From an uncultured Acidimicrobiaceae bacterium (GTDB taxonomy: Bacteria; Actinomycetota; Acidimicrobiia; Acidimicrobiales; Aldehydirespiratoraceae), in NCBI GenBank assembly GCA_913041415.1, contig CAJWHS010000002.1, positions 17,994 through 81,993 on the forward strand: 64,000 nt of DNA. Reading direction: 5' to 3'. The position numbers were made by a program, and so were the translations under genes. The notes below the pieces were generated by a model. That model saw only the letters and a list, made by a program, of their open reading frames with translations. It made no database searches and had not been told where the DNA came from. Positions 1 through 64,000 of the stretch are shown here, one piece after another; positions within the stretch are counted from its first letter, which is position 1; each line of letters opens with the position of its first letter.

Positions 1-817
1 GCATGAGATCCCACCCGGTCTGGAGCCAGCCCCAGGCCTGATCAGGGGTTGCGGTCACGTCGTCGGCGCGGGCGGCGACATAGGCGAGTCGAAACTCCTC
101 GAGCATGTCGGACCCGATGCCGTCGGTGCCCAGCGCAATCGGCAGATCAAACCGGGTCGGGCGGGCATAGCCCACCGAGTTGTTCATGTTCGACCGTGGG
201 TTGTGCACGAGAGTGCCGCAAAGACCGTGATCGTCGGGCAAGTGGACGCCATGGACGATCAACCAGTCGTCATCGCTGAAATCGACGAGCCGTTGCCAGG
301 TGTCGGCATCGCCCTCCGCAACGTGCACATGCACCCCGACGTCGTGCTTCCTCGCCAGCTCCGCCGCCGCAGCAATAGTGTCGTCGGAGCACGTGAAGGC
401 GGCGTGCAGGCCGACATATCCCTCGCGTTCACCGTCGCCCAGGAAACGATCGTTCTCGGCCAGACCGGCAGCAGCGCCCTCGGGACCGTGACGGTCGGTG
501 ACGCCGTAGGCGCACGAGATCCGAACGCCGACCTCCTGACAGGCGTCGGCGATCACCGAGAGGGAGCCCTCGATCGCATTTGGTGATTCGTGATGGTCAA
601 TGATTGCCGTCGTGCCCCGCTCGAGCGCCTCAAGCGCCCCGAGCTTCGCCGACCATTTGATCGCCTCCGGGTCGAGCGCAAGGTCGAGTCGCCACCAGAC
701 GAGTTCGAGGATCTCGTGGAAGCCGCCGGGTGTTCGCGGCGGTGCTGGCATCCCGCGAGCGAGTGCGCTGTATAGGTGGTGATGCGCACACACCAGACCC
801 GGTGTCGAGACCGTCAT
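1..817 (-). CDS. SsnA-like amidohydrolase (aminohydrolase superfamily); 3' end runs off the window
   Basis: Absent from the ORF track because there is no stop inside the window. Minus-strand translation from ATG 817..815 reads MTVSTPGLVCAHHHLYSALARGM..LVWWRLDLALD..IIDHHESP..VHNPRSNMNNSVGY..LGTDGIGSDMLEE. This matches E. coli SsnA motif for motif. The usual ~50-aa segment upstream of the HxH motif is not in frame, so the start is uncertain. Confidence 0.75.
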   Translation of the reverse strand, partial: MTVSTPGLVCAHHHLYSALARGMPAPPRTPGGFHEILELVWWRLDLALDPEAIKWSAKLGALEALERGTTAIIDHHESPNAIEGSLSVIADACQEVGVRISCAYGVTDRHGPEGAAAGLAENDRFLGDGEREGYVGLHAAFTCSDDTIAAAAELARKHDVGVHVHVAEGDADTWQRLVDFSDDDWLIVHGVHLPDDHGLCGTLVHNPRSNMNNSVGYARPTRFDLPIALGTDGIGSDMLEEFRLAYVAARADDVTATPDQAWGWLQTGWDLM

Positions 818-887
818 GAACGGATCATGGCACTTCGCAGGCGGATCGTGCTCGCACGACCACGCCTGGCGTCGACCTGTGGGTCGC

Positions 888-3476
888 TCAGGACCAAGCT
901 CTCGCCCGCTCGCGGTTGCGCTCGGTGCGCATCGGCAGCTCGTGACGCCACTCGCCGTCGTGGGCGTGCAGCGCCGCCGCAACTGCGCCGGCGGTGGGAA
1001 CAAGTCCGATCTCGCCGACACCCTTGATGCCGTACGGCGAGTTGGGGTCGGGCGACTCGACGAGGATCACCTCGGTCGGCGGCATGTCCTTTGGGCGGAT
1101 GATGTCGAGCGAACGCAGTGTCTCGTTGACTGGCTTGCCGTGCTCGTCGCAGGGGAAGCCCTCGGTGAGCGCGTAGCCGAGCCCCATGTGCACGGCACCC
1201 TCGATCTGGCCTTCGCAGAGCAACGGGTTGACTGCGCGGCCGACGTCATGGGCCGCCACGACGTTAATGATCTCGCCGGTCTCAGGGTCGAGCTCAACAA
1301 GCTGGGCGGCGTAGCCGAAGGTCGAGTGGATCACTGGGTTCTCGAGGCCGTCGTTGATCGAGTTGGTCCAGTCGACGACATAGACACCCTCGTACTCGAC
1401 GCCCTCCTCGCAGCCGCCGGCCATCGCGTTCCGGCAGGCATCGGCGACCGACCCGGCGCCCATTACCGTGCCGCGACTGCCGGTGGTCTGACCGGCGCCG
1501 AGCTCGCGGGTGGTGTCGACGACTACCTTGATGCGATCAGGATCGACACCGAGTTCCTCGACAGCAACCTGGCGGGTGACGGTGTGAATGCCCTGACCCA
1601 TCTCGGTCCAGCAGTGCCGGACCTCTATCGTGCCGTCGGGATCGAACCGCACGGTCGAACGGCTAACCTCATTGGCGCCGTTTCCGAGACCGGAGTTCTT
1701 CAAGCCGAGCCCCATGCCGACGGGGTTCCCGGCAGCGACCGCCGCATCCCATGCGGGTTTCACAGCGTCGAGACAGGCTCGGGCGCCGAGGCAGCCGTCG
1801 TCCATGATCTGGCCAGGGCCCCACACAACGCCTGGCTCGACGACATTGCGGCTGCGGATCTCCCACCCCGAGATCCCGGCCATCTCGGCGAGCCGATCCA
1901 TCGTCCCCTCCATCGCGAACTGGGCCTGATTGGCACCGAAACCGCGAAACGCGCCGCACACCGAGTTGTTGGTGCGCACTGCGACGGCGTCGATGTCGAT
2001 CGTCTCGGTGACGTATGGCCCGCTTGCGTGACCGGCGGCCCGCTCCAGCACCTTCATGCCCACCGAGGCGTACGGGCCGGAGTCGCCGATCATGCGGGCC
2101 TTGACGGCGAGGAGCTTGCCATCGGCGTCGCAGCCGACCTCGTACTCCATGCGGATCGGGTGGCGTTTCGTGTGCACGAGGAACGACTCTTCGCGCGAGA
2201 AGGTGGTCTTCACCGGGCGACTGAGTAGCCAGGCAGCGAGGGCGGTCTGGCCCTGGTTCGACATGTCTTCTTTGCCGCCGAATGCCCCGCCGTTCGAGAC
2301 GAGTTCGACGGTGACCTGGTCGGTGCTGACGTCGAGCATCCGGGCGATGTCGTTGCGGTCGTCCCACACGCCCTGACCACCGGAGTACACGTACAACGAT
2401 TCCGTCGACTCGTCGGCGCCAAGGGTCGGAACCGCAAGTGTCGATTCGGGTTCGAGGAACGCATGGTCGATGCGCTGAGTCTGGAAGGTCTGCCGGGCCA
2501 CGTGGGCCGATCGGGCGAGCGCCTCGTCGACGTCGCCGCGGATGTAGGTGGACCGGCTGAGTTCATTGCCCGGGAGGGTCCAGACGGCATCTTCGTCGGA
2601 GGCTAGCGCCGCCGCCGGATCGGTGAGTGGCTCATGAACGTCGTAGGTCACTGCGACCGCTGACGTGCCGGACCGAGCCTGGGCACGCGTGTCGGCCACG
2701 ACAAGCGCCACCACATCGCCGAGATAGGAGGTGCGGCCGCCGACCGGGATGAAGGCCGGCCAGTCCTTGTGGATCAGCCCGCTGCGCAGCTCGCCGGGAA
2801 CATCATCGGCGGTGAGCACAGCGACCACGCCAGGCATCGCGAGTGCAGCGGCCGGGTCGATCGCCACGATGTCGGCGCGAGCGTGTTCGCTGAGGACAAC
2901 CGCCCCGTGCAGACAGCCCTCGGGCTCCATGTCGTCGATGAAGCCCCTGTCCCCGAGCGAAAGTTCCTGGCCCTCGTATTTCGCACCGCGTCCGCCGACC
3001 CCACCCGCAGTGACGGCAACCGGGGTCTCGCCGGCGGCCAACGACTCGACCGCGTCGAGGATCTTCACGTAGCCGGTGCAGCGGCACAGATGAGCACCGA
3101 GATGGCGGGCGGCGTCGTCGCGGGTGGTCTCCTTGTCGCGGCGGAGCAACGCAACGGTGCGCATCACGATGCCAGGCGTGCAGAAGCCGCACTGCAGAGC
3201 GCCATGGGCGGCGAACGTGTCGGCCATCCGCTGCCGCTCGGTCTCGTCGACACCCTCGAGCGTGGTGATCTCGGCACCGGCCGCCTTCTCGAGCGAGGTC
3301 TGGCACGAGATGCGCGCCTTGCCGTCGATCAACACAGTGCAGCAACCGCACTGGCCTGACGGTGAACAGCCGTCTTTCGGCGAGGTGATCCGCAACTCGT
3401 CACGCAGGGCCGCAAGCAGATGATCGTGGTGGTCGCCGACTGTGACGGTCTGGCCGTTGACGGTGAATTCAGCCAT
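888..3476 (-). CDS. Molybdopterin hydroxylase with fused N-terminal 2x[2Fe-2S] domain and no FAD domain (XdhD / aldehyde-oxidoreductase-Mop architecture)
   Basis: ORF 888..3566. The likely start is the internal ATG at 3476, preceded by GGAGG, giving MAEFTVNGQ. Fe-S motifs: CSPSGQCGCCTV and QCGFCTPG..CRCTGY. Mo domain: NGGAFGGKEDMS. The start overlaps the stop of the upstream gene by 8 nt. Confidence 0.85.
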   Translation of the reverse strand: MAEFTVNGQTVTVGDHHDHLLAALRDELRITSPKDGCSPSGQCGCCTVLIDGKARISCQTSLEKAAGAEITTLEGVDETERQRMADTFAAHGALQCGFCTPGIVMRTVALLRRDKETTRDDAARHLGAHLCRCTGYVKILDAVESLAAGETPVAVTAGGVGGRGAKYEGQELSLGDRGFIDDMEPEGCLHGAVVLSEHARADIVAIDPAAALAMPGVVAVLTADDVPGELRSGLIHKDWPAFIPVGGRTSYLGDVVALVVADTRAQARSGTSAVAVTYDVHEPLTDPAAALASDEDAVWTLPGNELSRSTYIRGDVDEALARSAHVARQTFQTQRIDHAFLEPESTLAVPTLGADESTESLYVYSGGQGVWDDRNDIARMLDVSTDQVTVELVSNGGAFGGKEDMSNQGQTALAAWLLSRPVKTTFSREESFLVHTKRHPIRMEYEVGCDADGKLLAVKARMIGDSGPYASVGMKVLERAAGHASGPYVTETIDIDAVAVRTNNSVCGAFRGFGANQAQFAMEGTMDRLAEMAGISGWEIRSRNVVEPGVVWGPGQIMDDGCLGARACLDAVKPAWDAAVAAGNPVGMGLGLKNSGLGNGANEVSRSTVRFDPDGTIEVRHCWTEMGQGIHTVTRQVAVEELGVDPDRIKVVVDTTRELGAGQTTGSRGTVMGAGSVADACRNAMAGGCEEGVEYEGVYVVDWTNSINDGLENPVIHSTFGYAAQLVELDPETGEIINVVAAHDVGRAVNPLLCEGQIEGAVHMGLGYALTEGFPCDEHGKPVNETLRSLDIIRPKDMPPTEVILVESPDPNSPYGIKGVGEIGLVPTAGAVAAALHAHDGEWRHELPMRTERNRERARAWS

Positions 3477-4476
3477 GGTTGACCTCCGGTGAGGTTGGGG
3501 GCGTGGCGCCCTTTTGGGCGGTGATTGGGCCGTATGTGTCGGGGCGCCGGTATCGCTCGAAGTCAAACAGCGTCTCCCGGTACTTGGTGGTGAGGCTGAG
3601 ATCGATCTCGGCGGTGATGACCTCGTCGGCTTCGGTGTGGCAGCCGACGATGATTTCGCCGCTCGGGGCGATGATGCAGCTCTCGGCGAGCGATGGCACG
3701 CCCTCTTCGACCCCGCCCTTGCCGGTGCCGATGACGAAGAGGCCGTTCTGGTATGCCCCGGCCTGCATCACGAGCCGGTTGTGGAAGCCCTGGAGCGGGT
3801 TCTGGCTCGGGTCTGGCGCGTAGTGCTTCGGGGTGTTGTAACCGATCAGGATCAGCTCGGCGCCGTTCAGCGCAAGTACCCGATACGTCTCGGGCCAGCG
3901 GCGGTCGTTGCAGGTGGCCATCCCGACGACGCCGCCGAACGCATTCCACGTGTCGAACGAATTGCCGGGTTCGAAGTAGCGGCGTTCGAGGTGCTGAAAC
4001 TCCCGCCACGGCTCATGTTCACGATGACCAGGCAGGTGTATCTTGTGGTACCGGCCGACGATTGAACCGTCGCGTTCAACCAGGATCTGGGTGTTAAAGC
4101 GATGCCCATCGGGGGTGAGCTCGGCGTACCCGAGGCAGAACCCCACCTCAAGCTCGGCGGCACGCGCGAAGAGGCGTTTGGTCTCCGGCCCGGGCACCTC
4201 GGTCTCATAGAACGAGTCAAGGTCGAGCTCGGGATCGCCCTCGACATACCAACGGGGGAAGAAGGTGGTGAGCGCAAGTTCAGGGAAGGCAATTAGTTCG
4301 GCACCCTCGCCGTGGGCCTGCTCAAGAAGACGTATCAGGCGGTTGACGACCGATTCGCGTTGCTCGTTGCGGTGGATCGGGCCGAGCTGTCCCGCTGAGA
4401 CGACGAGGCGTCGCGGCGGTGGCGGCTCGTGGGCGCCACCCGCTGCAGCGTCGGGATCCATAGGGGTCGCGCTCAT
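3469..4476 (-). CDS. N-carbamoyl-D-amino-acid hydrolase-like carbon-nitrogen hydrolase (nitrilase superfamily)
   Basis: LVVSAGQLGPI..AELIAFPELALTTFFPRWY resembles D-carbamoylases. ATGA overlap with the upstream M20 gene. Confidence 0.8.
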   Translation of the reverse strand: MSATPMDPDAAAGGAHEPPPPRRLVVSAGQLGPIHRNEQRESVVNRLIRLLEQAHGEGAELIAFPELALTTFFPRWYVEGDPELDLDSFYETEVPGPETKRLFARAAELEVGFCLGYAELTPDGHRFNTQILVERDGSIVGRYHKIHLPGHREHEPWREFQHLERRYFEPGNSFDTWNAFGGVVGMATCNDRRWPETYRVLALNGAELILIGYNTPKHYAPDPSQNPLQGFHNRLVMQAGAYQNGLFVIGTGKGGVEEGVPSLAESCIIAPSGEIIVGCHTEADEVITAEIDLSLTTKYRETLFDFERYRRPDTYGPITAQKGATPPTSPEVNHG

Positions 4477-5717
4477 GTCGCGGCCAATTCGAGCATGACC
4501 TGAAGCAAGACGTTGGCGCCTGCCTTGAGGTCGGCTGGGCTGGTGTACTCGGCTGGGTTGTGACTCAACCCGTCCACCGATGGCACAAAGATCATTCCGG
4601 TCGGGCAGACCCGGGCCAGCATCTGGGCGTCGTGGCCGGCGCCGGACGGCATGCGGCGCACGGCGTGGCCCTGGGTGACGGCCGCTTGCTCGACGCAGGC
4701 GACGACCGCCTCGTTGAACTCGACGGGATCGAAGCGGGCGAGGCTCTTCGTCTCGATAGTGCAGCCCTCAGCGGCAGCCGCCTCGAGCAGGAACTCATGG
4801 GTTTGGCGTTCGGCGTCGAGCAGCACATCATTGTCGGTGTGGCGAAGGTCGATCGTGAAGTCGGCAGTGGCGGGCACGACGTTGACCAGGTTGGGATGCA
4901 AATGCATTCGGCCGACAGTTGCGACCTGCGGAGCCCCGAGTTCATCGGCCAGTTCACGGACGAATGCCGCCGTCCGGAAGGCAACGACGGCGGGATCCTT
5001 GCGCAATGCCATCGGGGTGGTGCCGGCGTGGTTGGACTGGCCGGTCACGCTCACTTCGGTCCAGCTGATGCCCTGGACCCCCGTGACTGCTCCGATGGTC
5101 AACTCCTCGGCCTCCAGCACCGGGCCCTGCTCGACATGGAGTTCGACGAAGGCGTGCGGTGCCGGGGCGGGGATTGGGGCAGGCCCGAGATAGCCGATGC
5201 GATCGAGTTCGCCCCCGACGGTGGCGCCGTCGATCCCCTCGATCGCGAGGGCCTCCTCGACGCTCATGCCGCCGACGTAAACAAGGCTGCCGAGCATGTC
5301 GGGCGGGAAGCGGGCACCCTCCTCGTCGGTGAAGAACGCAACAGCAAGGCCTCGCTGCGGGGTGATACCGGCGGCCCGAAGCGTTTCGATTACCTCGAGC
5401 CCGGCCAGCACGCCCAGATTGCCGTCGTACCGGCCACCGGTGCGCACGGTGTCGATGTGGGAGCCCGTCATGACGGGTTGACCGTCGTGCTCGCCATCCA
5501 TGACGCCGACGACGTTGCCGATGCTGTCGACGGTGATCGTGAGGTCGAGATCACGCATCCACGACACAACCAGATCGCGACCGGCTTTGTCCTCATCGGT
5601 CAGGGCGAGGCGGGCGCATCCCTCGGTGCCCTCGATGGCGCCGATCTCGGCCAACGCTGCCAACCGATCGCTGAGCCGGTCGATATCGATGCGCAGGTCG
5701 CTCGAGAGGGTTGCCAT
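4473..5717 (-). CDS. M20-family Zn amidohydrolase (allantoate amidohydrolase / N-carbamoyl-L-amino-acid hydrolase / beta-ureidopropionase type)
   Basis: 414 aa. GSHIDTVRTGGRYDGNLGVLAGLEVIETL is the AllC/AmaB-type signature. Confidence 0.8.
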   Translation of the reverse strand: MATLSSDLRIDIDRLSDRLAALAEIGAIEGTEGCARLALTDEDKAGRDLVVSWMRDLDLTITVDSIGNVVGVMDGEHDGQPVMTGSHIDTVRTGGRYDGNLGVLAGLEVIETLRAAGITPQRGLAVAFFTDEEGARFPPDMLGSLVYVGGMSVEEALAIEGIDGATVGGELDRIGYLGPAPIPAPAPHAFVELHVEQGPVLEAEELTIGAVTGVQGISWTEVSVTGQSNHAGTTPMALRKDPAVVAFRTAAFVRELADELGAPQVATVGRMHLHPNLVNVVPATADFTIDLRHTDNDVLLDAERQTHEFLLEAAAAEGCTIETKSLARFDPVEFNEAVVACVEQAAVTQGHAVRRMPSGAGHDAQMLARVCPTGMIFVPSVDGLSHNPAEYTSPADLKAGANVLLQVMLELAAT

Positions 5718-5748
5718 ATCGGGGTGAAGTTAACAAACTGTCAAAGGC

Positions 5749-6243
5749 ATGGCTACCAGCGCAACCGCCGACATCCGGGCTGAGCTCCTGGTTGAGCCGT
5801 TTGTGGAGGGCGCGCCCGGGCACCACGTCACCATGGCGCTGGAGGCCTGCCGCTCCCATGGTCTGGAGCCGGAGATGGGGCCGTTTGCAACGGTGATCGT
5901 CGGCCCGATCGGCACAGTCACGGCGGCGGTCGAGTCGATGAGCCAGGCTGCGCTCGCGCACGGTGCGACCGCCGTGCAGGTGCGATTGGGGGAGAGCCCG
6001 GCCACCACCCGCTTCGGTGATCTCCACGATGTTCTCGCCCAGATGGTCGCCGCAGTTGAGGAGCAGCTCGGAGCACCGCTGGCCGGACTCAGTCGTGAGC
6101 AGAAGCAGGCCGCCGTTCGGATCCTCGACCAGCGGGGTGCCTTCTTGCTCCGCAAGGCAGTCGAATCGGTCGGCGAGATGATGGGTGTCAGCCGCATCAC
6201 GATCTACAACTACTTGAACGCCATTCACAACGACGATGACTGA
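5749..6243 (+). CDS. Putative regulator: MTH1187/YkoF-like ligand-binding domain fused to a C-terminal helix-turn-helix
   Basis: N-terminus: ADIRAELLVEPFVEG..GPFATVIVGP. C-terminus: AVESVGEMMGVSRITIYNYLNAI. Divergent from the carbamoylase operon. Overlaps the next gene by 8 nt. Confidence 0.6.
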   Translation: MATSATADIRAELLVEPFVEGAPGHHVTMALEACRSHGLEPEMGPFATVIVGPIGTVTAAVESMSQAALAHGATAVQVRLGESPATTRFGDLHDVLAQMVAAVEEQLGAPLAGLSREQKQAAVRILDQRGAFLLRKAVESVGEMMGVSRITIYNYLNAIHNDDD

Positions 6244-7621
6244 CCTTCCGATCCGCGCTGACCTCCTGATTCATGGAGCTGCCCTCGTGGCCACGGTCGA
6301 CGACGACCGTCGCGAGCTCGCCGGTGGCTGGGTGGCGATCACCGACGGGTTGATCTCTGGCGTCGGGGGCTCGACCGCCCCGATGCCCGATGCCGAACGC
6401 ATCATCGACGCTGGCGGCTGCCTCGTCACTCCTGGCCTGATCAACACCCACCACCACTTGTTCCAGAACCTCACCCGCGCCTACCCGCCGATGACGAGCG
6501 CCCCGCTCTTCGGGTGGCTGCAGTCGCTCTACCCGCTGTGGACCGCCGCGATCGATGAGGAGGCAGAGTACCTCGCCGCCTGGGTCGGTCTTGCCGAACT
6601 AGCGCTCTCCGGCTGCACCACCTCCTCGGATCACCACTATCTCCATCCGGTTCGGGCGGGTGATCTGCTCGGCGCGGAGATCCAGGCTGCGGTCGATCTC
6701 GGCATGCGCTTCCACCCGACCTATGCGTCGATGTCGGTGGGGGAGAGCGACGGTGGACTCCCACCCGACGACGCCGTGCGCGACGAAGACGACATCCTCG
6801 CCGAGTCGCAACGGGCGGTGGAACGCCATCACGACCGCAGCCATGGCGCGATGGTCCGGGTTGCGCTCGCTCCCTGCTCACCGTTCTCGGTGAGCGAGGA
6901 CCTCATGACCCGCAGCGCCGAACTCGCCGAACGCCTCGACGTTCGCCTGCACACCCACCTTGCCGAGAACAGCGAAGATGACGAGTACGCGATCGCCACC
7001 TTTGGCATGCGGCCCGTCGATTACTACGAGCATTGCGGCTGGATGTCGGATCGCAGTTGGAGTGCTCACGTCGTCATGCCGAACCCGGACGAAGTCGCCC
7101 GGCTCGGCGCTGCCGGCGTCGGTATAGCCCACTGCCCGAGCTCGAACATGATCCTGTCGTCGGGTATCGCCCCAGTTGTCGATCTCCGTCTTGCCGGCTG
7201 TCACGTCGGCCTCGGCTGCGACGGTTCGTCGTCGGCTGACTCCGCCTCGCTGTGGCAGGAGGCTCGCCTCGCCATGCTGCAGGGCAAGTTGAAGAGCGGT
7301 GCCGACGCGATGGGCGCCCGCACCACCCTCGAGATTTCCACTCGCGGCGGTGCCGGTTGCCTTGGCCGCATCGGAGAGATCGGTGAGCTGTCGGTCGGGG
7401 CGGTCGGCGACATTGCCGTCTGGAAACTCGACGGCCCGATCTTCGCAGGCGTGCTCGACGACCTCATCGAGGGCTGGCTGCGAACTGGCCCTCACTCGGC
7501 CTGGCACACGGTCGTCGCCGGTCGTCTCATTGTCGAGTCGGGCCTGCTCGTCGCTCCGGACCTCGACGAAAAGCTGGGGGCGCATGCAGCGGCTGCTCGT
7601 CGCTTCCAACCGACTGACTAA
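6236..7621 (+). CDS. Amidohydrolase, 8-oxoguanine-deaminase / isoxanthopterin-deaminase-like
   Basis: 461 aa. LVTPGLINTHHHLFQNLTRAY and HLAEN motifs of the guanine/8-oxoguanine deaminase clade. Confidence 0.75.
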   Translation: MTDLPIRADLLIHGAALVATVDDDRRELAGGWVAITDGLISGVGGSTAPMPDAERIIDAGGCLVTPGLINTHHHLFQNLTRAYPPMTSAPLFGWLQSLYPLWTAAIDEEAEYLAAWVGLAELALSGCTTSSDHHYLHPVRAGDLLGAEIQAAVDLGMRFHPTYASMSVGESDGGLPPDDAVRDEDDILAESQRAVERHHDRSHGAMVRVALAPCSPFSVSEDLMTRSAELAERLDVRLHTHLAENSEDDEYAIATFGMRPVDYYEHCGWMSDRSWSAHVVMPNPDEVARLGAAGVGIAHCPSSNMILSSGIAPVVDLRLAGCHVGLGCDGSSSADSASLWQEARLAMLQGKLKSGADAMGARTTLEISTRGGAGCLGRIGEIGELSVGAVGDIAVWKLDGPIFAGVLDDLIEGWLRTGPHSAWHTVVAGRLIVESGLLVAPDLDEKLGAHAAAARRFQPTD

Positions 7622-7715
7622 GTCGTCGGTTCTCCCTTTCGTTTCCTCACGCACTGCGCCGCGCTGCGAGATCGAGTGGCGCTCGGGTTCCGCACGGGAG
7701 GACTACCTTCGGCGC

Positions 7716-8465
7716 ATGCCCGTCAAGACCGAACGCCACGGTGGCGTGCTCGTCGTCCAACTCGATCGCGACGAGAAGCGCAACGCCATCGACGGCGAAA
7801 TGACCGAATCGATCAGTGCCGCGCTCGACGTCGGCGAGGATGATCCCGCCGTGCGAGCGATCGTGATCGCCGGTGGACCGACGGTCTTCTGCGCAGGCAC
7901 CGACATTGCCGAGGGCTCCGGCACGCCGACCAGCCGTGGCGGGGAGTACGGCATCATCCGACGTCGCTCGACCACGCCGATCATCGCCGCAGTCGAGGGT
8001 TCGGCCTTCGGAGGCGGGTTCGAGATCGCGCTCGCCTGCCACCTGATTGTTGCGTCATCAACGGCCACCTTCGGACTGCCCGAGGTGCGGCGCGGTCTCG
8101 TCGCAACGAGTGCAGGCCTGTTCCGAGTGCCCCGGGCGATGCCCCTGAACATGGCGAGGGAGATGCTGCTGACCGGGGATCCAGTTTCGGCGCAGCGCCT
8201 GGCCGACCTGGGTGTCGTCAACCGGGTCGTCGAGCCGGGTATGGCAATCGCCGAGGCCATCACGCTCGCTGAACGGATCGAACACAACGCGCCGACCTCG
8301 ATTCGCGCCACTCTCAATGCGCTCGACACGATCGCGAAAGATGACGATGCGGTCGGTTGGGCCGCCACAGAAGCGGCGCTGCACACGATCCTCACGAGCG
8401 AAGATCGCGAGGAAGGGCTCGCCGCATTCTTCGAGCGCCGACCGCCCGAGTGGCCGGGCCGATGA
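7716..8465 (+). CDS. Enoyl-CoA hydratase/isomerase (crotonase) family protein
   Basis: The ORF track starts at 7299 with an Arg/Ser-rich extension. The start at ATG 7716 after GGGAGG gives MPVKTERHGGVLVVQLDRDEKRNAI..FCAGTDI. Confidence 0.8.
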   Translation: MPVKTERHGGVLVVQLDRDEKRNAIDGEMTESISAALDVGEDDPAVRAIVIAGGPTVFCAGTDIAEGSGTPTSRGGEYGIIRRRSTTPIIAAVEGSAFGGGFEIALACHLIVASSTATFGLPEVRRGLVATSAGLFRVPRAMPLNMAREMLLTGDPVSAQRLADLGVVNRVVEPGMAIAEAITLAERIEHNAPTSIRATLNALDTIAKDDDAVGWAATEAALHTILTSEDREEGLAAFFERRPPEWPGR

Positions 8466-8468
8466 CGT

Positions 8469-9596
8469 TCAGACGTCGATGAGTTCGATCGTCGGCGGGA
8501 TGTCCTCGACGACCTGGTTGTAACGCAGCCCCCAGGTGCCGTGATCGTGGTGGGCGGTCGAGATCCAGTTGCCCCAGCCCAGATCGGTGCGGCTCACGAC
8601 GATTCGGACCGTGCCATCGTCCTCGTAGCGGGCAGTGTGTTTGTTGACCGTGACGGGGAAGCGTCGGTAGTCGAGTGACTCCTCCCACATGTTGTTGAGC
8701 TGGAAGTTCCAGTAGAAGGCATTGATTGCCGGCACGGTGATGAGGAACGCCTTGCCCTCGGGAAGATCCCAGCAGCCGTGACGGAAAAGTTGATTCGGGT
8801 CGCCCCAGCCACCGGGGCCGTCGTCTTGGGGCAGAAACTCGAGAGTGTTTGGGCTCTCGCGGAACATCACCAGCCAGTCGAGGAAACGCTGCACGATGCC
8901 GTGGACGTAGAAGCCGCTCATCGCGAGTCCGGTGGCTAACTCGTCGGCCGACAGCGCTCCAGGGTGCTCGGTTGGCGGATTCAGGCACTCGATCTCGAGT
9001 TCCGACGATCGTTCGTGTTTCCGGTCAAGGAAAAAGTTGCGGACGATGATCACCGTCGTCGCCGGAGACATCTCCAGCCACTGCTGGCCGGGAGCGAGTT
9101 CCGGTGGTTCGGCGCTGGCGATGATGTCGATTGGCCGGTCTTGGTCCGGGTCGTTGTCGGTGATGTTTCCCTGTGCGCCCGGGGTCGCAGAGTTCGTTCC
9201 GTAGCCACCCGAATACGCGCCGATACTGAGGAAGTTGACGGTGCCGCGCGTGCCTGTAATGCGGTAGTCGTACCGGGGGTCGACCCCGACATTGCGATAG
9301 TCGGCGTCGGGATTGTCACAACCGATCTTCAGGTTGAACGGAATCGGCAAGATAAAGGGACGAACCCGGTCGCCGTTCTCGATGAACGCCGTGAGCCCAC
9401 CACGGGCCAGCCGGCTCAGATAGCGGAAACCCTCGATGCGATCGAGGCCATCGGTGCTGTTCGCCGTGATGAGGTCGCCAGCCGACTTCAAGGCATCGCA
9501 GAAGTCCGCCCACGCCCTGCCGTCGACCACGTCGTCTCGGTGCTGCCCGTCCATCATGCACCGACAGTACGTGCCGGCGTCTGCATCGCACATCAT
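8469..9596 (-). CDS. Conserved hypothetical protein, DUF1214-like
   Basis: 375-aa ORF with high GC3. EGFRYLSRLARGGL..KIGCDNPDADYRNV..YRITGTRG resembles DUF1214 proteins. The start may be an internal Met near 9557. Confidence 0.55.
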   Translation of the reverse strand: MMCDADAGTYCRCMMDGQHRDDVVDGRAWADFCDALKSAGDLITANSTDGLDRIEGFRYLSRLARGGLTAFIENGDRVRPFILPIPFNLKIGCDNPDADYRNVGVDPRYDYRITGTRGTVNFLSIGAYSGGYGTNSATPGAQGNITDNDPDQDRPIDIIASAEPPELAPGQQWLEMSPATTVIIVRNFFLDRKHERSSELEIECLNPPTEHPGALSADELATGLAMSGFYVHGIVQRFLDWLVMFRESPNTLEFLPQDDGPGGWGDPNQLFRHGCWDLPEGKAFLITVPAINAFYWNFQLNNMWEESLDYRRFPVTVNKHTARYEDDGTVRIVVSRTDLGWGNWISTAHHDHGTWGLRYNQVVEDIPPTIELIDV

Positions 9597-9638
9597 CAGC
9601 GACGTCGTCGCCGCATAGGGCGTTACCGCTGCGCTGGG

Positions 9639-11885
9639 CTACTCCTCGGCGGCCTGGAGCCCGCCCAGTACCCGGCTCGGGGTTAGCGGGAACGTGTTGA
9701 ACCACAAGCCAGTGGCGTCGTGCACCGCCGCAGTGAGCGCCGGCGTATACGTGATGAACGGCATCTCGGCCACGCCGCGGGCACCGAACGGGCCGAGCGG
9801 ATCGGCGAACTCGAGGATCTGACTGTCGACCTGCAACGGAATGTCGCCGATGCCAGGAATTAGATAGCTCGAGAACCGGGGGTTGGTGATGAAGCCGTCG
9901 GCGAGCTGGAGGTCCTCGCTTATGGCGTAGCCGTGCGCCTGAACGACAGCCCCCTCGATCTGGCCGCGAACAAGCGCGGGGTTGATCGCCTTGCCGACGT
10001 CGTGGGTTGACGTGACCCGGTCGACACGGATGTGGCCGGTATCGACATCGACAGTGACCTCGATGCACTGCGCCATGTAGCCGTAGCAGAAGTTCGGCGC
10101 ACCGGTGCCGGTCTCGGGATCGAGCGCCTCGGTGGGCGGCGGCGTGTACCGGAAGAAGCCGCGAGCGGGCCGGTCGCCCTCGCGCCACGCCTTCTCGGCC
10201 TCCTCCGCGGCGCCGAGGATCGAATTGCCGGCCATGAACGTGAGGCGACTCGCAGACGCCGAGCCGGGGTCGCCCGAGGTGGCAGTGTCCGAGAAGTGCC
10301 CGTGGACGTCATCGAGTGAGACGCCGGTGGCATCGGACGCCATCTGACGCATGGCGAGATGAGCGCCCTGCCCGACCTCGGCACCACCGTGGAAGAGTTC
10401 GGCGCTCGTCGGGGTCTCGTCGTTGGGGTTGCCGTTCAGGACGATCTCGGCCTCGCATCGTTCGGGGAAACCGAACGAGAAGCCGATGTTCTTGAACCCG
10501 GCCGCGAACCCTCGTCCTCTGCGCAGCGAGGTCGTGGCGGACGGCAGCGACGCAATCGGGGAGAAGGGCTCAGGGTCGGGGAGGGCCTCGTCGAGCTCGG
10601 CCTGCAGGGAGCATGCAGTGATGACTTCGCGCATGCTCACCCCCTCGGGCATGACGGTCTGGGTGATGCCGTCGTCGCCGTCGACGAGGGCGTTGCGAAG
10701 GCGCATCTCGACCGGATCGATCCCGAGTTCGGCGGCAAGCCGGTTGACCGCCGACTCGATCGCAAAGTGGCCCTGAGGCCCACCGAAGCCGCGGAAGGCG
10801 CCGCCCGGCACGGTGGTGGTGTAGATAGCCCGGCTGTCGATGCGGGCATGCGGGATGCGGTAGGCGCCGGCGACCGAGACGTGGGCGTTCCCAAGCACCT
10901 TGTTGGAGGTGTAGTTGTAGGCGCCGGCGTCGAGGTCGACGTCGGCCTCGAGTGCCGTGATCGTGCCGTCGTGGGTCGCTCCCAGGCGGATGCGGATACG
11001 GCCCCGGTGCCGCTTGTGATGGCCGACGATCGACTCCTCACGTGACCAGCGGCAGTGGATGGGGCGGTGTTCACCACGTTCGGCGAGGCGCATGGCGGCC
11101 AGTCCGAGCGCGATCTGGATCGACATGTCCTCCTTGCCGCCGAACGCGCCACCGATCGCCTTGTAGATGATCCGGACCCGATCCTCGGGCAGACCGAGGA
11201 CGTGAGCGACCTGTTCGCGATCCTCCGAGGTCCACTGGCCACCGATCTCGATCGTGACCCGACCCTCATTGTCGATGTAGGCGGTGCCGGCCTCAGGTTG
11301 GAGGTAGGCGTGTTCCTGATGCGGGACCTCGTACACCTCATCGATGACTGCGTAGGCCAAGGCGAAGCCGAAGTCAGGGTCGCCCTTGCGGATCCGAAGG
11401 TGGTGGTAGGCGTTGGTGTCGAGTCCGTTCTCCGGATGTACCAGTGGGGCCTTCGGAGCGAGCGCAGCGTCGATGTTGTCGACGAGCGGAAGATCCTCCC
11501 ACTCGACCTCAATCGCCGCGGCGCCGGCGGTGGCCGCGGCGCGCGTCTCGGCGATCACAACGGCGATTTGATCGGCTTCCCAGCGGCTGACCGCAGCGTC
11601 GACGGCGGCTGCGCCCGTGTGGTCGACCCCCACGAGCGCAGGCTGGTCGCGCATGGTGAGCCCGTACTCGTTCACGGGTGCGTCGGCTGCGGTGATGATG
11701 TCGACGACGCCGGGCACCGCAAGCGCCGAGTCGGTCGACATCAAAAGCATCCGGGCGTGAGCCCGGCCCGAGAAGACGACAACGGCTTGCAGTGCTCCGG
11801 CCGGAACGGTGTCGCCTGCGTATTCGATCGACCCGTCGGTCTTGGCGGCGGCGTCGTGACGGAGCGGGGACTGACCGACGCTCAT
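9639..11885 (-). CDS. Xanthine dehydrogenase family molybdopterin-binding large subunit
   Basis: Track ORF 9639..12581 is a read-through artefact. The real start is ATG 11885 (MSVGQSPLRHDAAAKTDGSIEYAGD), which overlaps the upstream stop as ATGA. IGGAFGGKEDMS motif. Paralogous to 888..3476. Confidence 0.85.
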   Translation of the reverse strand: MSVGQSPLRHDAAAKTDGSIEYAGDTVPAGALQAVVVFSGRAHARMLLMSTDSALAVPGVVDIITAADAPVNEYGLTMRDQPALVGVDHTGAAAVDAAVSRWEADQIAVVIAETRAAATAGAAAIEVEWEDLPLVDNIDAALAPKAPLVHPENGLDTNAYHHLRIRKGDPDFGFALAYAVIDEVYEVPHQEHAYLQPEAGTAYIDNEGRVTIEIGGQWTSEDREQVAHVLGLPEDRVRIIYKAIGGAFGGKEDMSIQIALGLAAMRLAERGEHRPIHCRWSREESIVGHHKRHRGRIRIRLGATHDGTITALEADVDLDAGAYNYTSNKVLGNAHVSVAGAYRIPHARIDSRAIYTTTVPGGAFRGFGGPQGHFAIESAVNRLAAELGIDPVEMRLRNALVDGDDGITQTVMPEGVSMREVITACSLQAELDEALPDPEPFSPIASLPSATTSLRRGRGFAAGFKNIGFSFGFPERCEAEIVLNGNPNDETPTSAELFHGGAEVGQGAHLAMRQMASDATGVSLDDVHGHFSDTATSGDPGSASASRLTFMAGNSILGAAEEAEKAWREGDRPARGFFRYTPPPTEALDPETGTGAPNFCYGYMAQCIEVTVDVDTGHIRVDRVTSTHDVGKAINPALVRGQIEGAVVQAHGYAISEDLQLADGFITNPRFSSYLIPGIGDIPLQVDSQILEFADPLGPFGARGVAEMPFITYTPALTAAVHDATGLWFNTFPLTPSRVLGGLQAAEE

Positions 11886-13354
11886 CCGAACACGCTCTCG
11901 TCGAGTTCGACCGGCACGACACTGGCCCGGCGGACCGCCTGCATGATCGGGTAGTAACCGGTGCAACGGCACAGGTTGCCGGAGAGCCCAAGCCGGATGT
12001 CGTCGTCGGTCGGATCGTGGATCTCGCCGAGCAGGCTGGCCGACGCCACGATGAAGCCGGGAATGCAGAACCCGCACTGCACTGCGAATTCGTCGACGAA
12101 CGCCTGCTGGATTGCGTGCGGAGTGCCATCGGGGTCGGCCATGCCCTCGACTGTCGCAACGCTGTGGCCGTCGACCTGAGCGGCGGGTACAAGGCATGCC
12201 ATGACGGCATCGCCATCGAGCTGCACGGTGCAGGCCCCGCACTCGCCCTCGGCGCAACCCTCCTTGGTCCCTGTCAGTCCGGCCTCGTCGCGCAACCAGT
12301 CGAGCAGGGTGGCCGAGGCGGCGTGCCGGCCACTCACCGGCGCTCCGTTGAGCATCACCTGAATCTCGGAGTTGTCGTCGACTGCCCGCCGCTCGCTGGT
12401 GCCGGGCGGCATATCGCCGACCAGGCACGGCACCCGGCCCGGCCACTGGTGGTCGGTGGTGCCGGTGCGAATGGCATCGAGTGATCGGCGCACAAGGGTT
12501 GGGATGAGTGCGGAGCGGTATGCCGCGGTTGCGCGCACGTCGTCGAGCGGCGTCACCGCAGTGGCAGCGACCTCGGCGCACGCAGTAATCGAGGTGTCGT
12601 CGAGCGGTCGACCGATGAGCGCCGCTGCAGCGTCATGAAGCACCTCGACGCGAGCGGCGACCGAACCGATCGCGATGCGAGCGTCGCGAACGACGTCGTC
12701 GTCGGCGCGATCGACGACGATCCCGAGGTGAACGACCGAGATGGCCTGGGCGGCGCGGTTGCCGAGCTTGGCCCAGATCCCCGACTCGGAGTCACTGAGT
12801 GTCGGGAACTCGATCGCCGTGATGAGCTCTCCCGGTTGCAGGACGGTCGAACGGAATCCGGTGAAGAAGTCGTCGAGACGGACCGTCCGTTCGGCGCCGT
12901 TGCTCGCAATGACGACCATCGCATCGAGCGCAAGCAGCGCTGAAATCGTGTCGTTGGCCGGGCTTGCGGTGGCGATGTTGCCGGCGATCGTGGCCCGGTT
13001 GCGAAGCTGCGGCGACCCGATCTCCAGACAGGCCTGGGCGAGCGGGAGCGCAAGCACCGGAAGCTCGGGATGCCCGGCGACGTCGTTGTGGGTCGTGAGC
13101 GCACCGAGCCGGACGATGCCGTCGGCGATGGCGATCCTCCGCAGTTCACGGATCGGGGTCAGATCGAGAAGGGTCACCGGCTCGCCAGGGCCGCCACGGT
13201 GCAAGTCAAGGAGGAGGTCCGTGCCGCCGGCGACTGGAATGATCGTAGGTTCGTCAGCGAGCGCGACGAGCGCCTCCGACAGGCTCGGAAAGCGCAGAAC
13301 GAGTTCGACGTGGCGCCCCGGACGTTGAACGGGATGGAGAGACTCGGCCGCCAT
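11882..13354 (-). CDS. Fused FAD-binding (CoxM/XdhB-like) plus C-terminal [2Fe-2S] (CoxS/XdhC-small-like) subunit
   Basis: N-terminus: IIPVAGGTDLLLDL..ATIAGNIATASPANDT. C-terminus: GCAEGECGACTV..QCGFCIPG..CRCTGY. Confidence 0.85.
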   Translation of the reverse strand: MAAESLHPVQRPGRHVELVLRFPSLSEALVALADEPTIIPVAGGTDLLLDLHRGGPGEPVTLLDLTPIRELRRIAIADGIVRLGALTTHNDVAGHPELPVLALPLAQACLEIGSPQLRNRATIAGNIATASPANDTISALLALDAMVVIASNGAERTVRLDDFFTGFRSTVLQPGELITAIEFPTLSDSESGIWAKLGNRAAQAISVVHLGIVVDRADDDVVRDARIAIGSVAARVEVLHDAAAALIGRPLDDTSITACAEVAATAVTPLDDVRATAAYRSALIPTLVRRSLDAIRTGTTDHQWPGRVPCLVGDMPPGTSERRAVDDNSEIQVMLNGAPVSGRHAASATLLDWLRDEAGLTGTKEGCAEGECGACTVQLDGDAVMACLVPAAQVDGHSVATVEGMADPDGTPHAIQQAFVDEFAVQCGFCIPGFIVASASLLGEIHDPTDDDIRLGLSGNLCRCTGYYPIMQAVRRASVVPVELDESVFG

Positions 13355-13440
13355 CGGCAGAGTGTAAACCCAGCGTCCGCTCCGGGCGTATGCGGAGCTT
13401 TGCTGTGTCCGCCATCGGACGCGAACGCTACCGTCGGCGG

Positions 13441-14226
13441 ATGGATCTTTCTGCGGCTCGTGTTCTGATCACCGGCGCATCTCGAGGTATCGGGTTGGGG
13501 ATCGCCCGCACGCTCCACGCACAGGGCGCGACGATCATCGGGACGGCCCGCAGTGAGGCATCGATCGCCGCCGCTGTCGAGGAACTCGACATGATCCCGG
13601 TCGTTGGCGATCTCAACGATCCCTCTGTGGCCGACCGTGTGATCGACGAGGCGTTGACCCACGGTCCGATCGACGTCCTCATTAACAATGCCGGGATCGA
13701 GATCGTCGGTCAGGTCGCCGAGCAGGATCCTGACGACCTTCGCGCCGTCATCGGCGTCAACCTCGAGGTGCCGATCACGCTCGCCCACCATGTCCTCCCA
13801 CATATGCTCGAACGGGGGAGTGGGCGCATCGTCAACGTCTCCTCCATGGCGTCGGTCGTGAGTTCGCCGGGTTGGGCGACCTATTCGGCATCGAAGGCTG
13901 GGCTCTCGTCGTTCTCGCGCTCCCTCAAGACCGAGCTCGCCGGAACTGGGGTGGGAGTGACGGTGGTGGAGATCGGGTTCGTGCAGACCGACATGCTCGA
14001 TGATCTGCGCAGCAACGACTTCGTGAGGGCCAGCTTCGATCGCTACAAGCGCCTCGGGCTCGCCCGCATCATGGAGGCCGACGAGGTCGCGTCGGCGATC
14101 GCCAGTGCAATCGGGAAGGAACGCAACCACGTCCGACTTCCGAAGCGCAGCATTGCGATGTCGATGATTGCCAACGCGCCGCGCCGCTTTGCTGAGCTCG
14201 CCCAGAAGGGCATATCGACGGCATAG
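13441..14226 (+). CDS. Short-chain dehydrogenase/reductase (classical SDR)
   Basis: MDLSAARVLITGASRGIG and YSASK motifs. Ends 63 nt upstream of mftA. Confidence 0.8.
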   Translation: MDLSAARVLITGASRGIGLGIARTLHAQGATIIGTARSEASIAAAVEELDMIPVVGDLNDPSVADRVIDEALTHGPIDVLINNAGIEIVGQVAEQDPDDLRAVIGVNLEVPITLAHHVLPHMLERGSGRIVNVSSMASVVSSPGWATYSASKAGLSSFSRSLKTELAGTGVGVTVVEIGFVQTDMLDDLRSNDFVRASFDRYKRLGLARIMEADEVASAIASAIGKERNHVRLPKRSIAMSMIANAPRRFAELAQKGISTA

Positions 14227-14289
14227 GCGAATCGCCGCTCGTCGGGTTCGCCGCCTACAGTGGGCGGCGCGCCACCTTGAGGAGGACCT

Positions 14290-14424
14290 ATGGAGCCGAC
14301 CGAGCTCATCGACGCAACCTACACCGACGCCGTCGAGGCCCTGGCGGGCGACGACACGGAACTCGTCGAGGAAGAACTGCTCGTCGAGGAGATCTCCATC
14401 GACGGCATGTGCGGCGTCTACTGA
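14290..14424 (+). CDS. mftA: Mycofactocin precursor peptide MftA (44 aa)
   Basis: Not in the ORF track. GAGGAGGA RBS at 14279-14286, then ATG. Translation: MEPTELIDATYTDAVEALAGDDTELVEEELLVEEISIDGMCGVY. It carries the canonical C-terminal IDGMCGVY. Confidence 0.9.
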   Translation: MEPTELIDATYTDAVEALAGDDTELVEEELLVEEISIDGMCGVY

Positions 14425-14434
14425 CCCAGCGTTC

Positions 14435-14740
14435 GTGACCGCTGCTGCTTTCGACGCCGATCGGGCGTACCGCCTGCACGAGCAGGTGGCGCTGCGCCCC
14501 GAACCCTTCGGGGCGCTCGCCTACCACTACGGCAATCGACGCCTGAACTTCCTGCGCGCCAAGGAACTCGTCACACTCGTCGAGTCGCTCGCCGATCACG
14601 ACTCCGTGCAGGCCGCCTTCGACGCAGCCCAGATCGATCCTCGTCGCTGGCCCAGCTTCGAGCGAGCACTTGCCTCGCTTGCCGCCTCTGACTTCCTCGT
14701 TCCAGAAGGGCGTGATGCGCACGAGGGGGCTGCCGCATGA
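14435..14740 (+). CDS. mftB: Mycofactocin biosynthesis chaperone MftB
   Basis: GTG start 10 nt after the mftA stop. Translation: TAAAFDADRAYRLHEQVALRPEPFGALAYHYGNRRLNFLR. ATGA overlap with mftC. The track merges it into ORF 14168..14740. Confidence 0.85.
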   Translation: MTAAAFDADRAYRLHEQVALRPEPFGALAYHYGNRRLNFLRAKELVTLVESLADHDSVQAAFDAAQIDPRRWPSFERALASLAASDFLVPEGRDAHEGAAA

Positions 14741-15897
14741 CCTTGATCGAAGAGCCCCGCCCCGACATCCTCGTCCTGTCGCCGGTAAAGCAGTCCGGTC
14801 TCGCCGAACAGATGAAACGGGGGCTCGACGCCCCGATCTGTCTCACGTGGGAACTCACCTACGCCTGCAACCTGCAGTGCGTGCACTGCCTGTCGTCGTC
14901 GGGCCGCCGTGACCCTCGCGAGCTCACGACCGAGGAGTGCGAGGCCATCATTGACGAACTGCAACGGATGCAGGTCTTCTACATCAACATCGGTGGCGGC
15001 GAACCGACGATCCGCAAGGACTTCTGGCATCTCGTCCGCTACGCCGTCGACCACGGCGTCGGGGTGAAATTCTCCACCAACGGTTCTGGCATCGATGCCG
15101 AGGTCGCAGAGCAGCTCACCGAGTCGGACTACGTCGACGTGCAGATCTCGATCGATGGCGCCGACGCCGAGACCAACGACCATGTCCGCGGCGCGGGCTC
15201 GTTCGCCACGGCCGTTCAGGCAATGGAGCACCTCCAGGCCGCCGGATTTGAGGGTTTCAAGATCTCGGTGGTGATGACCCGTCACAACATTCCGCAGGTC
15301 GATGAGTTCAAGGCGATGGCCGACCACTTCGGCGCCGAGCTCCGACTGACCCGCTTTCGCCCGTCGGGCCGCGGCGCCGACTCGTGGGAAGAGCTCCACC
15401 CCACCGATCAACAGCAACGTGAGCTCTACCACTGGCTCATGGATCACCCCGACGTGCTCACCGGCGATTCGTTCTTTCATCTCTCGGCGCTCGGTGAGGC
15501 GCTGCCCGGCCTCAACCTCTGCGGCGCCGGCCGTGTCGTGTGCCTGATTGACCCGGTCGGCGACGTCTACGCCTGCCCGTTCGTCCTGCACGACGAGTTC
15601 CTCGCTGGTTCCGTCCGCGACGAAGGCGGCTTCCAGAAGGTGTGGCAGGAGAGCGACCTGTTCACCGAACTGCGCGAACCGCAGTCGGCGGGTGCGTGCG
15701 CGAGCTGTGGCCATTTCGATGCGTGCCAGGGCGGCTGTATGGCGGCCAAGTTCTTCACGGGCATCCCGCTCGACGGCCCCGACCCGGAATGCGTGCTCGG
15801 TCACGGCGAGGAGGCGATGGATTCCGTCGCCCGTGCCGCGGCCAGCAAGGATCACAGCCGCACCACCGTCGTGCTCGGGCGCAAGCCCGTCAGCTGA
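14737..15897 (+). CDS. mftC: Mycofactocin radical SAM/SPASM maturase MftC
   Basis: 386 aa. TYACNLQCVHC radical-SAM cluster motif plus a Cys-rich SPASM C-terminus (CGAG..C..C..C..CQGGC). Confidence 0.9.
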   Translation: MTLIEEPRPDILVLSPVKQSGLAEQMKRGLDAPICLTWELTYACNLQCVHCLSSSGRRDPRELTTEECEAIIDELQRMQVFYINIGGGEPTIRKDFWHLVRYAVDHGVGVKFSTNGSGIDAEVAEQLTESDYVDVQISIDGADAETNDHVRGAGSFATAVQAMEHLQAAGFEGFKISVVMTRHNIPQVDEFKAMADHFGAELRLTRFRPSGRGADSWEELHPTDQQQRELYHWLMDHPDVLTGDSFFHLSALGEALPGLNLCGAGRVVCLIDPVGDVYACPFVLHDEFLAGSVRDEGGFQKVWQESDLFTELREPQSAGACASCGHFDACQGGCMAAKFFTGIPLDGPDPECVLGHGEEAMDSVARAAASKDHSRTTVVLGRKPVS

Positions 15898-15956
15898 ACC
15901 GCTACCGCTGAAGGCTCTCGGCCGACGCCGGCTTAGCCCGGCCGTAGGATCACGCC

Positions 15957-17090
15957 ATGAAGGCTCACGGTCTCAATCCGCGCATCAAGAAGTCGCCATT
16001 CTTCGAAAAGGCCGTCGAGTACGGCGCCACCGAGTTCCATCCCTACAACGGGATGTGGATGCCGGTCGGCTATGACTCGCCGGTCAACGAGTACTGGAAC
16101 GTGCTGGAGCGGGCATCACTGTGGGATGTCGGCGTGCAGAAATGCGTGGAGATTGCGGGCCCCGACGCCGAGGCGTTCATGCAGCTGCTCACCCCTCGCG
16201 ACATCACAACGATCGAGCCCGGCCGCTGCGCTTACGTCTTCCTCACCAACCAGGACGGCGGTGTGCTTAACGACCCGGTCATGCTGCGAATCGCCGAAGA
16301 CCGATTTTGGCTGTCGACCGCCGACTCCGACATGTACCTCTGGGCCAAGGGTGTCTCAGCGTTCGCAGGCCACGAGGTCGAGATCACCGCGCCGCTCGTC
16401 TACCCGATGCAGCTGCAGGGTCCAAAGTCGGCCGAGATCATGGTGGACGTCTTCGGCAAGGAGATCCTCGACCTTCGTTACTACTGGTGGATGCGCAGCT
16501 CGATCGACGGCATCGATGTCGTCATCTCGCGCACCGGCTACAGCTCCGAGCTCGGATACGAGGTGTATCTCCTCGGCGAAGCGCGCGGCGGCGAACTCTG
16601 GGAGATCCTGATGACGGCCGGCAAGCCGTACGGCATCTCGCCCGGCTCACCCAACCGCATCCGCCGCATCGAAGGCGGCGTCCTCGACTACGCCTCCGAC
16701 ATCACCCCTGACGAGAACCCGCTCGAACTCGGTCTTGATCGACTCATCGCCTGGGACACCGACTTTCTCGGCAAGGCCGCGCTCGAGAAGGTGCGCGACG
16801 AAGGCGTTCGTCGCCGCCTGATCGGCCTCTTCCTCGACGGCCCTGCGTTGCAGAAAAACAACGAGCACCGCTGGCCAGTGACGAACGCTGACACGAAAGT
16901 CGGCTCTGTCACGAACGCCGTGCATTCGCCCCGCCTCGACCGCAACATCGCCTTCGCCATGATCGATGTTCCCTTCGACGCCAACGACACAGAGCTCGCC
17001 GTCGAGACGGTCGAGGGGGCACGCAGCGCCGAACGCACGACGCTGCCGTTCATCGCATCGCCACCGGAGAAGACCAAGAAGTTGCGCTGA
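15957..17090 (+). CDS. Aminomethyltransferase-family protein (GcvT fold; DmdA-like THF-dependent demethylase type)
   Basis: RIKKSPFFEKA..LWDVGVQKCVEIAGPDAEAFMQLLTPRD..GGVLNDPVMLRIAEDRFWLSTADSD. Confidence 0.75.
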   Translation: MKAHGLNPRIKKSPFFEKAVEYGATEFHPYNGMWMPVGYDSPVNEYWNVLERASLWDVGVQKCVEIAGPDAEAFMQLLTPRDITTIEPGRCAYVFLTNQDGGVLNDPVMLRIAEDRFWLSTADSDMYLWAKGVSAFAGHEVEITAPLVYPMQLQGPKSAEIMVDVFGKEILDLRYYWWMRSSIDGIDVVISRTGYSSELGYEVYLLGEARGGELWEILMTAGKPYGISPGSPNRIRRIEGGVLDYASDITPDENPLELGLDRLIAWDTDFLGKAALEKVRDEGVRRRLIGLFLDGPALQKNNEHRWPVTNADTKVGSVTNAVHSPRLDRNIAFAMIDVPFDANDTELAVETVEGARSAERTTLPFIASPPEKTKKLR

Positions 17091-17151
17091 TTGCAGAGCC
17101 CTTGGCAAGATCTGGCAGTCAAACTGACAAAACCGTCTTTGAGGAGCAGCC

Positions 17152-17949
17152 ATGCCCGGCTACGGCAAGATCGACCACGAATACGGACTCAAGCTCGCCA
17201 CCACCGACCCGGCCGACGATGGTCCGGTCTGGATGGTCAACCTCATGAAGTACAAGGAGGTCGCCGACTACGGCGATGGCGCCGACAGCGGACGATCCGG
17301 ACGCGACGCCGATGACGAGTACACCCCGACCGGCCCGCTCAAGGCGGTCGGTGCCGAGATCGTGTATGTCGCTGAGGTCGACAAAACGCTGCTCGGTGAT
17401 GGAACACAATGGGACCGCGTCGCGGTTGTGAAATACCCGACTCGCCGCTCGTTCATCGAGATGCAGCAGCGCTCGGATTTCAAGGACAAGCACGTCCACA
17501 AGGAAGCCGGGATGGAGATGACCTTAGTGATCGGCTGTCAGCCGATGGAGATCGACGGTCTCCGCGAGTTGGAGAAGGAAAGCAGCTCCTGGGACGACGT
17601 CGAGCATCCTCCCGACGACGAGGATGGCGTCCTCCACGTCCTCCACGTCATCAAGTGGAACGAGGGCGGCCGCAAGCGGATGGAGGGCTACCACGATGCG
17701 GCCTTCGACGTCGCACGGGAACACGGCGCGCGGATCGCCGGGTGGTTCGAGGCCGAAGGGACGATCGTTGGTGATGGCCGAACCTGGGATCAGGTCCGTT
17801 TCAACGAGTTCCCGAGCAGACGCCAGTTCATGGAGGTCGTTGCCGACCCCCGCCGCCTGAAGGGACAGGAAGACCATCGCGAGCCGGCAATGGCCGACAC
17901 CTACACCCTCTTTTGCCGCCCCGTGCTCGACACCCTGCGCAAAAGCTGA
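17152..17949 (+). CDS. Protein with two tandem DUF1330-like domains
   Basis: 265 aa. The pattern V(W/L)M(V/H)..KY/KW..WDRVAVVKYPTRRSFIEM / WDQVRFNEFPSRRQFMEV occurs twice. Confidence 0.65.
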   Translation: MPGYGKIDHEYGLKLATTDPADDGPVWMVNLMKYKEVADYGDGADSGRSGRDADDEYTPTGPLKAVGAEIVYVAEVDKTLLGDGTQWDRVAVVKYPTRRSFIEMQQRSDFKDKHVHKEAGMEMTLVIGCQPMEIDGLRELEKESSSWDDVEHPPDDEDGVLHVLHVIKWNEGGRKRMEGYHDAAFDVAREHGARIAGWFEAEGTIVGDGRTWDQVRFNEFPSRRQFMEVVADPRRLKGQEDHREPAMADTYTLFCRPVLDTLRKS

Positions 17950-17956
17950 CCCGCCC

Positions 17957-18060
17957 AACCGGCGACCCGTCAAGTCGGGGTACTCGTTCGCCTTTGGCTT
18001 CTGTCGGGCTCAGCCGCCGATCGGGTAATACCGGGCGTAGTCCAGTGCCCTTCTGAACTC
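17957..18060 (+). repeat. Direct repeat copy A (~104 bp)
   Basis: aaccggcgacccgtcaagtcggggtactcgttcgcctttggcttctgtcgggctcagccgccgatcgggtaataccgggcgtagtccagtgcccttctgaact. About 8 mismatches to copy B, same orientation. Confidence 0.85.
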
Positions 18061-18130
18061 GGTAGGCGCCATTTCCCAGTCCCTGGGGTCGAGAGCATCG
18101 TCGTGGAGGCAGGAAGAAACTCTGAGCAAA

Positions 18131-18184
18131 CGAATTGATGAATATCGATACGTAAGCTATGCTTAATCGAGCTCTGGGAGACCC
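18131..18184 (+). promoter_or_regulatory. AT-rich promoter/operator-like stretch upstream of the ArsI/CadI gene
   Basis: cgaattgatgaatatcgatacgtaagctatgcttaatcgag. Contains the palindrome TATCGATA (18143-18150) and TAAGC-n3-GCTTA arms. It stands out against the GC-rich surroundings. Confidence 0.35.
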
Positions 18185-18637
18185 ATGCGCCTGCAACTCG
18201 CCCTCGACGTCAGCGACATCGACGAAGCCGTCGACTTCTACTCGAAGCTCTTCGGTGTCGAACCCGTCAAGCGCAAGCCGGGTTACGCAAACTTCGCCAT
18301 CGAGAATCCACCGCTCAAACTCGTGCTGTTCGAGAACCCCGACAACGCAGGTGGCCTCAACCACCTCGGTGTCGAGACCGAGACGTCGCAGCAGGTTGAG
18401 GCGGCTGAAGCCCGCATGGATGCATCCGGCCTCGACACCACCGGTGTCAACGACAACGTGTGTTGCTACGCCGGCAAGACCGAGACGTGGGTGGTCGGCC
18501 CCGACGGTGCTCGTTGGGAGTGGTACGTGAAGACCTCCGACGAGGCGGACTTTGGTACCGACGAGATCGCCGAGTTCAGAAGTGGGAAGACCATGGCCGA
18601 TGTCGCCCTCGGTGACGGCGGGGCGTGCTGCGGCTGA
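18185..18637 (+). CDS. ArsI/CadI-family VOC (glyoxalase-fold) metalloenzyme; candidate C-As lyase
   Basis: FYSKLFGVEPVKRKPGYANF..LNHLGVE..VCCYAGKTETWVVGPDGARWEWY. The vicinal Cys-Cys and the overall pattern resemble ArsI. Confidence 0.8.
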   Translation: MRLQLALDVSDIDEAVDFYSKLFGVEPVKRKPGYANFAIENPPLKLVLFENPDNAGGLNHLGVETETSQQVEAAEARMDASGLDTTGVNDNVCCYAGKTETWVVGPDGARWEWYVKTSDEADFGTDEIAEFRSGKTMADVALGDGGACCG

Positions 18638-19058
18638 CCGACACTCGGTCTCAGCGAGGAATGTCCTTCCACGGCTGGTTCTTGTCGTAACCCGGTTCGC
18701 GGGGAAGGCTGAGCGCCCGCTCGCCGACATTGTTGCGGAGTACCTCGCTTGGCCGTCAAAGCAACCCTGGCGCCAACAAGGACACTCGAGATACCCGCTC
18801 TGACCTGGGGTTTGTAAGTGGGGGATTAGTAGAGTTCGTTTGGCCTTTTGTGGTGCGGATGTTGGGGGCGTGGTCAGCCGGTTGATCACACCGGTTTGGC
18901 AAGATGATCACACGCCTGAGTGGTCATCTTGAGAAGGTGGAGCAGGCTCAGTACGAGACGCGCTTGGTGTGGTCGCGGGGGTGCCGGTCCGCTGAGGCAA
19001 GTGGACACCCGGCGCTCATGCGTCGGCCCTGGTGAACGCGACGATCAACTAGCGCGCG

Positions 19059-19439
19059 TTAACGCGCCAACCGTGCTCCGTGCGGACAAACTCGTCGCGA
19101 CTTTCCGACCATTGCGGGTCCACTCATTCCCACCGGTCCCTCATGTTCGGGGTCGCTCTCGCGGCGGTACAGGCTGAGATAGACCACGCTGGTGGCCCGG
19201 TCCTCGTCGATCACCTCGCACACGAACGTCGAGCACACATGGCGCGAGCGGAGATCGCGACGCGCCTGCCGATGGTTCATCACGGCACTGAGTTCGTCGC
19301 GACCCACCAACCGAGTGCCAGGACTCGCCCAGACACCATCGTTGGTGAAGAGCTCAGGCACCCGGCCCGCTTCGCCGCCGTCGACGAGATGGCAATAGCG
19401 CATCACGAGTCGCTCGCACTCGTGCTCGACACCCTGCAC
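19059..19439 (-). CDS. SnoaL-like / NTF2-fold protein; C-terminus probably frameshifted
   Basis: GTG start. ECERLVMRYCHLVDGGEAGRVPELFTNDGVW. A family-typical ending, DEFVRTEHGWRVNAR*, is readable in the +1 frame with a stop at 19049-19051. Confidence 0.6.
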   Translation of the reverse strand: MQGVEHECERLVMRYCHLVDGGEAGRVPELFTNDGVWASPGTRLVGRDELSAVMNHRQARRDLRSRHVCSTFVCEVIDEDRATSVVYLSLYRRESDPEHEGPVGMSGPAMVGKSRRVCPHGARLAR

Positions 19440-19447
19440 GAACGCTG

Positions 19448-19551
19448 AACCGGCGAACCGTCAAGTCGGGGTACTCGTACGCCCTTGGCTTCTGTCGGGC
19501 TCAGCCGCCGATCGGGTACTACTGGGCGGAATCCAGTGCCCTTATGAACTG
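19448..19551 (+). repeat. Direct repeat copy B (~104 bp)
   Basis: aaccggcgaaccgtcaagtcggggtactcgtacgcccttggcttctgtcgggctcagccgccgatcgggtactactgggcggaatccagtgcccttatgaact. Confidence 0.85.
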
Positions 19552-19649
19552 GACTCGTGCACGGTGAACTGCGAGCGAGGACTGAACTTCGGCACCGTCG
19601 ACCTTCGAGACGCTGGCCCGGTCTGGACGGTTGCCACCCTGTCGCTGGG

Positions 19650-20231
19650 TCAGAGCGTCAGGTACGCAATAATTCGGGCGCGCATCTCGTCGAGCGATGG
19701 TGCGGCTGCGCCCTCCACTTTGGCCTGCTCGTCCCACCGACGCAGCGAAACAGCGGCGTCGAGGTGAGGCAACGCCTCAAAGGCGATGACCTCGTCGTCG
19801 GACATCGGTCCACCCTGGAGGGTTAGCGTGTGGACCGACGCCGACGACAGTTCGTCGTGGTACGACGGCTCCACTGCGCACAGATAGCGCTTTGCGGACA
19901 CGTGAAGCTGCACCGGCATGGTGACGGCCTCGTCGAACCAATTTGCGAGGAATCGGGCGCCGACATTCTCATGATGGAAGTCGGCACGAACCTCCCCATC
20001 GTCGTCTCGTTCGTTTACCAAGAGATGGCCGATGTCGTGGAGGAAGGCAGCGAGCACGGTGGCCTCCCCGGCACCTTCCTCAATCGCGCATCCAGCGCAT
20101 TGTGTTGCATGCTCAATCTGCGTGACGACCTCGCTGTACTTCTCGTCACCGCGCTGTTCGAACAGCCCGATCAACGCATCGGTAATCTCTGCGGGCTGCG
20201 CAAGTTCTCGCCATACCGGCATCGTGGCCAT
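19650..20231 (-). CDS. phnZ: HD-domain diiron oxygenase, PhnZ-like (2-amino-1-hydroxyethylphosphonate C-P cleavage)
   Basis: Start MATMPVW at 20231 shares 1 nt with the phnE stop (TGATG). VTQIEHATQCA..FLHDIGH..HVSAKRYL..LQGGPM pattern. Confidence 0.75.
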   Translation of the reverse strand: MATMPVWRELAQPAEITDALIGLFEQRGDEKYSEVVTQIEHATQCAGCAIEEGAGEATVLAAFLHDIGHLLVNERDDDGEVRADFHHENVGARFLANWFDEAVTMPVQLHVSAKRYLCAVEPSYHDELSSASVHTLTLQGGPMSDDEVIAFEALPHLDAAVSLRRWDEQAKVEGAAAPSLDEMRARIIAYLTL

Positions 20232-21931
20232 CAGATCACCTGCTTTCGGACCCAAGCCGAGAGGATTTCGATAGCGTAAACCAACACAAAGATACAAATC
20301 AGCAGGCCACCAACGAGTTCGAATTGGAAGAGACGGGTTCCCTGCACAAGCGGGAAGCCAATGCCACCCGCTCCGACGATCCCGAGAACCGTCGACGCTC
20401 GAAGTGACACATCCAGAACGTACAACGAGTGGCCAATGATCGCCGGCATCGCCTGGGGAAGTACCGACGTGAATGTCTCCTGCAGACCCGAGGCACCGGT
20501 CGCGCGGACGCCATCACGAGGCCCCTCCTTGATTTCCTCAATCGAGTCAGCGAACAACTTCGTGGAGAAGCCGTAGAGCCCGATGGCCAGAGCCAAAACA
20601 CCCGGCTGCGGACCGAGGCCCAGGGCAGCGACGAAGATCACCGCAACAATCAGGTCGGGCAGCGCACGGACGCCAAGTATGAACGAGCGGGCTGCGTTGT
20701 AGACCCAGCGGGCCGGCGCGACATTGCGAGCCGCCAGCATTGCAGTCGGGATGGCGAAGACCAGCGAGAGACCAGTCGCCGCAAAACCCATCTGGATGGT
20801 TTCAACGAGGAGCTCTCCCCAGCGGTCCTCCCACCAATCCATGTTCCTCGGGATCAGGTTGTTGAAGATCTCGGGGATCTGCGGAAACCCCTGGATCATC
20901 TCGATGAATGACAGATCGGGGACAGTGAAAGCCAGGATCAACATGGCCAGGCAGGAACTCCCAAAGATCCACATGACGATGCGGTCGCGGTTCCAGGGCG
21001 GGCGGAGCGCCTCTCGGTCGAACGGGAGCTCAGCACTCGCCCCATCAGCGGGACGGAAGTCCTCCGCCTCGACCGTGTGGCCGAGACCGAGGGTGGCGAG
21101 CACGCTCTTCTTCTTGGGTCCATCGTCGTGGCCGAGGATGACCGCCCGGACCCTGCTCGAGATGATCTCGACAATGGCGATCAAGACGATGATCACGAGG
21201 GTGACACCGAGCAACTGCTGATAGTCGAGGCTGCCCTGGTGGGCTCGGATCTGCAGGCCGATCCCGCCAGCCCCCACGAGGCCCAGCAGCGTCGAAGCAC
21301 GGAAGTTGATATCGAGCCGGTAAAGCGAGATGGCGATGAAGGAAGGGATGACCTGAGGGAGGATGCCCGTGGTGATCTCCTGGAGTCGACCGGCACCACT
21401 GGCGACCACGCCTTCGCGCGGCCCGGTATCAATCTGCTCGATCGAGTCGGAGAACAACTTGCCGAGCATGCCGATCGAGTGGAGCCCGAGAGCGAGCACG
21501 CCTGGGAGCACACCGATCGAGTACACCCGAACGAAAATCAGGGCAAGGATCAGCTCCGGCAGGGCACGGGTCACCACGATGAACGCACGGGCCGCGCCAC
21601 GGACGAAGCGGTTCTTGACGACGTTGTTCGCCGAGAGAAAAGCGATCGGGACCGCAAGGAAGACGCCGAGTGCGGTGCCGGCGAACGCCATCAGAAAGGT
21701 GTCGAGCGCCGCCTCCCACACGAGCCGCGGCTCGTCGATGCGAGGCGCCCACATCCGGTCGAGCAGGTTGAAGAGGTCCTGCCGCTCGGTCCAGAAAGTC
21801 AGCGGATTCACCCCGATGTCCCACATGCTGTAGAGACATCCGACGAAGAAGGCGACAAAGGTCGCAGTGAGGAGACTGCGTCGCCGCGAAACCGGCGGCC
21901 TGACTTGTTGCTTGGAGTCGGAAGTGACCAT
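20231..21931 (-). CDS. phnE: Phosphonate ABC transporter permease; two fused PhnE modules
   Basis: 566 aa. The EAxxxxGA-type permease module occurs twice (REGVVASGAGRLQE and RDGVRATGASGLQE). Confidence 0.85.
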   Translation of the reverse strand: MVTSDSKQQVRPPVSRRRSLLTATFVAFFVGCLYSMWDIGVNPLTFWTERQDLFNLLDRMWAPRIDEPRLVWEAALDTFLMAFAGTALGVFLAVPIAFLSANNVVKNRFVRGAARAFIVVTRALPELILALIFVRVYSIGVLPGVLALGLHSIGMLGKLFSDSIEQIDTGPREGVVASGAGRLQEITTGILPQVIPSFIAISLYRLDINFRASTLLGLVGAGGIGLQIRAHQGSLDYQQLLGVTLVIIVLIAIVEIISSRVRAVILGHDDGPKKKSVLATLGLGHTVEAEDFRPADGASAELPFDREALRPPWNRDRIVMWIFGSSCLAMLILAFTVPDLSFIEMIQGFPQIPEIFNNLIPRNMDWWEDRWGELLVETIQMGFAATGLSLVFAIPTAMLAARNVAPARWVYNAARSFILGVRALPDLIVAVIFVAALGLGPQPGVLALAIGLYGFSTKLFADSIEEIKEGPRDGVRATGASGLQETFTSVLPQAMPAIIGHSLYVLDVSLRASTVLGIVGAGGIGFPLVQGTRLFQFELVGGLLICIFVLVYAIEILSAWVRKQVI

Positions 21932-21978
21932 CTCGGAGACGACCTTGGCCTAGGTGGTGGAATCGGAATCGAGGAGCG

Positions 21979-22833
21979 TCATGAGAGGTCAGTCACCGAC
22001 GTGCCGTACTCCGAGATCTTGCGACCCTCGGGATCAAGCCGTCGGTAGACATCCATCACTCGCTCTTGCGTGAGGTCATCATCGACCGGGCTGTCGAGCA
22101 CGATCTTGCCGTCTTGGAGCCCGATGAGCCGGCTGGCCCACCCCATGGCGAGGTCGACCTGATGCAGGCTGCAGACAACGGTGATCTGGTCTTCGATACA
22201 GGCACGGAACAACAAGTCCATGACCTGACCAGAGATCTCCGGATCAAGCGAGGCAACCGGCTCGTCGGCAAGGACGATCTTGGGCTTCTGCATCAACATG
22301 CGGGCGATCGCAACGCGCTGTTGCTGGCCGCCCGACAGGGTGTCGGTGCGCTGAAAGGCACGATCGCCAAGCCCCACCCGTTCCAGCTGGGCGAGGGCCT
22401 CCTCGCGGAAGCGTTTCGGGTACGAGAGGACGCCGAAGCGAGGTCCTCGCAGCCGACCAAGTGCGCCGGAGAGCACGTTCTCCAGGCACGACACGCGACC
22501 GACGATGTTGAACTGCTGAAAGACGAAACCGACCTCGGTGCGCAGCGCCCGAAGCTTTGCGCCCTTGAGTTGATCGACGCGTCCGCCGAGCACGGTGACC
22601 GACCCCGCCGTCGGCTCGTGAAGCCCGTTCAGGTGCCTGAGCAGAGTCGACTTGCCAGATCCCGACAGGCCAATGATGACGCAAAGTTGGCCCTCGGGCA
22701 CCGAGAACGTGACGTCGTCGAGGGCGCGGACCCGCCCGTTGTCGAAGGTCTTGACGAGGCCCTCGACTTCCACCACCGGGGGAAGATCTGCATGGTTCGG
22801 AGTGGGGCGGATTGCGCCCTCGACGTCAGTCAT
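21979..22833 (-). CDS. phnC: Phosphonate ABC transporter ATP-binding protein
   Basis: GLSGSGKSTLLRHLNGL, FQQFNIVGRVSCLENVL, LSGGQQQRVAIARML. Confidence 0.85.
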   Translation of the reverse strand: MTDVEGAIRPTPNHADLPPVVEVEGLVKTFDNGRVRALDDVTFSVPEGQLCVIIGLSGSGKSTLLRHLNGLHEPTAGSVTVLGGRVDQLKGAKLRALRTEVGFVFQQFNIVGRVSCLENVLSGALGRLRGPRFGVLSYPKRFREEALAQLERVGLGDRAFQRTDTLSGGQQQRVAIARMLMQKPKIVLADEPVASLDPEISGQVMDLLFRACIEDQITVVCSLHQVDLAMGWASRLIGLQDGKIVLDSPVDDDLTQERVMDVYRRLDPEGRKISEYGTSVTDLS

Positions 22834-22847
22834 GGTTTCTCAATTCC

Positions 22848-23810
22848 TCAATCTGCCTGGCACTTCGCCGAGCCGGTGAGCTCGCAGAGCTCACGGATCG
22901 GGTCGAAGTAAGCGTCGTCACCAGCGAGGTAGCCCCAGAACGGGCCGTCCGAGAGCGGGCAGTCGTCGACGCTGTCGCAGTAGCCGTTCTCGACCGCCCA
23001 GTCGACGTTCACCTTCGTGGTCACGATCTCGATGATCTCTTCCTTCATGTCTTCCGGAAGCCAGTTGCCCACAGCAAGCGGCGGAGCTGCGATCGGAGCC
23101 GACTTGTCGATGATGCGGATCTCGGCGACGTCGCCGTTTACCGTCTCGTCCTCAACCTCGTCGATAACGCCGGCGATATCACCTGACTCGATGAGCTGCT
23201 CCGTGACCATGGTGTCGTAGGCGAAACCGGCGTCACAATCGCCGTTGGCGACGGCGAGAGCCGAAGCATCGTGACCACCAGCGAAGGTGGCTTCGATGTC
23301 GGTCGAGGTCTCCGAAGGATCAATGCCAGCAGCAAGGAGCAGGGCGCTGGGGAAAAGGAAGCCGGAGGTAGATCCTGGGTCCACGAAGCAGACCTTCTTC
23401 CCGCGAAGGTCGTCGACCGTGTTGACGTCGCTTCCCACCTGGGTGATGAGATAGGAGCGGTAGTCGCCGTAACCGTCAGGCGTATCGGAGGCCCAGAGTC
23501 CAGCGACGTCAAGATCGGCACCGGCGCCGGTGGCGATCACGTAGGAGAAGCCGCCGAACGAGGCAATGTCGACCTCTTCGGCAATGGTGCCTTCGATCAC
23601 GCCGGCGTAGTCAGCAGCCTGAATGAACTCGATCTCAACACCGAGTTCGTCAGCGATGATCTGCGGAGTGACATAGTCCGAGATCTCCTGAGCGTTCTCG
23701 GCTGGAACAGCGCCGAAGGTCAGGGTGACGGTTTCGTCATCGTCGCCACACCCAGCAGCGAACATCGTCAGGGCGGTCAGCGTGGCGAGTAGCCAGCGGA
23801 GCTTCTTCAT
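22848..23810 (-). CDS. phnD: Phosphonate ABC transporter substrate-binding lipoprotein
   Basis: Start at ATG 23810 after GGAGGG. MKKLRWLLATLTALTMFAAGC lipobox. PhnD-like body. Confidence 0.8.
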   Translation of the reverse strand: MKKLRWLLATLTALTMFAAGCGDDDETVTLTFGAVPAENAQEISDYVTPQIIADELGVEIEFIQAADYAGVIEGTIAEEVDIASFGGFSYVIATGAGADLDVAGLWASDTPDGYGDYRSYLITQVGSDVNTVDDLRGKKVCFVDPGSTSGFLFPSALLLAAGIDPSETSTDIEATFAGGHDASALAVANGDCDAGFAYDTMVTEQLIESGDIAGVIDEVEDETVNGDVAEIRIIDKSAPIAAPPLAVGNWLPEDMKEEIIEIVTTKVNVDWAVENGYCDSVDDCPLSDGPFWGYLAGDDAYFDPIRELCELTGSAKCQAD

Positions 23811-24023
23811 TTGGGTTCCCTCCGAGGGAAAGTTCAGGGCTGCTCGCGCATGACGAACGACCCATAGTTGGATGAATTCGAGCATTGCTACAGAACGAGA
23901 GCAACGTTTCGGTTAACGCAGATGAGATGTTTGATGGCCTGGTTCGAACGCCTTGGAGCAGCGTGCTGGGTCGGTCGCTAGAGAGCGATCGAACGATCGC
24001 ACGGCGTTCATCTGGGAGTAACC

Positions 24024-24842
24024 ATGCATTCGGATCCAGTCGGCCAGAATGGTGGCGTGGAGCTCACAGCGAAGCAGAGAGCGGACTGGGATCGTTCCGG
24101 ATGGCTCGTGGCCAGAGACGCGTTCACTGAGGCGGAGTTCACCGCAATCGACGTCGCCTCCCGCGAGGTGGAGTCGTGGGGTGACGAACGCGGGCTTGCC
24201 CATTTCGAACAGACTCGCCTCGGCGCTGTGATCGCACGCTCGGAGGACTTCGAGCCACACCACGGGTTCCTGCGCTCGCTTCTGCGCTCGAGCATCATCA
24301 CCGACACCGTCGATGCACTCTTCGGCGAGCCGGGTGTGCTGTTCAAAGAAAAGATCAATTACAAGCACGCAGGCGGTGGAGGCTTCGCACCCCACCAAGA
24401 TGTGACGGCCTATCCGCAAATCTCGACGTGCATCTCGGTCATGATCCCTCTCGACCCAGCTGACACGACCAACGGCTGCTTGTGGTTCACCACGAGGACC
24501 CCAGGGACGACGATCCAAAACGTGCGCGGCGCAATCCCCGAGTCGTGGTGCAGCGAACAAGAGTGGGTGCCAGTCGAGGTAAGTCCCGGCGACATCGTCT
24601 TCTTTGACGGGCTTGCACCGCATCGAAGCGACACGAACAGAAGTCAGCGATCGCGGAGGGCAATGTACGTGACCTACAACCCGCGTTCCGGCGGCGACTT
24701 TCGGAACGCCTACTACGAGGACAAACGACGCCGGCTTGCCGAGGCGAGTGTCGGCGAGAGCGGCAACGTACTCATTTCGGTGAACGACGACTTCCTCGGC
24801 CAACCGGTCGATGCGTCGGCGTCAGGCGACATCACCGCCTGA
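24024..24842 (+). CDS. phnY: PhyH-family Fe(II)/2-oxoglutarate dioxygenase, PhnY-like (2-aminoethylphosphonate hydroxylase)
   Basis: 272 aa. FAPHQDVTAY (HxD) and LAPHRSDTN motifs. Divergent from phnDCE-phnZ. Confidence 0.7.
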   Translation: MHSDPVGQNGGVELTAKQRADWDRSGWLVARDAFTEAEFTAIDVASREVESWGDERGLAHFEQTRLGAVIARSEDFEPHHGFLRSLLRSSIITDTVDALFGEPGVLFKEKINYKHAGGGGFAPHQDVTAYPQISTCISVMIPLDPADTTNGCLWFTTRTPGTTIQNVRGAIPESWCSEQEWVPVEVSPGDIVFFDGLAPHRSDTNRSQRSRRAMYVTYNPRSGGDFRNAYYEDKRRRLAEASVGESGNVLISVNDDFLGQPVDASASGDITA

Positions 24843-25341
24843 TCCAGTTTCCGTCAGGGAGCCGCTCCCAAAACCCGACACACCACGTCGCGGGAAGGGA
24901 CGGGTCGATGATTTCGTGCGCAAGGGCCTCATACGGCTGGAGGTCAGCAACGCCGTAGGCGAGGCTCACGTGGAGCCAGTCCTTTGGGCGGAGCGCGTCC
25001 TCGCCGTGCTCCGGTCGATCGGTGGTCGTGACCGTCTCGATGATCTCGAGCAGCTGCCTCGAACGAAGTTCGAGGCCAACCCAACCATCGCGTGCGCCCA
25101 AACGCTCGACAGCGACATCGTCGGGCTCACCGAATGCGTCAACGGCCGAACCGAGCGCTGCCAAGACCTCACCGACCCGATGGTCAGCGCGTCGAAAGAA
25201 CCCAGTGAGGGTGCAGTGCACTGGGTAGGACTGGGCGATGGTCGGGCCAAGCCGAGCGGTGGCTTCGTCGAAGTAGCGCTGGGCTGCGTCGGCAAGTGGC
25301 CCCATCGGCCAAGCGTAAAGAATCAATTCCCGTTCGCTCAC
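24832..25341 (-). CDS. 2H phosphoesterase superfamily protein (LigT / cyclic phosphodiesterase fold)
   Basis: GTG start 25341 overlaps the upstream stop as GTGA. Two H-x-[TS]-x motifs: VHCTLTGFF and LHVSLAYG. The track ORF carries an Arg-rich false extension to 25509. Confidence 0.65.
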   Translation of the reverse strand: MSERELILYAWPMGPLADAAQRYFDEATARLGPTIAQSYPVHCTLTGFFRRADHRVGEVLAALGSAVDAFGEPDDVAVERLGARDGWVGLELRSRQLLEIIETVTTTDRPEHGEDALRPKDWLHVSLAYGVADLQPYEALAHEIIDPSLPATWCVGFWERLPDGNWIRR

Positions 25342-26453
25342 GGGCCAACGAATGCCGTCTCGCCGCCGACGACAGCACGTCGCACGCGGGGTGGTTGCCG
25401 GTCTGCAGGCGGCTCGACCACAACGATGTCGGCAAGCTGCCCGGAGCCCAGACGGCCGCGATCGGTCAAGCCGGCGACGTCTGCGGGGACGGTCGAGACG
25501 GCCCGCCACGCCGCTCCCATCGATGCGATGCCGTGCTCGACGAGGCAGAACGGGGCAGCCAGCAGCGACGGATAGTGGTAGTCGGAGCAGAGCAGGTCCC
25601 CGGCGCCAGACGCCCAGGCCTCACGTACCGACAGGTTGCCAAGATGCGATGTTCCGCGAACGAGGTTTGGGGCACCGAGCAACACGGCGATGTCGTGCTC
25701 TCGATATCGCTTCGCAAGTTCGATGGATGTCGGGAACTCGGCGATCGCAACTCCAAGGTCAAGATCGCGCTGGAGGTCTTCGATCGTGTCAGCGTCGTGG
25801 CTTGCTGTTACGCATGACGCGATGCTCGCCACCTCGGCAAGGCGTAGCTCCTGACCGACGCCCTGCTCCCGCTGGCTGAGCGCATCGGTGTGGAGTTGTT
25901 CGAACCGCTCTGCCGATACACCGGTCCGGCCGATCTGGGTCGCCGAGATCGCATCATCGGTGTGGTCGTTGAAGGACAGCATCGTCACGACACCTTCAGC
26001 GATCCACGCCTCGAGCTGCTCAAGATCGTCGGTATTGGCCCGCTCGTGGCGGACGTGAATCTCGAGTCGTGGTGCGGAGGTGGCTCGCTGCGCGCACGCG
26101 TCGACAAGCGCAGCCAAGCTGGCGCGGCTGCGTAAACCTGGCTCCCAACTGTCGGTAGCCGACAGGTAGGCCGTCGTGATACCTGCCCCAAGCAACTGCA
26201 CGTCGTTCGCCATCAACGCAAGGCCGTAGTCAATCGCAACGCCGTCGCGCGGCATGAGGGCACGCTCGAAGGCGTCGCCGTGGATATCAATGATTCCGGG
26301 AAGCACAAGTGCGCTTCCCACATCCTCCGCCGGTACCGCCTCGATGTCGCCGTCCGTGAGCACGCGCGTGATCACATCCCCGTCCCACTCCACGACCCCG
26401 CGAACGACGTCGTCCGCTCCGTCGATCAACAGGTGTCCTCGCAACGCTGGCAT
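25338..26453 (-). CDS. Second, divergent PhnM-like amidohydrolase
   Basis: LPGIIDIHGDAFE..LLGAPNLVRGTSHLGN..LCSDYHYPSLL. Parallels PhnM at 32300..33475 (LPGLVDSHSDGLE..VMGAPNALRGHSHSGN..LASDYMPSAML). Confidence 0.75.
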   Translation of the reverse strand: MPALRGHLLIDGADDVVRGVVEWDGDVITRVLTDGDIEAVPAEDVGSALVLPGIIDIHGDAFERALMPRDGVAIDYGLALMANDVQLLGAGITTAYLSATDSWEPGLRSRASLAALVDACAQRATSAPRLEIHVRHERANTDDLEQLEAWIAEGVVTMLSFNDHTDDAISATQIGRTGVSAERFEQLHTDALSQREQGVGQELRLAEVASIASCVTASHDADTIEDLQRDLDLGVAIAEFPTSIELAKRYREHDIAVLLGAPNLVRGTSHLGNLSVREAWASGAGDLLCSDYHYPSLLAAPFCLVEHGIASMGAAWRAVSTVPADVAGLTDRGRLGSGQLADIVVVEPPADRQPPRVRRAVVGGETAFVGP

Positions 26454-26516
26454 GAAGCGGATCGTACGGCGCCGAGGTGAACCCGCTCCTAAGTTTGGGT
26501 GAAGCTACGAAGAAGC

Positions 26517-26532
26517 AGTTGTCATGACAACT
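26517..26532. promoter_or_regulatory. 16-bp perfect palindrome AGTTGTCATGACAACT; candidate GntR/PhnF operator
   Basis: Lies in the divergent intergenic region between the phnM2-2H operon and phnF. The core TTGTCATGACAA fits the GntR-family GT-n-AC type. It is embedded in the 8-bp arms GAAGCAGT / ACTGCTTC. Confidence 0.45.
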
Positions 26533-26553
26533 TGACTGCTTCATGATGATTGC

Positions 26554-26763
26554 ATGCGCAGCGATGCCGAGCTCCTCGAGGACTGGGAGCACAATGGCTT
26601 TGTCCGGCTCACCAGCAAGCTCGACGCCTCGGCCCTGCCCGATCTTCGCGAAGTTGTCGGCGACATTGCCTCTGGCAACTACCGCCATCGTGGCAACAGC
26701 CCGGTGCTCGTACATCACGAGCAGACACCGGACTACCTCAAACGATCGGCCGATACACCGTGA
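26554..26763 (+). pseudogene. Truncated PhyH/PhnY-like N-terminal remnant (69 codons)
   Basis: SDAELLEDWEHNGFVRL..VLVHHEQTPDYLKRSAD parallels PhnY AKQRADWDRSGWLVAR..LAHFEQTRLGAVIARSED. It stops 5 nt before the phnF ATG. Confidence 0.4.
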
Positions 26764-26768
26764 GCCAC

Positions 26769-27503
26769 ATGCCCGAGATCACGTATCACGAAGTCGCCGA
26801 CGAACTCGCCGAAGAGATCGAGTCTCTGGAGCCGGGCGATCGGCTGCCATCGGAAAACGAACTCGTTCGGCGCTACGGCGTGAGCCGAATCTCTGCGCGG
26901 GCGGCGCTGCAAGAGTTGGAACGACGCATGCTGGTGCGCCGAACCCGCGGATCAGGCACACGCGTTGCCCTTCGGCTCCCGTATCCGCTGCGAGCTGGCA
27001 CCACACCAAGTTGGGGGCAGCTTGTTCGCGAAGCAGGCCACACGCCGACCTACGCGGTCGACAGCATCCGCTCTGAGCGCGCCAACGCTGCGATTGGTCG
27101 GGCGCTGATGATTCCCCGCGGCCGGATGATCACCCGGGTTCAACGGCGAATGTTCGTCGACGGTGAGGTCGCGGCCTGCCAAAGCCACTGGCTTCCGAGC
27201 GACGAGGTCCCGAACATCTCGGACCACCAGGATCCTTCCGGGTCGCTCTCCCTGACCCTCACCGGCCATTTTGGCTTCGAACTTGACCGGGCCTGGTCTC
27301 GGGCGAAGCTCGCTGTGCCGACGGTGGAGATTGCTGCTGATCTTGAGTTGACCGGTCGACCTCCGATTTGGCGGGTTGAGTCGCTCAACCACTGCGAGCG
27401 TCGCCGTCGACCCGTCGAGTATGCGATTGCGTGGAATCGCGCCGACGTCTTCGACGTGTTGCTCGAACTCGGACCATCCGACGGACCAACGGAGATGCGA
27501 TGA
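26769..27503 (+). CDS. phnF: GntR/HutC-family regulator PhnF
   Basis: MPEITYHEVADELAEEIESLEPGDRLPSENELVRRYGVSRISARAALQELE (wHTH) plus a UTRA-like C-terminus. ATGA overlap with phnG. Confidence 0.8.
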   Translation: MPEITYHEVADELAEEIESLEPGDRLPSENELVRRYGVSRISARAALQELERRMLVRRTRGSGTRVALRLPYPLRAGTTPSWGQLVREAGHTPTYAVDSIRSERANAAIGRALMIPRGRMITRVQRRMFVDGEVAACQSHWLPSDEVPNISDHQDPSGSLSLTLTGHFGFELDRAWSRAKLAVPTVEIAADLELTGRPPIWRVESLNHCERRRRPVEYAIAWNRADVFDVLLELGPSDGPTEMR

Positions 27504-27946
27504 CAGAAATCCCGAGAGCTACAAGCGATGCCTCATTTCGGGCGTCGATGCTCGCCCAGGCCGACGCCGCCTCGCTCGCCGTGGTCGCTGACGAATGTCT
27601 GGCTGCAGCACCGACCCCCCGGGTGCACTTCGGCCCTGACGTCGGCACGATCATGCTGACGATGCGGGAGCCAGTAGAGGCAACCCGGTTTCACCTCGGC
27701 GAGGTGCTCGTCACCCGGTGCCAGGTTCAGCATCGCGAGACGGTTGCCTGGGCGATGCGCATGGGCGACGACCGAGCGTCAACCCTTGCCGCTGCGGTAT
27801 GCGATGCCGAGGTCGCCGCCGCTGGGCCGGCGGCGGCGTCTGTCGAGCGTCTCGTCGCCGAAACCCGTCGCCACCTTGACGCCGAGCGCGCCGAGGAATG
27901 GCGCGAACTTGAGCCCACGATCGTCGCCTTCGAGGAGATGGACTGA
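27500..27946 (+). CDS. phnG: C-P lyase core complex subunit PhnG
   Basis: MTEIPRAT..RFHLGEVLVTRCQV. Position and overlaps are typical. Confidence 0.75.
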   Translation: MTEIPRATSDASFRASMLAQADAASLAVVADECLAAAPTPRVHFGPDVGTIMLTMREPVEATRFHLGEVLVTRCQVQHRETVAWAMRMGDDRASTLAAAVCDAEVAAAGPAAASVERLVAETRRHLDAERAEEWRELEPTIVAFEEMD

Positions 27947-28518
27947 TGGCCGTTCCTGTTCTGACTGGCACACCGAGTCAAGCGGCGTTCGACGCCATCT
28001 TGCGCTCGCTTTCTGAACCCGGCTCGATTCGGCAGTTGCCACCGAGCCCGTCTCCGGAGGTTCCGGCCTATGCGATGGTCGCTCTGGCTCTCGGCGACAT
28101 CGATCTCGGTGTGTGCGTCGACGACGATCCGATGCACCCGGTGGCTCTCATGCTGCGAGCCGCTACCGGCATGACGATCACGGGTCGAGACAACGCACAG
28201 TTCGTTGTATGCAGCAACGAGGCGGTGCCGGTGGGCAATCTGCTCACCGGCACGGCCCTTGCCCCCGAAGACGCTGCCCGCCTCACGATCGCAGTCGACG
28301 ATCTCGACGCCGATGGCGACGGTGCGGTTGTCCTTCGTGGTCCGGGGGTACCCGGGGAGCGGCGACTCTGCGTTCGCGGCCTTGACCGGAAGACGCTGCT
28401 CAGCCTCGGCCGAACGTCCGGCACCTTTCCTGCTGGCATCGACACCTGGCTGGTCACCGCAGAAGGGCGGATCGCGGCGATTCCCCGAAGCACCACGGTC
28501 ACACAAGGAGAACACTGA
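27946..28518 (+). CDS. phnH: C-P lyase subunit PhnH
   Basis: 190 aa. QAAFDAILRSLSEPG. 1-nt TGATG overlaps on both sides. Confidence 0.75.
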   Translation: MAVPVLTGTPSQAAFDAILRSLSEPGSIRQLPPSPSPEVPAYAMVALALGDIDLGVCVDDDPMHPVALMLRAATGMTITGRDNAQFVVCSNEAVPVGNLLTGTALAPEDAARLTIAVDDLDADGDGAVVLRGPGVPGERRLCVRGLDRKTLLSLGRTSGTFPAGIDTWLVTAEGRIAAIPRSTTVTQGEH

Positions 28519-29720
28519 TGGGTTACGTCGCAGCAAAGGGCGGGTTTGATGCCATCCAGGCAGCTGAGACGCTTGTCCGACGTCGTCGGATCGAGGGCCG
28601 CAGCTCCTGGCTTGAGCTCGATCAGATCGTCGATCGGCTCCGCTACTCGGTCGACCGAGTCATGGGCGAAGGTGGCCTTTGGGACGAGCAACTCTCCGCT
28701 CGGGCCTTCCGCCAGGCCGAGGGAGACGTCATTGAGGCAGCTCACCTCATCCGGGCCCACCGCTCAACACTTCCGCGCTTTGGGTACGCCCGTGTTGTGG
28801 ACGCCGACGAGATCGATGTGCTCCGGCGCATCGTGCCTGCGTTCCGTGAACCTCCGGGCCCCCAACTCCTCGGTCGCACCCTTGACTACACCGGCCGACT
28901 CCTTGATCAGACGCCGGAGGACGAGGGTCGTCGCCAGGCCGCCGAAGCTGCCGCCAACCGTCGTGAGCGCGTCGTCTCGACTCAAGTGAGCGCTGATGAG
29001 CCGACGGTGGACCAGCGGGTTCCAGGCCGGCTAATCGACGTACTGCGTAACCTCGACGCGCTCGTTGACCGCCGCCGAGACGATGACCCTGAACCGGTCG
29101 ACATCAGCCGTGTCGCCGCCCGTCCGGGTGCACCCCGGTCAGCTCGGCTCTCGACCATGGCGCGGGCCGAAACCGGGGCGCTCGTGCAACTCTGGTATCG
29201 AAACATTCTCGGACCGGACCGCAACCTCCACGAGGTGACCCTCGGCGAGGTTCGCCACGGTCGTCTTCCTATCGAGGTCCAAAACCCGCTCACGGGAGAA
29301 ACCGTCCCCATTGGTTCGGTTCGAGTCACCGAGGTTGAGGCCATCGAGGATCTCGACGGTGTCGAGGAGGATCGCACTCGTTTCGACGTCGGCTACGGCA
29401 TCTGCCTCGGCCACAACGAACGCAAGGCGATTGCCATGGCCAACCTCGATGTCGCCGTCGATAGGGCGGCGGGCGACGGTCCGCTTGAGCAGTCGGTTCT
29501 GATGACGACCGACGGGCTCGACGCCTCCGGCTTCCTTGAACACCTCAAGCTTCCGCATTACGTCACGTTCCGCTCGATGATGGAGCGCAAGACGGCGATG
29601 CGCGAGGCCGCTGGCACCAAGCGGCAGGAACGCCTCGCTCAGGGCCGTTCGGACTGCGAGGTCACCGACGTATCTGGCGACGCTGGTGCTCCTGTCGAAC
29701 GAGAGGACGTGCTGCGATGA
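28518..29720 (+). CDS. phnI: C-P lyase subunit PhnI (ribosyl-phosphonate triphosphate synthase)
   Basis: MGYVAAKGGFDAIQAAE N-terminus, like E. coli MYVAVKGGEKAI. 400 aa. Confidence 0.85.
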   Translation: MGYVAAKGGFDAIQAAETLVRRRRIEGRSSWLELDQIVDRLRYSVDRVMGEGGLWDEQLSARAFRQAEGDVIEAAHLIRAHRSTLPRFGYARVVDADEIDVLRRIVPAFREPPGPQLLGRTLDYTGRLLDQTPEDEGRRQAAEAAANRRERVVSTQVSADEPTVDQRVPGRLIDVLRNLDALVDRRRDDDPEPVDISRVAARPGAPRSARLSTMARAETGALVQLWYRNILGPDRNLHEVTLGEVRHGRLPIEVQNPLTGETVPIGSVRVTEVEAIEDLDGVEEDRTRFDVGYGICLGHNERKAIAMANLDVAVDRAAGDGPLEQSVLMTTDGLDASGFLEHLKLPHYVTFRSMMERKTAMREAAGTKRQERLAQGRSDCEVTDVSGDAGAPVEREDVLR

Positions 29721-30655
29721 CCCTTGCCGACGTTCTCGCCACGACCGGCCCGGCACCAGCGTCTGAGGTCGCCGTCGAACTGACGCCCATCCTTGACGAG
29801 TCGGCAAAGCGTGAGATTCGTCGAGCGGTACTCACCGCCATTGCTGTGCCGGGCTACCAGGTGCCGTTCGGTTCGCGAGAGATGCCGGTCGCCCGTGGAT
29901 GGGGTTCCGGTGGCCTCCAAATCTCCCTTGCGGTCGTCGGGGACGACGATGTCGTAAAGGTCTATGACCAAGGTGAGGACGGTGGCGTGAACGCAGCCAA
30001 CCTTCGTCGACTGATCCGTCGTTCCGAGGGCGTCAAGACCACAACCGACGCCCGTGAGGCTTCGGTGATCCAAACCCGCCACCGGGTTCCCGAGGATGAA
30101 CTGATCGCGGACCAGATCCTTGTCCTTCAAGTGCCTGTGCCCGAACCCCTCCGCGGGATTGAGCGCGACATGAACGAACTGCGTCGAATGCACGCCGAGG
30201 CCGACTACGCCCGGATGTGGGTGAGTCTCTACGAAGACATCGTCCGCAATGGTGTCATCACCCGAACAACCGGCTACCCGTGCCTCGTCGACGGGCGCTA
30301 CGTGATCGCAACCACCCCCATCCCGCGATGGGACGTTCCGCCGCTCCATCAAGCGAAGTTCCTCTCGCTGTTCGGCGCTGGTCGCGAAAAGCGGATCTAC
30401 GCGATCCCGCCGTACACGGATGTGGAGCCACTGACCTTCGATGACGTCCCCTTCGAGGTCGAGGAGGTCAGCGAGCCGTGCCGCTGCGGCCTGATCTGTC
30501 CCGGTGACGAACAGGGGGCTTATCTGGTCGAGCTCCCGGCACAGGACGGCACCTCGCAGTGGGTGTGCAGCGACACCGACTGGTGCACCCGGCATCGCGT
30601 GGCCAACGGCGTGCTCGGCAGCGAAGCCCTCGACGACGCCGACGAACTCTGGTGA
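29717..30655 (+). CDS. phnJ: C-P lyase catalytic radical-SAM subunit PhnJ
   Basis: AVPGYQVPFGSREMPVARGWGSGGLQ, and the Cys cluster CRCGLIC..C..C near the C-terminus. Confidence 0.9.
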   Translation: MTLADVLATTGPAPASEVAVELTPILDESAKREIRRAVLTAIAVPGYQVPFGSREMPVARGWGSGGLQISLAVVGDDDVVKVYDQGEDGGVNAANLRRLIRRSEGVKTTTDAREASVIQTRHRVPEDELIADQILVLQVPVPEPLRGIERDMNELRRMHAEADYARMWVSLYEDIVRNGVITRTTGYPCLVDGRYVIATTPIPRWDVPPLHQAKFLSLFGAGREKRIYAIPPYTDVEPLTFDDVPFEVEEVSEPCRCGLICPGDEQGAYLVELPAQDGTSQWVCSDTDWCTRHRVANGVLGSEALDDADELW

Positions 30656-30665
30656 AGGGAAGGCT

Positions 30666-31505
30666 GTGAGCGATTGGATGCTCCGAGTCGAAGGACTCGG
30701 CAAGATTTACGGACCGGGCGGCCCGGCTGACGTTGAGGGCACCGGCCCCGAGTTCGGTCGATCGGTCAGCCCATCGACCGGCGCAGTCGTCGGCTGCTGG
30801 GACGTCGGCTTCGAGGTGGCGGCGGGCGAAGCGCTCGGCGTGATCGGTGAGTCCGGATCTGGCAAGTCGACCGTTATGCGCTGTATCGCTGGCGACCAGA
30901 CCGCGACGACGGGTTCGGCTCACATCCGAACCGTCGACGGTGGTGAGGCCGACGTCATGGGGTTCGACCCGTCCCGCCGCCGATCGCTGCGGGTCGACGA
31001 GCTCGCAGTGGTCTATCAGGATCCCTCGGAGGGGCTTGATCTCCACGTGTCAGCGGGCGGCAACGTCGCCGATCGCCTCACCGCCGCTGGATGGCGCAAC
31101 TTCGGCGACATCCGCCGACGGGCCGCAGAGCTTCTGGCCCGGACCGAGGTCCCACTCGATCGTATGGATGATCCTGTCTCGACCTTCTCAGGAGGTATGC
31201 GCCAGCGGGTCCAGCTCGCCAAGGCGCTCGCCAACCAGCCGTCGGTGCTTTTGCTCGACGAGCCGACTACTGGCCTCGACGCCTCGGTCGCGGCCGGAGT
31301 GCTCGACCTCATTCGCGATCTGCTCCAGGAGACTGGCGTCGCCGCGGTGGTTGTGAGCCACGACTTCGCCGTCATCGAGATGTTGACCCGCCGCTCACTC
31401 GTGATGCATCACAGCCGCGTCGTCGAGGCCGGCCTGACTGACCAGTTGCTCGAAGATCCGCAACATCCGTATAGCCAGCGCCTCGTCGGCGCTGCCCGGG
31501 GGTGA
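30666..31505 (+). CDS. phnK: C-P lyase system ATP-binding protein PhnK
   Basis: GTG start after GAAGGGA (alternative ATG at 30678). GESGSGKSTVMRCIAGD, LSGGMRQRVQLAKAL. Confidence 0.8.
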   Translation: MSDWMLRVEGLGKIYGPGGPADVEGTGPEFGRSVSPSTGAVVGCWDVGFEVAAGEALGVIGESGSGKSTVMRCIAGDQTATTGSAHIRTVDGGEADVMGFDPSRRRSLRVDELAVVYQDPSEGLDLHVSAGGNVADRLTAAGWRNFGDIRRRAAELLARTEVPLDRMDDPVSTFSGGMRQRVQLAKALANQPSVLLLDEPTTGLDASVAAGVLDLIRDLLQETGVAAVVVSHDFAVIEMLTRRSLVMHHSRVVEAGLTDQLLEDPQHPYSQRLVGAARG

Positions 31506-32266
31506 CAATGCCGTTTCAGAACCTTTTGACCGTTCGAGGGCTCACGAAGTCCTTCACGCTCCACGCCGTTGACGGGCGTGTTGTCCGGGGCCTTTGCGGG
31601 GTCGACCTTGACATCGTGGAGGGCGAACACGTTGCGCTTGCCGGCCGATCTGGGGCCGGTAAGTCCAGTTTGTTGAAGTGCGTACACCGCACCTACGTCG
31701 CCGACGATGGGGTCGTCGTGTATCGCCGGGCCAACGGAGACGCCGTCGACCTGTTGTCGATGAGTGACAGCGACGTTGCTGATCTGCGCTCCCAGGAGAT
31801 CGGCTATGTCTCGCAGTTTCTCCGCGCTGAACCCCGACGGGGGGTGCTCGACGTTGTCGCTGGTGCCGCTCGACGAATGGGAGTCGACGAGGGCGAGGCC
31901 CGAGACCGAGCCGCCGACGTACTCCGCCGGGTCAACATTGATGAGTCTCTCTGGTCGACGTATCCGACGTTGCTTTCCGGCGGGGAGAAACAGCGGGTCA
32001 ATCTTGCGGCCGGCATCGTTGAGGCGCCGCGTCTGTTGTTGCTCGACGAGCCCGTATCTGCGCTCGACCCGGCGAACCGGGTCGCTGTGCTCGACATCCT
32101 CTCCGACCTCACGTCGCGTGGAGCCACAGTGCTCAGTGTGTTCCACGACATCGACGCCATGCGCGTCCTCGCCGACCGGGTGGTCGTGATGGAGGACGGC
32201 GTCGTCGTCGATCACGGCGAGGCCAATCAGGTCCTCGATCGCAACCTTGAGCGCGAGCTTGTCTGA
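31502..32266 (+). CDS. phnL: C-P lyase system ATP-binding protein PhnL
   Basis: GTGA overlap with phnK. LTKSFTLHAVDG..GRSGAGKSSLLKC..LSGGEKQRVNLA. Confidence 0.8.
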   Translation: MTMPFQNLLTVRGLTKSFTLHAVDGRVVRGLCGVDLDIVEGEHVALAGRSGAGKSSLLKCVHRTYVADDGVVVYRRANGDAVDLLSMSDSDVADLRSQEIGYVSQFLRAEPRRGVLDVVAGAARRMGVDEGEARDRAADVLRRVNIDESLWSTYPTLLSGGEKQRVNLAAGIVEAPRLLLLDEPVSALDPANRVAVLDILSDLTSRGATVLSVFHDIDAMRVLADRVVVMEDGVVVDHGEANQVLDRNLERELV

Positions 32267-32299
32267 CCCCCCCGATCACTCCTCCCGAACGAGATCACC

Positions 32300-33475
32300 A
32301 TGACCACTGCCATCACCGACGTTCGCGTCGTTCTACCCACTGCCATCACCGACGACGCGACGGTCATTATCGACGAAGGTCGTATCGCCCAAATCACGAC
32401 CGGCAGGGCGCCCGCCGGTGCCCGCTCCGGCCACGGTGCGCTGCTGTTGCCCGGGCTCGTCGATAGCCACAGTGATGGCCTCGAGAAGGAGATTGCTCCT
32501 CGTCAGACCGTCCGCTTCCCGCTCGACTATGGCCTCCGCTCGTTTGAGGGTCGGGTCAGAGCGGCCGGTATCACCACGATCTGCCATGGCGTTGGTTATC
32601 AGGAGAAAGCCAAAGCGGGTCGCTCCGTCGAGCGTGCTCGAGAGACGGTTGCTGCGATCGCCGCCCGCAGCCGCGAGGTTGACACCGGCGTCGACCATCG
32701 CGTGCTGTACCGGTTCGAGGCTCGCGACCCCGAGGCGCTCACGCCGCTCCTGGAGGACCTCGGCTCGTCCCCCAAGAACGACGTCGCTCCGCTCTTGAGC
32801 TTCGAGGACCACACACCTGGGCAGGGTCAGTTCCGAGATATCGCCCAGTACGAAGCCGCCGTCGATCCGACCACGCTTCCTGAAGGCGAGACCGTGCAGT
32901 CCTATGTCGCCCGCCTCAAGGCTGAGGGTGATGCCATGCTCGCCAGCCGCCAAGAAAACCGGGCCCGGCTCGCGCCACTTGCCCGCCGGGGAGATCTCCG
33001 CTTGCTGGCCCATGACCTCGAGACCATCGATGACGTGGCCGAGGCAGTTGATGCCGGTGCGACGATCGCCGAATTCCCGCTTTCCATGGACGTGGCCAAG
33101 CACGCGAAAGCCGCTGGCATGACGACGGTCATGGGGGCGCCCAATGCACTTCGTGGACACTCACACTCGGGCAACACGTCGGCTCGGGACCTTGTCGTTG
33201 CCGGTCTCTGCGACGTGCTTGCGTCGGACTACATGCCGTCGGCGATGCTTGCCGCTGCGTTCGCCATGGCTGCCGCCAACGTCTGCACCTTGCCCGAAGC
33301 GGTCGCGCTGATCACCTCAGGGCCGGCGACGATGATCGGTGAGGTCGATCGCGGCCGTATTGAAGTCGGTGCGCTTGCCGATCTGATCCTGGTCGATGAT
33401 TCTGGCGCATGGCCGGTCGTGCTCGATGTTCGTCGAGCGGCTGATCATCCCGTTCGCGGCGACATTGGCGCATGA
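32300..33475 (+). CDS. phnM: PhnM (alpha-D-ribose 1-methylphosphonate 5-triphosphate diphosphatase)
   Basis: LPGLVDSHSDGLEKE..SFEDHTPGQGQF..MGAPNALRGHSHSGN..SDYMPSAML. Confidence 0.85.
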   Translation: MTTAITDVRVVLPTAITDDATVIIDEGRIAQITTGRAPAGARSGHGALLLPGLVDSHSDGLEKEIAPRQTVRFPLDYGLRSFEGRVRAAGITTICHGVGYQEKAKAGRSVERARETVAAIAARSREVDTGVDHRVLYRFEARDPEALTPLLEDLGSSPKNDVAPLLSFEDHTPGQGQFRDIAQYEAAVDPTTLPEGETVQSYVARLKAEGDAMLASRQENRARLAPLARRGDLRLLAHDLETIDDVAEAVDAGATIAEFPLSMDVAKHAKAAGMTTVMGAPNALRGHSHSGNTSARDLVVAGLCDVLASDYMPSAMLAAAFAMAAANVCTLPEAVALITSGPATMIGEVDRGRIEVGALADLILVDDSGAWPVVLDVRRAADHPVRGDIGA

Positions 33476-34290
33476 ACCGGCCTCATCCAGCGCTCACCGC
33501 CTCCGCTGAGGCTGCGTCGATGGCGTGGGCCGATGCCGTGGGCCGCTTCAGTCGCGACGAACTTCTCGAGTTCGTCGCAGACGGCGCTGATGGAACGCCA
33601 TCGTCTCGAATCGATGTGATGGTCGAGGCTGAAATCCTTCGCGCTGTCGAGCCCTTCGGCATTGATGTTGTGAGCGAAGAGATTGGGCACGTTGACAATG
33701 GATCTAGCGTGGCCATGGTCGTGGATCCTGTTGACGGAACCGGCAATGCGACCGCAGGCATTCCAATTTCGGCCTTTACGGCGGCGATCGCTGTGGATGG
33801 CCGTTTCACCGAAGGCCTGACTCATTGGTTTGCTGATGGTCGCCGTTGGTGGGCTCACGTCGATCAGCCGATTGCGCCATCGACGTCGGGTCGCACAGAG
33901 TTAGACGGAGCGCTGCTCTCGATGATTCGACCGAAGGGCAGTGGGGACGGGTTCCTCGCAGTAGCAAGGCGGGCATCTCGCATTCGCGTGCTCGGCTCAT
34001 CGTCGATCGAGGCCGCCCTTGTTGGTGACGGTGTTCTTGACGCATTTGTCGACGCTGGCAGTCGTACCCATCGTCTTGTTGATCTTGCGGCGGCGACGGT
34101 GATCGTCGAACGGGCCGGTGGCGTTGTTCTCGACGTGCATGGCGAGCCCATTGTCTTCACGACCGAGATCGACACCCGCTGGTCAGGTGTCGTGGCGGCC
34201 ACCCCGGAGCTCGGTCGAGCGATCGTTGATGAGGTTCGGTCCACGCTGAAGAACGGCGGAGAACGCGTGGTCGATGAACCTCTGAGCTGA
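33472..34290 (+). CDS. Inositol monophosphatase / FBPase-family phosphatase
   Basis: ATGA overlap with phnM. VSEE..VVDPVDGTGN and DLAAATVIVERAGG motifs. Confidence 0.7.
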   Translation: MNRPHPALTASAEAASMAWADAVGRFSRDELLEFVADGADGTPSSRIDVMVEAEILRAVEPFGIDVVSEEIGHVDNGSSVAMVVDPVDGTGNATAGIPISAFTAAIAVDGRFTEGLTHWFADGRRWWAHVDQPIAPSTSGRTELDGALLSMIRPKGSGDGFLAVARRASRIRVLGSSSIEAALVGDGVLDAFVDAGSRTHRLVDLAAATVIVERAGGVVLDVHGEPIVFTTEIDTRWSGVVAATPELGRAIVDEVRSTLKNGGERVVDEPLS

Positions 34291-34348
34291 GGTCTGAGGT
34301 TTCCGGCCGAACAGGCCCTGACCCTTTCGTGGCGTGACGTTTCCGGGG

Positions 34349-35059
34349 TCAGTCGCGAGCGATGCCGACGAGTTGGAGGACGTACCAGAACAGCGTCATC
34401 ACTGAGCTGAAGAGCGCCAGGGCGCCAGCGACGTGCGCCGCAACCGGGAACTGCCGGATGATCGTCTGGGTCTGGTAGAGGATCGCAGCGCCCGTGAGCG
34501 CAACCATGCCGACCGAGAACCACACGCCGAGGCTGAGACCGAAGACGATCGCACCGACGATCAGGGCGAGCGCTGCGACGAAGCCGTACATCACGATCGG
34601 ACGAAGGAACGAGAGATCCTTGCGGGTGACGACGGCGACGATCGTGAGGCCGGCGAAGGCGACCGCCGTGATCAGCCCGGCCGCGGCGACCGAGGTGGCG
34701 CCGTCATCGGCGACCCGGAAGAAGTAGTGCAGCATCGGCGCGAAGAGGATGGCGTAGAGCCCGGCCGAGCCGAACAGGGCGGCGTACTGACGCTGCGGGT
34801 TGAGCAGGTCGGCGGCAGCATTGGTGACGATCCACTGGCCCACCATGAAGCCGCCGAGAATGAGCAGCCACGAGAAGCCGCTGCCACGCACGAAGTTGTA
34901 GATGCCTTCGGCGATCGGTGTGTTGAGCAGGACGGCTTCGATGCCGGCGAAGGCAACGATGGCACCGAGAAGGTGCTGGTAGACGCGGATGACGAAATCG
35001 CCGCGGGTGGTTTCGTCGAGCTGGATAGCCGGTCGAAGATCGACGTCGCTGTACGACAT
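34349..35059 (-). CDS. Bax inhibitor-1 / YccA-family membrane protein
   Basis: 236 aa with multiple TM helices. FVIRVYQHLLGAIVAF N-terminal signature. Confidence 0.75.
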   Translation of the reverse strand: MSYSDVDLRPAIQLDETTRGDFVIRVYQHLLGAIVAFAGIEAVLLNTPIAEGIYNFVRGSGFSWLLILGGFMVGQWIVTNAAADLLNPQRQYAALFGSAGLYAILFAPMLHYFFRVADDGATSVAAAGLITAVAFAGLTIVAVVTRKDLSFLRPIVMYGFVAALALIVGAIVFGLSLGVWFSVGMVALTGAAILYQTQTIIRQFPVAAHVAGALALFSSVMTLFWYVLQLVGIARD

Positions 35060-35232
35060 GCTGGGGGTGCTCCTTCAGGAACGGTTGGGATCGAGGTCAT
35101 CCTACCGACCTCTGACCCGCTGGTTCGTTCGCAAGCGGCCGAAGCGCGAGGTGGAGGCGGCGAGTGCGCCGGATTGCGGGGCTGTCGAGGCCGCCCGTTA
35201 GCCTCGGCAGCTGATTCGTCGGAGGTTCCCCC

Positions 35233-36405
35233 GTGGCCAACCAGTGGTTCGAGACCGTCGCCATCGCCCAGCAACGTGCGAAGAAGCGTCTGCCCAAGTC
35301 GTCCTATGGCGCGATCGTCGCAGGGGCCGAGGCCGGCGTCACGATGCGCGACAATTTTTCCGCCTTCGATGAGCTCGGCTTCCGTCCCGTCACCGCCGGC
35401 CAGCCCGCCGAGCGGCAGATGGACACGACGATCATGGGTCAACCGTCGTCGATGCCGGTCATGATCTCGCCCACCGGCGCTCAGGCCATCCACCCCGACG
35501 GTGAGGTCGGCGTGGCCCGAGCCGCTGCCAACCGGGGCATCCCGATGGGCCTGTCGTCGTTCGCGTCGATGCCGATCGAGGACGTCATCGAGGTCAACGG
35601 CCAGACCTTCTTCCAGATCTACTGGGCCGGCGACAAGGACTCGATGGTTGCTCGCATGGAGCGGGCGAAGGCCGCCGGTGCCGTCGGCATGATCCTCACC
35701 CTCGACTGGTCTTTCAGCCACGGCCGAGACTGGGGCAGCCCCCAGATCCCGCAGTCGTTCACGATCAAGGAACTCCTTCCGCAGGTCCCGGCGGTGATCC
35801 GCAAGCCGAGGTTCATGTGGTCCTGGATCAAATCCGGGAGCATCCCGAAACTCGGTGTGCCGAACTTCGTAACCGACGGGTCGAAGCCGCCGGTTTTCTT
35901 CGAGGCCTATGGCGCCTGGATGATGACACCTCCGCCGACCTGGGAGGACGTGGCCTGGCTGCGCTCGCAGTGGGACGGCGAGTTCATGGTCAAGGGTGTC
36001 GTCCGGGCCGACGAAGCCCGGCGCGCCGTCGACGCCGGCGTTACCGCCATATCGGTTTCCAACCACGGCGGAAACAATGTCGACTCTGCGCCCGCTTCGG
36101 TCCGGGTGCTGCCCGAGATTGCCGCAGCCGTCGGCAACGACATTCAGGTCGTGATGGACGGTGGTATCCGCCGTGGTTCCGACGTCGTGAAGGCCCTGTG
36201 CCTCGGCGCCGACGCGGTCCTCATCGGTCGCGCGTACCTGTGGGGCCTTGCCGCCAACGGCACCGCCGGCGTCGAGAACGTGCTCGACGTCATCCGGGGC
36301 GGTATCGACGCCACGATGCGAGGCATCGGGGTCGGATCCATCCATGACCTCACGGCCGATCACGTCATCGTGCCCGACGGCTTTTCGCCGCCGCGGATCC
36401 GCTGA
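35233..36405 (+). CDS. mftD: Pre-mycofactocin synthase MftD (FMN-dependent alpha-hydroxyacid-oxidase fold)
   Basis: GTG start. ANQWFETVAIAQQRAKKRLPKS..ISPTGAQAIHPDGEVGVARAAANRG..LTLDWSFSHGRDWGSPQIP. Confidence 0.85.
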   Translation: MANQWFETVAIAQQRAKKRLPKSSYGAIVAGAEAGVTMRDNFSAFDELGFRPVTAGQPAERQMDTTIMGQPSSMPVMISPTGAQAIHPDGEVGVARAAANRGIPMGLSSFASMPIEDVIEVNGQTFFQIYWAGDKDSMVARMERAKAAGAVGMILTLDWSFSHGRDWGSPQIPQSFTIKELLPQVPAVIRKPRFMWSWIKSGSIPKLGVPNFVTDGSKPPVFFEAYGAWMMTPPPTWEDVAWLRSQWDGEFMVKGVVRADEARRAVDAGVTAISVSNHGGNNVDSAPASVRVLPEIAAAVGNDIQVVMDGGIRRGSDVVKALCLGADAVLIGRAYLWGLAANGTAGVENVLDVIRGGIDATMRGIGVGSIHDLTADHVIVPDGFSPPRIR

Positions 36406-36470
36406 CGTTCACACCGCCGCCGTCTGCGGCTTGGTATCAAGCCGGAACACATCCCGCCTACGCTCGCCCG

Positions 36471-37133
36471 GTGGCCCGGCTCGGCGATCTCACGAACCCC
36501 GACGTAGGGGAGGGGCGCGTTCTCGTGCTGCCGGTTGGCGCCACGGAGCAACACGGCCCGCATCTGCCGCTCGACACCGACGCTGTCATCGCCCGCACGG
36601 TTGCTGAGTTGGCGGCCGGTCGAGTCGCCGCCGCAGTCGTCGCCCCGGCGATTGCGATCGGAGCCTCGGGCGAGCACGCCGGTTTCGCAGGAACGCTCTC
36701 GATCGGCACCGAGGTGTTGGCGGCGATGATCGTGGAGATCGTCCGCACCGCCGGTCCGGAGTTCGACCGCGTCGTCATCGTCAACGCCCACGGCGGCAAT
36801 CTCGACGCCGTCCGTTCCGCAGCGGCGACCTGCGAGTACGAAGGTCGACCGATCGGCGTGTGGCACGCCCGTCTCGACGACGCCGACGCCCATGCCGGTT
36901 CCATCGAGACGTCGGTCATGCTCGCCATCGATCCGCAACGGGTCCGGTTCGACCGAGCTGAGCCCGGCAACACCGCACCGCTGCGCGAGATCCTCGACGA
37001 TCTCCGCACCGGCGGCGTCGCAGCTGTCTCGCCCAACGGTGTGCTCGGCGATCCGACCGACGCCACGCCGGCCCGAGGTGAGGAGATCCTCGCCGGGTGG
37101 GTTCACGAGGTCGTCGCCCTTCTGGAATCATGA
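36471..37133 (+). CDS. mftE: Mycofactocin precursor peptidase MftE (creatininase family)
   Basis: VLVLPVGATEQHGPHLPLDTD..VIVNAHGGN. Confidence 0.8.
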   Translation: MARLGDLTNPDVGEGRVLVLPVGATEQHGPHLPLDTDAVIARTVAELAAGRVAAAVVAPAIAIGASGEHAGFAGTLSIGTEVLAAMIVEIVRTAGPEFDRVVIVNAHGGNLDAVRSAAATCEYEGRPIGVWHARLDDADAHAGSIETSVMLAIDPQRVRFDRAEPGNTAPLREILDDLRTGGVAAVSPNGVLGDPTDATPARGEEILAGWVHEVVALLES

Positions 37134-37137
37134 AGGC

Positions 37138-37923
37138 ATGAGTGAGCCCGTCGCGATCGTCACCGGAGCCGGACGCGGGATCGGTGCGGCCACCGTCGCC
37201 GCCCTCGTCGCCGACGGTTGGTGGGTCGCCGCCGTCGACCGGTGTTCGCCTCACCCGGCGATCGCCTACTCGATGGCCTCCTCGGACGACCTCGCCGACG
37301 TCGTGACGGCAGCCGATGGAAACGCTGCCGCCTTCGAAGCCGACGTATCGGTCGGCGCCGCAGTAGCGGAGGTTGTCACCTCGGTCACTGACGCACGTGG
37401 TCGGCTCGACGCCGTTGTTTGCGCAGCGGGGGTCGTTGCCGGTGGGTCGCCTGCCTGGGAGATCGACGACACCGAGTGGGACGCCGTCATCGGAACCGAC
37501 CTGACCGGAGTGTTCGCCACCGCCCGAGCCGCCGTTCCTGCGCTCCTCGCTGCACCGCACGGACGCATCGTCACCGTTGCGTCGGCTGCCGGCTCACTGG
37601 GATTACGCCACATGAGCCACTACGCCGCTGCCAAACACGGCGTCATCGGCTTCACCCGATCGCTCGCCGCCGATCTCGCCGGCACGGGCGTCACCGCCAA
37701 CGCCGTCTCGCCCGGCTCGACCATCACCGCCGGGCTCGACGAGTCGGCCCGCATCTACGGCCTCGAGTCCGTAGAGGCGTTCATCCGCCATCAAGAGCCA
37801 CTCGGTCGACTGATCGCCCCGGACGAGATCGCCGCTGCGATCGCCTGGCTGTGCAGCCCGGCGTCGTCGGCAATCACTGGTGCCGTGCTTCCCGTCGATG
37901 GTGGCATGACCGCCACCCCCTGA
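37138..37923 (+). CDS. Mycofactocin-coupled-type SDR oxidoreductase
   Basis: ATG 37138, 4 nt after mftE. VAIVTGAGRGIG..VDRCSPHPAIAYSMASSDDL insertion..YAAAKHG. Confidence 0.75.
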   Translation: MSEPVAIVTGAGRGIGAATVAALVADGWWVAAVDRCSPHPAIAYSMASSDDLADVVTAADGNAAAFEADVSVGAAVAEVVTSVTDARGRLDAVVCAAGVVAGGSPAWEIDDTEWDAVIGTDLTGVFATARAAVPALLAAPHGRIVTVASAAGSLGLRHMSHYAAAKHGVIGFTRSLAADLAGTGVTANAVSPGSTITAGLDESARIYGLESVEAFIRHQEPLGRLIAPDEIAAAIAWLCSPASSAITGAVLPVDGGMTATP

Positions 37924-37926
37924 GGC

Positions 37927-39027
37927 TCAGTCGGCGATCATCTCCTCGAGCAGCTCCTTGAAGCGGAACGCGTCGTCGGGATCGTCACTCCACGTTTCGG
38001 TTCCGAAGTGGACCGAGCGGTGGTGCACGCGGCTCATGATCGAGGCGTGACGAACGGCGTTGTAGACCATCTCGAAACGCAGGTCGCCGACGTCGACACC
38101 GCTGGCCTCGCCGTACTGCTCCCGCACGTCCTCGGGGCGCAGCATCGACGGCATCGTGTCAACCCCATACTTCTGCAGCACGAACTCGAAGAACGTGTGC
38201 ATGAAACACATCCAGCCGACGTCGAGGCCACGCGGGGCGATGCAGGCCATCTCCCAGTCGAGCACGGCCACCGGATTCACACCGTCGGACTCGTACATCA
38301 TGTTGCCGATGCGGCTGTCACCCCAGGAGATCCGCGACTCGGGCTCCAGGGCCGGCCAGTTGGCCTCCACCCACTCGAACGCTCGCTCGATCGTGGGGAA
38401 GCGCCGCCCAGCACCCTCGCAGGTCCACTCGTAGTAGGCCTTCTCGACGGCGAAATGGCGTCGCAGCGGCGTCTCGCCGAGGGCGGAGTCGTACTCCAGG
38501 AAGTCGGCCTTCCCGTCGCTGATATCGATCCCGTGGATGCCCGCTAGCGTGGCGACACTCGCCTTCTGAAGCGCCACCTGGTCGGCCGGTTCAAGATCGC
38601 GAACCCAGCCACCCATCGGGTAGGGCGGGATGTCGGGCGGCACCCGCCCGGCGACCTTGTGCATCACGAAGAACGGCTGGTCGAGGTGCGACGGATCGGT
38701 CTCCATCCAGGCGAGCGCCGGTACCGGCACGCTGCTCTGCCTGGCGACGAGATCGATCAGGTCGTACTGCTTCTGGAGGTCGTACGTCGGGAAGACCGGA
38801 ACATCGCTCGCGGCGGGTGCGCCCCGAGCAACGAACGAGCCGCTGCCCTCCTTCCACGTGGCGTCGAAGAAAAGCGATTCGCTCGACATGCCATTCGACT
38901 CCGGTGACGACACCGGTCCGATCACCGCGTCGGGGTCCTCGGTCGCAGCGACCAGCCACGCCTGCAGTCGGCCGCGCAACTCAGCGGGAGTTCTCGAGGT
39001 CTTGACGACGTTCATCTCATCGCTCAT
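37927..39027 (-). CDS. Phosphotransferase (APH/choline-kinase-like) family protein
   Basis: Start MSDEMNVVK at 39027. WGDSRIGNMMY..VLDWEM catalytic region. Confidence 0.7.
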   Translation of the reverse strand: MSDEMNVVKTSRTPAELRGRLQAWLVAATEDPDAVIGPVSSPESNGMSSESLFFDATWKEGSGSFVARGAPAASDVPVFPTYDLQKQYDLIDLVARQSSVPVPALAWMETDPSHLDQPFFVMHKVAGRVPPDIPPYPMGGWVRDLEPADQVALQKASVATLAGIHGIDISDGKADFLEYDSALGETPLRRHFAVEKAYYEWTCEGAGRRFPTIERAFEWVEANWPALEPESRISWGDSRIGNMMYESDGVNPVAVLDWEMACIAPRGLDVGWMCFMHTFFEFVLQKYGVDTMPSMLRPEDVREQYGEASGVDVGDLRFEMVYNAVRHASIMSRVHHRSVHFGTETWSDDPDDAFRFKELLEEMIAD

Positions 39028-39086
39028 GGCCGCACGGTAGCGACCGTTCTTGGTCTGCGTCGAAAGGCCGTGCCTAACGTTGTCCC

Positions 39087-40007
39087 ATGACGCACCACAC
39101 CACACCGGACGGAATCGCGTACGTCCGAACCCCGGACGAACGCTTCGTCGGCCTCGATGACTTCCCGTACGAGCCGAAATACGGGTCCGTCGACGGCCTG
39201 CGGATGGCCTACATCGACGAGGGGCCCGAGGATGCCCATCCGGTGGTGTTGCTTCACGGTGAGCCGTCCTGGAGCTATCTCTACCGTCGGATGATCCCGA
39301 CCCTCCTCGACGCCGGGTACCGGGTAGTCGCCCCGGACCTGATCGGCTTCGGTCGCTCGGACAAGCCGACCGACCCGGGGTACTACACCTACGCCCAGCA
39401 CGTCGCGAACATCGAGTTCTTCCTCGACGCGAACGTCCACGATCCCTGCACCCTCTTCGCCCAGGACTGGGGCGGCCTCATCGGCTTGCGACTGGTCGGG
39501 CTGCAGTCGGAGCGGTTCGCTCGGGTCGTCATCGGCAACACGGGCCTACCGGTCGGCGAATCGATCGGACCCGGCTTCGACTTCTGGCTGGCGTACAGCC
39601 AGGACTCCCAACTCGACGACATCGGTGCCCTATTTGGTCGAGCAGTCATGGGTCGTGAACTTACCGATCACGAGAAGGCCGCCTACGACGCACCGTTCCC
39701 CACCACTGATCACAAGGTCGGTGCCGTCGTCTTCCCGACCCTCGTTCCCATCACCGCCACGCACGCCGGCGTCGAGGAGAACCTTCGAGCCTGGCAGGGG
39801 CTCGAAATGTTCGACCGTCCCTTCCTCACGCTCTGGTGCCCGGAGGACCCGGTCCTCGGCCAACTGCATCACGAGTTCATCGAGCGGGTACCTGGTGCGG
39901 AAGGTCAGCCTCATCAGGAATTCATGCCCGGTGGACACTTCCTCCAGGATGACCAGGGCGAGGCGATCGCAGCCGCAATGATCAAGTGGATGGCGAGCGG
40001 AGCATAG
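39087..40007 (+). CDS. Haloalkane dehalogenase (alpha/beta hydrolase, HLD-I type)
   Basis: LRMAYIDEGP..LLHGEPSWSYLYRRMIP..DLIGFGRSDKP..QDWGGLIG. Confidence 0.8.
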   Translation: MTHHTTPDGIAYVRTPDERFVGLDDFPYEPKYGSVDGLRMAYIDEGPEDAHPVVLLHGEPSWSYLYRRMIPTLLDAGYRVVAPDLIGFGRSDKPTDPGYYTYAQHVANIEFFLDANVHDPCTLFAQDWGGLIGLRLVGLQSERFARVVIGNTGLPVGESIGPGFDFWLAYSQDSQLDDIGALFGRAVMGRELTDHEKAAYDAPFPTTDHKVGAVVFPTLVPITATHAGVEENLRAWQGLEMFDRPFLTLWCPEDPVLGQLHHEFIERVPGAEGQPHQEFMPGGHFLQDDQGEAIAAAMIKWMASGA

Positions 40008-40098
40008 GAGGGGCCCGTATTCGACCGCAGGGGAGAACGTTGGGTTACCAGTTTGTTTCGTCCCGAGATGAGTGTCAGGCGACCACTAGTTTCGACTT

Positions 40099-41526
40099 AT
40101 GGAGCCGCGGGAGGGGTTCTTCGACGAAATGTACGGCCTGGCTGGCAATGTCCGGGCGCCGTACCGCGCCTACGGGAACTGGTTTGCTGACGAGCAACCG
40201 AGGCGGCTGCTGGCTAAGACCGCCGAGGCCGAACGGGTCTTTCGTCGCACGGGCATTACTTTCAACGTCTACGGCGACGACGAGGCAGAAGAACGGCTAA
40301 TCCCGTTCGATATCGTCCCCCGGATACTCGGTGCTTCAGAGTGGGCCACGATCGAACGTGGCGTGCAGCAGCGGGTTCGGGCGCTCAACGCCTTCCTCCA
40401 CGACGTGTACCACCGGCGCGAGATCTTCAAAGCCGGTCGGATCCCGGTGGGGCTTGTCGCCGACAACGCAGCCTTCCTGCCGGTGATGCTTGGGCAATCG
40501 CCTCCGGGCGGTGTTTACACCCACATCGTCGGAGTCGACATCATCCGATCTGACGAGGGTCGCTTCATGGTGCTTGAGGACAACTGTCGGACCCCGTCTG
40601 GCGTTTCCTACATGCTCGAGAACCGAGAAACGATGATGCAGATGTTCCCGGAGTTGTTCGCCGGGCGGCGCATCCGTCCAGTCGGGGATTATCCGCAAAA
40701 CCTGCGGACGTCGCTTGAGGCGTCGGCCCCACCCGCCGCCGACGGGCCCGCTGTGCTTGCAGTCCTCACGCCCGGGATCCACAATGCGGCATATTTTGAA
40801 CACGCGTTCCTGGCCGACCAGATGGGAGCCGAACTTGTCGAGGCGAGGGATCTTGAGATCGTCGATGGTCGGGTCGCCATGCGCACTACCGAGGGGCCGC
40901 TGCGTATCGACGTGTTGTACCGACGGGTCGACGACGACTACCTCGATCCGCTGGTGTTCCGCCCCGACTCGGTACTCGGAGTACCTGGGATCATGGACGT
41001 TTATCGGGTCGGCGGAATCACGATCGCCAACGCCCCCGGCGGGGGAATCGCAGACGACAAGGCTATCTACAGCTATGTCCCTGAAATCATCGAGTTCTAC
41101 ACCGGCGAAAAACCGATCCTTGACAACGTCCCAACCTGGCGTTGCTCAGAGCCAGAGTCGTTGGGATACGTACTCGAACACCTAAGCGAGCTTGTGGTGA
41201 AGGAGGTTCATGGCTCGGGTGGGTACGGGATGCTCGTCGGCCCGGCTGCTTCGAAACGCGAACTACGGGAGTTTAGAAAGAAGCTCCAGACTCGACCGGC
41301 CAACTACATCGCGCAGCCCACCGTCGCCTTGTCGACGGTACCCGTGCTGACCAGGGCTGGGCTGGCGCCGCGCCATGTCGACCTCCGCCCGTTCGCCCTC
41401 GTTGCGCCCGGCCGAGTTCAGGTTAGTCCTGGTGGACTAACCCGAGTCGCCATGAAGAAAAACTCCCTCGTGGTGAATTCGAGCCAGGGCGGCGGCACGA
41501 AAGACACCTGGGTGGTAGACGACTGA
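40099..41526 (+). CDS. Circularly permuted ATP-grasp type 2 protein
   Basis: 475 aa. FRRTGITFNVYGDDEAEERLIPFD..LNAFLHDVYH. Confidence 0.8.
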   Translation: MEPREGFFDEMYGLAGNVRAPYRAYGNWFADEQPRRLLAKTAEAERVFRRTGITFNVYGDDEAEERLIPFDIVPRILGASEWATIERGVQQRVRALNAFLHDVYHRREIFKAGRIPVGLVADNAAFLPVMLGQSPPGGVYTHIVGVDIIRSDEGRFMVLEDNCRTPSGVSYMLENRETMMQMFPELFAGRRIRPVGDYPQNLRTSLEASAPPAADGPAVLAVLTPGIHNAAYFEHAFLADQMGAELVEARDLEIVDGRVAMRTTEGPLRIDVLYRRVDDDYLDPLVFRPDSVLGVPGIMDVYRVGGITIANAPGGGIADDKAIYSYVPEIIEFYTGEKPILDNVPTWRCSEPESLGYVLEHLSELVVKEVHGSGGYGMLVGPAASKRELREFRKKLQTRPANYIAQPTVALSTVPVLTRAGLAPRHVDLRPFALVAPGRVQVSPGGLTRVAMKKNSLVVNSSQGGGTKDTWVVDD

Positions 41527-42467
41527 TGCTGGGTCGCACGGCCGGGGGGCTCTACTGGATGTTTCGGTATCTCGAACGCAGCGAGAATATTGCCTGGCTG
41601 CTCGAAGCCGGGATGCGCATTGCATTGACGAACTCGTTGGAACTCGACGACGAGTGGGATTCAGTTCTTTTGACTGCTGGGCAACGGATGGCCTACGTCG
41701 AGAGACACGACGAGGTCGAACCGGCCGCAGTTATCGACTTCTTGTTGCGTGACCAACACAATCCGTCGAGCGTCCGCTCAGTAGTCGAGCTAGCCCGCAA
41801 CAACGCCCGTGAGGTCCGCACTGCGTTGACCCGCGAGGTGTGGGAGGCCACCAACGCCACCTGGCTCGCCGTCGCCGATGCTCTTCGAAGGCCGGTTCCC
41901 ACCCGCGATCTACCGCGAGTGCTGAGCTTGATTCGCCAGGAAAGTGCGTACGTCCGCGGCGCGCTGCACGGCACGATGCTGCGAAATGACATTTACAACT
42001 TCTCTCGGCTTGGGACCTTTCTTGAACGTGCGGACAACACCGCACGCATTCTTGACGTGAAGTACTACGTCCTGCTGCCGTCGCCGCTCGACGTAGGCGG
42101 TCAGCTCGACAACGCTCAGTGGGAAACAATTCTGCGCAGCGTCTCCGCTCAGCGGGCGTTTCGGTGGCGTAACGGCGGCAATGTGACCGCGTGGGGCATC
42201 GCTGACTTCTTGATCCTTGATCGTCAGATGCCAAGGTCGTTGTTGTTCTGCTACGAGCGTATTGACCGCAATCTTGCGCATCTGGCGACCGACTACGCCC
42301 AACAGCACAAAAGCCACGAGTTGTCCCACAACCTGCGGCTGCGGCTTGCCGATCGATCGATCGATGAGATCATCGAATACGGCCTCCACGAATTCTTGTC
42401 CGAGTGCATCCGAGCAGGCAACGAACTCGGCATATCCATTGAGCACGACTATCGGTTCGATTGCTGA
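41526..42467 (+). CDS. Alpha-E domain protein
   Basis: MLGRTAGGLYWMFRYLERSENIAWLL. Confidence 0.8.
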   Translation: MLGRTAGGLYWMFRYLERSENIAWLLEAGMRIALTNSLELDDEWDSVLLTAGQRMAYVERHDEVEPAAVIDFLLRDQHNPSSVRSVVELARNNAREVRTALTREVWEATNATWLAVADALRRPVPTRDLPRVLSLIRQESAYVRGALHGTMLRNDIYNFSRLGTFLERADNTARILDVKYYVLLPSPLDVGGQLDNAQWETILRSVSAQRAFRWRNGGNVTAWGIADFLILDRQMPRSLLFCYERIDRNLAHLATDYAQQHKSHELSHNLRLRLADRSIDEIIEYGLHEFLSECIRAGNELGISIEHDYRFDC

Positions 42468-43279
42468 TGCGGCTGTCAATTACTCATACGACGAAGTACC
42501 GGTTTGACGAGCCGGTGCCCTACGGGTTGCTCGAGCTTCGGCTCTGCCCCCGATCCGGCCCCACGCAGGATGTCGAGTGGTGGGACACGCAGATCTTGGC
42601 GGGGCAGCGCCAGGTTCGGTTCACTGACCACCACCGCAACGTTGTTGAGTTGGTCCGGGTCGAGCCCGGCGCAACTGAAACGATTGTGATTGCAACCGGC
42701 GATGTTGTTACCACCGACACCGCCGGTGTGATCGGCCCCGATCAGGGCGCTAACCCCCCATGGTTGTACGAACGCAGCACGAAGCTCACTGCTCCTGGCC
42801 CGAACGTCCGTCGGCTTGCACGGTCGGCCGATCGCGATGTTGCCGATCTTGATGTGCTCCACGGCTTGTCAGCCGCAGTTCGCGATGCGATCGACTACGT
42901 GCCGGGCATCACCGAGGTCGACACGCCGGCCGACGCCGTTCTCGAGGCCGCCAGCGGTGTCTGCCAGGACCATGCTCACGTCTTCGTCGCTGCGGCCCGA
43001 GTGCTTGGGTTCCCGGCGCGTTACGTGTCTGGCTACCTATTTGTCGAGGGAGGTCAGGAGGAAGCGAGCCATGCGTGGGCCGAGGTGTCGGTCGAGGGTC
43101 TTGGCTGGGTCGGGTTCGACATTGCTAACCAGATCTCTCCGGATAGGCGATACGTTTGCCTCGCTGTCGGGCTCGATTATCGCGAAGCGGCTCCGATATC
43201 CGGCGTGCGGCGAGGGGCTGGCGGTGAGACACTCGAGGTCGACGTTTCGGTAACCGAACAAGGGAGCGCCCAGCAATGA
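42467..43279 (+). CDS. Transglutaminase-like protein (Bact_transglu_N plus core)
   Basis: MRLSITHTTKYRF; GVCQDHAHVFVAAARVLGFPARYVSGY. The track start is 42461. ATG 42467 shares 1 nt with the upstream stop. Confidence 0.8.
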   Translation: MRLSITHTTKYRFDEPVPYGLLELRLCPRSGPTQDVEWWDTQILAGQRQVRFTDHHRNVVELVRVEPGATETIVIATGDVVTTDTAGVIGPDQGANPPWLYERSTKLTAPGPNVRRLARSADRDVADLDVLHGLSAAVRDAIDYVPGITEVDTPADAVLEAASGVCQDHAHVFVAAARVLGFPARYVSGYLFVEGGQEEASHAWAEVSVEGLGWVGFDIANQISPDRRYVCLAVGLDYREAAPISGVRRGAGGETLEVDVSVTEQGSAQQ

Positions 43280-44025
43280 CTTACTGCGTTGGGATGAAAC
43301 TCACTCGCGGTCTTATCTTCATGTCAGACACTCGCACCAACGCCGGCGTGGACAACATTTCGACGTTTACGAAGATGCATCAATGGACTGTGCCGGGGGA
43401 GCGGGTGATCACCGTTCTTTCCTCTGGCAACTTAGCAACCACCCAGGCGGTCATGTCAGTGCTCGACGAGCGAGCCAGTGCACCATTCGATTGCGGAACA
43501 TCGGTCCTCGAGACGTCAACGATGTTCCGGACGGCGGAGCTCATTGGTGAACGGCTTGCGGCGACGATCGCTCGCCATAAGGGCGAGGGCCAAACCGCAG
43601 AAAGCACGTTCGATGCGAAGCTGATCGTCGGTGGCCAGATCGCCGGAATGCCACCTCGTCTATTCCTCGTGTATCCCGAGGGAAACTTTATTGAGGCGAG
43701 CGAAGACACGCCCTTTCTCCAGATTGGTGAGAATAAGTACGGCAAGCCGATCCTGGTGCGTGCCTTTGACCCCGAGATGACGTTCGCTGAGGCCGTGAAA
43801 CTATTGCTTGTCTCGTTCGACTCCACGATCAAGGCGAACCTGTCGGTTGGTGCTCCCCTCGATGTTGTGTGGTTCGACAACGATGTCCTTGATGCGATCG
43901 AACCCCGGAGGATCGAGGCCGACAACCCTGACTGGCTCGCCGTCTCTGACGGCTGGGGCGACGCATTGAAGTCGGCATTTGGCTCGCTGCCCGACCCGAA
44001 TCTTGACGGCCTCTCCGGGCGCTGA
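43276..44025 (+). CDS. Anbu (ancestral beta-subunit) proteasome-like peptidase
   Basis: MTYCVGMKLTRGLIFMSDTRTNAG. ATGA overlap with the transglutaminase gene. Confidence 0.8.
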   Translation: MTYCVGMKLTRGLIFMSDTRTNAGVDNISTFTKMHQWTVPGERVITVLSSGNLATTQAVMSVLDERASAPFDCGTSVLETSTMFRTAELIGERLAATIARHKGEGQTAESTFDAKLIVGGQIAGMPPRLFLVYPEGNFIEASEDTPFLQIGENKYGKPILVRAFDPEMTFAEAVKLLLVSFDSTIKANLSVGAPLDVVWFDNDVLDAIEPRRIEADNPDWLAVSDGWGDALKSAFGSLPDPNLDGLSGR

Positions 44026-44040
44026 CCGTCGTTTCCAACC

Positions 44041-44358
44041 ATGAGTCGCTTCAGTTGTTTCATCCAAGAAGGCAGCACTGCCGCTGCGTCGACCGACGCA
44101 CTCGAGCAGCGGTTGCAGGCCCACCACGCTGACCACTTCGACGGTGAGTCATCGACGGTAGCGTTCGTGGTCGCGCCCACCGGCTACATGTTCACCGAGG
44201 GCAAGCAGAGCAGCTCGTCGGTGATCGCATGTGCAACCGCTCACACCACCACCCGACCTGAGCGGGAGACCTACATGCGCGGCATCTGCGACCTCTGGTC
44301 AGAGGTGACCGGATGCACCGGCCACGAGATCGTCGTCTCGGTCCCCGAGGCTGTCTAG
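44041..44358 (+). CDS. Hypothetical protein, tautomerase-fold-like, lacking Pro-1
   Basis: 105 aa. The C-terminal half, ETYMRGICDLWSEVTGCTGHEIVVSVPE, resembles tautomerase-family second halves. Confidence 0.45.
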   Translation: MSRFSCFIQEGSTAAASTDALEQRLQAHHADHFDGESSTVAFVVAPTGYMFTEGKQSSSSVIACATAHTTTRPERETYMRGICDLWSEVTGCTGHEIVVSVPEAV

Positions 44359-44367
44359 GAACCAGGA

Positions 44368-44753
44368 ATGCCCCTCTATCAAGCCAATATTCGTCCTGGC
44401 CTTCTCGATTTTGCCGGACGATCAGCCTTCTCGATCGACGTCGTCGAGGTGACTGTGGTGTCACAGGCGCCCCACCATCGTTCGTGCACGTGATGATCAC
44501 CGAGGATTCCGGATTGCTACCCGAAGGCCAGAACGGTCGGATCTCGATCACGATCCGAGCCGGCCGAACTGACGAACAGAAGTCCGAAATGCGGGAACGG
44601 CTCTCGGCGCTTCTGGCCCAGCGGGCCGGTGTCGATGCCACGACGATCTCAGCTACCTCGCGCGACATCGATGCGTCGTTCACGATGGAGGGCGGCGCGC
44701 TGCTGCCCGAGCCGGGTGCGGCCGAGGAAGCGGCCTGGAAGGCAGCGGGCTGA
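44368..44753 (+). pseudogene. Tautomerase-family gene (Pro-1 type) with a single-nucleotide frameshift
   Basis: Frame A reads MPLYQANIRPGLLDFAGRSAFSIDVVEVTVV and then stops at 44491-44493. Frame B continues ..VTGAPPSFVHVMITEDSG..RTDEQKSEMRERLSALL..AAG* to 44753. One missing G in the run near 44456-44460 would restore a 128-aa protein. Confidence 0.6.
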
Positions 44754-44839
44754 CCCACGCCCGAGAACCGATCTCAACGTGACCACGAGTGGGGCCGCTG
44801 GTACCTTTTCGACGTTCACCCGTGCCTTGAGGAGATCTG

Positions 44840-45952
44840 ATGAAGACCCGTGCTGCCGTTCTGCGAGAAACCGGCGCCGACTGGAGCGTCGAGGAGATCG
44901 AACTCGATGAACCTAAGGCTGGCGAGATCTTGGTCAGGACCACCGCTGCGGGTATGTGCCACTCCGACGAGCACGCTCACGACGGCACGATGCCGGTGCC
45001 GCTGCCGATTGTCGGCGGGCATGAGGGGGCCGGTGTGGTCATTGGTCTCGGTCCGGGCGTCACCGAGTTCGAGGTCGGCGACCACATCTCGTGCTCGTTT
45101 ATCCCGTCGTGTGGCAAGTGCACTTGGTGCGCTCGCGGCCAGCAGAACCTGTGTGACCTTGGCGCCCATCTGATGGAGCCCGGTATGATCGATGGCACGT
45201 TCCGTCATCACACGTCCGACGGCACCACGCTCACTCCGTTGCTGAAGCTCGGCACCTTCGCCGAGCACATGGTTCTGAGCGTTGACTCGGCCATCAAAGT
45301 CCAAAAAGACGTTCCCGCCGGTCCTGCTGCGCTCGTCAGCTGCGGCGTCACCACCGGCTACGGCTCGGCCGTGAACCGCGCCGAGGTCACCGCCGGCGAT
45401 ACCGTCGTGGTGGTCGGGTGTGGTGGTCTGGGTACCGCAGCGATTCAGGGCGCCAAGGTCGCGGGCGCAAAGAATATCGTCGCCATCGACCCGAGCGAGT
45501 TCAAGCGTGAGAGCGCTATGGAGTTCGGCGCCACTCACACTGCCCCGTCGATGGAGGAGGCTATGGAGCTGGTCGGTGGCCTCACCGAGGGCGTGCAGGC
45601 CGATTCGGTCATCCTTACGCCGTCAGTGCTCACCGGTGATCTCATTGCCCCGGCTCAGTTCCTGACCCGCAAGGGCGGCACGGTGGTCGCCACGGCGGTT
45701 GCTCCAGCTGCGCAGATGGATGTGCAGCTCAACCTCTTCATGTTCTCGATGATGAATCAGGAGCTGAAGGGATGCCTGTTCGGCTCCACCGCCCCGCGCA
45801 AGGAGATCCCACACCTGTTGTCGATGTACCAGGCCGGTCAGCTCAAGCTCGATGAAATGATCACCAACACTTACACCCTCGACCAGGTCAACGAGGGCTA
45901 CGCCGACATGATGGCGAACAAGAACATCCGCGGCGTCATCACCTTCGACTGA
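44840..45952 (+). CDS. Zn-dependent alcohol dehydrogenase of the NDMA-dependent / mycofactocin-associated type
   Basis: MKTRAAVLRETGADWSVEEIELDEPKAGEILVRTTAAGMCHSDEH..GGHEGAG..GCGGLG. Confidence 0.75.
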   Translation: MKTRAAVLRETGADWSVEEIELDEPKAGEILVRTTAAGMCHSDEHAHDGTMPVPLPIVGGHEGAGVVIGLGPGVTEFEVGDHISCSFIPSCGKCTWCARGQQNLCDLGAHLMEPGMIDGTFRHHTSDGTTLTPLLKLGTFAEHMVLSVDSAIKVQKDVPAGPAALVSCGVTTGYGSAVNRAEVTAGDTVVVVGCGGLGTAAIQGAKVAGAKNIVAIDPSEFKRESAMEFGATHTAPSMEEAMELVGGLTEGVQADSVILTPSVLTGDLIAPAQFLTRKGGTVVATAVAPAAQMDVQLNLFMFSMMNQELKGCLFGSTAPRKEIPHLLSMYQAGQLKLDEMITNTYTLDQVNEGYADMMANKNIRGVITFD

Positions 45953-45985
45953 CCCGCGGCGGCCGATCAGCGCCAGACTGCTTCC

Positions 45986-46924
45986 ATGACGAGCCTCACC
46001 GCACCGGACATTGTCGACGCCCTCAGTGGGCGTGTCGTCGGTCGACGACGCGAACTTGAGGTGCTCGTCGCCGCGCTCGCCGCGGACCGCCACGTGCTGC
46101 TCGAGGGCCCGCCCGGCACCGGCAAGTCGACAATCCTGCGCGAGGTCGCCGCAGCGGCCGGCACCGGGTTCGTGTTCGTCGAAGGCAACGCCGAGCTCAC
46201 CCCGGCGCGCCTCGCCGGCCAGTTCGACCCGTCTCGTGTGCTCGAGGACGGCTACACCCCCGATGTTTTCGTCGACGGTCCCCTGGTCGAGGCGCTGCGC
46301 CATGGGTCGCTCCTTTACGTCGAGGAGCTCAACCGGGTGCCGGAGGAAACGGTCAACCTTCTCATCACCGTGATGTCGGAGGGCGAGCTCACGCTGCCCC
46401 GCCTCGGCACAATCCCGGCGGCCGATGGCTTCCGGCTGGTCGCAGCGATGAATCCCTTCGACAACATCGGCACCGCTCGGGTGTCCGGTGCGGTCTACGA
46501 CCGCATGTGCCGCATCGCGATGGGGTACCAATCCCTCGACGACGAGTCCGACATCATCGTGCGCAACACCTCCGAGGACGATCGAGTCCTTCGGCGCCGG
46601 GCCGTCACCGTCACGCGTGGTACTCGCAACCACCCCGATGTGCGCGTTGGTTCATCCGTGCGCGGGGCGATCGATCTGGTCGAAGTGGGCCACGTGCTCG
46701 CCTCGATGCGCAGGGCCCAGGTGACCGACCCCAGCGTCGGCCTCGACGCAGCACTCACCGCACTCTCGGGGCGCATCCGTCTGCACGAGGGTGGAAGTTC
46801 CACGCCCGAGTCGGTCATCACCGACCTGTGGGAAGCGGTTCTTGCGCAGGAGCACCCCCGTGACGACGACTCGTCGTCGGGAAAAGCGACCGCCCCGGAC
46901 GGGGCGACTCCGGCGTCCCCCTGA
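45986..46924 (+). CDS. MoxR-like AAA+ ATPase
   Basis: LLEGPPGTGKST..LLYVEELNR..AAMNPFD. Confidence 0.8.
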   Translation: MTSLTAPDIVDALSGRVVGRRRELEVLVAALAADRHVLLEGPPGTGKSTILREVAAAAGTGFVFVEGNAELTPARLAGQFDPSRVLEDGYTPDVFVDGPLVEALRHGSLLYVEELNRVPEETVNLLITVMSEGELTLPRLGTIPAADGFRLVAAMNPFDNIGTARVSGAVYDRMCRIAMGYQSLDDESDIIVRNTSEDDRVLRRRAVTVTRGTRNHPDVRVGSSVRGAIDLVEVGHVLASMRRAQVTDPSVGLDAALTALSGRIRLHEGGSSTPESVITDLWEAVLAQEHPRDDDSSSGKATAPDGATPASP

Positions 46925-47031
46925 CCCTGGAGGGCGATGATGCCCGCCAGGCCATCCAGGACGACAACCGCCGCACCACCCCACGACCCCAACTCGCCCG
47001 CGATCCGAAGTTCGAAGAGATCAGCCCCGAG

Positions 47032-47847
47032 GTGGGGGAGATCGACGACGACGCCCTCGCCGATCTCGTCGACGAAGATCCCGACCACGCGATGTCGTTG
47101 CTCGCCCAGATGCGAGGCGCCACCGATCAGAAGCTGGCCGCCCTCGCTGCCCGCCTCGCCGGTCGGCTCGTGCTCGACGTGGCCAAGGCAGGCCCGGTTC
47201 AGTCCCGCGGGGTGGGCACGATGGCATCGTCCCCAGCCGACCGAGTCGCCGGCGACCTCGACCTCGACGCAAGCCTCGACGGCCTCGTCCACGCACGGGC
47301 CACCGGTGAGCTCATCGATGCTGGCGATCTCCGGGTTCGGCACTGGACCCAGCCGGCGACCGCGCTAGCGCTAGTCATCGATCGCAGCGGCTCGATGAGC
47401 GGTAAGCGGCTCGCCACGGCCGCGGTCGCCGCTGCGGCGTGTGCCCACCGGGCCCCGGTCGACTGGTCGGTGCTGGCGTTTGCCGACCGGGTCATCGCCG
47501 TGAAGAGTCAAGACGACTCGCGGTCATCGCTGGCAGTCGTCGACGACCTGCTGCGGCTTCGAGGCCAGGGCACCACCGATCTGGCCGGAGCGCTCACGGC
47601 GGCCGCTCGCCAACTCAATCGGTCGCGTGCCAAACGGCGGGTCATCGTCTTGATGTCCGATTGCCGCGCCACGACCGGCGCCGACGCCATCCCCGTCGCC
47701 CGTGGGCTAGACGAGCTGTGCGTGATCGCTCCGACCGACGACGCAGACGACGCCGCCGAGTTTGCCAAGGCGGTCGGTGCGCAGTTGGCGACGGTCGACG
47801 AGCCGACCGACATCCCTGCAGCCTTCCTCAAGGTCCTCGAGCGGTGA
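47032..47847 (+). CDS. von Willebrand factor A domain protein; start uncertain
   Basis: ALVIDRSGSMSG MIDAS-like motif; LMSDCRAT. Coding-like in-frame sequence (..ARDPKFEEISPEVGE) continues upstream to 46864 without an ATG/GTG/TTG. ATG ATG at 46937 is one frame off. Confidence 0.7.
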   Translation: MGEIDDDALADLVDEDPDHAMSLLAQMRGATDQKLAALAARLAGRLVLDVAKAGPVQSRGVGTMASSPADRVAGDLDLDASLDGLVHARATGELIDAGDLRVRHWTQPATALALVIDRSGSMSGKRLATAAVAAAACAHRAPVDWSVLAFADRVIAVKSQDDSRSSLAVVDDLLRLRGQGTTDLAGALTAAARQLNRSRAKRRVIVLMSDCRATTGADAIPVARGLDELCVIAPTDDADDAAEFAKAVGAQLATVDEPTDIPAAFLKVLER

Positions 47848-48350
47848 GACATCTCGGTCTTGTCGGGGTGCTTGCAATCGCGATTTCGGCATGCGCCGAC
47901 GCCACCGACGAGACGCAACGTGTTGTGGTCGTGCGCCCGCCAGACGCCCCCCAGGCGTGGGTTGCGGTCGAGGCGACACAGACCGAGTGCTGCTACGACG
48001 AAGGCTCGACTGCCTTGCTCGAGATCACGAACCGCGACGGGTTCCGGATGGTGGAGCTGTCGTTTGCGAACCCCGTGCGGCTGCCCAACGAGCAGTTTGT
48101 CAGTCGGTTCGATCGACTTCCGGTCGGGCTGGGGCCACATACGGTGATGCTCTGGCAGGAGGACTGCGGTGATGGCTGCCCGTGGGACGAAGGAGGCGAC
48201 AACACGCGCCAGGTCGCCCCCGCCGAGGGCGCTCACCGGCTCGATCTCTGCGCCATCACGATCGACATTGCGCCCGGAGAGACCGCGGTGGAGGCCCGCG
48301 GGTCGCCGTTCGTCGGGTGTCAGTCGATCCAGGTCCGCTCGGCCCTCTGA
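47844..48350 (+). CDS. Hypothetical Cys-rich lipoprotein
   Basis: GTGA overlap with the VWA gene. LGLVGVLAIAISAC lipobox. Confidence 0.55.
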   Translation: MRHLGLVGVLAIAISACADATDETQRVVVVRPPDAPQAWVAVEATQTECCYDEGSTALLEITNRDGFRMVELSFANPVRLPNEQFVSRFDRLPVGLGPHTVMLWQEDCGDGCPWDEGGDNTRQVAPAEGAHRLDLCAITIDIAPGETAVEARGSPFVGCQSIQVRSAL

Positions 48351-48406
48351 TCGACGGCACGACTCGTACGTCTCGGGCGCTGCCCGGCCGAACTACGCTC
48401 GCCGTC

Positions 48407-48751
48407 ATGAGCAAGCCCGTCGGTCCGTACGCGCCCATCGTCCGTGGAGGTGACCTCCTCTTCACCGCTGGCCAGGTCGGCATCGCCGATGGCGCGATCG
48501 TCGAGGGCGGTCTTGCGGCCGAGCTCCGGCAGGTCTTCGTCAACCTCCGTTCGGTGCTGTCGAGCGCCGATGCCTCGCTGACCGACGTGGTGAAGACCAC
48601 AGTGTTCCTCACCGATATGGGTGACTACGCCGCCATGAACGAGATCTACATGGAGGAGTTCGGGGACCACCGTCCTGCCCGTTCTGCCGTCGCCGTGAAG
48701 GAACTGCCGCTCGGCGCCAAGATCGAGATCGAGGCCATCGCCGCCGTCTGA
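48407..48751 (+). CDS. ridA: RidA/YjgF-family reactive-intermediate deaminase
   Basis: MSKPVGPYAPIVRGGDLLFTAGQ..VVKTTVFLTDM..ARSAVAVKELPLGAKIEIEA. Confidence 0.8.
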   Translation: MSKPVGPYAPIVRGGDLLFTAGQVGIADGAIVEGGLAAELRQVFVNLRSVLSSADASLTDVVKTTVFLTDMGDYAAMNEIYMEEFGDHRPARSAVAVKELPLGAKIEIEAIAAV

Positions 48752-48797
48752 GCGGCGAACTAATGATCCGAGCTGCGGATCTGAAAGACTGAGCCGC

Positions 48798-49004
48798 ATG
48801 GACGTCGGAACGATCATCTTCATCGTCGTGCTCGTCATCGTGATGCCGGTGGGCATCTTGATGAGCATGGCCGGGCTTGCGGGAGTGATCGGCAGCCTCA
48901 TCGGACGCAACAGCGACCTTGACAACGTCACCGAAGATGGCGACCCCAACGAGTACCTGCAGCTGTCGGACGCCAATCCCTACGACGGCGCTGAGTCCGA
49001 CTGA
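48798..49004 (+). CDS. Small hypothetical membrane protein with acidic tail
   Basis: 68 aa with high GC3. Two hydrophobic helices, then DLDNVTEDGDPNEY. Confidence 0.4.
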   Translation: MDVGTIIFIVVLVIVMPVGILMSMAGLAGVIGSLIGRNSDLDNVTEDGDPNEYLQLSDANPYDGAESD

Positions 49005-49054
49005 CCGACCTTGCTGCGGCGCCCACGCCGCCGGTCAAGCAGTTCGGACTTAGA

Positions 49055-50083
49055 TCAGCGACGAGGCACGACGACCTGGCAATGCCCAGGTGTGAGCGCG
49101 AGCGTTCCTCGATCGCCGACAGTGGGCGCATCAAGGTGCCCAACCGTGAAGTACACGTCGACACCGTCGTGAACGCTTGCGTGTAAGTGCCAGCCGCTGC
49201 CGTGGTAGGCCGCGCCGACAATTTCGGCCTCACCATTCGCCGAGGCGGTGAACACGATGTCGTCGGGCCGCACCATAGCGACCACATCGGCTGGTTCGGC
49301 ACCACCGAGGTCGATTGGACCCAGCACGGTCGTGGCGTCGTCTGCGATGGGGAGGAAGCTCGCCGTGCCCATGAACGCCGCCACGAAGTCATCGACCGGC
49401 TGGTGGTACACCTCGGCCGGCGTGCCCAGTTGTCGGATTCGCCCGTTCCGCATCACGGCGATGCGATCGCCGATCGCCAACGCCTCCTGCTGGTCGTGAG
49501 TGACGAACACGGCTGGCGTTCCGGTCGCCTTCAACGCTGCGGCCACATCGTGCCGAAGCTTGATGCGCAGATTCTGATCGAGGCTGGCAAAGGGTTCGTC
49601 GAACAGCATGAGCGCCGGCGATGGCGCAAGCGCGCGGGCGAGTGCCACTCGTTGGCGTTCGCCGCCGGAGAGCTCGTGCGGGAAGCGATCACCGAAGCCG
49701 GCGAGATCGACGAGCTCGAGGAGCTCATCGATGCGGGTCTGACGCTCGTTGGCGCGGAACTCGCGCAGCCCGAAGCCGATGTTGTCGGCGACCGTGAGGT
49801 GCGGGAAGAGAGCGTGTTCTTGGAACACCAGCCCAGCGGGCCGGCGTTCCGGCGGCAGATGGTCACGGCCATCGTCGACGAGTGCGCCGGCGAGTCGGAT
49901 CGTGCCGGTGTCGATCGCCACCAACCCGGCGACCGAACGCAGCAAGGTTGATTTGCCGCAGCCGCTCGGACCGACCAAGGCGAGAATTTCGCCGGGTGCG
50001 AGTTCGAGATCAACACCGCCGACAGCGAGGACGTCTTCGTAGGTCTTGACGACGGCGTCGAGTCGAAGCGGCGTGATGGTCAT
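49055..50083 (-). CDS. ABC transporter ATP-binding protein (FbpC/PotA type)
   Basis: Start ATG 50083 (MTITPLRLDAV) overlaps the permease stop as ATGA. GPSGCGKSTLL, LSGGERQRVALARAL. The track extension to 50860 is Arg-rich and lies in the permease's alternate frame. Confidence 0.85.
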   Translation of the reverse strand: MTITPLRLDAVVKTYEDVLAVGGVDLELAPGEILALVGPSGCGKSTLLRSVAGLVAIDTGTIRLAGALVDDGRDHLPPERRPAGLVFQEHALFPHLTVADNIGFGLREFRANERQTRIDELLELVDLAGFGDRFPHELSGGERQRVALARALAPSPALMLFDEPFASLDQNLRIKLRHDVAAALKATGTPAVFVTHDQQEALAIGDRIAVMRNGRIRQLGTPAEVYHQPVDDFVAAFMGTASFLPIADDATTVLGPIDLGGAEPADVVAMVRPDDIVFTASANGEAEIVGAAYHGSGWHLHASVHDGVDVYFTVGHLDAPTVGDRGTLALTPGHCQVVVPRR

Positions 50084-51765
50084 ACGCGTTCGGCCCCTCG
50101 GGACAACTGACGCGACAGCAGGGCGACCGGGATCATCGCCACGACGATAATGGCGAGTGCAGGCAGCGCGGCTTGTTCGAAGCGCGACTCGGTCGCCAGG
50201 TTGAAGGTCCAGATCGGCAAAGTGTTGAAGCCGATCGGCCGAAGGAGCAGCGCGATCGGCAGCTCCTTCAGCGCATCGACGGCCACGAGAACGGCGCCGG
50301 TGGCGACGCTCGTGCGGGCGAGGGGGGTGTGGATCCGACGCACGATCGTGGCCGGGCGAACGCCGAGGCTTCGAGCCGAGGCGGTGACCTCCTCGGGCAC
50401 CTGGGCCATGCCGGCCTCGATGGCGTTGAGCCCTGGCGCCAGGAACCGGATGCTGTACGCGTAGACGAGACCGACGAGGGAGCCGGTGGCGACCGTGCCG
50501 GGGAGACCCAGGCCGATGCCCTCGAGTACGTCGTCGAGCGCAACCAGGCTGAGCACAACGCCCATCGCCACGACCGGCCCCGGGACGGCATAGCCAACAG
50601 CGGTGAGCCGCGCAGCGAGGCCAGTCGTTCGACCGGAGACGAATCGTGACCCGTTGGCGATGAAGATCGAGGCGAGCACGCACACGACGGCGGTGAGGAA
50701 TGCGAGTTGCAGGGAGTTGCCGAGGAACTCGAGGAAGCGTTCGGTGTTCGGGGTGCCCCTCGGCCCAGTGATCTCTTGGAATGCCCACGACACGAGCTGA
50801 AGGGTCGGGGCCAAGAACGCAAGGAGCAGCACGATGCCGCAGACGGCGATGGCGGCCCACGCTCGCACGCCCTCGAGGCGACGAGGCCCGAGCCCGGCCG
50901 CAGCGCCGGCGGCCTCACCGAAGCGGGCCCGGCCGCGCATGATGCGCTCGAGCCCGATGATCATCAGCGCAACCACCAACACGAGGGTCGCGAACTCCGA
51001 TGCGGCATCACGATCGAAGGTGCCGCGCCAGATCCGGAAGACTCCGACCGTCACCGTGTCAACGCCGAAATATTGGACGGTTGCGAAGTCGGTGATCGTC
51101 TCCATCATCACGACAGCCACACCGGCGGCGAGTGCCGGTCGAAGCATCGGGATCACGACACGACGCGCTGCCTCGAGCGGTCCGGCTCCGAGGCTCCTTG
51201 CGACGTTGTAGGCCGACCCGGCCTGGTCGGCGAGTGCAGCGCGAGCCAACAAGAAGACGTAGGGGTAGAGCACGAGCGTGAAGACCACGATCGCGCCACC
51301 CATCGACTCGACCTCGGGGAACCATGCGTCGCGACCAAACCAGTCGCGCCACTGGTTCTGCACCGGACCGGTGAAACCGAAGACTGACATGGTCACGAAC
51401 CCGAGAACGTACGACGGCATCGCAAGGGGAGCGACAAGCAACCAACCAAAGGCTTTCGATCCAGGGAAACGGTAGGCGCTAACGAGCCAGGCGAGGCTGC
51501 TGCCGAGAAAAAGGGCGCCGAAGCTCACCCCGACCAGGAGCACTGCGGTGTCGACAAGCTGGCCGGGCAGGCGCGTGTCCCACTGCTGACGCCAGACCTC
51601 GGTCTCGGGATCCAGGATGCTGATGGCGAGGAAGCCGATCGGGACGACGACCAGTGCAGCGAGCACGAACGCGCCTGCGGGCCAGCCTCGGCGGCTCGCT
51701 CGGTCGGCGGCATTCGTCTCGACCCGGTCGCCGCCCGTCTCTGCGACGGGCGCTGGAGCGGTCAT
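50080..51765 (-). CDS. Fe(III)-type ABC transporter permease (two fused modules)
   Basis: 561 aa, about 12 TM helices, duplicated permease signature. Confidence 0.8.
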   Translation of the reverse strand: MTAPAPVAETGGDRVETNAADRASRRGWPAGAFVLAALVVVPIGFLAISILDPETEVWRQQWDTRLPGQLVDTAVLLVGVSFGALFLGSSLAWLVSAYRFPGSKAFGWLLVAPLAMPSYVLGFVTMSVFGFTGPVQNQWRDWFGRDAWFPEVESMGGAIVVFTLVLYPYVFLLARAALADQAGSAYNVARSLGAGPLEAARRVVIPMLRPALAAGVAVVMMETITDFATVQYFGVDTVTVGVFRIWRGTFDRDAASEFATLVLVVALMIIGLERIMRGRARFGEAAGAAAGLGPRRLEGVRAWAAIAVCGIVLLLAFLAPTLQLVSWAFQEITGPRGTPNTERFLEFLGNSLQLAFLTAVVCVLASIFIANGSRFVSGRTTGLAARLTAVGYAVPGPVVAMGVVLSLVALDDVLEGIGLGLPGTVATGSLVGLVYAYSIRFLAPGLNAIEAGMAQVPEEVTASARSLGVRPATIVRRIHTPLARTSVATGAVLVAVDALKELPIALLLRPIGFNTLPIWTFNLATESRFEQAALPALAIIVVAMIPVALLSRQLSRGAERV

Positions 51766-51766
51766 T

Positions 51767-52786
51767 TCACTCGTAGCCCGCCTCGTCGAGCAGACGGACC
51801 GCGTCGGCGTTGAGCAGACCCCATTCGGATGCGTTGGTGCTGTCGCGCACGAACGTCTCGCCGAACTCGTTAGCGATTAAGGCCTCTGGCGTGACGGCGG
51901 GGTTTACGGGGTATTCGTTGTTTCCGTCGACGAAGGAGTTCTGCCCATCAGTGGCGAGCCATTCCAGCAGCTGCTGGGCGAGTTCGGGGTCGTCGGCGTT
52001 GGCCAATACGCCTGCGCCGGAGATGTTGACGTGCACGCCGCGGCCGTCCTGGTTGGCCCAGACGAGGCCGACCGGATAACTGGGGTCCTCGGCGAGTTCG
52101 CGGGCCAGGTAGTAGTGGTTTGAGATGCCGGCGTCGCAGCGGCCGTCGCGGATTGAGTTCAACAAGATGACATCGTTGGACATGATGTGGGAGTTGTCAG
52201 CCCATCCGGTGACCAACTCGAGCGCGGAGTCGTAGCCGAGGTTGCCGATCATGCTGGCGACAAGGGACTGGGTGTAGGCGTTCGACGAATTGCGCATGCA
52301 GACCCGGTCCTCCCATTGAGGCTCGGCGAGCTCCTCGTAGGTGGTGGGGATCTCGTCGGCGCTGAGCCGCTCGGTCGAGTAGACGATCGTTCGCGCCCGG
52401 GCGCTGAGGGCGTACCAGAAGCCATCGGGATCGCGAAGCTCCGACGGGACCGCCGCATCGAGCACCGGCGAGTCGAGCGAGGCGAACAGCCCCTGCTCGG
52501 CCGCGATCGCCAGGTTGCCGGCGTCGACGGTCATGAAAATGTCGGCTGAGGTGTCGTCGCCCTCGGCCTGGATGCGTTCACGGAGGTCGGCGTCGCGGCC
52601 CGAGAGAAACTCGATGCTTATGTCGAACTCCTCAGCGAAGGTCTCAAACGCAACTTCAAGGTCGTAGTGGCGACCGGTGTAGATCTGAATCGTGTCCTCG
52701 GAGTCACTGCCGCAGGCGGACAAGGTCAAGGCTCCGGCCGAGGCAGACAATCCAAACAGGAGCACCCGAAGTTTTGTGGTGTGCAT
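51767..52786 (-). CDS. Fe(III) ABC transporter substrate-binding lipoprotein (FbpA/AfuA-like)
   Basis: LTLSAC lipobox. IQIYTGRHYDL..ADIFMTVDAGNL. Confidence 0.75.
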   Translation of the reverse strand: MHTTKLRVLLFGLSASAGALTLSACGSDSEDTIQIYTGRHYDLEVAFETFAEEFDISIEFLSGRDADLRERIQAEGDDTSADIFMTVDAGNLAIAAEQGLFASLDSPVLDAAVPSELRDPDGFWYALSARARTIVYSTERLSADEIPTTYEELAEPQWEDRVCMRNSSNAYTQSLVASMIGNLGYDSALELVTGWADNSHIMSNDVILLNSIRDGRCDAGISNHYYLARELAEDPSYPVGLVWANQDGRGVHVNISGAGVLANADDPELAQQLLEWLATDGQNSFVDGNNEYPVNPAVTPEALIANEFGETFVRDSTNASEWGLLNADAVRLLDEAGYE

Positions 52787-52863
52787 AGGACGACACGTTA
52801 TCGACGTCTCAGGGTAAATGAACCAGCAGAATCAAGTCTGCCTAACATCAGCTTGTGGTCCGC

Positions 52864-53541
52864 TCAGACCCAGCGGCTGGTCCCGAAGCTGTACCCCACC
52901 GAGCGCACGGTCTGGATCAGGTTGGCGTGCTCCTCGCCGAGCTTGGAGCGCAGGCGTCGCACGTGAACGTCGACTGTTCGGGCACCGCCGTAGTAGTCGT
53001 AACCCCAGACCCGGCTCAGCAGAGTCTCCCGGGTGAACACCTTGCCAGGGTGCGAGGCGAGAAACTTCAGCAACTCGTACTCCATATAGGTGAGGTCGAG
53101 CGGCTTGCCGTCGATGGCGGCCTGGTACGTCTCGAGGTTCATTCCGAGCGGGCCGTACTCGATGACCTCGGCACGGGCGACCTGGCCGCTGCGACGGAAG
53201 AGGTGCTTGAGGCGAGCCTCGAGTTCGACTGGTTGGAAGGGGTTGAGGCAGAAGTCGTCGAAGAGGTCCTCGCGGAAGTCGAGCGAGGCGAGATGGCCGC
53301 CGCCGATCAGTAACAGCACCGAACCAACGTGGATGTCACCGCTTCGGATCGACCGGCACAGGCGAAAGGCTTCGTCGGGTTCGTCGCCGGCCACGACGAC
53401 TGCGCCGACCCAGCCGTCGGCGGGCTGCGCGCTGCGCGCCGTGTCGAGATCGGCCGCGGCCTTCCAAGCCCAGCCACCCAGGTCGAGAGCCTGGGCGAGC
53501 TCGGGTGGGGCGGGGGAGGGGAAGACGAGAAGCGGATCCAT
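52864..53541 (-). CDS. glnR: GlnR-type orphan OmpR-family response regulator
   Basis: Start ATG 53541, 5 nt after the glnA stop. The C-terminus LDLTYMEYELLKFLASHPGKVFTRETLLSRVWGYDYYGGARTVDVHVRRLRSKLG closely parallels actinobacterial GlnR. Confidence 0.8.
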   Translation of the reverse strand: MDPLLVFPSPAPPELAQALDLGGWAWKAAADLDTARSAQPADGWVGAVVVAGDEPDEAFRLCRSIRSGDIHVGSVLLLIGGGHLASLDFREDLFDDFCLNPFQPVELEARLKHLFRRSGQVARAEVIEYGPLGMNLETYQAAIDGKPLDLTYMEYELLKFLASHPGKVFTRETLLSRVWGYDYYGGARTVDVHVRRLRSKLGEEHANLIQTVRSVGYSFGTSRWV

Positions 53542-53546
53542 CGAGT

Positions 53547-54884
53547 TCACCAGTTGCCGAGGTAGCGCTCGAGTTCGAACGGTGTGACCCTCGACTGGAA
53601 TTCGGACCACTCGGCCCGCTTGTTTCGGAGGAACCACTCGAAGACGTGTTCACCGAGCGTGTCGCGGGCGAGCTTGGACTCTTCCATCACGTCGAGCGCC
53701 TCGTTGAGCGAACGGGGGAGTGGCTCGACCCCGAGGGTCTGACGCTCGCTTTCGGAGAGTTCGAAGAGGTTGGCGTCGGTCTCTGGAGGAAGCTCGTAGC
53801 TCTCTTCGATGCCGCGGAGGCCAGCGGCGAGGATCAGCGAGAAGGCGAGGTATGGGTTGGCGGCACCGTCGAGCGCCCGATACTCGATGCGGGCCGACTC
53901 GGGCTTGCCCTTCTTGCGGACCGGCACCCGGATCATGGCTGAGCGGTTGTTGCGGGCCCAGGCAACATACGGCGGTGCCTCGGAGGTCTCGGCCAGGCGC
54001 TTGTAGCTGTTGACCAGTTGGTTGGTGACGGCGGTGATCTCCCGAGCGTGTTTGAGCACACCGGCGGTGAACTGCTTGCCGACGACGGAGAGGCCCCCCT
54101 CATCGTCGGCGTCGTGGAAAGCGTTGGTCTCCCCCTCGAAGAGCGAAAGGTGTGTGTGCATGCCGGAGCCCTGCACGCCGTTGAGCGGCTTTGGCATGAA
54201 TGTGGCGTACACCCCACGATCCATGGCGATCTTCTTCACGACAAGCCGAAGCGTAATGATGTTGTCCGCCATGCTGAGTGCCTCGGTGTAGCGGAGGTCG
54301 ATCTCGTGCTGGCTCGGCGAGTCCTCGTGGAACGAGTACTCCACCGGGATGCCCATCGCCTCGAGCATGTGAATCGTGGTCTTGCGCAGATCGCTCGACA
54401 CGTCGGCGGTCGTGAGATCGAAGTACGAGGCGTGGTCGATCGGCTTGGGAGCACCACCCTCGGTCTCCCCCGACTCGAAGTAGAAGAACTCAGCCTCGGG
54501 AGCAGCGAAGAAGGTATACCCCTTGTTGCGGGCGGCGGCGAGGTTGCGCTGAAGGATCTGTCGGGGATCCCCCTCGAACGGGGTGTCATCGAGGCTCTCG
54601 ATGTTGCAGAACATCCGGCCCGACGGCTCGTCGGCTTTGGCCCACGGCAACAGTTCGAAGGTGGTGGCGTCGGGGCGGGCGAGGACGTCGGCCTCGTGAA
54701 CTCGGCTGAAGCCGTCAATGGCGGTGCCGTCGAACTGCACGCCCTCGTTGAACACCTGCTCAAGTTCGGCTGGAGAGATCGCCACTGATTTGAGCTGACC
54801 GAGCACGTCGGTGAACCACAGACGGATGAGGCGGACTCCGCGTTCTTCGACGGTGCGAAGGACGTACTCCTGCTCTCGGCTCAT
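53547..54884 (-). CDS. glnA: Glutamine synthetase type I (short, about 445 aa)
   Basis: IRLWFTDVLGQLKSVAI..MHTHLSLF..RVPV. The adenylylation-loop position reads NLFEL (Phe in place of the modified Tyr). Confidence 0.85.
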   Translation of the reverse strand: MSREQEYVLRTVEERGVRLIRLWFTDVLGQLKSVAISPAELEQVFNEGVQFDGTAIDGFSRVHEADVLARPDATTFELLPWAKADEPSGRMFCNIESLDDTPFEGDPRQILQRNLAAARNKGYTFFAAPEAEFFYFESGETEGGAPKPIDHASYFDLTTADVSSDLRKTTIHMLEAMGIPVEYSFHEDSPSQHEIDLRYTEALSMADNIITLRLVVKKIAMDRGVYATFMPKPLNGVQGSGMHTHLSLFEGETNAFHDADDEGGLSVVGKQFTAGVLKHAREITAVTNQLVNSYKRLAETSEAPPYVAWARNNRSAMIRVPVRKKGKPESARIEYRALDGAANPYLAFSLILAAGLRGIEESYELPPETDANLFELSESERQTLGVEPLPRSLNEALDVMEESKLARDTLGEHVFEWFLRNKRAEWSEFQSRVTPFELERYLGNW

Positions 54885-55014
54885 GACGGCTCCTCGTTGA
54901 CAAATCCGACACCTCTATGGTGCCCGATTTTCGGTGCAACGCCGATGCGGCGACTGCGTGGGTTTCCTCAGGGTGCCGGGTTCCTGACAGCACCGCCAGC
55001 GCGAAAAGTGCTCG

Positions 55015-55052
55015 TTCACACTCCGTTCACAATTGGGCAACAGGTCGGAAAT
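55015..55052. promoter_or_regulatory. Four 5-nt sites spaced by 6 nt (TTCAC-n6-TTCAC-n6-GCAAC-n6-GAAAT); candidate GlnR boxes
   Basis: Located in the 330-bp divergent glnA/glnII intergenic region. The 11-nt periodicity and half-site composition fit the gTnAc-n6-GaAAc GlnR-box architecture. Confidence 0.45.
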
Positions 55053-55213
55053 TGGCGGGTGGGACGCTCTGCCTTCGGCAACGCTTGCGCCGCCCGCCTC
55101 GCCGGTCGTGCCAGGCAGCCGAAGCTTGAGTGCATCGATATCGTCAACGCAGACGTGCGGTTCGATCGCTCCCAACCGACACCATCCCTACCTAAAACAC
55201 AAGGAAATCTCAC

Positions 55214-56227
55214 ATGGCCTACCGGGCTGAATACCTGTGGATCGACGGCTCCGAGCCGACCCGTGAGATCCGCTCCAAGACCAAGATCCTCGCTGATGGC
55301 GACGAGCCCGGGATCTGGGGCTATGACGGCTCCAGCACCAATCAGGCCACCGGCGATAATTCCGACGTCGTCCTGAAGCCCGCCTTCCAGTGCCCGGATC
55401 CGATCCGCGGCGGTGACAATATTCTCGTGCTGTGCGAGACATTGCTCACCAGCGACATGTCGCCGCACCCCACCAACACCCGTGCCGGCGCCGTCGAGGC
55501 AATGGATAAGTACGGCGACCAGGAGCCCTGGTTCGGCCTCGAGCAGGAATACACCCTCCTCGACCCGATCACCGGTTGGCCGGCCGGCTTCCCTGCTGGC
55601 GGTTTCCCCGCTCCGCAGGGCCCGTACTACTGCGGCGTCGGTGCTGTGAAGATCCATGGCCGTGACCTCGTCGAAGAGCACACCACGGCGTGCATTGAGG
55701 CCGGCCTCGCCATCTCCGGCACCAACGCCGAGGTCATGCCCGGCCAGTGGGAGTTCCAGATCGGTCCGGCTGACACCGTCTCCGTCGGTGACCACCTGTG
55801 GATCGCCCGCTACCTCCTCTACCGTCTGGCTGAAGATCACGGCGTCGAGGTCTCGATCGAGGCCAAACCGATGAAGGGCGACTGGAACGGCGCTGGTATG
55901 CACACCAACTTCTCGACCAAGGCCATGCGTGAGGGCTACGACCCGATCATCGCCGCCTGCGAGGCGATGGGTGCCGAGGGTGTCCCCGAGAAGCACCTTG
56001 AGGGTTACGGCGTGGGCATCGAGGACCGTCTCACCGGTGCGCACGAGACCCAGCGTTTCGACCAGTTCAGCTACGGCGTCTCCGACCGCGGTGCTTCGAT
56101 CCGCATCCCGTGGCAGGTTGCGCAGGATCAGAAGGGCTACATCGAGGATCGTCGCCCCAACGCCAACGCCGACCCGTACGTGGTAGCGACCCTGCTGACC
56201 AACACGATCGGTGCCGCCCTAGCGTAA
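55214..56227 (+). CDS. glnII: Glutamine synthetase type II
   Basis: AEYLWIDG..GYDGSSTNQA..GPYYCGVGA..NAEVMPGQWEFQIGP. Confidence 0.9.
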   Translation: MAYRAEYLWIDGSEPTREIRSKTKILADGDEPGIWGYDGSSTNQATGDNSDVVLKPAFQCPDPIRGGDNILVLCETLLTSDMSPHPTNTRAGAVEAMDKYGDQEPWFGLEQEYTLLDPITGWPAGFPAGGFPAPQGPYYCGVGAVKIHGRDLVEEHTTACIEAGLAISGTNAEVMPGQWEFQIGPADTVSVGDHLWIARYLLYRLAEDHGVEVSIEAKPMKGDWNGAGMHTNFSTKAMREGYDPIIAACEAMGAEGVPEKHLEGYGVGIEDRLTGAHETQRFDQFSYGVSDRGASIRIPWQVAQDQKGYIEDRRPNANADPYVVATLLTNTIGAALA

Positions 56228-56272
56228 GTTCACCAAGGGCAGGACGTTTGCCTGCCGGGCAGCAAATCCTTA

Positions 56273-56302
56273 ACGGAGCCGCGCCCTCGGGTGCGGCTCC
56301 GT
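56273..56302 (+). terminator. Stem-loop after glnII (10-bp perfect stem ACGGAGCCGC / GCGGCTCCGT)
   Basis: Seen directly. 10-nt loop and no U-tract, which is common in high-GC actinobacteria. Confidence 0.5.
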
Positions 56303-56412
56303 CGCGTCTGCGGGCGTGGGCGAGCGCGCGTACTAAAACATCGACAAAACTGTCCTCGGCGTCGGTGTCGATGATCTGGACGGTATCGACACCACCTGAT
56401 GGGAGAACACCG

Positions 56413-57396
56413 ATGAACCGAATCACACGACTGCTCGTCTCGATCACCGCCCTTGCCCTCCTGGCGTCGGCGTGTGGAGGCGCTGACGACGAGGTCGCCG
56501 AAGCTGCGCCGACGACGGAGGTGCCGGCGACCATTGACGCCGAAGGCGATGCCGAGTCGACCGAGACCAGCGCTGCCCCAACGACCACGGAGGCGCCCGC
56601 CACGACTACCACGGAGGCGCCCGCCACGACGACCACCGAACCGCCGCCGCCCACCAATGGCGTTTTGGTTGCTTCTGAGGGAGTGCTTGGTTGGGTCATC
56701 GATGGCGTGCTCTTCGCGAACAACAACGGCGTTGCTCCGGCTGCTGCGGGCGATGAGTACCGCCTTCTTCGACCCGAAGGTGTCACCGGCACGGCCGTCG
56801 GCCCGGCTCCAGAGCTCGGTTGTATCGGTCTTGATACGCCCTTTGTCGATCTCGGCTTCTCCGCTGATTCGTGGCCCTACGACTTCCCGATCGGTGTCTC
56901 CGGTACCTGGGACCTGTTCCCACAGGCTGTCGAGGTCATGGCGACCGAGAACCAGATCTACAAGGACATCACCCGCGATCTTGTTGCCCAGTTCGGGGTT
57001 GACGATCCGGATCCGCAACTCCTGCAGGTGCTGCGCGTCGATCTCGAGGGTGATGGCGTCGACGAGGTCCTTGTCGTTGCCGAACGGCTCCAAGGCGGCG
57101 GACTGGCCGGCGCACAAGCCGGCGATTACAGCGTGGTCTATCTCCGAAAGGTGATCGGGGATGAGGTGCAGCAGCTGGTGCTTCGCCAATCCGCTCTCCA
57201 GAACCTGGCGCCGGATGAGTTTGGCTATCTCGAGGTGTTCCGGGTGCCGGCGGTGGCCGACCTCGACGGCGACGGTCAGATGGAGATCGCCACGCAGGGC
57301 TTCTATTACGAGGGCTCGTGGACCGAGATGTGGGAGTACGTGAACAACGACGAAGGCGAAACGGTGGCCGTGCTTTCCGTAGGCTGCGGTGCCTAG
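56413..57396 (+). CDS. Secreted lipoprotein with Thr/Pro-rich linker and DxDGDG (FG-GAP/VCBS-like) motifs
   Basis: MNRITRLLVSITALALLASAC lipobox. TTEAPATT repeat. VDLEGDGVDEV and ADLDGDGQMEI. Confidence 0.65.
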   Translation: MNRITRLLVSITALALLASACGGADDEVAEAAPTTEVPATIDAEGDAESTETSAAPTTTEAPATTTTEAPATTTTEPPPPTNGVLVASEGVLGWVIDGVLFANNNGVAPAAAGDEYRLLRPEGVTGTAVGPAPELGCIGLDTPFVDLGFSADSWPYDFPIGVSGTWDLFPQAVEVMATENQIYKDITRDLVAQFGVDDPDPQLLQVLRVDLEGDGVDEVLVVAERLQGGGLAGAQAGDYSVVYLRKVIGDEVQQLVLRQSALQNLAPDEFGYLEVFRVPAVADLDGDGQMEIATQGFYYEGSWTEMWEYVNNDEGETVAVLSVGCGA

Positions 57397-57492
57397 CCGC
57401 GCGCGAGACGGATCGACACGGCCCTCGTGATGCGCCGGCCTCGACGGAGCATCAGAGCAGTCGGTGGTCGGTCCACGCCGTAGGGTGAAGAC

Positions 57493-59220
57493 GTGGCCGA
57501 CACGCTTCGCATCGCGATTGCCCAACTCAATCCGACCGTCGGAGATCTCGACGGCAACGTCGCCAAGGCCCTCGCTATGGTCGAGCAAGCCGAAGCGGCC
57601 GACGCCGACCTCGTTCTGCTGCCCGAGATGACGATCACGGGCTACCCACCCGAGGATCTCGTCTTCAAGCCGGGCTTCATCGGTGATGTGCGTGCGTCGC
57701 TCGAGAAGTTCGCCGCTGGAACCGGCCGCTGCGCGGCGGTCGTCGGTTTCGTCGATAGTCCGAGCGTTGGTGGAGCCGACGGCGTCTGGAACGCGGCGGC
57801 TGTGTGTGCGGGCGGCAAGATCCACGGCGTCTACCACAAGCGCCACCTTCCCAATTACGACGTGTTCGACGAGCTGCGGCACTTCCGTCCTGGTGACGGG
57901 CCGCTTGAGCTCTTCGAGATCGCAGGCGTGCCGGTCGGCGTCACGATCTGCGAGGACTCGTGGATTCCTGACGGGCCGGTCATCCAACTCGCACGTGGAG
58001 GTGCCCGCATCGTCATGAACGTCAACGGTTCGCCGTTCCGGGTCGGCAAGCAGCACACCCGTGAGGACGTCATGGCGCAGCGGGTCGAGGAGTCGGGAAT
58101 TCCGGTCGTCTATGTCAACCTTGTCGGGGGGCAGGACGAACTCGTCTTCGATGGCGGATCATTCGCCGTTTCGCCGTCGGCTGACGGGCCGGTCGTCACC
58201 GCTCGCTGCGCAAGCTTCGTCGAGTCGCTCGACGTCTTCGACATCGCCGTGCCTGATAGCTGCCCCACGCATGACCGCTATCCGACGATCTCGGTCACGC
58301 CGGCCGTCACCCACATCCGGACTCCGATGGCTGCTCCCGTCGCAGAGCCGCTCGACGAACTCGCCGAGATCTGGGAAACCCTTGTCCTCGGCGCTCGCGA
58401 TTATGTGCGCAAGTCCGGGTTCACCAAGGCCTGCCTCGGGCTCTCCGGTGGTGTCGATTCCTCGATCGTCGCCACCGTCGCCACTGAAGCGCTCGGCCCC
58501 GAGAACGTTCTCGGCGTGCTGATGCCCTCCCGCTACTCGAGTGACCACTCGATCTCCGACGCCGAACAACTCGCAACGAATCTCGGTATCGCCACCTACA
58601 CCGTCCCGATCGAACCGGCTCATCAGGCCTTAACCGGGATGCTGGTCCCGAACCTCGCCGATCAGCAGATCGACGTCGGCAATCTCACCGATCAGAACCT
58701 GCAGTCTCGTATTCGCGGCGTGATCTTGATGGCGATGGCCAATGAGCACGATTGGCTCGTGCTCACGACCGGCAACAAGTCCGAGGCAGCGGTCGGCTAC
58801 TCCACGCTCTACGGCGACACCGCCGGCGCCTACGCTGTGATCCGCGATGTCTGGAAACTCACCGTCTACGACCTGTGCACCTGGCGCAATGAGGTCGCCG
58901 GTCGAGCGATCATCCCGACCAATGTGCTCACCAAGCCGCCATCGGCCGAACTCAAGCCCGATCAGCGCGACGATCAGTCGTTGCCCGACTACGAGATCCT
59001 CGATCCGATCCTGCGGGCGTACGTCGAGGGTGACCACACCGTCGCTGAAATCCGGGCGATGGATTTCAAGGGTGCCGATCCGGAGACCGTGCAGCGGGTG
59101 TGTCGCCTGGTCGACATCGCCGAGTTCAAGCGCCGCCAGACCCCGCTCGGCACCCGGGTCACCGGCAAGGCATTCGGACGTGACCGGCGGGTTCCCATCA
59201 TCAATCGGTACCGCGGATGA
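57493..59220 (+). CDS. nadE: Glutamine-dependent NAD+ synthetase
   Basis: N-terminal CN-hydrolase domain (LRIAIAQLNP..LLPEM) plus a synthetase domain (GLSGGVDSS). Confidence 0.9.
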   Translation: MADTLRIAIAQLNPTVGDLDGNVAKALAMVEQAEAADADLVLLPEMTITGYPPEDLVFKPGFIGDVRASLEKFAAGTGRCAAVVGFVDSPSVGGADGVWNAAAVCAGGKIHGVYHKRHLPNYDVFDELRHFRPGDGPLELFEIAGVPVGVTICEDSWIPDGPVIQLARGGARIVMNVNGSPFRVGKQHTREDVMAQRVEESGIPVVYVNLVGGQDELVFDGGSFAVSPSADGPVVTARCASFVESLDVFDIAVPDSCPTHDRYPTISVTPAVTHIRTPMAAPVAEPLDELAEIWETLVLGARDYVRKSGFTKACLGLSGGVDSSIVATVATEALGPENVLGVLMPSRYSSDHSISDAEQLATNLGIATYTVPIEPAHQALTGMLVPNLADQQIDVGNLTDQNLQSRIRGVILMAMANEHDWLVLTTGNKSEAAVGYSTLYGDTAGAYAVIRDVWKLTVYDLCTWRNEVAGRAIIPTNVLTKPPSAELKPDQRDDQSLPDYEILDPILRAYVEGDHTVAEIRAMDFKGADPETVQRVCRLVDIAEFKRRQTPLGTRVTGKAFGRDRRVPIINRYRG

Positions 59221-59322
59221 GCGCCTCGACCTACGTCGTCGAAAACACGTGCATGCCCGACGGTTGTTCGCAGCCGCGCGATGGGTACGCTGCTCAACGG
59301 CGGAAGTTTGAGGAGGTCTTCG

Positions 59323-60261
59323 GTGGCGAAGGAACGTGTTGAACGAGACGAAGAAGACCTCGTTCGGCTCTACCTGACCGATATAGGCCAGTACCCCCTG
59401 CTGACGAAGGAAGACGAGGTTCGCCTCGCTCAGGCCATCGAAGCAGGCGCCGAAGCGCGCGCCGAGTTTGAGAGCATCGACACCGAACTAACTCCCGCCA
59501 AGAAACGCGAACTCCGTCGAGCGATGCAGAAGGGCGAGCAGGCCGAGCGCACGTTCGTGCAGTCGAACCTGCGCCTCGTCGTCTCGATCGCCAAGAAGTA
59601 CCAGGCCTCTGGCCTGCCGCTGCTCGACCTCATCCAAGAGGGCAACCTCGGCCTGATGCACGCCGTCGAGAAGTTCGACTGGCGCAAGGGCTTCAAGTTC
59701 TCCACGTACGCCACCTGGTGGATCCGTCAGGCGATCACTCGTGGTATTGCCAACACCGGTCGCACCATCCGCTTGCCCGTGCACGCCGGCGACACCCTCG
59801 CTCGCCTCCAGAAGGCTCGTGCCCGCCTAGAGCTGAAGTACGGCCGCCCGGCCACCCTTTCCGAACTCGCTGCCGAGGTTGAGATGCCGGAAGAGAAGGT
59901 CACCGAGGCGCTTCGCTTCGCCGCCGAGCCGTTGTCACTCTCCGAGCCGTTGCGCGAAGACGGCGACGCCGAACTCGGCGATGTGGTGGAGGACCGCGGT
60001 GCCGACTCGCCCTTCGAAGTGGCCGCCACGGCGCTCCTCCCCGAGGAAATTGCTCGCCTGCTCGCCCCGCTCGACGAGCGAGAGCGCGAGATCCTGAAGC
60101 TCCGCTTCGGTCTCGACCGAGGCGAGCCTCGCACCCTGGAAGAGGTCGGCGAGCACTTCAATCTCACCCGTGAGCGCATTCGTCAGATCGAGGCCCGGGC
60201 GATGTCGAAGCTGCGTCACCCGTCGTCTGACACGGGCGCCCGCGATCTGCTGAGCGTCTGA
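59323..60261 (+). CDS. RpoD-family (group 1/2, SigB-like) sigma-70 factor
   Basis: GTG 59323 lies 6 nt after AGGAGG. DLVRLYLTDIGQYPLL, NLRLVVSIAKKY, STYATWWIRQAITR, NLTRERIRQIEARA. Confidence 0.85.
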   Translation: MAKERVERDEEDLVRLYLTDIGQYPLLTKEDEVRLAQAIEAGAEARAEFESIDTELTPAKKRELRRAMQKGEQAERTFVQSNLRLVVSIAKKYQASGLPLLDLIQEGNLGLMHAVEKFDWRKGFKFSTYATWWIRQAITRGIANTGRTIRLPVHAGDTLARLQKARARLELKYGRPATLSELAAEVEMPEEKVTEALRFAAEPLSLSEPLREDGDAELGDVVEDRGADSPFEVAATALLPEEIARLLAPLDEREREILKLRFGLDRGEPRTLEEVGEHFNLTRERIRQIEARAMSKLRHPSSDTGARDLLSV

Positions 60262-60266
60262 TCTCT

Positions 60267-60782
60267 GTGGGAGTCCAGGCAGCGCTTGGCTACCAGCACA
60301 AGGCGGCCAATCCCGTCCAGCGCGCCATGCGTTCGGTGGCGGGCTCGAAGCCGGGTGCCGTCTTCTTTTCGAAAACGCTCCAGCCGATCGACGGCGCCGT
60401 TCAAAAGCTCACCGGCAACATGACGACCGCCACCGAACTGTTGGCTGGTCTGCCTGTTGTCTACCTCACGACGGTTGGCCGCAAGTCCGGCCAGCCGCGC
60501 TGCACACCCTTGATCGGTGTGCCGATCGGCGACGATCTCGCCCTGCTCGGCACCAACTTCGGCGGCGAGCGCACACCGGGCTGGGTCTTCAACCTCGAGG
60601 TCGAACCGCGCGTCAAGCTGGGGTACCGCACCACCGAGATCGATGTGGGGGCACGCTCCGCCACCGCCGATGAGTTCGAAGCTGTGTTCGCGGCTGGTGG
60701 TTCGATTTACGGCGGCTACACGAAGTACCGAAAGCGGGTCGGCGGGCGCGACATTCGGGTTTTTGTGCTCGAACAGGCCTGA
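60267..60782 (+). CDS. Nitroreductase/quinone-reductase family protein (deazaflavin-dependent, DDN-like)
   Basis: PVVYLTTVGRKSGQPRCTPL..GGERTPGWVFNLEVEP. Confidence 0.7.
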   Translation: MGVQAALGYQHKAANPVQRAMRSVAGSKPGAVFFSKTLQPIDGAVQKLTGNMTTATELLAGLPVVYLTTVGRKSGQPRCTPLIGVPIGDDLALLGTNFGGERTPGWVFNLEVEPRVKLGYRTTEIDVGARSATADEFEAVFAAGGSIYGGYTKYRKRVGGRDIRVFVLEQA

Positions 60783-60853
60783 ACGCAACCGGCCACTTGA
60801 CGTCGACCCCGAGCCCGCTGCTCCTGCGACTCGCGCCCGGGTGGGAGAGCGGG

Positions 60854-60949
60854 TGGCGGAGGTGGACGGGAATCGAACCCGCCGGACAGGGATCACCCAT
60901 CCCACCCGCTTTGAAGGCGGGGGAGCCCACCAGGCGCTCGGACACCTCC
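60854..60949 (-). tRNA. selC: tRNA-Sec (selenocysteine, anticodon UCA)
   Basis: 96 nt including CCA: GGAGGTGTCCGAGCGCCTGGTGGGCTCCCCCGCCTTCAAAGCGGGTGGGATGGGTGATCCCTGTCCGGCGGGTTCGATTCCCGTCCACCTCCGCCA. Anticodon stem CCCGC/GCGGG flanks the loop CTTCAAA, which is identical to E. coli selC. Long variable arm (GGGAT-GGGTG-ATCCC). Acceptor plus T helices total 13 bp. TTCGATT T-loop. Confidence 0.8.
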
Positions 60950-61029
60950 AGCGATGACGTTATCGGCGTGCCTGACGTCACCGACGCCGTGATGGGGCAT
61001 CTTCGGCGGAGGTAGGTAGCGTCAGTCGC

Positions 61030-61110
61030 ATGTCGAAGAACCGCAAGTTCCTCTTCGTTGCCCTCGCGGCTCTGCTCGCCGTCCTGGCGCGCAAGGTCCG
61101 CGACGTCTGA
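61030..61110 (+). CDS. Candidate 26-aa single-TM small protein
   Basis: MSKNRKFLFVALAALLAVLARKVRDV. Very high GC3. No convincing RBS. Confidence 0.3.
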   Translation: MSKNRKFLFVALAALLAVLARKVRDV

Positions 61111-61164
61111 CCGTTCCCTCCGGAGCCGGCGGATCGCCGAAGGCATCGCTAGGTCGATCGGCCG

Positions 61165-62454
61165 CTACTCCTCGCGGTCCTCAGGTCCGAAGTCCTCCCA
61201 GCGCAGTGTCGGTTCCTCGGCGGGGGCGCTGTCTGACGACGGGAGAGTGGGGGACGCTGCGCCGGTAACGACGAGTGCGGCCATCGCCGTGGTGAGGGGT
61301 ACCGCAGCGACGAGCCCGATCGAGCCACAGAGGGTGCGGACGATCTCGACGGCGACTACCTCGGTGTTGGCGACGTTGGCGAGCGACTGATCCGAAACCG
61401 AGAACAACAAAAGGATCGGCAGGCTGGCGCCGGCGTATGCCAACAGCAAGGTGTTGACCGTTGACGCGATGTGCTCGCGCCCGACCCGGATGCCCGAAGC
61501 CACGAGCTCCGACACGGTGAGATCGGGCCGACGGTCATGGATCTCCGACACGGCAGCCACCTGTGTGACCGTGATGTCGTCAAGCGCGCCGAGCGTGCCG
61601 ATCACTGCACCACCAAGAAGGAGGCCAGCGAGGTCAATGTCGCCGGCCAAGAAGGGGAGGAGCAGGTTCTCCTCGGCGCCGAAGCCGGTGATGCGAGTTA
61701 GATCGAAGAAGACCCACGAGAGCGCCAGGGTCAGGAACAACGAACCGAGCGTGCCGGCCAACGCCACCGTCGTGGTGGGTGAGACGCCGTGCGTGAGGTA
61801 GAGCGTGACGAAGGCGATCACGGCTGCGGCAACGACGGCAACCGCAACCGGGTCGTTGCCGTCAAGGACCGACGGGGCGATGAAGACCACCAAGACGAAC
61901 ACGGTGACGGCCATCGAGGCGAGTGCCATGAGGCCGCGGCGGCGCCCGAGCGCGAACACGACAATTGCGAACAGGATCGCCAGCCACACCAGCGGCGCTT
62001 GCCGATCAAGGTCGGCATAGAAGTAGGCGTTGGTTGCCGGCTCGAAGCCGAGAATGATCGTGTCGCCGGGGCCGAGGTCCGGGATGCCGCTCTGGAACTC
62101 GGTGTTGATCTCCGGAAGGATAATGAGCGAATCGTCCTCTGGTCCGCTGGTGAGGATAGCCGTGATCTCGCGACACTCCTGCGGGTTCTCAGTAGAGGAG
62201 TAGCTGCACGGGCCGACGGTCTGCTCCTCGACGGTGGCACTCACCCGCTCGGTGACGAGTCCGAGGTCGGCGGCGTTCGAGATCGCTGCATCTCGGCCCT
62301 CGCCAGTGGGCCACAGCACGATGACGGCGACGATGGTGGCCACGGCGGCGAATGTGACGGCGACGAGCACAGCGCGAAGGGTCGGGACGGCGAGCCAGCG
62401 TTCCCAGCCGCCCGTCATCCCGTGACCATGCGTGTGCGTGTGTCCGTCGTTCAT
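61165..62454 (-). CDS. YibE/F-family membrane protein with His-rich N-terminus
   Basis: Start MNDGHTHTHGHGM at 62454 (ATGA overlap with the HAD gene). GALDDITVTQ and TLLLAYAG motifs. Confidence 0.75.
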   Translation of the reverse strand: MNDGHTHTHGHGMTGGWERWLAVPTLRAVLVAVTFAAVATIVAVIVLWPTGEGRDAAISNAADLGLVTERVSATVEEQTVGPCSYSSTENPQECREITAILTSGPEDDSLIILPEINTEFQSGIPDLGPGDTIILGFEPATNAYFYADLDRQAPLVWLAILFAIVVFALGRRRGLMALASMAVTVFVLVVFIAPSVLDGNDPVAVAVVAAAVIAFVTLYLTHGVSPTTTVALAGTLGSLFLTLALSWVFFDLTRITGFGAEENLLLPFLAGDIDLAGLLLGGAVIGTLGALDDITVTQVAAVSEIHDRRPDLTVSELVASGIRVGREHIASTVNTLLLAYAGASLPILLLFSVSDQSLANVANTEVVAVEIVRTLCGSIGLVAAVPLTTAMAALVVTGAASPTLPSSDSAPAEEPTLRWEDFGPEDREE

Positions 62455-63266
62455 CGGCGTCGCCCCATCGGCTTGCGGGTTTTCCACCACAGCAGACTGC
62501 CGGCCAGCGTTGCGGCGCCAAGCGCGCCGAGTGTCATCGGCTTCGGGGGTCGAACGCCTCGGCCCTCGACGAGGGGTTGCGGACGTTCGAACACCCGAAT
62601 CTCCCAACCCCGGCTGGTGGCCTCCTTGAGAAGGGCCCGGTCGGGGTTCACGGCGACTGGGTGGCCGACCGTCTCGAGCATCGGGAGATCGGTGACCGAG
62701 TCGGAATAGGCAAACGAACCGTCGAGGTCGAGGTCGTAGCGTTCGGCTTGCTCGAGGATGGCGGCGACCTTGTGCTCGCCGGCGGCATAGAACTCGACCT
62801 CGCCCGTGTATCGACCTTTGGCGTCGATCTTGGCCCGGCTCGCGATCGCAGCATCGACCCCGAGGTGGCGAGCGAGCGGCATCACGATCTCCTCCGGCGA
62901 GGCGGACACGAGGTACACCCGACGTCCGGCCTCTTGATGGGATTCGATGAGCTCAACCGCTTCGGTGTACACCAACGGATCGATGACGTCGGTCAGTGCG
63001 CCGTCGACCAGGTTGGAGATCTTCTTCTTCTCCCACCCGGCCGCGACCTTGAGCGCCGTCTCGCGCATCTTCACCATGCGGCCCTCGTCGGCGCCGAGGT
63101 AGCGGAACACGATCTGGCCCCATAGCGCCCGAACGACCAGCCAACGGTTGAGCATCCCCTCCTGGTGCAGGCGGGGACCGAACGCCAGCATCGCTGCTTT
63201 GGCGATGACGGTCTTATCAAGATCGAAGAAGGCGGCCTCGGTCACGTTGGCATCGTAGAAGGCCAT
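62451..63266 (-). CDS. HAD-IB family hydrolase with C-terminal TM tail
   Basis: AAFFDLDKTVI..LVSASPEE..AYSDSVTDLPML. Confidence 0.8.
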   Translation of the reverse strand: MAFYDANVTEAAFFDLDKTVIAKAAMLAFGPRLHQEGMLNRWLVVRALWGQIVFRYLGADEGRMVKMRETALKVAAGWEKKKISNLVDGALTDVIDPLVYTEAVELIESHQEAGRRVYLVSASPEEIVMPLARHLGVDAAIASRAKIDAKGRYTGEVEFYAAGEHKVAAILEQAERYDLDLDGSFAYSDSVTDLPMLETVGHPVAVNPDRALLKEATSRGWEIRVFERPQPLVEGRGVRPPKPMTLGALGAATLAGSLLWWKTRKPMGRRR

Positions 63267-63320
63267 GCTTAGTGTCGACTCGCGAGTTCCCCGTCGAGCC
63301 CCTGTTCCGGGAGAAACGTC

Positions 63321-63611
63321 GTGTTCGTTATCTGTCGATCGCCCATGGGCGGCGTCGGCACGTCAGTCGTGGCCGCAGCGCTCGCGCTCCGCCACGCCCA
63401 TGCCGGTCACCCCATGGTCCGCGTCGACCTTGCCGGGGACCAACTCGACCTCCTCGGTGTGGCGCCGCCGGCGTCGCTCGGGATCGGCGTCGCCACCGCC
63501 GTGCTCGCTGTCATCGAGGTGGGGTTGTTGGTGCACGCTTGGGTGATGGTCACCCACGCCGCCCGCGAGGGCGGTCGTTGCGACGGGTCGGCGGCTGCTA
63601 CAGCGCCTTGA
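63321..63611 (+). CDS. Short CpaE/Ssd-like fragment with degenerate P-loop (GGVGTS)
   Basis: VFVICRSPMGGVGTSVVAAALAL..VRVDLAGDQLDLLG, then the similarity stops. 96 codons compared with about 350 in full-length homologs. Confidence 0.3.
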   Translation: MFVICRSPMGGVGTSVVAAALALRHAHAGHPMVRVDLAGDQLDLLGVAPPASLGIGVATAVLAVIEVGLLVHAWVMVTHAAREGGRCDGSAAATAP

Positions 63612-63799
63612 GGTCGACGCGGTGCCCGGCGGCGGCCGGGTCACCGTGGTGGTGCGTTTCGACGCGCCGACCAACGTGCCCATCATCGGGGCGCTGGTGG
63701 GTGATCTCGCCCTCGACGCCGGGGCACGATGCGCCTGGAGCGGTGATGGCCCGACATGGAGCCCTGGTAGATTGGTCGTGGTCGGGAGGGATCAGTGGC

Positions 63800-64000
63800 T
63801 CAGGTCACGGAACCTGCTGGGGAATCTGGTTCCAGAATCCGCCTCAGCAGCGTGATCGCGCCCGCTTTGTCGAGCGGATCGTTGCCGTTGCCACATTTCG
63901 GCGATTGCACGCATGACGGACAGCCGTCGGTGCACTCGCACGAATCGATTGCCTCGAGCGTGGCGGCCAGGTGCTCGGTGCCGGCCTCCCAGCCGAGTTC
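63800..64000 (-). CDS. C-terminal end of a DEAD/DEAH helicase with a DUF1998 (MrfA-like) zinc module; 5' part lies outside the window
   Basis: Minus-strand translation: ELGWEAGTEHLAATLEAIDSCECTDGCPSCVQSPKCGNGNDPLDKAGAITLLRRIL..GSVT*. Confidence 0.75.
   Translation of the reverse strand, partial: ELGWEAGTEHLAATLEAIDSCECTDGCPSCVQSPKCGNGNDPLDKAGAITLLRRILEPDSPAGSVT

Follow-up and report, generated by a model that had tools for sequence, protein, structure and literature searches.

Mycofactocin genes in the window

The window, that is, the whole 64-kb stretch of DNA analyzed here, carries mycofactocin (mft) genes in two groups on the forward strand. NCBIfam cut-offs served as the threshold for the assignment of mft families. 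The first group consists of mftA (14290-14424; TIGR03969, 49 bits, cut-off 25), which encodes a precursor peptide of 44 aa whose translation ends in IDGMCGVY and contains the conserved IDGxCGVY core, and the adjoining mftB (peptide chaperone, 14435-14740; TIGR03967, 103 bits, cut-off 33) and mftC (radical SAM/SPASM maturase, 14737-15897; TIGR03962, 632 bits, cut-off 265), an arrangement that marks membership of the system according to Haft 2011. Independent contigs gave the same gene call for mftB. The second group contains mftD (premycofactocin synthase, 35233-36405; TIGR03966, 635 bits, cut-off 471), mftE (peptidyl-dipeptidase, 36471-37133; TIGR03964, 274 bits, cut-off 172) and, with its start codon 5 nt past the mftE stop, the gene of a mycofactocin-coupled SDR oxidoreductase (37138-37923; TIGR04504, 302 bits, cut-off 250). 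The MftD flavoenzyme and the MftE peptidase are thus both encoded, though at a distance of 19.3 kb from mftC, and the separation of mftABC (14290-15897) from mftDE and the SDR gene (35233-37923) by about 19 kb, which an earlier note on this DNA had described, is borne out by family scores and gap length. A mycofactocin-associated Zn-dependent nicotinoprotein alcohol dehydrogenase (Zn-ADH; 44840-45952, forward strand; TIGR03989, 517 bits, cut-off 440), overlooked in that note, joins the SDR as a mycofactocin-specific nicotinoprotein oxidoreductase. From MftA to MftE, all five proteins have their full length, with scores that exceed the equivalog cut-offs by a factor of 1.3 to 3. The mycofactocin system of this uncultured marine Acidimicrobiales bacterium therefore appears intact, its function being predicted from family membership.

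The canonical mftR/mftABCDEF cluster of Mycobacterium (Rv0691c-Rv0696; PMC3023750, PMC7491314) shares with the window the IDGMCGVY core of MftA, MftB-E proteins above the equivalog cut-offs, and an associated nicotinoprotein SDR (TIGR04504) and Zn-ADH (TIGR03989). In contrast to that cluster, the genes of the window are non-contiguous, mftC and mftD being kept apart by variable cargo and a BI-1 gene on the opposite strand, MftF, the TetR regulator MftR and the GMC protein MftG are missing from the 64 kb, and the host is a marine member of the Acidimicrobiales.

Several other genes accompany the two mft groups. Directly 3' of mftC, and on the same strand in both the window and the sister MAGs, lies a gene for a GcvT-family aminomethyltransferase (15957-17090, forward strand; NF009133, 338 bits). 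It had been noted as a DmdA-like demethylase, and it is indeed DmdA-like, but its score falls below the DmdA cut-off of 410. This gene is kept after mftC in L009, L010, L016 and L022, is preceded by approximately 1 kb of extra sequence after mftC in L013 and L015, and is present in L012, where mftC lies beyond the contig end. It is followed by the gene of a two-domain protein (17152-17949, forward strand), conserved in synteny in close relatives; of its earlier description as a tandem DUF1330 protein, the internal duplication holds (E 2.5e-12), but the DUF1330 match is weak (PF07045, 19 bits against a gathering score of 23). A BI-1/YccA-family membrane protein (34349-35059, reverse strand; PF01027, NF007765) is encoded upstream of mftD. 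Convergent with the SDR gene is that of an APH-family phosphotransferase (37927-39105, reverse strand; PF01636, 81 bits), which is conserved in L009-L012, L015-L017 and L022 and sits at the position of mftF in other Acidimicrobiales (mftE-SDR-mftF in L046, L052 and L053). Between the mftDE-SDR module and its Zn-ADH comes a block not present in the sister MAGs (40004-44750; blastn, Pfam, GC3 0.73), whose genes include a circularly permuted ATP-grasp, an alpha-E, a transglutaminase and a proteasome-type gene as well as a small ORF. In L010, L011, L016, L017, L019-L022 and L043, the Zn-ADH gene itself follows the SDR/APH genes at a short distance.

The phosphonate/arsenic island

Three sister MAGs (L009, L010 and L016), with 93-95% nucleotide identity to the window by blastn, are colinear with it through 18106 and again from 34331. 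Between these points the window contains a 16.2-kb island (18107-34330), in place of which the sister MAGs hold 1.86 kb encoding CotH and a DUF4956 protein. The island starts with ArsI, a C-As lyase (18185-18637, forward strand), which is a single gene and not the cassette that it had been taken for. It is followed on the reverse strand by the genes of SnoaL (19059-19439), PhnZ (19650-20231), PhnE (20231-21931), PhnC (21979-22833) and PhnD (22848-23885), on the forward strand by that of a PhnY-like protein (24024-24842), again on the reverse strand by a conserved ORF (24832-25305) and a second PhnM gene (25338-26453), and finally, on the forward strand, by the genes of the PhnF regulator (26769-27503), the C-P lyase proteins PhnGHIJKLM (27548-33475) and an IMPase-family protein (33472-34290). 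Family matches thus agree with the previously noted presence of two phosphonate catabolic routes (PhnY-like/PhnZ and PhnGHIJKLM) and of BI-1 between the mft halves. The C-P lyase core proteins PhnG, H, I, J, K, L and M were matched by TIGR03293, TIGR03292, PF05861, PF06007, TIGR02323, TIGR02324 and TIGR02318, respectively, the PhnCDE transporter by TIGR02315, TIGR01097 and TIGR01098, and PhnF by TIGR02325; the C-P lyase pathway (PhnGHIJKLM, PhnCDE and PhnF) is complete in this sense, with several scores below the strict equivalog cut-offs.

Just before the island, the window contains the last 31 codons and the stop codon of a CotH-like gene (18010-18105, reverse strand; translation HDDALDPRDWEMAPTEFRRALDYARYYPIGG followed by the stop). 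In L010, CotH is an intact protein of 474 aa, and 30 of the 31 stub residues are identical to its C-terminal end; intact copies of the gene occur in the sister genomes and in L022, a more distant relative. The stub is the scar of a replacement event, and since the window retains this 3' remnant, the island-bearing state is the derived one. Moreover, the island has a mean GC3 of 0.74 versus 0.81 in the backbone (Mann-Whitney p=3e-7), and the tetranucleotide profile, a check proposed in the earlier note, dips to r=0.92 within it. Presence or absence at a fixed site among close relatives, a scar that gives polarity and a deviant composition together characterize it as a flexible island.

No integrase or transposase was found among the annotated genes of the island, and no tRNA gene lies at it, the sole tRNA gene in the window being that of tRNA-Sec at 60.9 kb. 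A search of the borders of either extra block yielded neither direct or inverted repeats nor shared exact words of at least 9 nt. Because integrase, transposase, tRNA and flanking repeats are all missing at the island, we can only infer the mechanism, which was presumably homologous recombination via the flanks.

The island resembles marine phosphonate islands (phnCDE with phnGHIJKLM, and PhnY/PhnZ) in its strain-variable presence and deviant composition and in bringing a transporter and a regulator together with two catabolic routes. It differs from them in that mobility genes and att-like repeats are lacking, PhnN and PhnP were not found, and ArsI travels along. A similar phn/ArsI gene set recurs elsewhere in the Acidimicrobiia in different contexts, namely in L050, where AbiE and Schlafen-like genes are its neighbours, and in L051. 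The nearest taxon-labelled homologues of PhnJ belong to Actinomycetota/Acidimicrobiales MAGs (76-85% identity), and metagenome matches reach 86-97%; a search of metagenomes with the second PhnM as query yielded two short contigs only. The island illustrates the movement of phosphonate and organoarsenic catabolism among marine Acidimicrobiia.

Age of the split and origin of the long spacer

Relatives were examined at 14 loci (L009-L022) with MftD identity of at least 77% and with the mftC/mftD junction visible, covering 10 kb to either side of mftD. As the synteny comparison suggested in the earlier note reveals, mftC and mftD are not adjacent in these relatives: a minus-strand BI-1 gene lies immediately upstream of mftD in 14/14 loci. 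In the sister genomes, the spacing between mftC and mftD is approximately 5 kb, and the spacer before the insertion comprised the DmdA-like, DUF1330-like, CotH, DUF4956 and BI-1 genes. BI-1 alone separates mftC from mftD in L017; the junction site holds different cargo in L012-L015, L019, L020 and L022, and in L012-L015 and L019-L022 other cargo occupies the junction as well as the interval from mftD to mftE. The site between the mftABC and mftDE modules is hypervariable, with a split that is old and shared and a cargo that varies. The mft genes are conserved over the 14 species-level relatives and are dispersed within the Acidimicrobiales, such as in L043, where mftE-SDR-ZnADH stand alone. 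Since opposite-strand BI-1 lies between mftC and mftD across the clade, the two halves would already have been separate transcription units, and no operon would have been broken. Scans for consensus sigma-70 promoters and intrinsic terminators around both modules gave nothing above shuffled sequences.

These comparisons make it very probable that the mycofactocin locus was already modular when the 16.2-kb island was inserted at a hypervariable site, lengthening the spacer and leaving the pathway intact. In this lineage the layout would be mftA-mftB-mftC (then the DmdA-like gene), BI-1 on the opposite strand, mftD-mftE-SDR and, further on, the Zn-ADH gene. The ancestor of the window genome would have had the CotH-like and DUF4956 genes between the first two modules, until an island with ArsI, the oxidative PhnY/PhnZ route, PhnCDE and a full C-P lyase operon including PhnF recombined in, deleted CotH except for its last 31 codons and extended the spacer from approximately 5 to 19.3 kb. 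This would have left the pathway undisturbed, since its modules would by then have been transcribed separately. Judging from family knowledge, MftB/MftC would cyclise the C-terminal Val-Tyr of MftA, MftE would release AHDP, MftD would oxidise AHDP to premycofactocin, and the latter would serve the adjacent SDR and the Zn-ADH. At the sequence level, both the insertion of the island and the older modular layout can be considered established. The earlier suggestion that the locus had been broken by a phosphonate/arsenic insertion was right in that 16.2 of the 19.3 kb were inserted, as indicated by sister MAGs, CotH stub and composition, but "broken" overstates the case for a split that is older. 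The same note had regarded a split shared by all relatives as an argument against insertion; this applies by half, the junction being old and shared and the cargo at it variable.

Other accounts of the split fare poorly. Presence and absence alone give no polarity, and the window could in principle represent the ancestral state, with the phosphonate island deleted from the sister genomes; this is contradicted by the CotH 3' stub, beside intact CotH in the sisters and the distant L022, and the deviant composition of the island also speaks against it, which makes such a deletion very unlikely indeed. An assembly or binning chimera might be suspected in a metagenome-derived source genome, but in an independent Tara assembly one contig of 22.9 kb covers mftA to mftE with identical proteins, and other contigs from independent assemblies cover both junctions with the same gene order, so this explanation is contradicted and can practically be dismissed. 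It is also very unlikely that the system is decaying and non-functional: fragmentation of the cluster and the local lack of MftF, MftR and MftG would point that way, but the full-length, high-scoring core proteins, their conservation across the relatives and the retention of a dedicated SDR and Zn-ADH all argue against decay. Under the reading of an insertion into a modular locus, the split needs no special biology, as a flexible island has entered a hypervariable site inside an already modular cofactor locus.

MftF and the accessory genes

Plausible ORFs of the 64-kb window gave no match to TIGR03965 (MftF) and no GT2, TetR_N or GMC domain, a search of its six-frame translation with the MftF profile HMM gave no match at E<=10, and tblastn for MftF over the window found nothing (the MftF reference sequence was from L023); these scans agree with the earlier statement that the 64 kb hold no MftF, TetR or GMC gene. 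Likewise, neither the MftF profile (at E<=10) nor tblastn gave a match in the 233 kb that surround the mft genes at the 14 related loci, where the genes inserted between mftD and mftE were compared with this profile only. A database search with the MftF profile produced 1029 matches, and among the 120 listed none could be assigned to a contig of the clade or to the 4.48-Mb Acidimicrobiales contig; this database lacks proteins from some of the MAGs. An apparent link of an MftF match to a PhnJ match on 4728 bp contigs was due to chance, as the MftF contig has no PhnJ gene.

The lack of MftR (TetR) and MftG (GMC) domains in the scanned ORFs of the window is unremarkable, both proteins being dispensable for membership of the system according to the literature: MftR is not universal in mycofactocin systems (Haft 2011, PMC3023750), and mftG is missing from approximately 25% of mftC genomes (PMC11778925). 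For MftC, MftB and MftF, in contrast, Haft 2011 (PMC3023750) found strict co-occurrence, each surveyed genome having all three or none, a pattern not seen within the 64-kb window and the 233 kb from the 14 relatives. In other Acidimicrobiales, represented by distant loci of the same scan and separately retrieved contigs, mftF is near mftD/mftE, often as mftE-SDR-mftF; it directly follows mftE or the SDR gene in L045, L046, L052 and L053, and in L023, L024, L030 and L033 a few kb at most separate it from the mft cluster. Such clusters (L023, L024, L030, L033, L045, L046 and L052) resemble the window in gene families and in the mftE-SDR pairing but differ in bearing mftF near the mft genes, where the clade of the window has none; some carry different inserts, one example being an ETF/FixCX module that lies between mftC and mftE. 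The missing MftF in the mft neighbourhood throughout the clade appears to be the sole unusual point of the locus and is moderately interesting.

On balance, we lean slightly towards mftF, perhaps along with a regulator, being located elsewhere in the genome as a further dispersed module, with the cofactor glycosylated as usual. The dispersal of the system in the Acidimicrobiales and the constant company of MftF and MftC in the Haft 2011 survey (PMC3023750) favor this location, although every other lineage sampled has mftF beside other mft genes and none was seen in the 14 clade loci. A genome-wide loss of MftF in the marine clade, with a non-glycosylated premycofactocin (PMFT/PMFTH2) or an otherwise modified form as the cofactor, is a reasonable possibility but not the expected one. 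It would fit the negative profile searches, the opposite-strand APH gene that abuts the SDR gene here while other Acidimicrobiales have mftF within a few kb of mftD/mftE, the intact mft core and redox partners throughout the clade, and the in vitro reduction of the PMFT aglycone by carveol dehydrogenase (PMC7491314). It is weakened by the 10-kb range on either side of mftD in each relative, by the scattering of mft genes in the Acidimicrobiales, such as in L043, and by the constant MftC/MftB/MftF co-occurrence (PMC3023750). Furthermore, because an mftF deletion mutant of M. smegmatis contains no PMFT and loses even the aglycones (PMC7491314), an MftF-less system might not work as described unless mftF is elsewhere in the genome.

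It is conceivable, and we propose it only tentatively, that this clade of abundant marine Acidimicrobiales uses mycofactocin without MftF, premycofactocin being either non-glycosylated or decorated by an enzyme not related to MftF, for which the APH-family phosphotransferase would be a candidate. To our knowledge, mycofactocin is regarded as obligately glycosylated, with its glycosyltransferase always accompanying MftC, and the proposed role of the glucan chain is retention in the cell and enzyme recognition. If a clade without MftF does keep MftA-E and the dehydrogenases under selection, the aglycone alone would suffice as a cofactor in nature, and the role proposed for the glucan chain would need rethinking. 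Such an MftF-free system would also break the rule of MftC/MftB/MftF co-occurrence and contrast with M. smegmatis, in which the loss of MftF abolishes the cofactor.

Mycofactocin genes and the region between them

Genes were called from third-position GC content, and the window ORFs were then scanned with NCBIfam and Pfam. The first mycofactocin module contains mftA (14290-14424; TIGR03969, 49 bits; peptide C-terminus IDGMCGVY), mftB (14435-14740; TIGR03967, 103 bits), and mftC (14737-15897; TIGR03962, 632 bits). After a gap of 19.3 kb, the second one comprises mftD (35233-36405; TIGR03966, 635 bits), mftE (36471-37133; TIGR03964, 274 bits), and a mycofactocin-coupled SDR gene (37138-37923; TIGR04504, 302 bits) that starts 5 nt past the mftE stop. 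These calls and NCBIfam matches agree exactly with the mft coordinates of an earlier note made from the sequence alone. A Zn-ADH gene of the mycofactocin-associated nicotinoprotein family (44840-45952; TIGR03989, 517 bits vs a cut-off of 440), which that note did not mention, also adjoins the mft module in relatives.

The split arrangement is not an artefact, because proteins identical to the window MftC and MftD are present on several independently assembled marine contigs, including a 22.9-kb Tara contig that carries mftA through mftE in the same order. The genomes nearest to it are Tara Oceans MAGs of marine origin, labelled 'Acidimicrobiaceae bacterium'. The locus is a variant organisation of the known mycofactocin system. 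Judging from what is known of these families, MftB/MftC would decarboxylate and cyclise the Val-Tyr end of MftA, MftE would release AHDP, and MftD would make premycofactocin, which would act as the electron acceptor for the adjacent SDR and Zn-ADH.

The intervening region begins with a gene for a DmdA-like GcvT-family aminomethyltransferase (15957-17090; 338 bits, under the DmdA cut-off of 410). It shares the strand of mftC, from which it is separated by 59 nt, also follows mftC in relatives with MftD identity as low as 77%, and may therefore be co-transcribed with mftABC. For the next gene, previously described as a tandem DUF1330 protein, the internal duplication was confirmed (E 2.5e-12), but the DUF1330 match is weak (19 bits). 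The phosphonate/ArsI island follows, with genes for ArsI, a SnoaL-fold protein, PhnZ, PhnE, PhnC, PhnD, and a PhnY-like dioxygenase in its first part, and a small conserved ORF, a second PhnM, PhnF, PhnGHIJKLM, and an IMPase-family protein in its second part. BI-1 lies on the minus strand between the island and mftD.

Insertion of the island into an older layout

Scanning of GTDB species representatives with MftD yielded 34 loci, to which the window proteins were mapped by tblastn; the closest loci were aligned by blastn. Three sister MAGs (L009, L010, and L016; 93-95% nucleotide identity to the window) share the order mftABC, DmdA-like, DUF1330-like, CotH(-), DUF4956(-), BI-1(-), mftD, mftE, SDR, APH(-), DhlA, and Zn-ADH. 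Colinearity between them and the window holds as far as 18106 and resumes at 34331, and the island (18107-34330; 16,224 bp) occupies the site of 1.86 kb of CotH and DUF4956 (Pfam) in the sisters. A CotH remnant, made up of the final 31 codons plus the stop codon, is retained at 18010-18105 on the minus strand, with 30 of 31 residues identical to the intact L010 gene. The stub shows which state came first: CotH/DUF4956 is the ancestral arrangement, and the gain of the phosphonate/ArsI block was accompanied by a deletion. Composition deviates as well, with a mean GC3 of 0.74 in the island vs 0.81 in 36 backbone genes (Mann-Whitney p=3e-7) and a tetranucleotide correlation that dips to 0.92 against about 0.98 elsewhere. 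Marks of island mobility (an integrase, a tRNA, border repeats) were looked for without success, and the mechanism was probably homologous recombination via the conserved flanks.

The earlier note had suggested, as one of two explanations, that an insertion may have broken the locus, and had taken a split shared by relatives as evidence against this. The insertion itself is supported, with the proviso that the split is older. In the clade of the window (14 marine Acidimicrobiales loci with MftD identity of at least 77%), BI-1 lies directly upstream of mftD on the opposite strand in 14 of 14 loci, so the split layout is indeed shared, but the spacer cargo varies and the island is absent from the sisters. 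Four loci (L011, L014, L018, and L021) stop short of mftC, and the mftC-mftD junction itself is visible in the other ten. In L017 (81%), BI-1 is the sole gene between the two. The spacer of L022 (77%) holds DmdA-like, CotH, DUF4956, and BI-1, different cargo is found in L013, L015, L019, and L020, and mftC of L012 lies beyond the contig end. The opposite-strand BI-1 and the varied cargo argue that mftABC and mftDE-SDR have long been separate units of transcription in Acidimicrobiales, with a hot spot at their junction. The island stretched a pre-existing gap of about 5 kb to 19.3 kb without breaking an operon. Between mftD and mftE, insertions of 1-6 kb carrying unrelated genes are found in L012, L014, L015, and L019-L022, a second variable junction within the locus. 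On a 4.48-Mb Acidimicrobiales contig (L043), mftE-SDR-ZnADH is wholly isolated.

A second extra block (40004-44750; GC3 0.73 vs 0.81) contains genes for a circularly permuted ATP-grasp protein, alpha-E, a transglutaminase, and a proteasome-type subunit, along with a 105-aa ORF. It is missing from L010, L011, and L016 by blastn, and its start was found in L015. Unlike in those three loci, it parts DhlA, and hence the mftDE-SDR module, from Zn-ADH. The sister MAGs L009, L010, and L016 have about 1.05 kb extra between the xanthine-dehydrogenase FAD subunit gene and the upstream SDR, absent from the window at 13398-13400. The only tRNA of the window is tRNA-Sec (60854-60949, minus strand).

Origin and content of the island

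The closest taxon-named homologues of the window PhnJ come from Actinomycetota/Acidimicrobiales MAGs (76-85% identity), and metagenome matches without a taxon name reach 86-97%. Two such contigs, L050 and L051, have a comparable set of genes (second PhnM, PhnF-PhnM, IMPase, and PhnDCE), to which L050 adds PhnY, PhnZ, and a glyoxalase/ArsI-type gene. Order and neighbourhoods are not as in the window: the set adjoins AbiEi/AbiEii, Schlafen-AlbA, and T5orf172-type genes in L050, and PadR- and PhoU-type genes in L051. These differing contexts mark the island as a phosphonate-scavenging module circulating within marine Acidimicrobiia. It would provide phosphonate uptake through PhnCDE and, controlled by PhnF, C-P cleavage by both PhnY/PhnZ and C-P lyase, plus ArsI; such phosphonate gene content is a typical low-phosphate adaptation. 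No functional tie between the island and mycofactocin emerged from the analysis. The small ORF adjoining the second PhnM (24832-25305, minus strand) has no Pfam match, and an ORF corresponding in size and position lies beside the PhnM homologue in L050 and L051. In an island population variant (L048:1-3968; JGI Ga0181579_10027141), the second PhnM (97% identical) is followed by another PhnY-like/PhnZ-like pair in place of PhnF.

MftF, MftR, and MftG

The reported absence of mftF, mftR, and mftG from the 64 kb was upheld: NCBIfam/Pfam scans found no GT2, TetR_N, or GMC domain in any ORF of the window, a profile of four Acidimicrobiales MftF proteins retrieved nothing at E≤10 from its six-frame translation, and tblastn gave no MftF match. 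That MftR and MftG are absent is unremarkable, because the TetR regulator, like MftD and MftE, is not universal (Haft 2011, PMC3023750) and about 25% of mftC genomes have no mftG (PMC11778925).

Among other Acidimicrobiales, L023 has an authentic MftF (TIGR03965, 342 bits vs a cut-off of 280), homologues lie a few kb at most from mftD in L024, L030, and L033 (MftD identity 63-74%), and the order mftE-mftF or mftE-SDR-mftF occurs on contigs L045, L046, L052, and L053. No MftF was detected in any of the 14 clade loci (233 kb covered), where a convergent APH-family gene, or else Zn-ADH itself, comes next after SDR. MftF is therefore absent from its syntenic place across the whole clade. The APH-family phosphotransferase gene of the window (37927-39105, minus strand), convergent with SDR and conserved in most of the clade, is a positional counterpart of mftF elsewhere in the order.

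Genome-wide absence of MftF in the clade would be notable, and the moderate interest of the locus hangs on it; we consider it possible but less likely than not. MftC, MftB, and MftF were reported always to co-occur (Haft 2011, PMC3023750). As regards the non-glycosylated cofactor proposed in the earlier note, carveol dehydrogenase reduces PMFT itself in vitro, and deletion of mftF in M. smegmatis abolished both glycosylated forms and aglycones (PMC7491314).

In two other Acidimicrobiales MAGs (L046:1-11380, GCA_965193565.1; L052:1-4384, GCA_035937605.1), the mft cluster includes an electron-transfer module flanked by mftC on one side and mftE-SDR-mftF on the other. This module, made up of two OYE/Pyr_redox_2 oxidoreductases, ETF alpha and beta, a FixC-like ETF-QO, and a FixX ferredoxin, could take the place of MftG in re-oxidising mycofactocinol.

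What the first reader, a model, noticed from the sequence alone, without database searches (positions are those of the whole stretch)
24832..26453. Second PhnM paralog translationally coupled to a 2H phosphoesterase: candidate replacement for the missing PhnP
I see no metallo-beta-lactamase-type PhnP and no PhnN in the window. Instead, a divergent PhnM-like amidohydrolase (HGD instead of HSD at the first metal motif) overlaps by GTGA a small protein with two H-x-[TS]-x motifs (HCTL, HVSL). These motifs are the hallmark of 2H cyclic phosphodiesterases. Members of that superfamily hydrolyse ADP-ribose 1'',2''-cyclic phosphate. That is chemically the same transformation as PhnP's opening of 5-phosphoribosyl 1,2-cyclic phosphate, the PhnJ product. 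To my knowledge a 2H enzyme in this role has not been characterised. The paired PhnM paralog could process a different ribosyl-phosphonate or cyclic intermediate.
Basis: inference. Interest (0 to 1): 0.7.

Follow-up and report, generated by a model that had tools for sequence, protein, structure and literature searches.

The report
Second 2H esterase family in phosphonate operons
A small, unannotated two-histidine (2H) phosphoesterase sits next to a second PhnM-type hydrolase in a carbon-phosphorus lyase gene cluster that lacks PhnP and PhnN. It most likely opens the cyclic phosphate left by C-P bond cleavage, a role already proposed for a different 2H family (DUF1045/RcsF), so this is a new variant, not a new idea.

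Summary
A 371-aa PhnM-like amidohydrolase (25338-26453, minus strand) overlaps by GTGA a 169-aa protein (24832-25341, minus strand). That protein carries two conserved H-x-T/S motifs and has a confidently predicted 2H fold. It lies divergent from phnFGHIJKLM. No PhnP, PhnN, DUF1045 or PHP gene is in the window.

The gene is phn-linked in most related genomes. It shares a conserved palindromic operator with phnF. It never co-occurs locally with PhnP, PhnN or DUF1045.

A 2H enzyme replacing PhnP is not a new idea. It has long been proposed for RcsF/DUF1045, though I found no biochemical proof.

What is new:
- This is a separate 2H family. No Pfam or NCBIfam model covers it, and it is not detectably related to DUF1045. 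Its nearest relative is the phosphodiesterase domain of animal UBASH3/Sts proteins.
- The PhnM2-type partner is a widespread PhnM clade. In different lineages it is followed by this family, by DUF1045, or by PhnN-PhnP.

PhnM2 may simply be a PhnM isozyme, since it is the only PhnM in a Marinobacter cluster. An IMPase-family gene coupled to the canonical phnM is a candidate for the phosphate-releasing step. Enzymology is needed.

The parts
24832..25341 (-). 169-aa stand-alone 2H phosphoesterase of a new phn-linked family. Candidate 5-phosphoribosyl 1,2-cyclic phosphate (PRcP) phosphodiesterase.
   Evidence: H42-x-T and H124-x-S are invariant in 37 homologues. AF2 pLDDT is 97. Foldseek top hits are all 2H enzymes. 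29 of 37 members hit PF13563 and none hit DUF1045. hhalign to the UBASH3B 2H domain gives prob 98.65%. phn linkage is shown.
25338..26453 (-). PhnM2: a PhnM-clade amidohydrolase with the signature HGDAFER / SATDSWEPGLRSR / HxRHE / SDYHYPSLL. Its stop overlaps the 2H start (GTGA).
   Evidence: NF011987 at 351 bits, above the cutoff of 253. Residues shared with PhnM are conserved. Clade signature. The 4-nt overlap is conserved in 19 of 35 adjacent pairs.
26519..26530 (.). Perfect palindrome TTGTCATGACAA in the divergent PhnM2/phnF intergenic region. Candidate PhnF (GntR/HutC-type) operator.
   Evidence: It occurs once in the window. Exact copies are in 17 of the 175 fetched loci (18 copies). In every locus I could check against a gene table or hit table, they lie between phnF and the (PhnM2-)2H gene or upstream of phnD. 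About 0.1-0.2 copies would be expected by chance in roughly 2 Mb (my estimate).
26769..27503 (+). phnF, a GntR/UTRA regulator, divergent from PhnM2-2H.
   Evidence: TIGR02325 at E=1.1e-28. The ATG at 26769 is deduced from the ORF translation.
27500..32266 (+). phnG-H-I-J-K-L, the C-P lyase core. phnG starts at 27500, phnH at 27946, phnI at 28518, phnJ at 29717 and phnL at 31502. phnK ends at 31505; its start is uncertain.
   Evidence: NCBIfam hits for PhnG, H, K and L. The window's PhnI and PhnJ ORFs match the Pfam-labelled or annotated PhnI and PhnJ genes of related loci by tblastn.
32300..33475 (+). Canonical phnM (PhnM1).
   Evidence: TIGR02318 at 331.7 bits. NF011990 at 316 bits, above the cutoff of 233.
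33472..34290 (+). IMPase/FBPase-family phosphatase, translationally coupled (ATGA) to phnM. Candidate sugar-bisphosphate phosphatase that releases Pi.
   Evidence: PF00459 at 69 bits. The best NCBIfam match is NF009321, FBPase/IMPase, at 141.7 bits, below its cutoff. Orthologues follow phnM or abut the 2H gene in 10 related loci and on a Pseudonocardia plasmid.
24024..24842 (+). PhyH-family dioxygenase, PhnY*-like. It is convergent with the 2H gene, and the two 3' ends overlap by 11 nt.
   Evidence: PF05721 at E=3.3e-25. NF052437, methylphosphonate hydroxylase, at 193.8 bits, below the cutoff of 500.
19650..23885 (-). phnD (22848-23885), phnC (21979-22833), fused phnE (20231-21931), and a PhnZ-type HD-domain oxygenase (19650-20297; start uncertain).
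   Evidence: Pfam hits. TIGR03276 Phn-HD at 218.6 bits against a cutoff of 214.6.

Best explanation
The 169-aa protein is a catalytically competent 2H cyclic phosphodiesterase and an accessory enzyme of the C-P lyase pathway. It takes the place of PhnP.

Proposed steps:
1. PhnJ cleaves the C-P bond and leaves 5-phosphoribosyl 1,2-cyclic phosphate (PRcP).
2. The 2H enzyme hydrolyses that cyclic diester to a ribose bisphosphate. Whether the product is the 1,5- or the 2,5-isomer is unknown.
3. The locus has no PhnN kinase, so a phosphatase then probably strips the new phosphomonoester, giving ribose 5-phosphate plus Pi. The best candidate is the IMPase/FBPase-family protein coupled to phnM. PhnM2 is a second candidate. 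This would be a hydrolytic route like that of PhnPP.

The PhnM2-2H pair is transcribed divergently from phnF-phnGHIJKLM. A shared operator-like palindrome suggests PhnF control of the pair. PhnM2 itself is most simply a second isozyme of the PhnM triphosphate diphosphatase.

Shown here: the fold, the conserved catalytic motifs, the gene linkage, the shared palindrome, and the local absence of PhnP, PhnN and DUF1045.
Inferred: the substrate, the regiochemistry, and the roles of PhnM2 and the IMPase-family protein.
For: Fold and motifs:
- AF2 pLDDT is 97. The best PDB matches are YjcG, Usb1, LigT and the Appr>p CPDase.
- H42 and H124, plus R118, K120 and R160, are invariant.

Linkage:
- Three of five long contigs looked up by exact protein place the gene divergent from phnF-GHIJKLM. 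A fourth places it in a cyanobacterial phn operon directly after phnM. The fifth has the PhnM-like gene plus 2H pair with no phnJ within 10 kb.
- Among 80 species genomes, 29 loci have at least 8 kb on both sides. Of these, 16 carry phnJ and 22 carry a PhnM-like gene within 10 kb.
- None of the 80 has PhnP, PhnN or DUF1045 nearby.

Shared partner:
- Of 80 metagenomic loci fetched through PhnM2-specific motifs, the PhnM2 gene is flanked by DUF1045 in 34. In 27 of those, DUF1045 is immediately downstream on the same strand.
- It is followed by the new 2H family in 5 loci and by PhnN-PhnP in 1. No locus has two of these partners.
- This is the pattern expected if the partners do the same job.

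Coupling and regulation:
- The ATGA/GTGA overlap is kept in 19 of 35 adjacent pairs, down to about 41% identity.
- The palindrome TTGTCATGACAA is conserved upstream of the (PhnM2-)2H operon.

Precedent:
- Two post-methane routes are recognised: PhnP gives ribose 1,5-bisphosphate and PhnPP gives ribose 5-phosphate (PMC8774927).
- RcsF/DUF1045 has been proposed as a PhnP analogue.
- The nearest characterised homologue, the Sts-1 PDE domain, hydrolyses 2',3'-cyclic nucleotides (PMC10218301).
Against: - No enzymology exists for this family. I also found none for DUF1045 acting on PRcP.
- Seven of the 29 well-flanked loci show no phn gene within 8-10 kb and have unrelated neighbours. All seven are below 40% identity to the window protein.
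- Four PhnM2-2H pairs lie more than 10 kb from any phnJ: L022, L024, L032 and L035.
- The window protein itself scores below the Pfam threshold for PF13563, at 14.3 against 27 bits.
- A Pseudonocardia plasmid has phnF-M plus the IMPase gene but no 2H gene within 25 kb. The 2H gene is therefore not an obligatory companion of the IMPase.
- Genome-wide absence of phnP and phnN could not be checked.
Confidence: 0.62

Rival explanations
1. The 2H protein is a general 2',3'-cyclic nucleotide or RNA-end phosphodiesterase (ThpR/YjcG-like). It scavenges phosphate or repairs RNA. It is merely co-regulated with phn genes under phosphate stress and does not act on the PhnJ product.
For: - The best structural matches are RNA and nucleotide enzymes: YjcG, Usb1 and LigT.
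- The nearest characterised homologue, Sts-1 PDE, acts on 2',3'-cNMPs.
- About a quarter of well-flanked family members are not next to phn genes.
Against: - The gene is adjacent to PhnM-type genes across three phyla.
- It swaps position with DUF1045 and with PhnN-PhnP behind the same PhnM2 partner.
- It shows local mutual exclusion with PhnP and DUF1045.
- Clusters that have it lack any other candidate for the essential ring-opening step.
Confidence: 0.15
2. PhnM2 and the 2H protein form a two-enzyme module with its own substrate. One possibility is a different ribosyl-phosphonate or a side product such as ribose 5-triphosphate or ribose 1,2-cyclic phosphate. Another is that PhnM2 is the phosphatase acting on the ring-opened bisphosphate and so substitutes for PhnN.
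For: - The 4-nt overlap is conserved.
- The PhnM2 clade has its own invariant residues, absent from canonical PhnM: R64, R108, R110, H136 and H293.
- It coexists with a canonical PhnM in Acidimicrobiia and Cyanobacteria.
- 32 of the 34 PhnM2-DUF1045 loci show no PhnN nearby.
- Some PhnM2-2H pairs stand apart from phnGHIJKL.
Against: - On Marinobacter nauticus pMAQU01 a PhnM2-clade protein is the only PhnM in a full phnDCE-M-GHIJKL-phnN-phnP cluster. This argues that the clade performs the ordinary PhnM reaction.
- L114 has PhnM, PhnM2, PhnN and PhnP together.
- Some cyanobacteria put the 2H gene directly behind a canonical PhnM.
- 4-nt overlaps are generic in this operon.
Confidence: 0.2
3. 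The small protein is a non-catalytic or regulatory 2H-fold subunit.
For: Some 2H-fold domains are binding modules rather than enzymes. The AKAP18 central domain, which binds AMP, is among the structural matches.
Against: Both H-x-T/S motifs and the flanking basic residues are invariant across 37 sequences that are only 35-85% identical to the window protein.
Confidence: 0.03

Closest known systems
RcsF / DUF1045 (PF06299, TIGR03223 'putative phosphonate metabolism protein')
   Same: It is a 2H-superfamily protein embedded in C-P lyase clusters that lack phnP, and it is adjacent to a PhnM gene. It has been proposed to open PRcP. It occupies the same slot behind PhnM2-type genes.
   Different: There is no detectable sequence relationship. 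The window protein has no TIGR03223 or PF06299 hit, and hhalign gives prob 0.67%. It is about 170 aa against about 235 aa. Villarreal-Chiu 2012 found DUF1045 almost entirely in alpha- and beta-proteobacteria. The new family is in Acidimicrobiia, Cyanobacteria and Chloroflexota. DUF1045 clusters usually keep phnN, and these do not.
PDE (2H) domain of animal UBASH3/Sts proteins and ecdysteroid-phosphate phosphatase
   Same: It is the closest sequence relative. hhalign gives prob 98.65% and E=4.9e-16, with both catalytic motifs aligned. Profile hits at E of about 1e-17 to 1e-23 have the UBA / 2H / SH3 / histidine-phosphatase architecture. Sts-1 PDE is a proven cyclic phosphodiesterase.
   Different: The animal proteins are multidomain signalling proteins. 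The bacterial one is a stand-alone enzyme in a phosphonate operon. The physiological substrate of the Sts domain is unknown.
PhnP (metallo-beta-lactamase-fold phosphoribosyl cyclic phosphodiesterase, E. coli)
   Same: It catalyses the reaction proposed here, hydrolysis of PRcP after PhnJ, and it has the same pathway position.
   Different: The fold and mechanism are unrelated: a dinuclear metal site against two histidines with no metal. There is no sequence match in the window or in 80 related loci.
PhnPP / cyclic phosphate dihydrolase (PHP family; Ghodge et al. 2013, recalled from memory; the route is cited in PMC8774927)
   Same: It is a PhnN-independent hydrolytic route from PRcP to ribose 5-phosphate plus Pi. 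This is the net outcome I propose for the 2H enzyme plus a phosphatase.
   Different: PhnPP is one enzyme doing both steps, and its fold is different. No PHP domain was found in the window.
Plant and yeast Appr>p cyclic phosphodiesterase, and B. subtilis YjcG
   Same: Same fold, with TM-scores of 0.61-0.69. The plant and yeast enzyme opens a ribose 1'',2''-cyclic phosphate. That is from general knowledge of the family.
   Different: Only 12-14% identity. These enzymes work in tRNA-splicing by-product or nucleotide metabolism and are not phn-linked.

Membership tests
2H phosphoesterase superfamily | Two H-x-T/S-x motifs | tested here: met
   H42-C-T-L and H124-V-S-L are present. Both His residues and the T/S positions are conserved in 37 homologues.
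2H phosphoesterase superfamily | Pseudo-twofold alpha/beta fold shared with solved 2H enzymes | tested here: met
   The AF2 model has pLDDT 97 and pTM 0.90. Foldseek prob is 1.00 to Usb1, YjcG, LigT and CPDase, with TM-scores up to 0.69.
2H phosphoesterase superfamily | Significant match to a superfamily HMM (PF13563 or PF02834) | tested here: inconclusive
   The window protein scores 14.3 bits at E=0.044, below the gathering score of 27. However, 29 of 37 family members hit PF13563 (best E=1.3e-8) and 15 hit PF02834.
2H phosphoesterase superfamily | Histidine-dependent hydrolysis of a cyclic phosphodiester | not testable with these tools
   This needs an enzyme assay.
RcsF / DUF1045 / TIGR03223 | Match to PF06299 or TIGR03223 | tested here: not met
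   There is no hit at E<=0.01, and none among 37 members at E<=1. The Shinella DUF1045 control scores 278 bits on TIGR03223. hhalign gives prob 0.67%.
RcsF / DUF1045 / TIGR03223 | Location in C-P lyase clusters lacking phnP, next to phnM | tested here: met
   This is a functional resemblance only, not homology at the family level.
UBASH3/Sts PDE-domain family | Profile-level homology across the whole 2H domain | tested here: met
   hhalign prob 98.65% and E=4.9e-16 over 165 columns. hmmsearch E of about 1e-17 to 1e-23 to animal UBASH3 proteins.
UBASH3/Sts PDE-domain family | UBA-2H-SH3-histidine phosphatase architecture | tested here: not met
   The window protein is a 169-aa single domain.
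PhnP (MBL fold) | Sequence similarity to PhnP or a Lactamase_B domain | tested here: not met
   tblastn finds no hit and Pfam finds no hit.
PhnM (for the 371-aa partner) | Match to PhnM models above the curated cutoff | tested here: met
   The NF011987 subfamily scores 351.4 against 253, and NF011990 scores 253.1 against 233. The strict equivalog TIGR02318 scores 278.6, below its cutoff of 390.55.
PhnM (for the 371-aa partner) | Conservation of the residues invariant among PhnMs (HxD, E, H, HD, H, D) | tested here: met
   H58, D60, E137, H164, H219, D220, H270 and D291 are invariant in alignments that include E. coli and Shinella PhnM.
PhnM (for the 371-aa partner) | Hydrolysis of ribose-1-methylphosphonate 5-triphosphate to PRPn plus PPi | not testable with these tools
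   Indirect support only: a PhnM2-clade protein is the sole PhnM of the Marinobacter pMAQU01 cluster.

The most novel reading that the evidence does not exclude
The stand-alone 2H enzyme, with PhnM2 and/or the IMPase-family protein, defines a third way of finishing the C-P lyase pathway, independent of PhnP and PhnN. In this reading the 2H enzyme opens PRcP with the unusual Sts-type regiochemistry and gives ribose 2,5-bisphosphate, which PhnN cannot use. A dedicated phosphatase then releases the phosphonate-derived Pi. The PDE domain of animal UBASH3/Sts proteins would descend from this bacterial family. That would point to a ribose 1,2-cyclic-phosphate-type metabolite as its long-sought physiological substrate.
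Probability: 0.15. Interest if true: 0.7.

Novelty: new variant of a known kind. Interest (0 to 1): 0.45.

Why it matters
C-P lyase is a major route by which marine and soil bacteria mine phosphonates, and it releases methane from methylphosphonate. Gene surveys that score pathway completeness by phnP, phnN or phnPP would call these Acidimicrobiia, cyanobacterial and Chloroflexota clusters incomplete. The ring-opening gene is currently labelled 'hypothetical' or, wrongly, 'ubiquitin-associated SH3 domain-containing protein'.

Recognising a second 2H family, and the recurrent pairing of a PhnM2-type gene with a 2H gene, gives a testable annotation. It would also be a clean case of non-orthologous displacement. 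If the product is ribose 5-phosphate plus Pi rather than PRPP, the energetic bookkeeping of the pathway differs from E. coli. The homology to the UBASH3/Sts PDE domain is a possible lead to that domain's unknown substrate.

Tried and rejected
- PDB sequence searches with the family profile, with PhnM2 and with a DUF1045 protein gave nothing useful. The only hits were spurious matches to designed repeat proteins.
- I first thought the HD-domain genes next to the 2H gene in cyanobacteria might be the missing phosphatase. I rejected this because they match TIGR03276, the PhnZ-type phosphonate oxygenase.
- I first read PhnM2 as an obligate partner of the 2H enzyme. I weakened this after finding it as the sole PhnM with phnN and phnP in Marinobacter, and with PhnN-PhnP in L114.
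- I looked at the neighbours of seven family members that are not phn-linked. They show no common theme: UDP-glucose dehydrogenase, methyltransferase, MFS transporter, arginine decarboxylase, CysRS.
- Literature searches found nothing on this family, on an IMPase gene in phn operons, or on C-P lyase in Acidimicrobiia.
- Podzelinska 2009, Mazumder 2002 and Ghodge 2013 are not held in the library. What I say about them comes from citing papers or from memory.
- The promoter and terminator scan was uninformative.
- Genome-wide absence of phnP and phnN could not be tested.
Full report
**What is there**

The window is about 65% G+C. Its closest genome match is an Acidimicrobiales MAG, with the 2H protein 98% identical in locus L014.

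Around the finding lies a complete phosphonate locus:

| Strand | Genes, in order |
|---|---|
| minus | phnD (22848-23885), phnC (21979-22833), fused phnE (20231-21931), PhnZ-type HD oxygenase (19650-20297; TIGR03276 at 218.6 bits) |
| plus | PhyH/PhnY*-like dioxygenase (24024-24842) |
| minus | the two genes of the finding: 2H (24832-25341) and PhnM2 (25338-26453) |
| plus | phnF (26769-27503), phnG-H-I-J-K-L, canonical phnM (32300-33475), IMPase/FBPase-family gene (33472-34290) whose ATG overlaps the phnM stop |

**Checking the observation**

- The 371-aa ORF is a PhnM-type amidohydrolase. It scores 351 bits on NF011987 against a cutoff of 253. It keeps every residue that is invariant among PhnMs.
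- The 169-aa ORF starts at a GTG that overlaps the upstream TGA. Homologues begin at the same position.
- The 169-aa ORF has no Pfam or NCBIfam hit at E<=0.01. It does have 141 database homologues.
- In an alignment of 37 of them, H42-x-[TS]-L-T-G-F-F and R118-x-K120-x-x-L-H124-x-S-L-A-Y are invariant or nearly so.
- An AlphaFold2 model built on that alignment has mean pLDDT 97. Its best PDB matches are all 2H phosphoesterases: human Usb1, B. subtilis YjcG (TM 0.69), E. coli LigT, the Arabidopsis Appr>p cyclic phosphodiesterase and AKAP18.
- 29 of the 37 members hit PF13563, with a best E of 1.3e-8.
- The window has no PhnP, PhnN or DUF1045 by six-frame tblastn. It has no MBL, PHP or PhnN-type kinase domain by Pfam on its main ORFs.
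- 'HGD versus HSD' is only variation at a non-ligand position. The 4-nt overlap is one of several in the operon.

**Is the 2H gene really a phn gene?**

I looked up five homologues on long contigs:
- Three lie divergent from phnF-GHIJKLM. One of these has PhnM2; two do not.
- One cyanobacterial copy follows phnI-J-(K/L)-M directly.
- One PhnM2-2H pair has no phnJ within 10 kb.

A scan of one genome per species returned 80 loci, from Acidimicrobiia, Cyanobacteria, Chloroflexota and a few others. I scored them by tblastn with the window's Phn proteins and with reference PhnM, PhnN, PhnO, PhnP and DUF1045:

| Set | phnJ present | PhnM-like gene present | PhnM-like gene directly upstream, same strand |
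|---|---|---|---|
| All 80 loci | 27 | 50 | 29 (22 of PhnM2 type) |
| 29 loci with at least 8 kb on both sides | 16 | 22 | 12 |

- Seven of the 29 well-flanked loci show no phn gene. All seven are below 40% identity to the window protein, and their neighbours have no common theme.
- None of the 80 loci has PhnP, PhnN or DUF1045, even at E<0.05.
- The exact 12-nt palindrome TTGTCATGACAA sits in the PhnM2/phnF intergenic region of the window at 26519-26530.
- It recurs in 17 of the 175 fetched loci. Where gene or hit tables let me place it, it lies between phnF and the (PhnM2-)2H gene or upstream of phnD.
- Chance would give about 0.1-0.2 copies in roughly 2 Mb. It has the GT..AC symmetry typical of GntR/HutC operators, so PhnF control of the 2H operon is likely. 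That is an inference.

**The partner gene**

- PhnM2-type proteins form a clade with their own signature: HGDAFER, SATDSWEPGLRSR, HxRHE and SDYHYPSLL.
- A metagenome scan seeded on two of these motifs returned 80 loci. In every one the best match is PhnM2 rather than canonical PhnM.
- In 34 of them a DUF1045 gene flanks PhnM2, and in 27 it is immediately downstream on the same strand. In 5 the new 2H family follows. In one, L114, the order is phnIJKL-PhnM-PhnM2-PhnN-PhnP. No locus has two of these partners.
- The ATGA/GTGA overlap between PhnM2 and the new 2H gene is kept in 19 of 35 adjacent pairs, including nearly all Acidimicrobiia-type pairs down to about 41% identity.
- So the same slot is filled by two unrelated-looking 2H families or by PhnN-PhnP. 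That is the strongest comparative argument that the 2H protein does PhnP's job.
- The same data undercut a special role for PhnM2. On Marinobacter nauticus pMAQU01 a PhnM2-clade protein is the only PhnM in a phnDCE-M-GHIJKL-MFS-phnN-phnP cluster. The clade can probably carry out the ordinary PhnM reaction.

**Relation to what is known**

- A 2H protein in phn clusters lacking phnP (RcsF, DUF1045, TIGR03223) has long been proposed as the PhnP analogue.
- The window protein is not that family. It has no TIGR03223 or PF06299 match, whereas a Shinella DUF1045 control scores 278 bits. hhalign between the two gives prob 0.67%.
- Its closest relatives are instead the 2H/PDE domains of animal UBASH3/Sts and ecdysteroid-phosphate phosphatase proteins. 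hhalign gives prob 98.65% and E=4.9e-16, with both motifs aligned. This explains the odd JGI label 'ubiquitin-associated SH3 domain-containing protein'.
- Sts-1 PDE hydrolyses 2',3'-cyclic nucleotides to 3'-nucleotides.
- The family is small. There are 230 representative clusters at E<=1e-10 among 1.84 billion.
- Published descriptions of cyanobacterial and actinobacterial phn clusters list such genes as hypothetical, or only note that phnP is missing.

**Mechanism proposed**

1. PhnJ produces PRcP.
2. The 2H enzyme opens the cyclic diester.
3. With no PhnN kinase present, a phosphatase releases Pi and leaves ribose 5-phosphate.

- The IMPase/FBPase-family gene is the best candidate for step 3. 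It is coupled to phnM here. It recurs after phnM or back-to-back with the 2H gene in 10 related loci. It also follows phnM on a Pseudonocardia plasmid, at 50% identity.
- PhnM2 is an alternative candidate.
- The net chemistry would equal that of PhnPP (and my recollection of Ghodge et al. 2013).
- Fold, motifs, linkage and regulation are shown. Substrate, regiochemistry and the division of labour are inferred.

**Verdict**

This is a new variant of a known kind: a second, unannotated 2H family filling the PhnP slot, plus a recurrent PhnM2/2H gene pair. It is moderately interesting to specialists. Straightforward enzymology and complementation would decide it.

Noticed in passing
window 26519-26530; also L001 8733-8744, L003 9904-9915, L007 9996-10007, L016 8810-8821 and 10561-10572, L026 1183-1194 and others: The perfect palindrome TTGTCATGACAA is conserved in exact form between phnF and the (PhnM2-)2H gene, or upstream of phnD, in 17 related loci. 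It is probably the PhnF operator of this lineage.
   Followed up: partly
window 33472-34290 (+); L010 15649-16440; L007 2470-3222: An IMPase/FBPase-family phosphatase is translationally coupled to canonical phnM (ATGA overlap). It recurs in Acidimicrobiia phn clusters and on a Pseudonocardia plasmid. In L027, L033 and L040 it lies back-to-back with the 2H gene. I found no literature on it.
   Followed up: partly
window 24024-24842 (+) and 19650-20297 (-): The same locus carries a PhnY*-like PhyH dioxygenase and a PhnZ-type HD oxygenase. The organism therefore seems to combine an oxidative C-P cleavage route with C-P lyase. In cyanobacteria the HD gene directly follows the 2H gene, with no PhyH gene detected in those loci.
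   Followed up: partly
window 24832-24842: The 3' ends of the convergent PhyH gene and the 2H gene overlap by 11 nt.
   Followed up: no
P0206, P0233, P0245, P0218 (animal proteins): The 2H/PDE domain of animal UBASH3/Sts and ecdysteroid-phosphate phosphatase proteins is the closest relative of this bacterial phn-linked family. This is a possible clue to the origin and substrate of that domain.
   Followed up: partly
L012 12618-13037; L175 11387-11809: FosX/FosA-type fosfomycin-resistance genes are inserted between phnI and the next phn gene. This is seen in a Shinella plasmid and a Nostoc plasmid. In Nostoc a GNAT acetyltransferase also sits between phnH and phnI.
   Followed up: no
window 14737-19439: Upstream of the HD gene lies a run of genes: radical SAM/SPASM (14737-15897), GcvT-like aminomethyltransferase (15957-17090), a 265-aa ORF with no family hit (17152-17949), glyoxalase-fold (18185-18637) and SnoaL-like (19059-19439). 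Whether they relate to phosphonate metabolism is unknown.
   Followed up: no
L022, L024, L032, L035: PhnM2-2H pairs stand more than 10 kb from any phnJ, among unrelated genes. In L004/L024 the neighbours are a beta-lactamase-family gene, a DEAD helicase and AbiEi. Either the phn cluster is split in these genomes or the pair has an independent role.
   Followed up: no
window 25329-25344 (-): A short hairpin, CCCGTGAGCGAACGGG with a 5-bp stem, spans the PhnM2 stop and the 2H start. The terminator scan flagged it, but such matches are fewer here than in shuffled sequence. It could affect reinitiation.
   Followed up: no
window 53547-54914 (-) and 55196-56227 (+); 888-3767 (-) and 9639-12632 (-): The window holds two divergent glutamine-synthetase-family genes and two large molybdopterin (xanthine-dehydrogenase-type) subunit genes. 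They are unrelated to the finding.
   Followed up: no

Follow-up and report, generated by a model that had tools for sequence, protein, structure and literature searches.

The window analysed here is a stretch of 64,000 nucleotides from an uncultured Acidimicrobiaceae bacterium, and between positions 26769 and 34290 of its forward strand it carries phnFGHIJKLM followed by a gene of the inositol monophosphatase (IMPase) family, the order given in a preliminary description of this DNA. The series opens with phnF (26769..27503), encoding a GntR/UTRA regulator (best match TIGR02325, below its cut-off), and continues with an intact and clustered C-P lyase core: phnG (27500..27946; TIGR03293, E = 5.5e-23), phnH (27946..28518; TIGR03292, over the cut-off), phnI (28518..29720), phnJ for the C-P lyase itself (29717..30655; PF06007, 382 bits), phnK (30666..31505; best match TIGR02323), phnL (31502..32266; best match TIGR02324) and phnM (32300..33475; NF011990 and NF011984, both over their cut-offs). 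The product of phnI matched no NCBIfam model, and its identity was taken from Pfam PF05861 on homologs at the same position; its HLKLPH motif is present. The last gene (33472..34290; PF00459) encodes a phosphatase of 272 amino acids with an IMPase/FBPase fold, and phnN, phnO and phnP are missing from the operon, again as described. The continuous chain of 1- or 4-nt overlaps that had been reported holds for F/G (-4), G/H (-1), H/I (-1), I/J (-4) and the junction of phnM with the phosphatase gene, where stop and start share ATGA (-4), but phnJ is separated by a 10-nt gap from phnK, with its GTG start at 30666, and phnL by a 33-nt gap from phnM; the K/L junction is -4 or +2, depending on whether phnL starts at GTG 31502 or ATG 31508.

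The operon cannot be called minimal, since a divergent arm at 19650-26453 adds several phosphonate genes. On the reverse strand lie phnZ, for an HD-domain phosphonate oxygenase (19650..20231; TIGR03276, 218.6 bits against a cut-off of 214.6), whose start overlaps the stop of phnE; a fused phnE-phnE permease gene (20231..21931; PF00528 in two stretches); phnC, for the ABC ATPase (21979..22833; PF00005), placed between phnD and phnE; phnD, for the phosphonate-binding protein (22848..23810; PF12974, E = 4e-47; TIGR01098 over the cut-off); a 2H phosphoesterase gene (24832..25341); and a second phnM, phnM2 (25338..26453; NF011987, 351 bits against a cut-off of 253), whose product is 31% identical to PhnM and whose gene shares a GTGA overlap with the 2H gene. 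A phnY*-like gene for a 2-oxoglutarate dioxygenase (24024..24842) is on the forward strand and matches the methylphosphonate hydroxylase model NF052437 with E = 3.5e-57, below the cut-off. Also on the forward strand is a phnY*-like remnant of 69 codons (26554..26763), recognized by its likeness to the PhyH reading frame of relatives (47% identity to its N-terminus in the related loci L007 and L130); relatives have an intact phnY-phnZ pair at this position. The locus combines C-P lyase and PhnY*/PhnZ, two routes of phosphonate use, in one island, and it is probably controlled by PhnF. A perfect 16-bp palindrome, AGTTGTCATGACAACT, at 26517..26532 (no strand assigned) is the likely PhnF operator: its 12-bp core is found once in the whole genome, and about 15 related loci have TTGTCnnGACAA-like sites directly upstream of phnF, phnG, phnD or phnM2. 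A scan for promoters and terminators gave output no better than the chance level.

The residues expected of a C-P lyase PhnJ are Gly32 and Cys241, Cys244, Cys266 and Cys272 of the E. coli protein (PMC9947105). When PhnJ from the window is aligned to 4XB6 chain D, Gly46 corresponds to E. coli Gly32, and Cys284 and Cys290 align with their E. coli counterparts, whereas the first cysteine pair is CxC (C255-x-C257) and not CxxC, so that the spacing reads CxC-x26-C-x5-C here against CxxC-x21-C-x5-C in E. coli. The CxC motif is shared by 60 of the 120 nearest homologs; a further cysteine, Cys261, is not conserved and was rejected as a motif residue.

The terminal phosphatase belongs to the IMPase/FBPase (FIG) superfamily by its fold and by its metal ligands (EE, DPxDGT and the last Asp). 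The DPxDGT motif, here DPVDGT, and the GG motif are intact, as had been noted, and the ligands E69, D85, D88 and D204 are invariant in 40 homologs. The predicted model (pLDDT 93.5) matches MJ0109 with a TM score of 0.80, and the nearest solved structures by sequence in the PDB are archaeal FBPase/IMPases (E = 2e-35); the score against PRK12676, the best match, which represents the archaeal class IV FBPase/IMPase, is 141.7 bits for a cut-off of 264. The phosphatase forms a discrete subfamily, with full-length members at 313-352 bits and the next full-length match at 167, and with R153, H200 and R201 as invariant residues of its own, the His200-Arg201 pair preceding the last metal ligand. In this fold, acceptance of bisphosphates is marked by Asp, His, Ser or Thr at the position of human Glu213 and by a short beta9-alpha6 loop (PMC2080633). 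The phosphatase has both marks: an invariant Asp194 at that position, which is occupied by Glu in SuhB of this genome, and a loop that, like the one in MJ0109, is short, with about 6 residues fewer than in the same SuhB. The IMPase fold does not by itself settle the substrate, its enzymes being promiscuous.

The preliminary description had itself named a housekeeping IMPase, kept independently of phn genes, as the finding that would overturn its reading, and such an enzyme (SuhB, HisN, CysQ or ImpA) could lie beside the operon by chance. Motif 5 of the phosphatase is RIRVLGSSSIEAA. It lacks the R-x-x-G-D with aromatics of HisN, which is found in L002, and the RR-x-GSAAL of SuhB, to which RRFGGAAL in L001 is a near-match (PMC5516325), and we reject both assignments. 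It does contain the RxR called typical of ImpA (PMC5516325), as does MJ0109, although the comparison with ImpA covers motif and occurrence only; the patchy, phn-linked occurrence argues against ImpA, a general actinobacterial gene. Five further IMPase-family genes lie elsewhere in the genome, and those of SuhB, HisN and CysQ type are on other contigs. Within the genus the phosphatase was found in only 4 of 15 genomes, and within the class in only 2 of 401, both of which also have phnJ (in the phylum and class searches 5-6 candidates per genome were scored, and the absences in G641, G603 and G295 were rechecked with all candidates). One small clade of the phosphatase does occur outside phn clusters, but the gene otherwise travels with phn; the simple form of the housekeeping explanation is refuted by the genes on other contigs and the patchy, phnJ-linked occurrence, and we regard any form of it as very improbable.

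Among 55 informative homolog groups at 90% identity, gathered by starting from the phosphatase and including related genomes that are not independent, 41 have the gene with C-P lyase genes and 35 have it directly after phnM; 5 have it with phn transport genes, 5 with a PhnZ-like gene only and 4 without any phn gene. The copies with phnZ only form one clade, as do those outside phn clusters. The same gene order occurs in Streptomyces, Rhodococcus, Nocardia and Saccharopolyspora, and one member, directly after phnM, is fused to a PhnO-like acetyltransferase. When operons were selected by PhnJ, however, only 5 of 10 carried the phosphatase, which rules it out as a mark of every operon in this PhnJ clade, and G641 has neither the phosphatase nor the 2H gene; the gene must therefore be dispensable or replaced by unlinked enzymes in these cases. 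The phosphatase is an accessory part of C-P lyase operons. The groups away from lyase genes would suit a phosphomonoesterase of wide specificity that serves the response to phosphate starvation, acting on esters imported by PhnCDE and co-transcribed for regulation only, and archaeal relatives do use several substrates, including FBP and NADP (PMC8553519). Yet the gene follows phnM even in loci whose transporter genes are on the opposite strand or at another site, and the invariant R153, H200 and R201 point to a defined substrate, so that we consider this explanation unlikely.

The E. coli-type ending by PhnP and PhnN is found neither in the operon nor in the genome: no phnP or phnN scored over the cut-off in the whole assembly (96.85% complete), while the E. 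coli controls were detected, and PHP domains occur only in two long reading frames of DnaE size. Likewise, no PhnP or PhnN over the cut-off was present in the Streptomyces, Rhodococcus, Nocardia and Saccharopolyspora genomes examined, and no PhnP or PHP gene is among the recurrent neighbours of the phosphatase. A phosphomonoesterase cannot replace PhnP, and the likely ring-opener at this locus is the 2H phosphoesterase, encoded 8 kb upstream of the phosphatase. This protein of 169 amino acids belongs to the 2H superfamily by its fold and by both HxT/S motifs, H42-x-T44 and H124-x-S126, which are kept in 37 homologs, and its model (pLDDT 97) matches Usb1, YjcG, LigT and the Appr>p cyclic phosphodiesterase 1FSI. 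The product of the Appr>p enzyme is a 1''-phosphate. Homologs are found in other phn clusters, among them a cyanobacterial one with a phnM-2H-HD run; the neighbouring HD proteins score as PhnZ-like oxygenases and were rejected as phosphodiesterases. 2H enzymes (RcsF) have previously been proposed as PhnP substitutes (PMC10574752), but the protein here had no match to PF06299 (RcsF/DUF1045) in a Pfam search and represents a separate family; the genome gave no rcsF match, and its search for PF06299 was empty, as were the controls of that search.

We observe the gene identities, their linkage, the lack of phnP and phnN matches and the intact catalytic residues; we give a probability of roughly 55% to an ending in which ring-opening of the cyclic phosphate by the 2H enzyme yields ribose 1,5-bisphosphate, from which the phosphatase frees Pi, leaving ribose 5-phosphate. 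By transfer of established chemistry through homology, PhnGHI(KL) would join the phosphonate to ATP, PhnM would make 5-phosphoribosyl 1-phosphonate and PhnJ would yield 5-phosphoribosyl 1,2-cyclic phosphate, the presumed substrate of the 2H phosphoesterase. The IMPase-fold enzyme, as a putative Mg-dependent sugar-bisphosphate phosphatase, would then strip the phosphonate-derived phosphate, presumably from C1, so that Pi and ribose 5-phosphate would be reached in two steps as compared with PhnP, PhnN, a phosphoribosyltransferase and a pyrophosphatase. Dephosphorylation, proposed earlier in place of salvage to PRPP, is thus the reading we favour, but the opposition was drawn too sharply because the genome has its own Prs, which can convert ribose 5-phosphate to PRPP.

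The 2H gene is linked in only 2 of 24 full-operon groups carrying the phosphatase (3 with this window), which rules it out as a constant companion. The 22 groups without it, together with the lack of PhnP and PHP genes among recurrent neighbours and the His200-Arg201 pair before D204, would fit an IMPase-fold enzyme that opens the 1,2-cyclic phosphate alone and then frees Pi, replacing both PhnP and PhnN in the manner reported for PhnPP of Eggerthella. We know of no diesterase with this fold, the present locus retains a separate 2H enzyme, and the four actinomycete genomes, in which this 2H family was not found, have unlinked 2H enzymes, which ring-opening there would need. It is therefore doubtful that one enzyme suffices, and equally doubtful that an actinobacterial C-P lyase lineage, part of it with the CxC iron-sulfur PhnJ, ends its pathway by the first diesterase of the fold. 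A ring-opener, which most operons lack, would not be required if the phosphatase cleared the 5-phosphate from stalled 5-phosphoribosyl phosphonate or cyclic phosphate, as a clean-up and not as the last step; ATP-derived phosphate would be recovered and dead-end ribosides would be free to leave the cell. Indeed, E. coli phnP strains excrete 5-dephosphorylated intermediates (PMC3463581), and the accessory status of the gene and its one fusion to a PhnO-like detoxifying enzyme agree with such a role. No phosphorus would be gained from the phosphonate, however, and the missing PhnP and PhnN would be left unexplained, and we hold this to be improbable.

The proposed 2H and phosphatase ending bears on how phosphonate phosphorus enters the Pi pool without PhnP and PhnN (PMC10574752, PMC3463581), and as the locus names two small soluble enzymes, the question is accessible in vitro. 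If true, it would add a new substrate for the IMPase fold. The carriers of the phosphatase include metagenomic Acidimicrobiia as well as culturable Streptomyces, Rhodococcus, Nocardia and Saccharopolyspora, and the gene is therefore relevant to the aerobic release of methane and to the breakdown of phosphonates by actinobacteria. We found nothing relevant in the open literature on a C-P lyase or phn operon ending with an IMPase, most subscription papers lying outside the search, and the novelty of this ending is not proven.

Among known systems, the island resembles the E. coli phnC-P pathway in phnCDE, phnF, phnGHIJKLM and the conserved PhnJ glycine, and has four PhnJ cysteines as well, the first pair being CxC for CxxC; it differs from that pathway in lacking phnN, phnO and phnP and in having a second phnM, PhnY*/PhnZ and the IMPase-fold end gene. 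With the rcsF (DUF1045) operons (PMC10574752) it shares a 2H-fold enzyme, there the proposed ring-opener, without phnP, although the 2H families are distinct. The archaeal class IV FBPase/IMPases (MJ0109, AF2372 and PH1897) have the same fold, metal ligands, short loop and Asp at the Glu213 position, whereas the phosphatase is bacterial, phn-tied, 23-25% identical to them and marked by its own R153 and H200. PhnPP of Eggerthella lenta, on which Ghodge and colleagues wrote in 2013, is reportedly a PHP-family cyclic phosphate dihydrolase, and the proposed end products of the cyclic phosphate are the same, ribose 5-phosphate plus Pi, with two unrelated folds here against one PHP enzyme there. In four actinobacterial operons with the other type of PhnJ, the last gene is a PHP gene.

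From 26769 to 34290 the forward strand carries phnF, G, H, I, J, K, L and M in this order, and the series closes, as the preliminary description had it, with an IMPase-family ORF (33472-34290, 272 aa) that overlaps phnM by ATGA. The description had all of these genes chained by 1- or 4-nt overlaps; this holds for five junctions, phnM/IMPase among them, but not for phnJ-phnK (10-nt gap) or phnL-phnM (33-nt gap), and the phnK/phnL spacing varies with the choice of start codon. Nor is the operon minimal, since an arm divergent from phnF adds phnM2, a second phnM (25338-26453), a 169-aa 2H phosphoesterase ORF (24832-25341, minus strand) coupled to it through GTGA, phnY* (24024-24842, plus strand), and phnD, phnC, a fused phnE-E and phnZ in the same island. 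The source genome is an Actinomycetota MAG (2.68 Mb, 96.85% complete), and close homologs carry the label Acidimicrobiia. A second PhnZ-like gene, 42% identical, lies elsewhere in it (G000:C85:4230-4739).

Between the two arms is a perfect palindrome (26517-26532), whose core occurs once in the source genome. Around 15 related loci have similar sites, with the conserved form TTGTCnnGACAA, ahead of phnF, phnG, phnD or phnM2, and we consider the palindrome a likely, though still putative, PhnF operator. Positions 26554-26763 hold 69 codons left from a truncated phnY*-like gene, of which relatives keep an intact copy; in two of their loci (L007 and L130) the putative operator and phnF are separated by a complete phnY-phnZ pair, so that about 1.2 kb seems to have been deleted here.

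The last steps of the C-P lyase pathway are already known to vary (RcsF, PhnPP). As described, the operon ends without PhnP and PhnN, and profile searches found neither over the cut-off in the whole source genome (E. coli controls were positive) or in the Streptomyces, Rhodococcus, Nocardia and Saccharopolyspora genomes that carry the phosphatase. PHP domains in the source genome are confined to two long ORFs, and Prs is present.

Homologs of the phosphatase, 51-57% identical, close phn operons in these same four genera. We surveyed the phosphatase for phn linkage by collapsing 93 of its loci into 62 groups at 90% identity; among the 55 informative groups, 41 have lyase-gene neighbours (35 directly after phnM), five have phn transport genes, five only a PhnZ-like gene and four no phn gene. 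The PhnZ-only groups and the groups without phn genes each make up a single clade (100/100 in both cases), the PhnZ-only one nested among lyase-linked copies. In the former clade (L063, L064, L088, L089, L109, L112) phosphatase and PhnZ-like HD protein form a two-gene module whose surroundings lack lyase genes; in the latter (L065, L068, L073, L078), a malate/lactate dehydrogenase gene precedes the phosphatase in L073 and L078. In L144 (2254-3597) the phosphatase is fused to a PhnO-like GNAT (acetyltransferase) domain and directly follows phnL-phnM.

The PhnJ proteins of most carriers fall into one clade (100/100), with L074 outside; the other PhnJ type was represented by nine genomes, none of which gave a phosphatase match, and a PHP gene closes the operon in four of them. 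In the reverse test, ten operons picked by PhnJ were scored for the phosphatase: five have it (G006, G013, G363, L143 and one by Pfam call only), L140, L141, G641 and G603 lack it, and in L142 a gene for a distant GNAT-IMPase fusion precedes phnF. This weakens universality, and the phosphatase is thus an accessory gene of phn operons. The L142 protein (5905-6993) and L131:7014-8111 are part of a distant, N-terminally extended IMPase group; the L131 gene has no phn neighbours.

Might the phosphatase be a conserved SuhB- or HisN-like gene, syntenic independently of phn? Five further PF00459 genes, SuhB-, HisN- and CysQ-type among them by motif, exist in the source genome, and the operon gene is patchy. 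Searches found it in four of 15 genomes in the genus and, at class level, in two of 401, each of these two also having phnJ. Together with the phn linkage, this indicates that it is not a housekeeping IMPase; a housekeeping identity is highly improbable. Indeed, full-length subfamily members score 313-352 profile bits and the next full-length protein 167. Across 40 homologs the metal ligands do not vary, nor do R153, R172, D194, H200 and R201. By sequence, the closest solved relatives are MJ0109, PH1897 and AF2372, and the predicted model (pLDDT 93.5) has a TM of 0.80 to MJ0109. Enzymes that accept a second phosphate have a small residue at the human Glu213 position and a short beta9-alpha6 loop (PMC2080633); the phosphatase has Asp194 there, and its loop falls short of that of the source genome's SuhB by about six residues. 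That it is a general monoesterase is doubtful.

The 2H protein retains H42-x-T44 and H124-x-S126, and its predicted fold (pLDDT 97) matches Usb1, YjcG, LigT and the Arabidopsis Appr>p cyclic phosphodiesterase. Homologs occur in phn clusters, and in a cyanobacterium one directly follows phnM. Membership in DUF1045 was considered and rejected. Apart from this window, the gene accompanies the phosphatase in only two of 24 full-operon groups; a phosphatase acting directly on the cyclic phosphate nevertheless seems a slender prospect. The 2H family is absent from the four actinomycete genomes, where generic 2H genes number one to four, and present in the source genome, G006 and G013, which have no generic match, a suggestive pattern drawn from few, related genomes.

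The lyase steps would run as in E. coli up to the 1,2-cyclic phosphate (PMC10574752). Because the phosphonate phosphorus sits in that ring, its gain requires that the ring be opened and that the phosphate at C1 or C2 then be released; that the phosphatase instead cleans up 5-phosphates is unlikely. We favour, with a probability of roughly 0.55, a route in which the 2H protein would open the ring to ribose 1,5-bisphosphate and the phosphatase would convert this to ribose 5-phosphate and Pi, both substrates being assigned by reasoning from sequence and context. The IMPase-fold ending is a variant of the known C-P lyase system; no report of such a gene in phn operons was found in the mainly open-access literature searched.

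Gly46, Cys284 and Cys290 of PhnJ (29717-30655) correspond to E. coli Gly32, Cys266 and Cys272. The first cysteine pair is C255-x-C257, and the presumed iron-sulfur cysteines read CxC-x26-C-x5-C (residues 255-290), whereas E. coli has CxxC-x21-C-x5-C. The CxC spacing recurs in about 60 of the 120 nearest homologs (61 by script, one of them with CxxC too), and is therefore a natural variant of this candidate iron-sulfur motif and no assembly error. The Rhodococcus, Nocardia and Saccharopolyspora loci (L033, L034, L035) encode PhnJ and PhnK as a single fusion protein of about 600 aa, and in the Streptomyces operon phnI-like genes occur as a tandem pair (L032:2184-4444), of which the second carries a long insert rich in His. 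In 11 metagenomic loci, among them L040, L042, L054, L056 and L075, a choice-of-anchor I protein (PF22494) of 570 aa is encoded between phnD and phnG.
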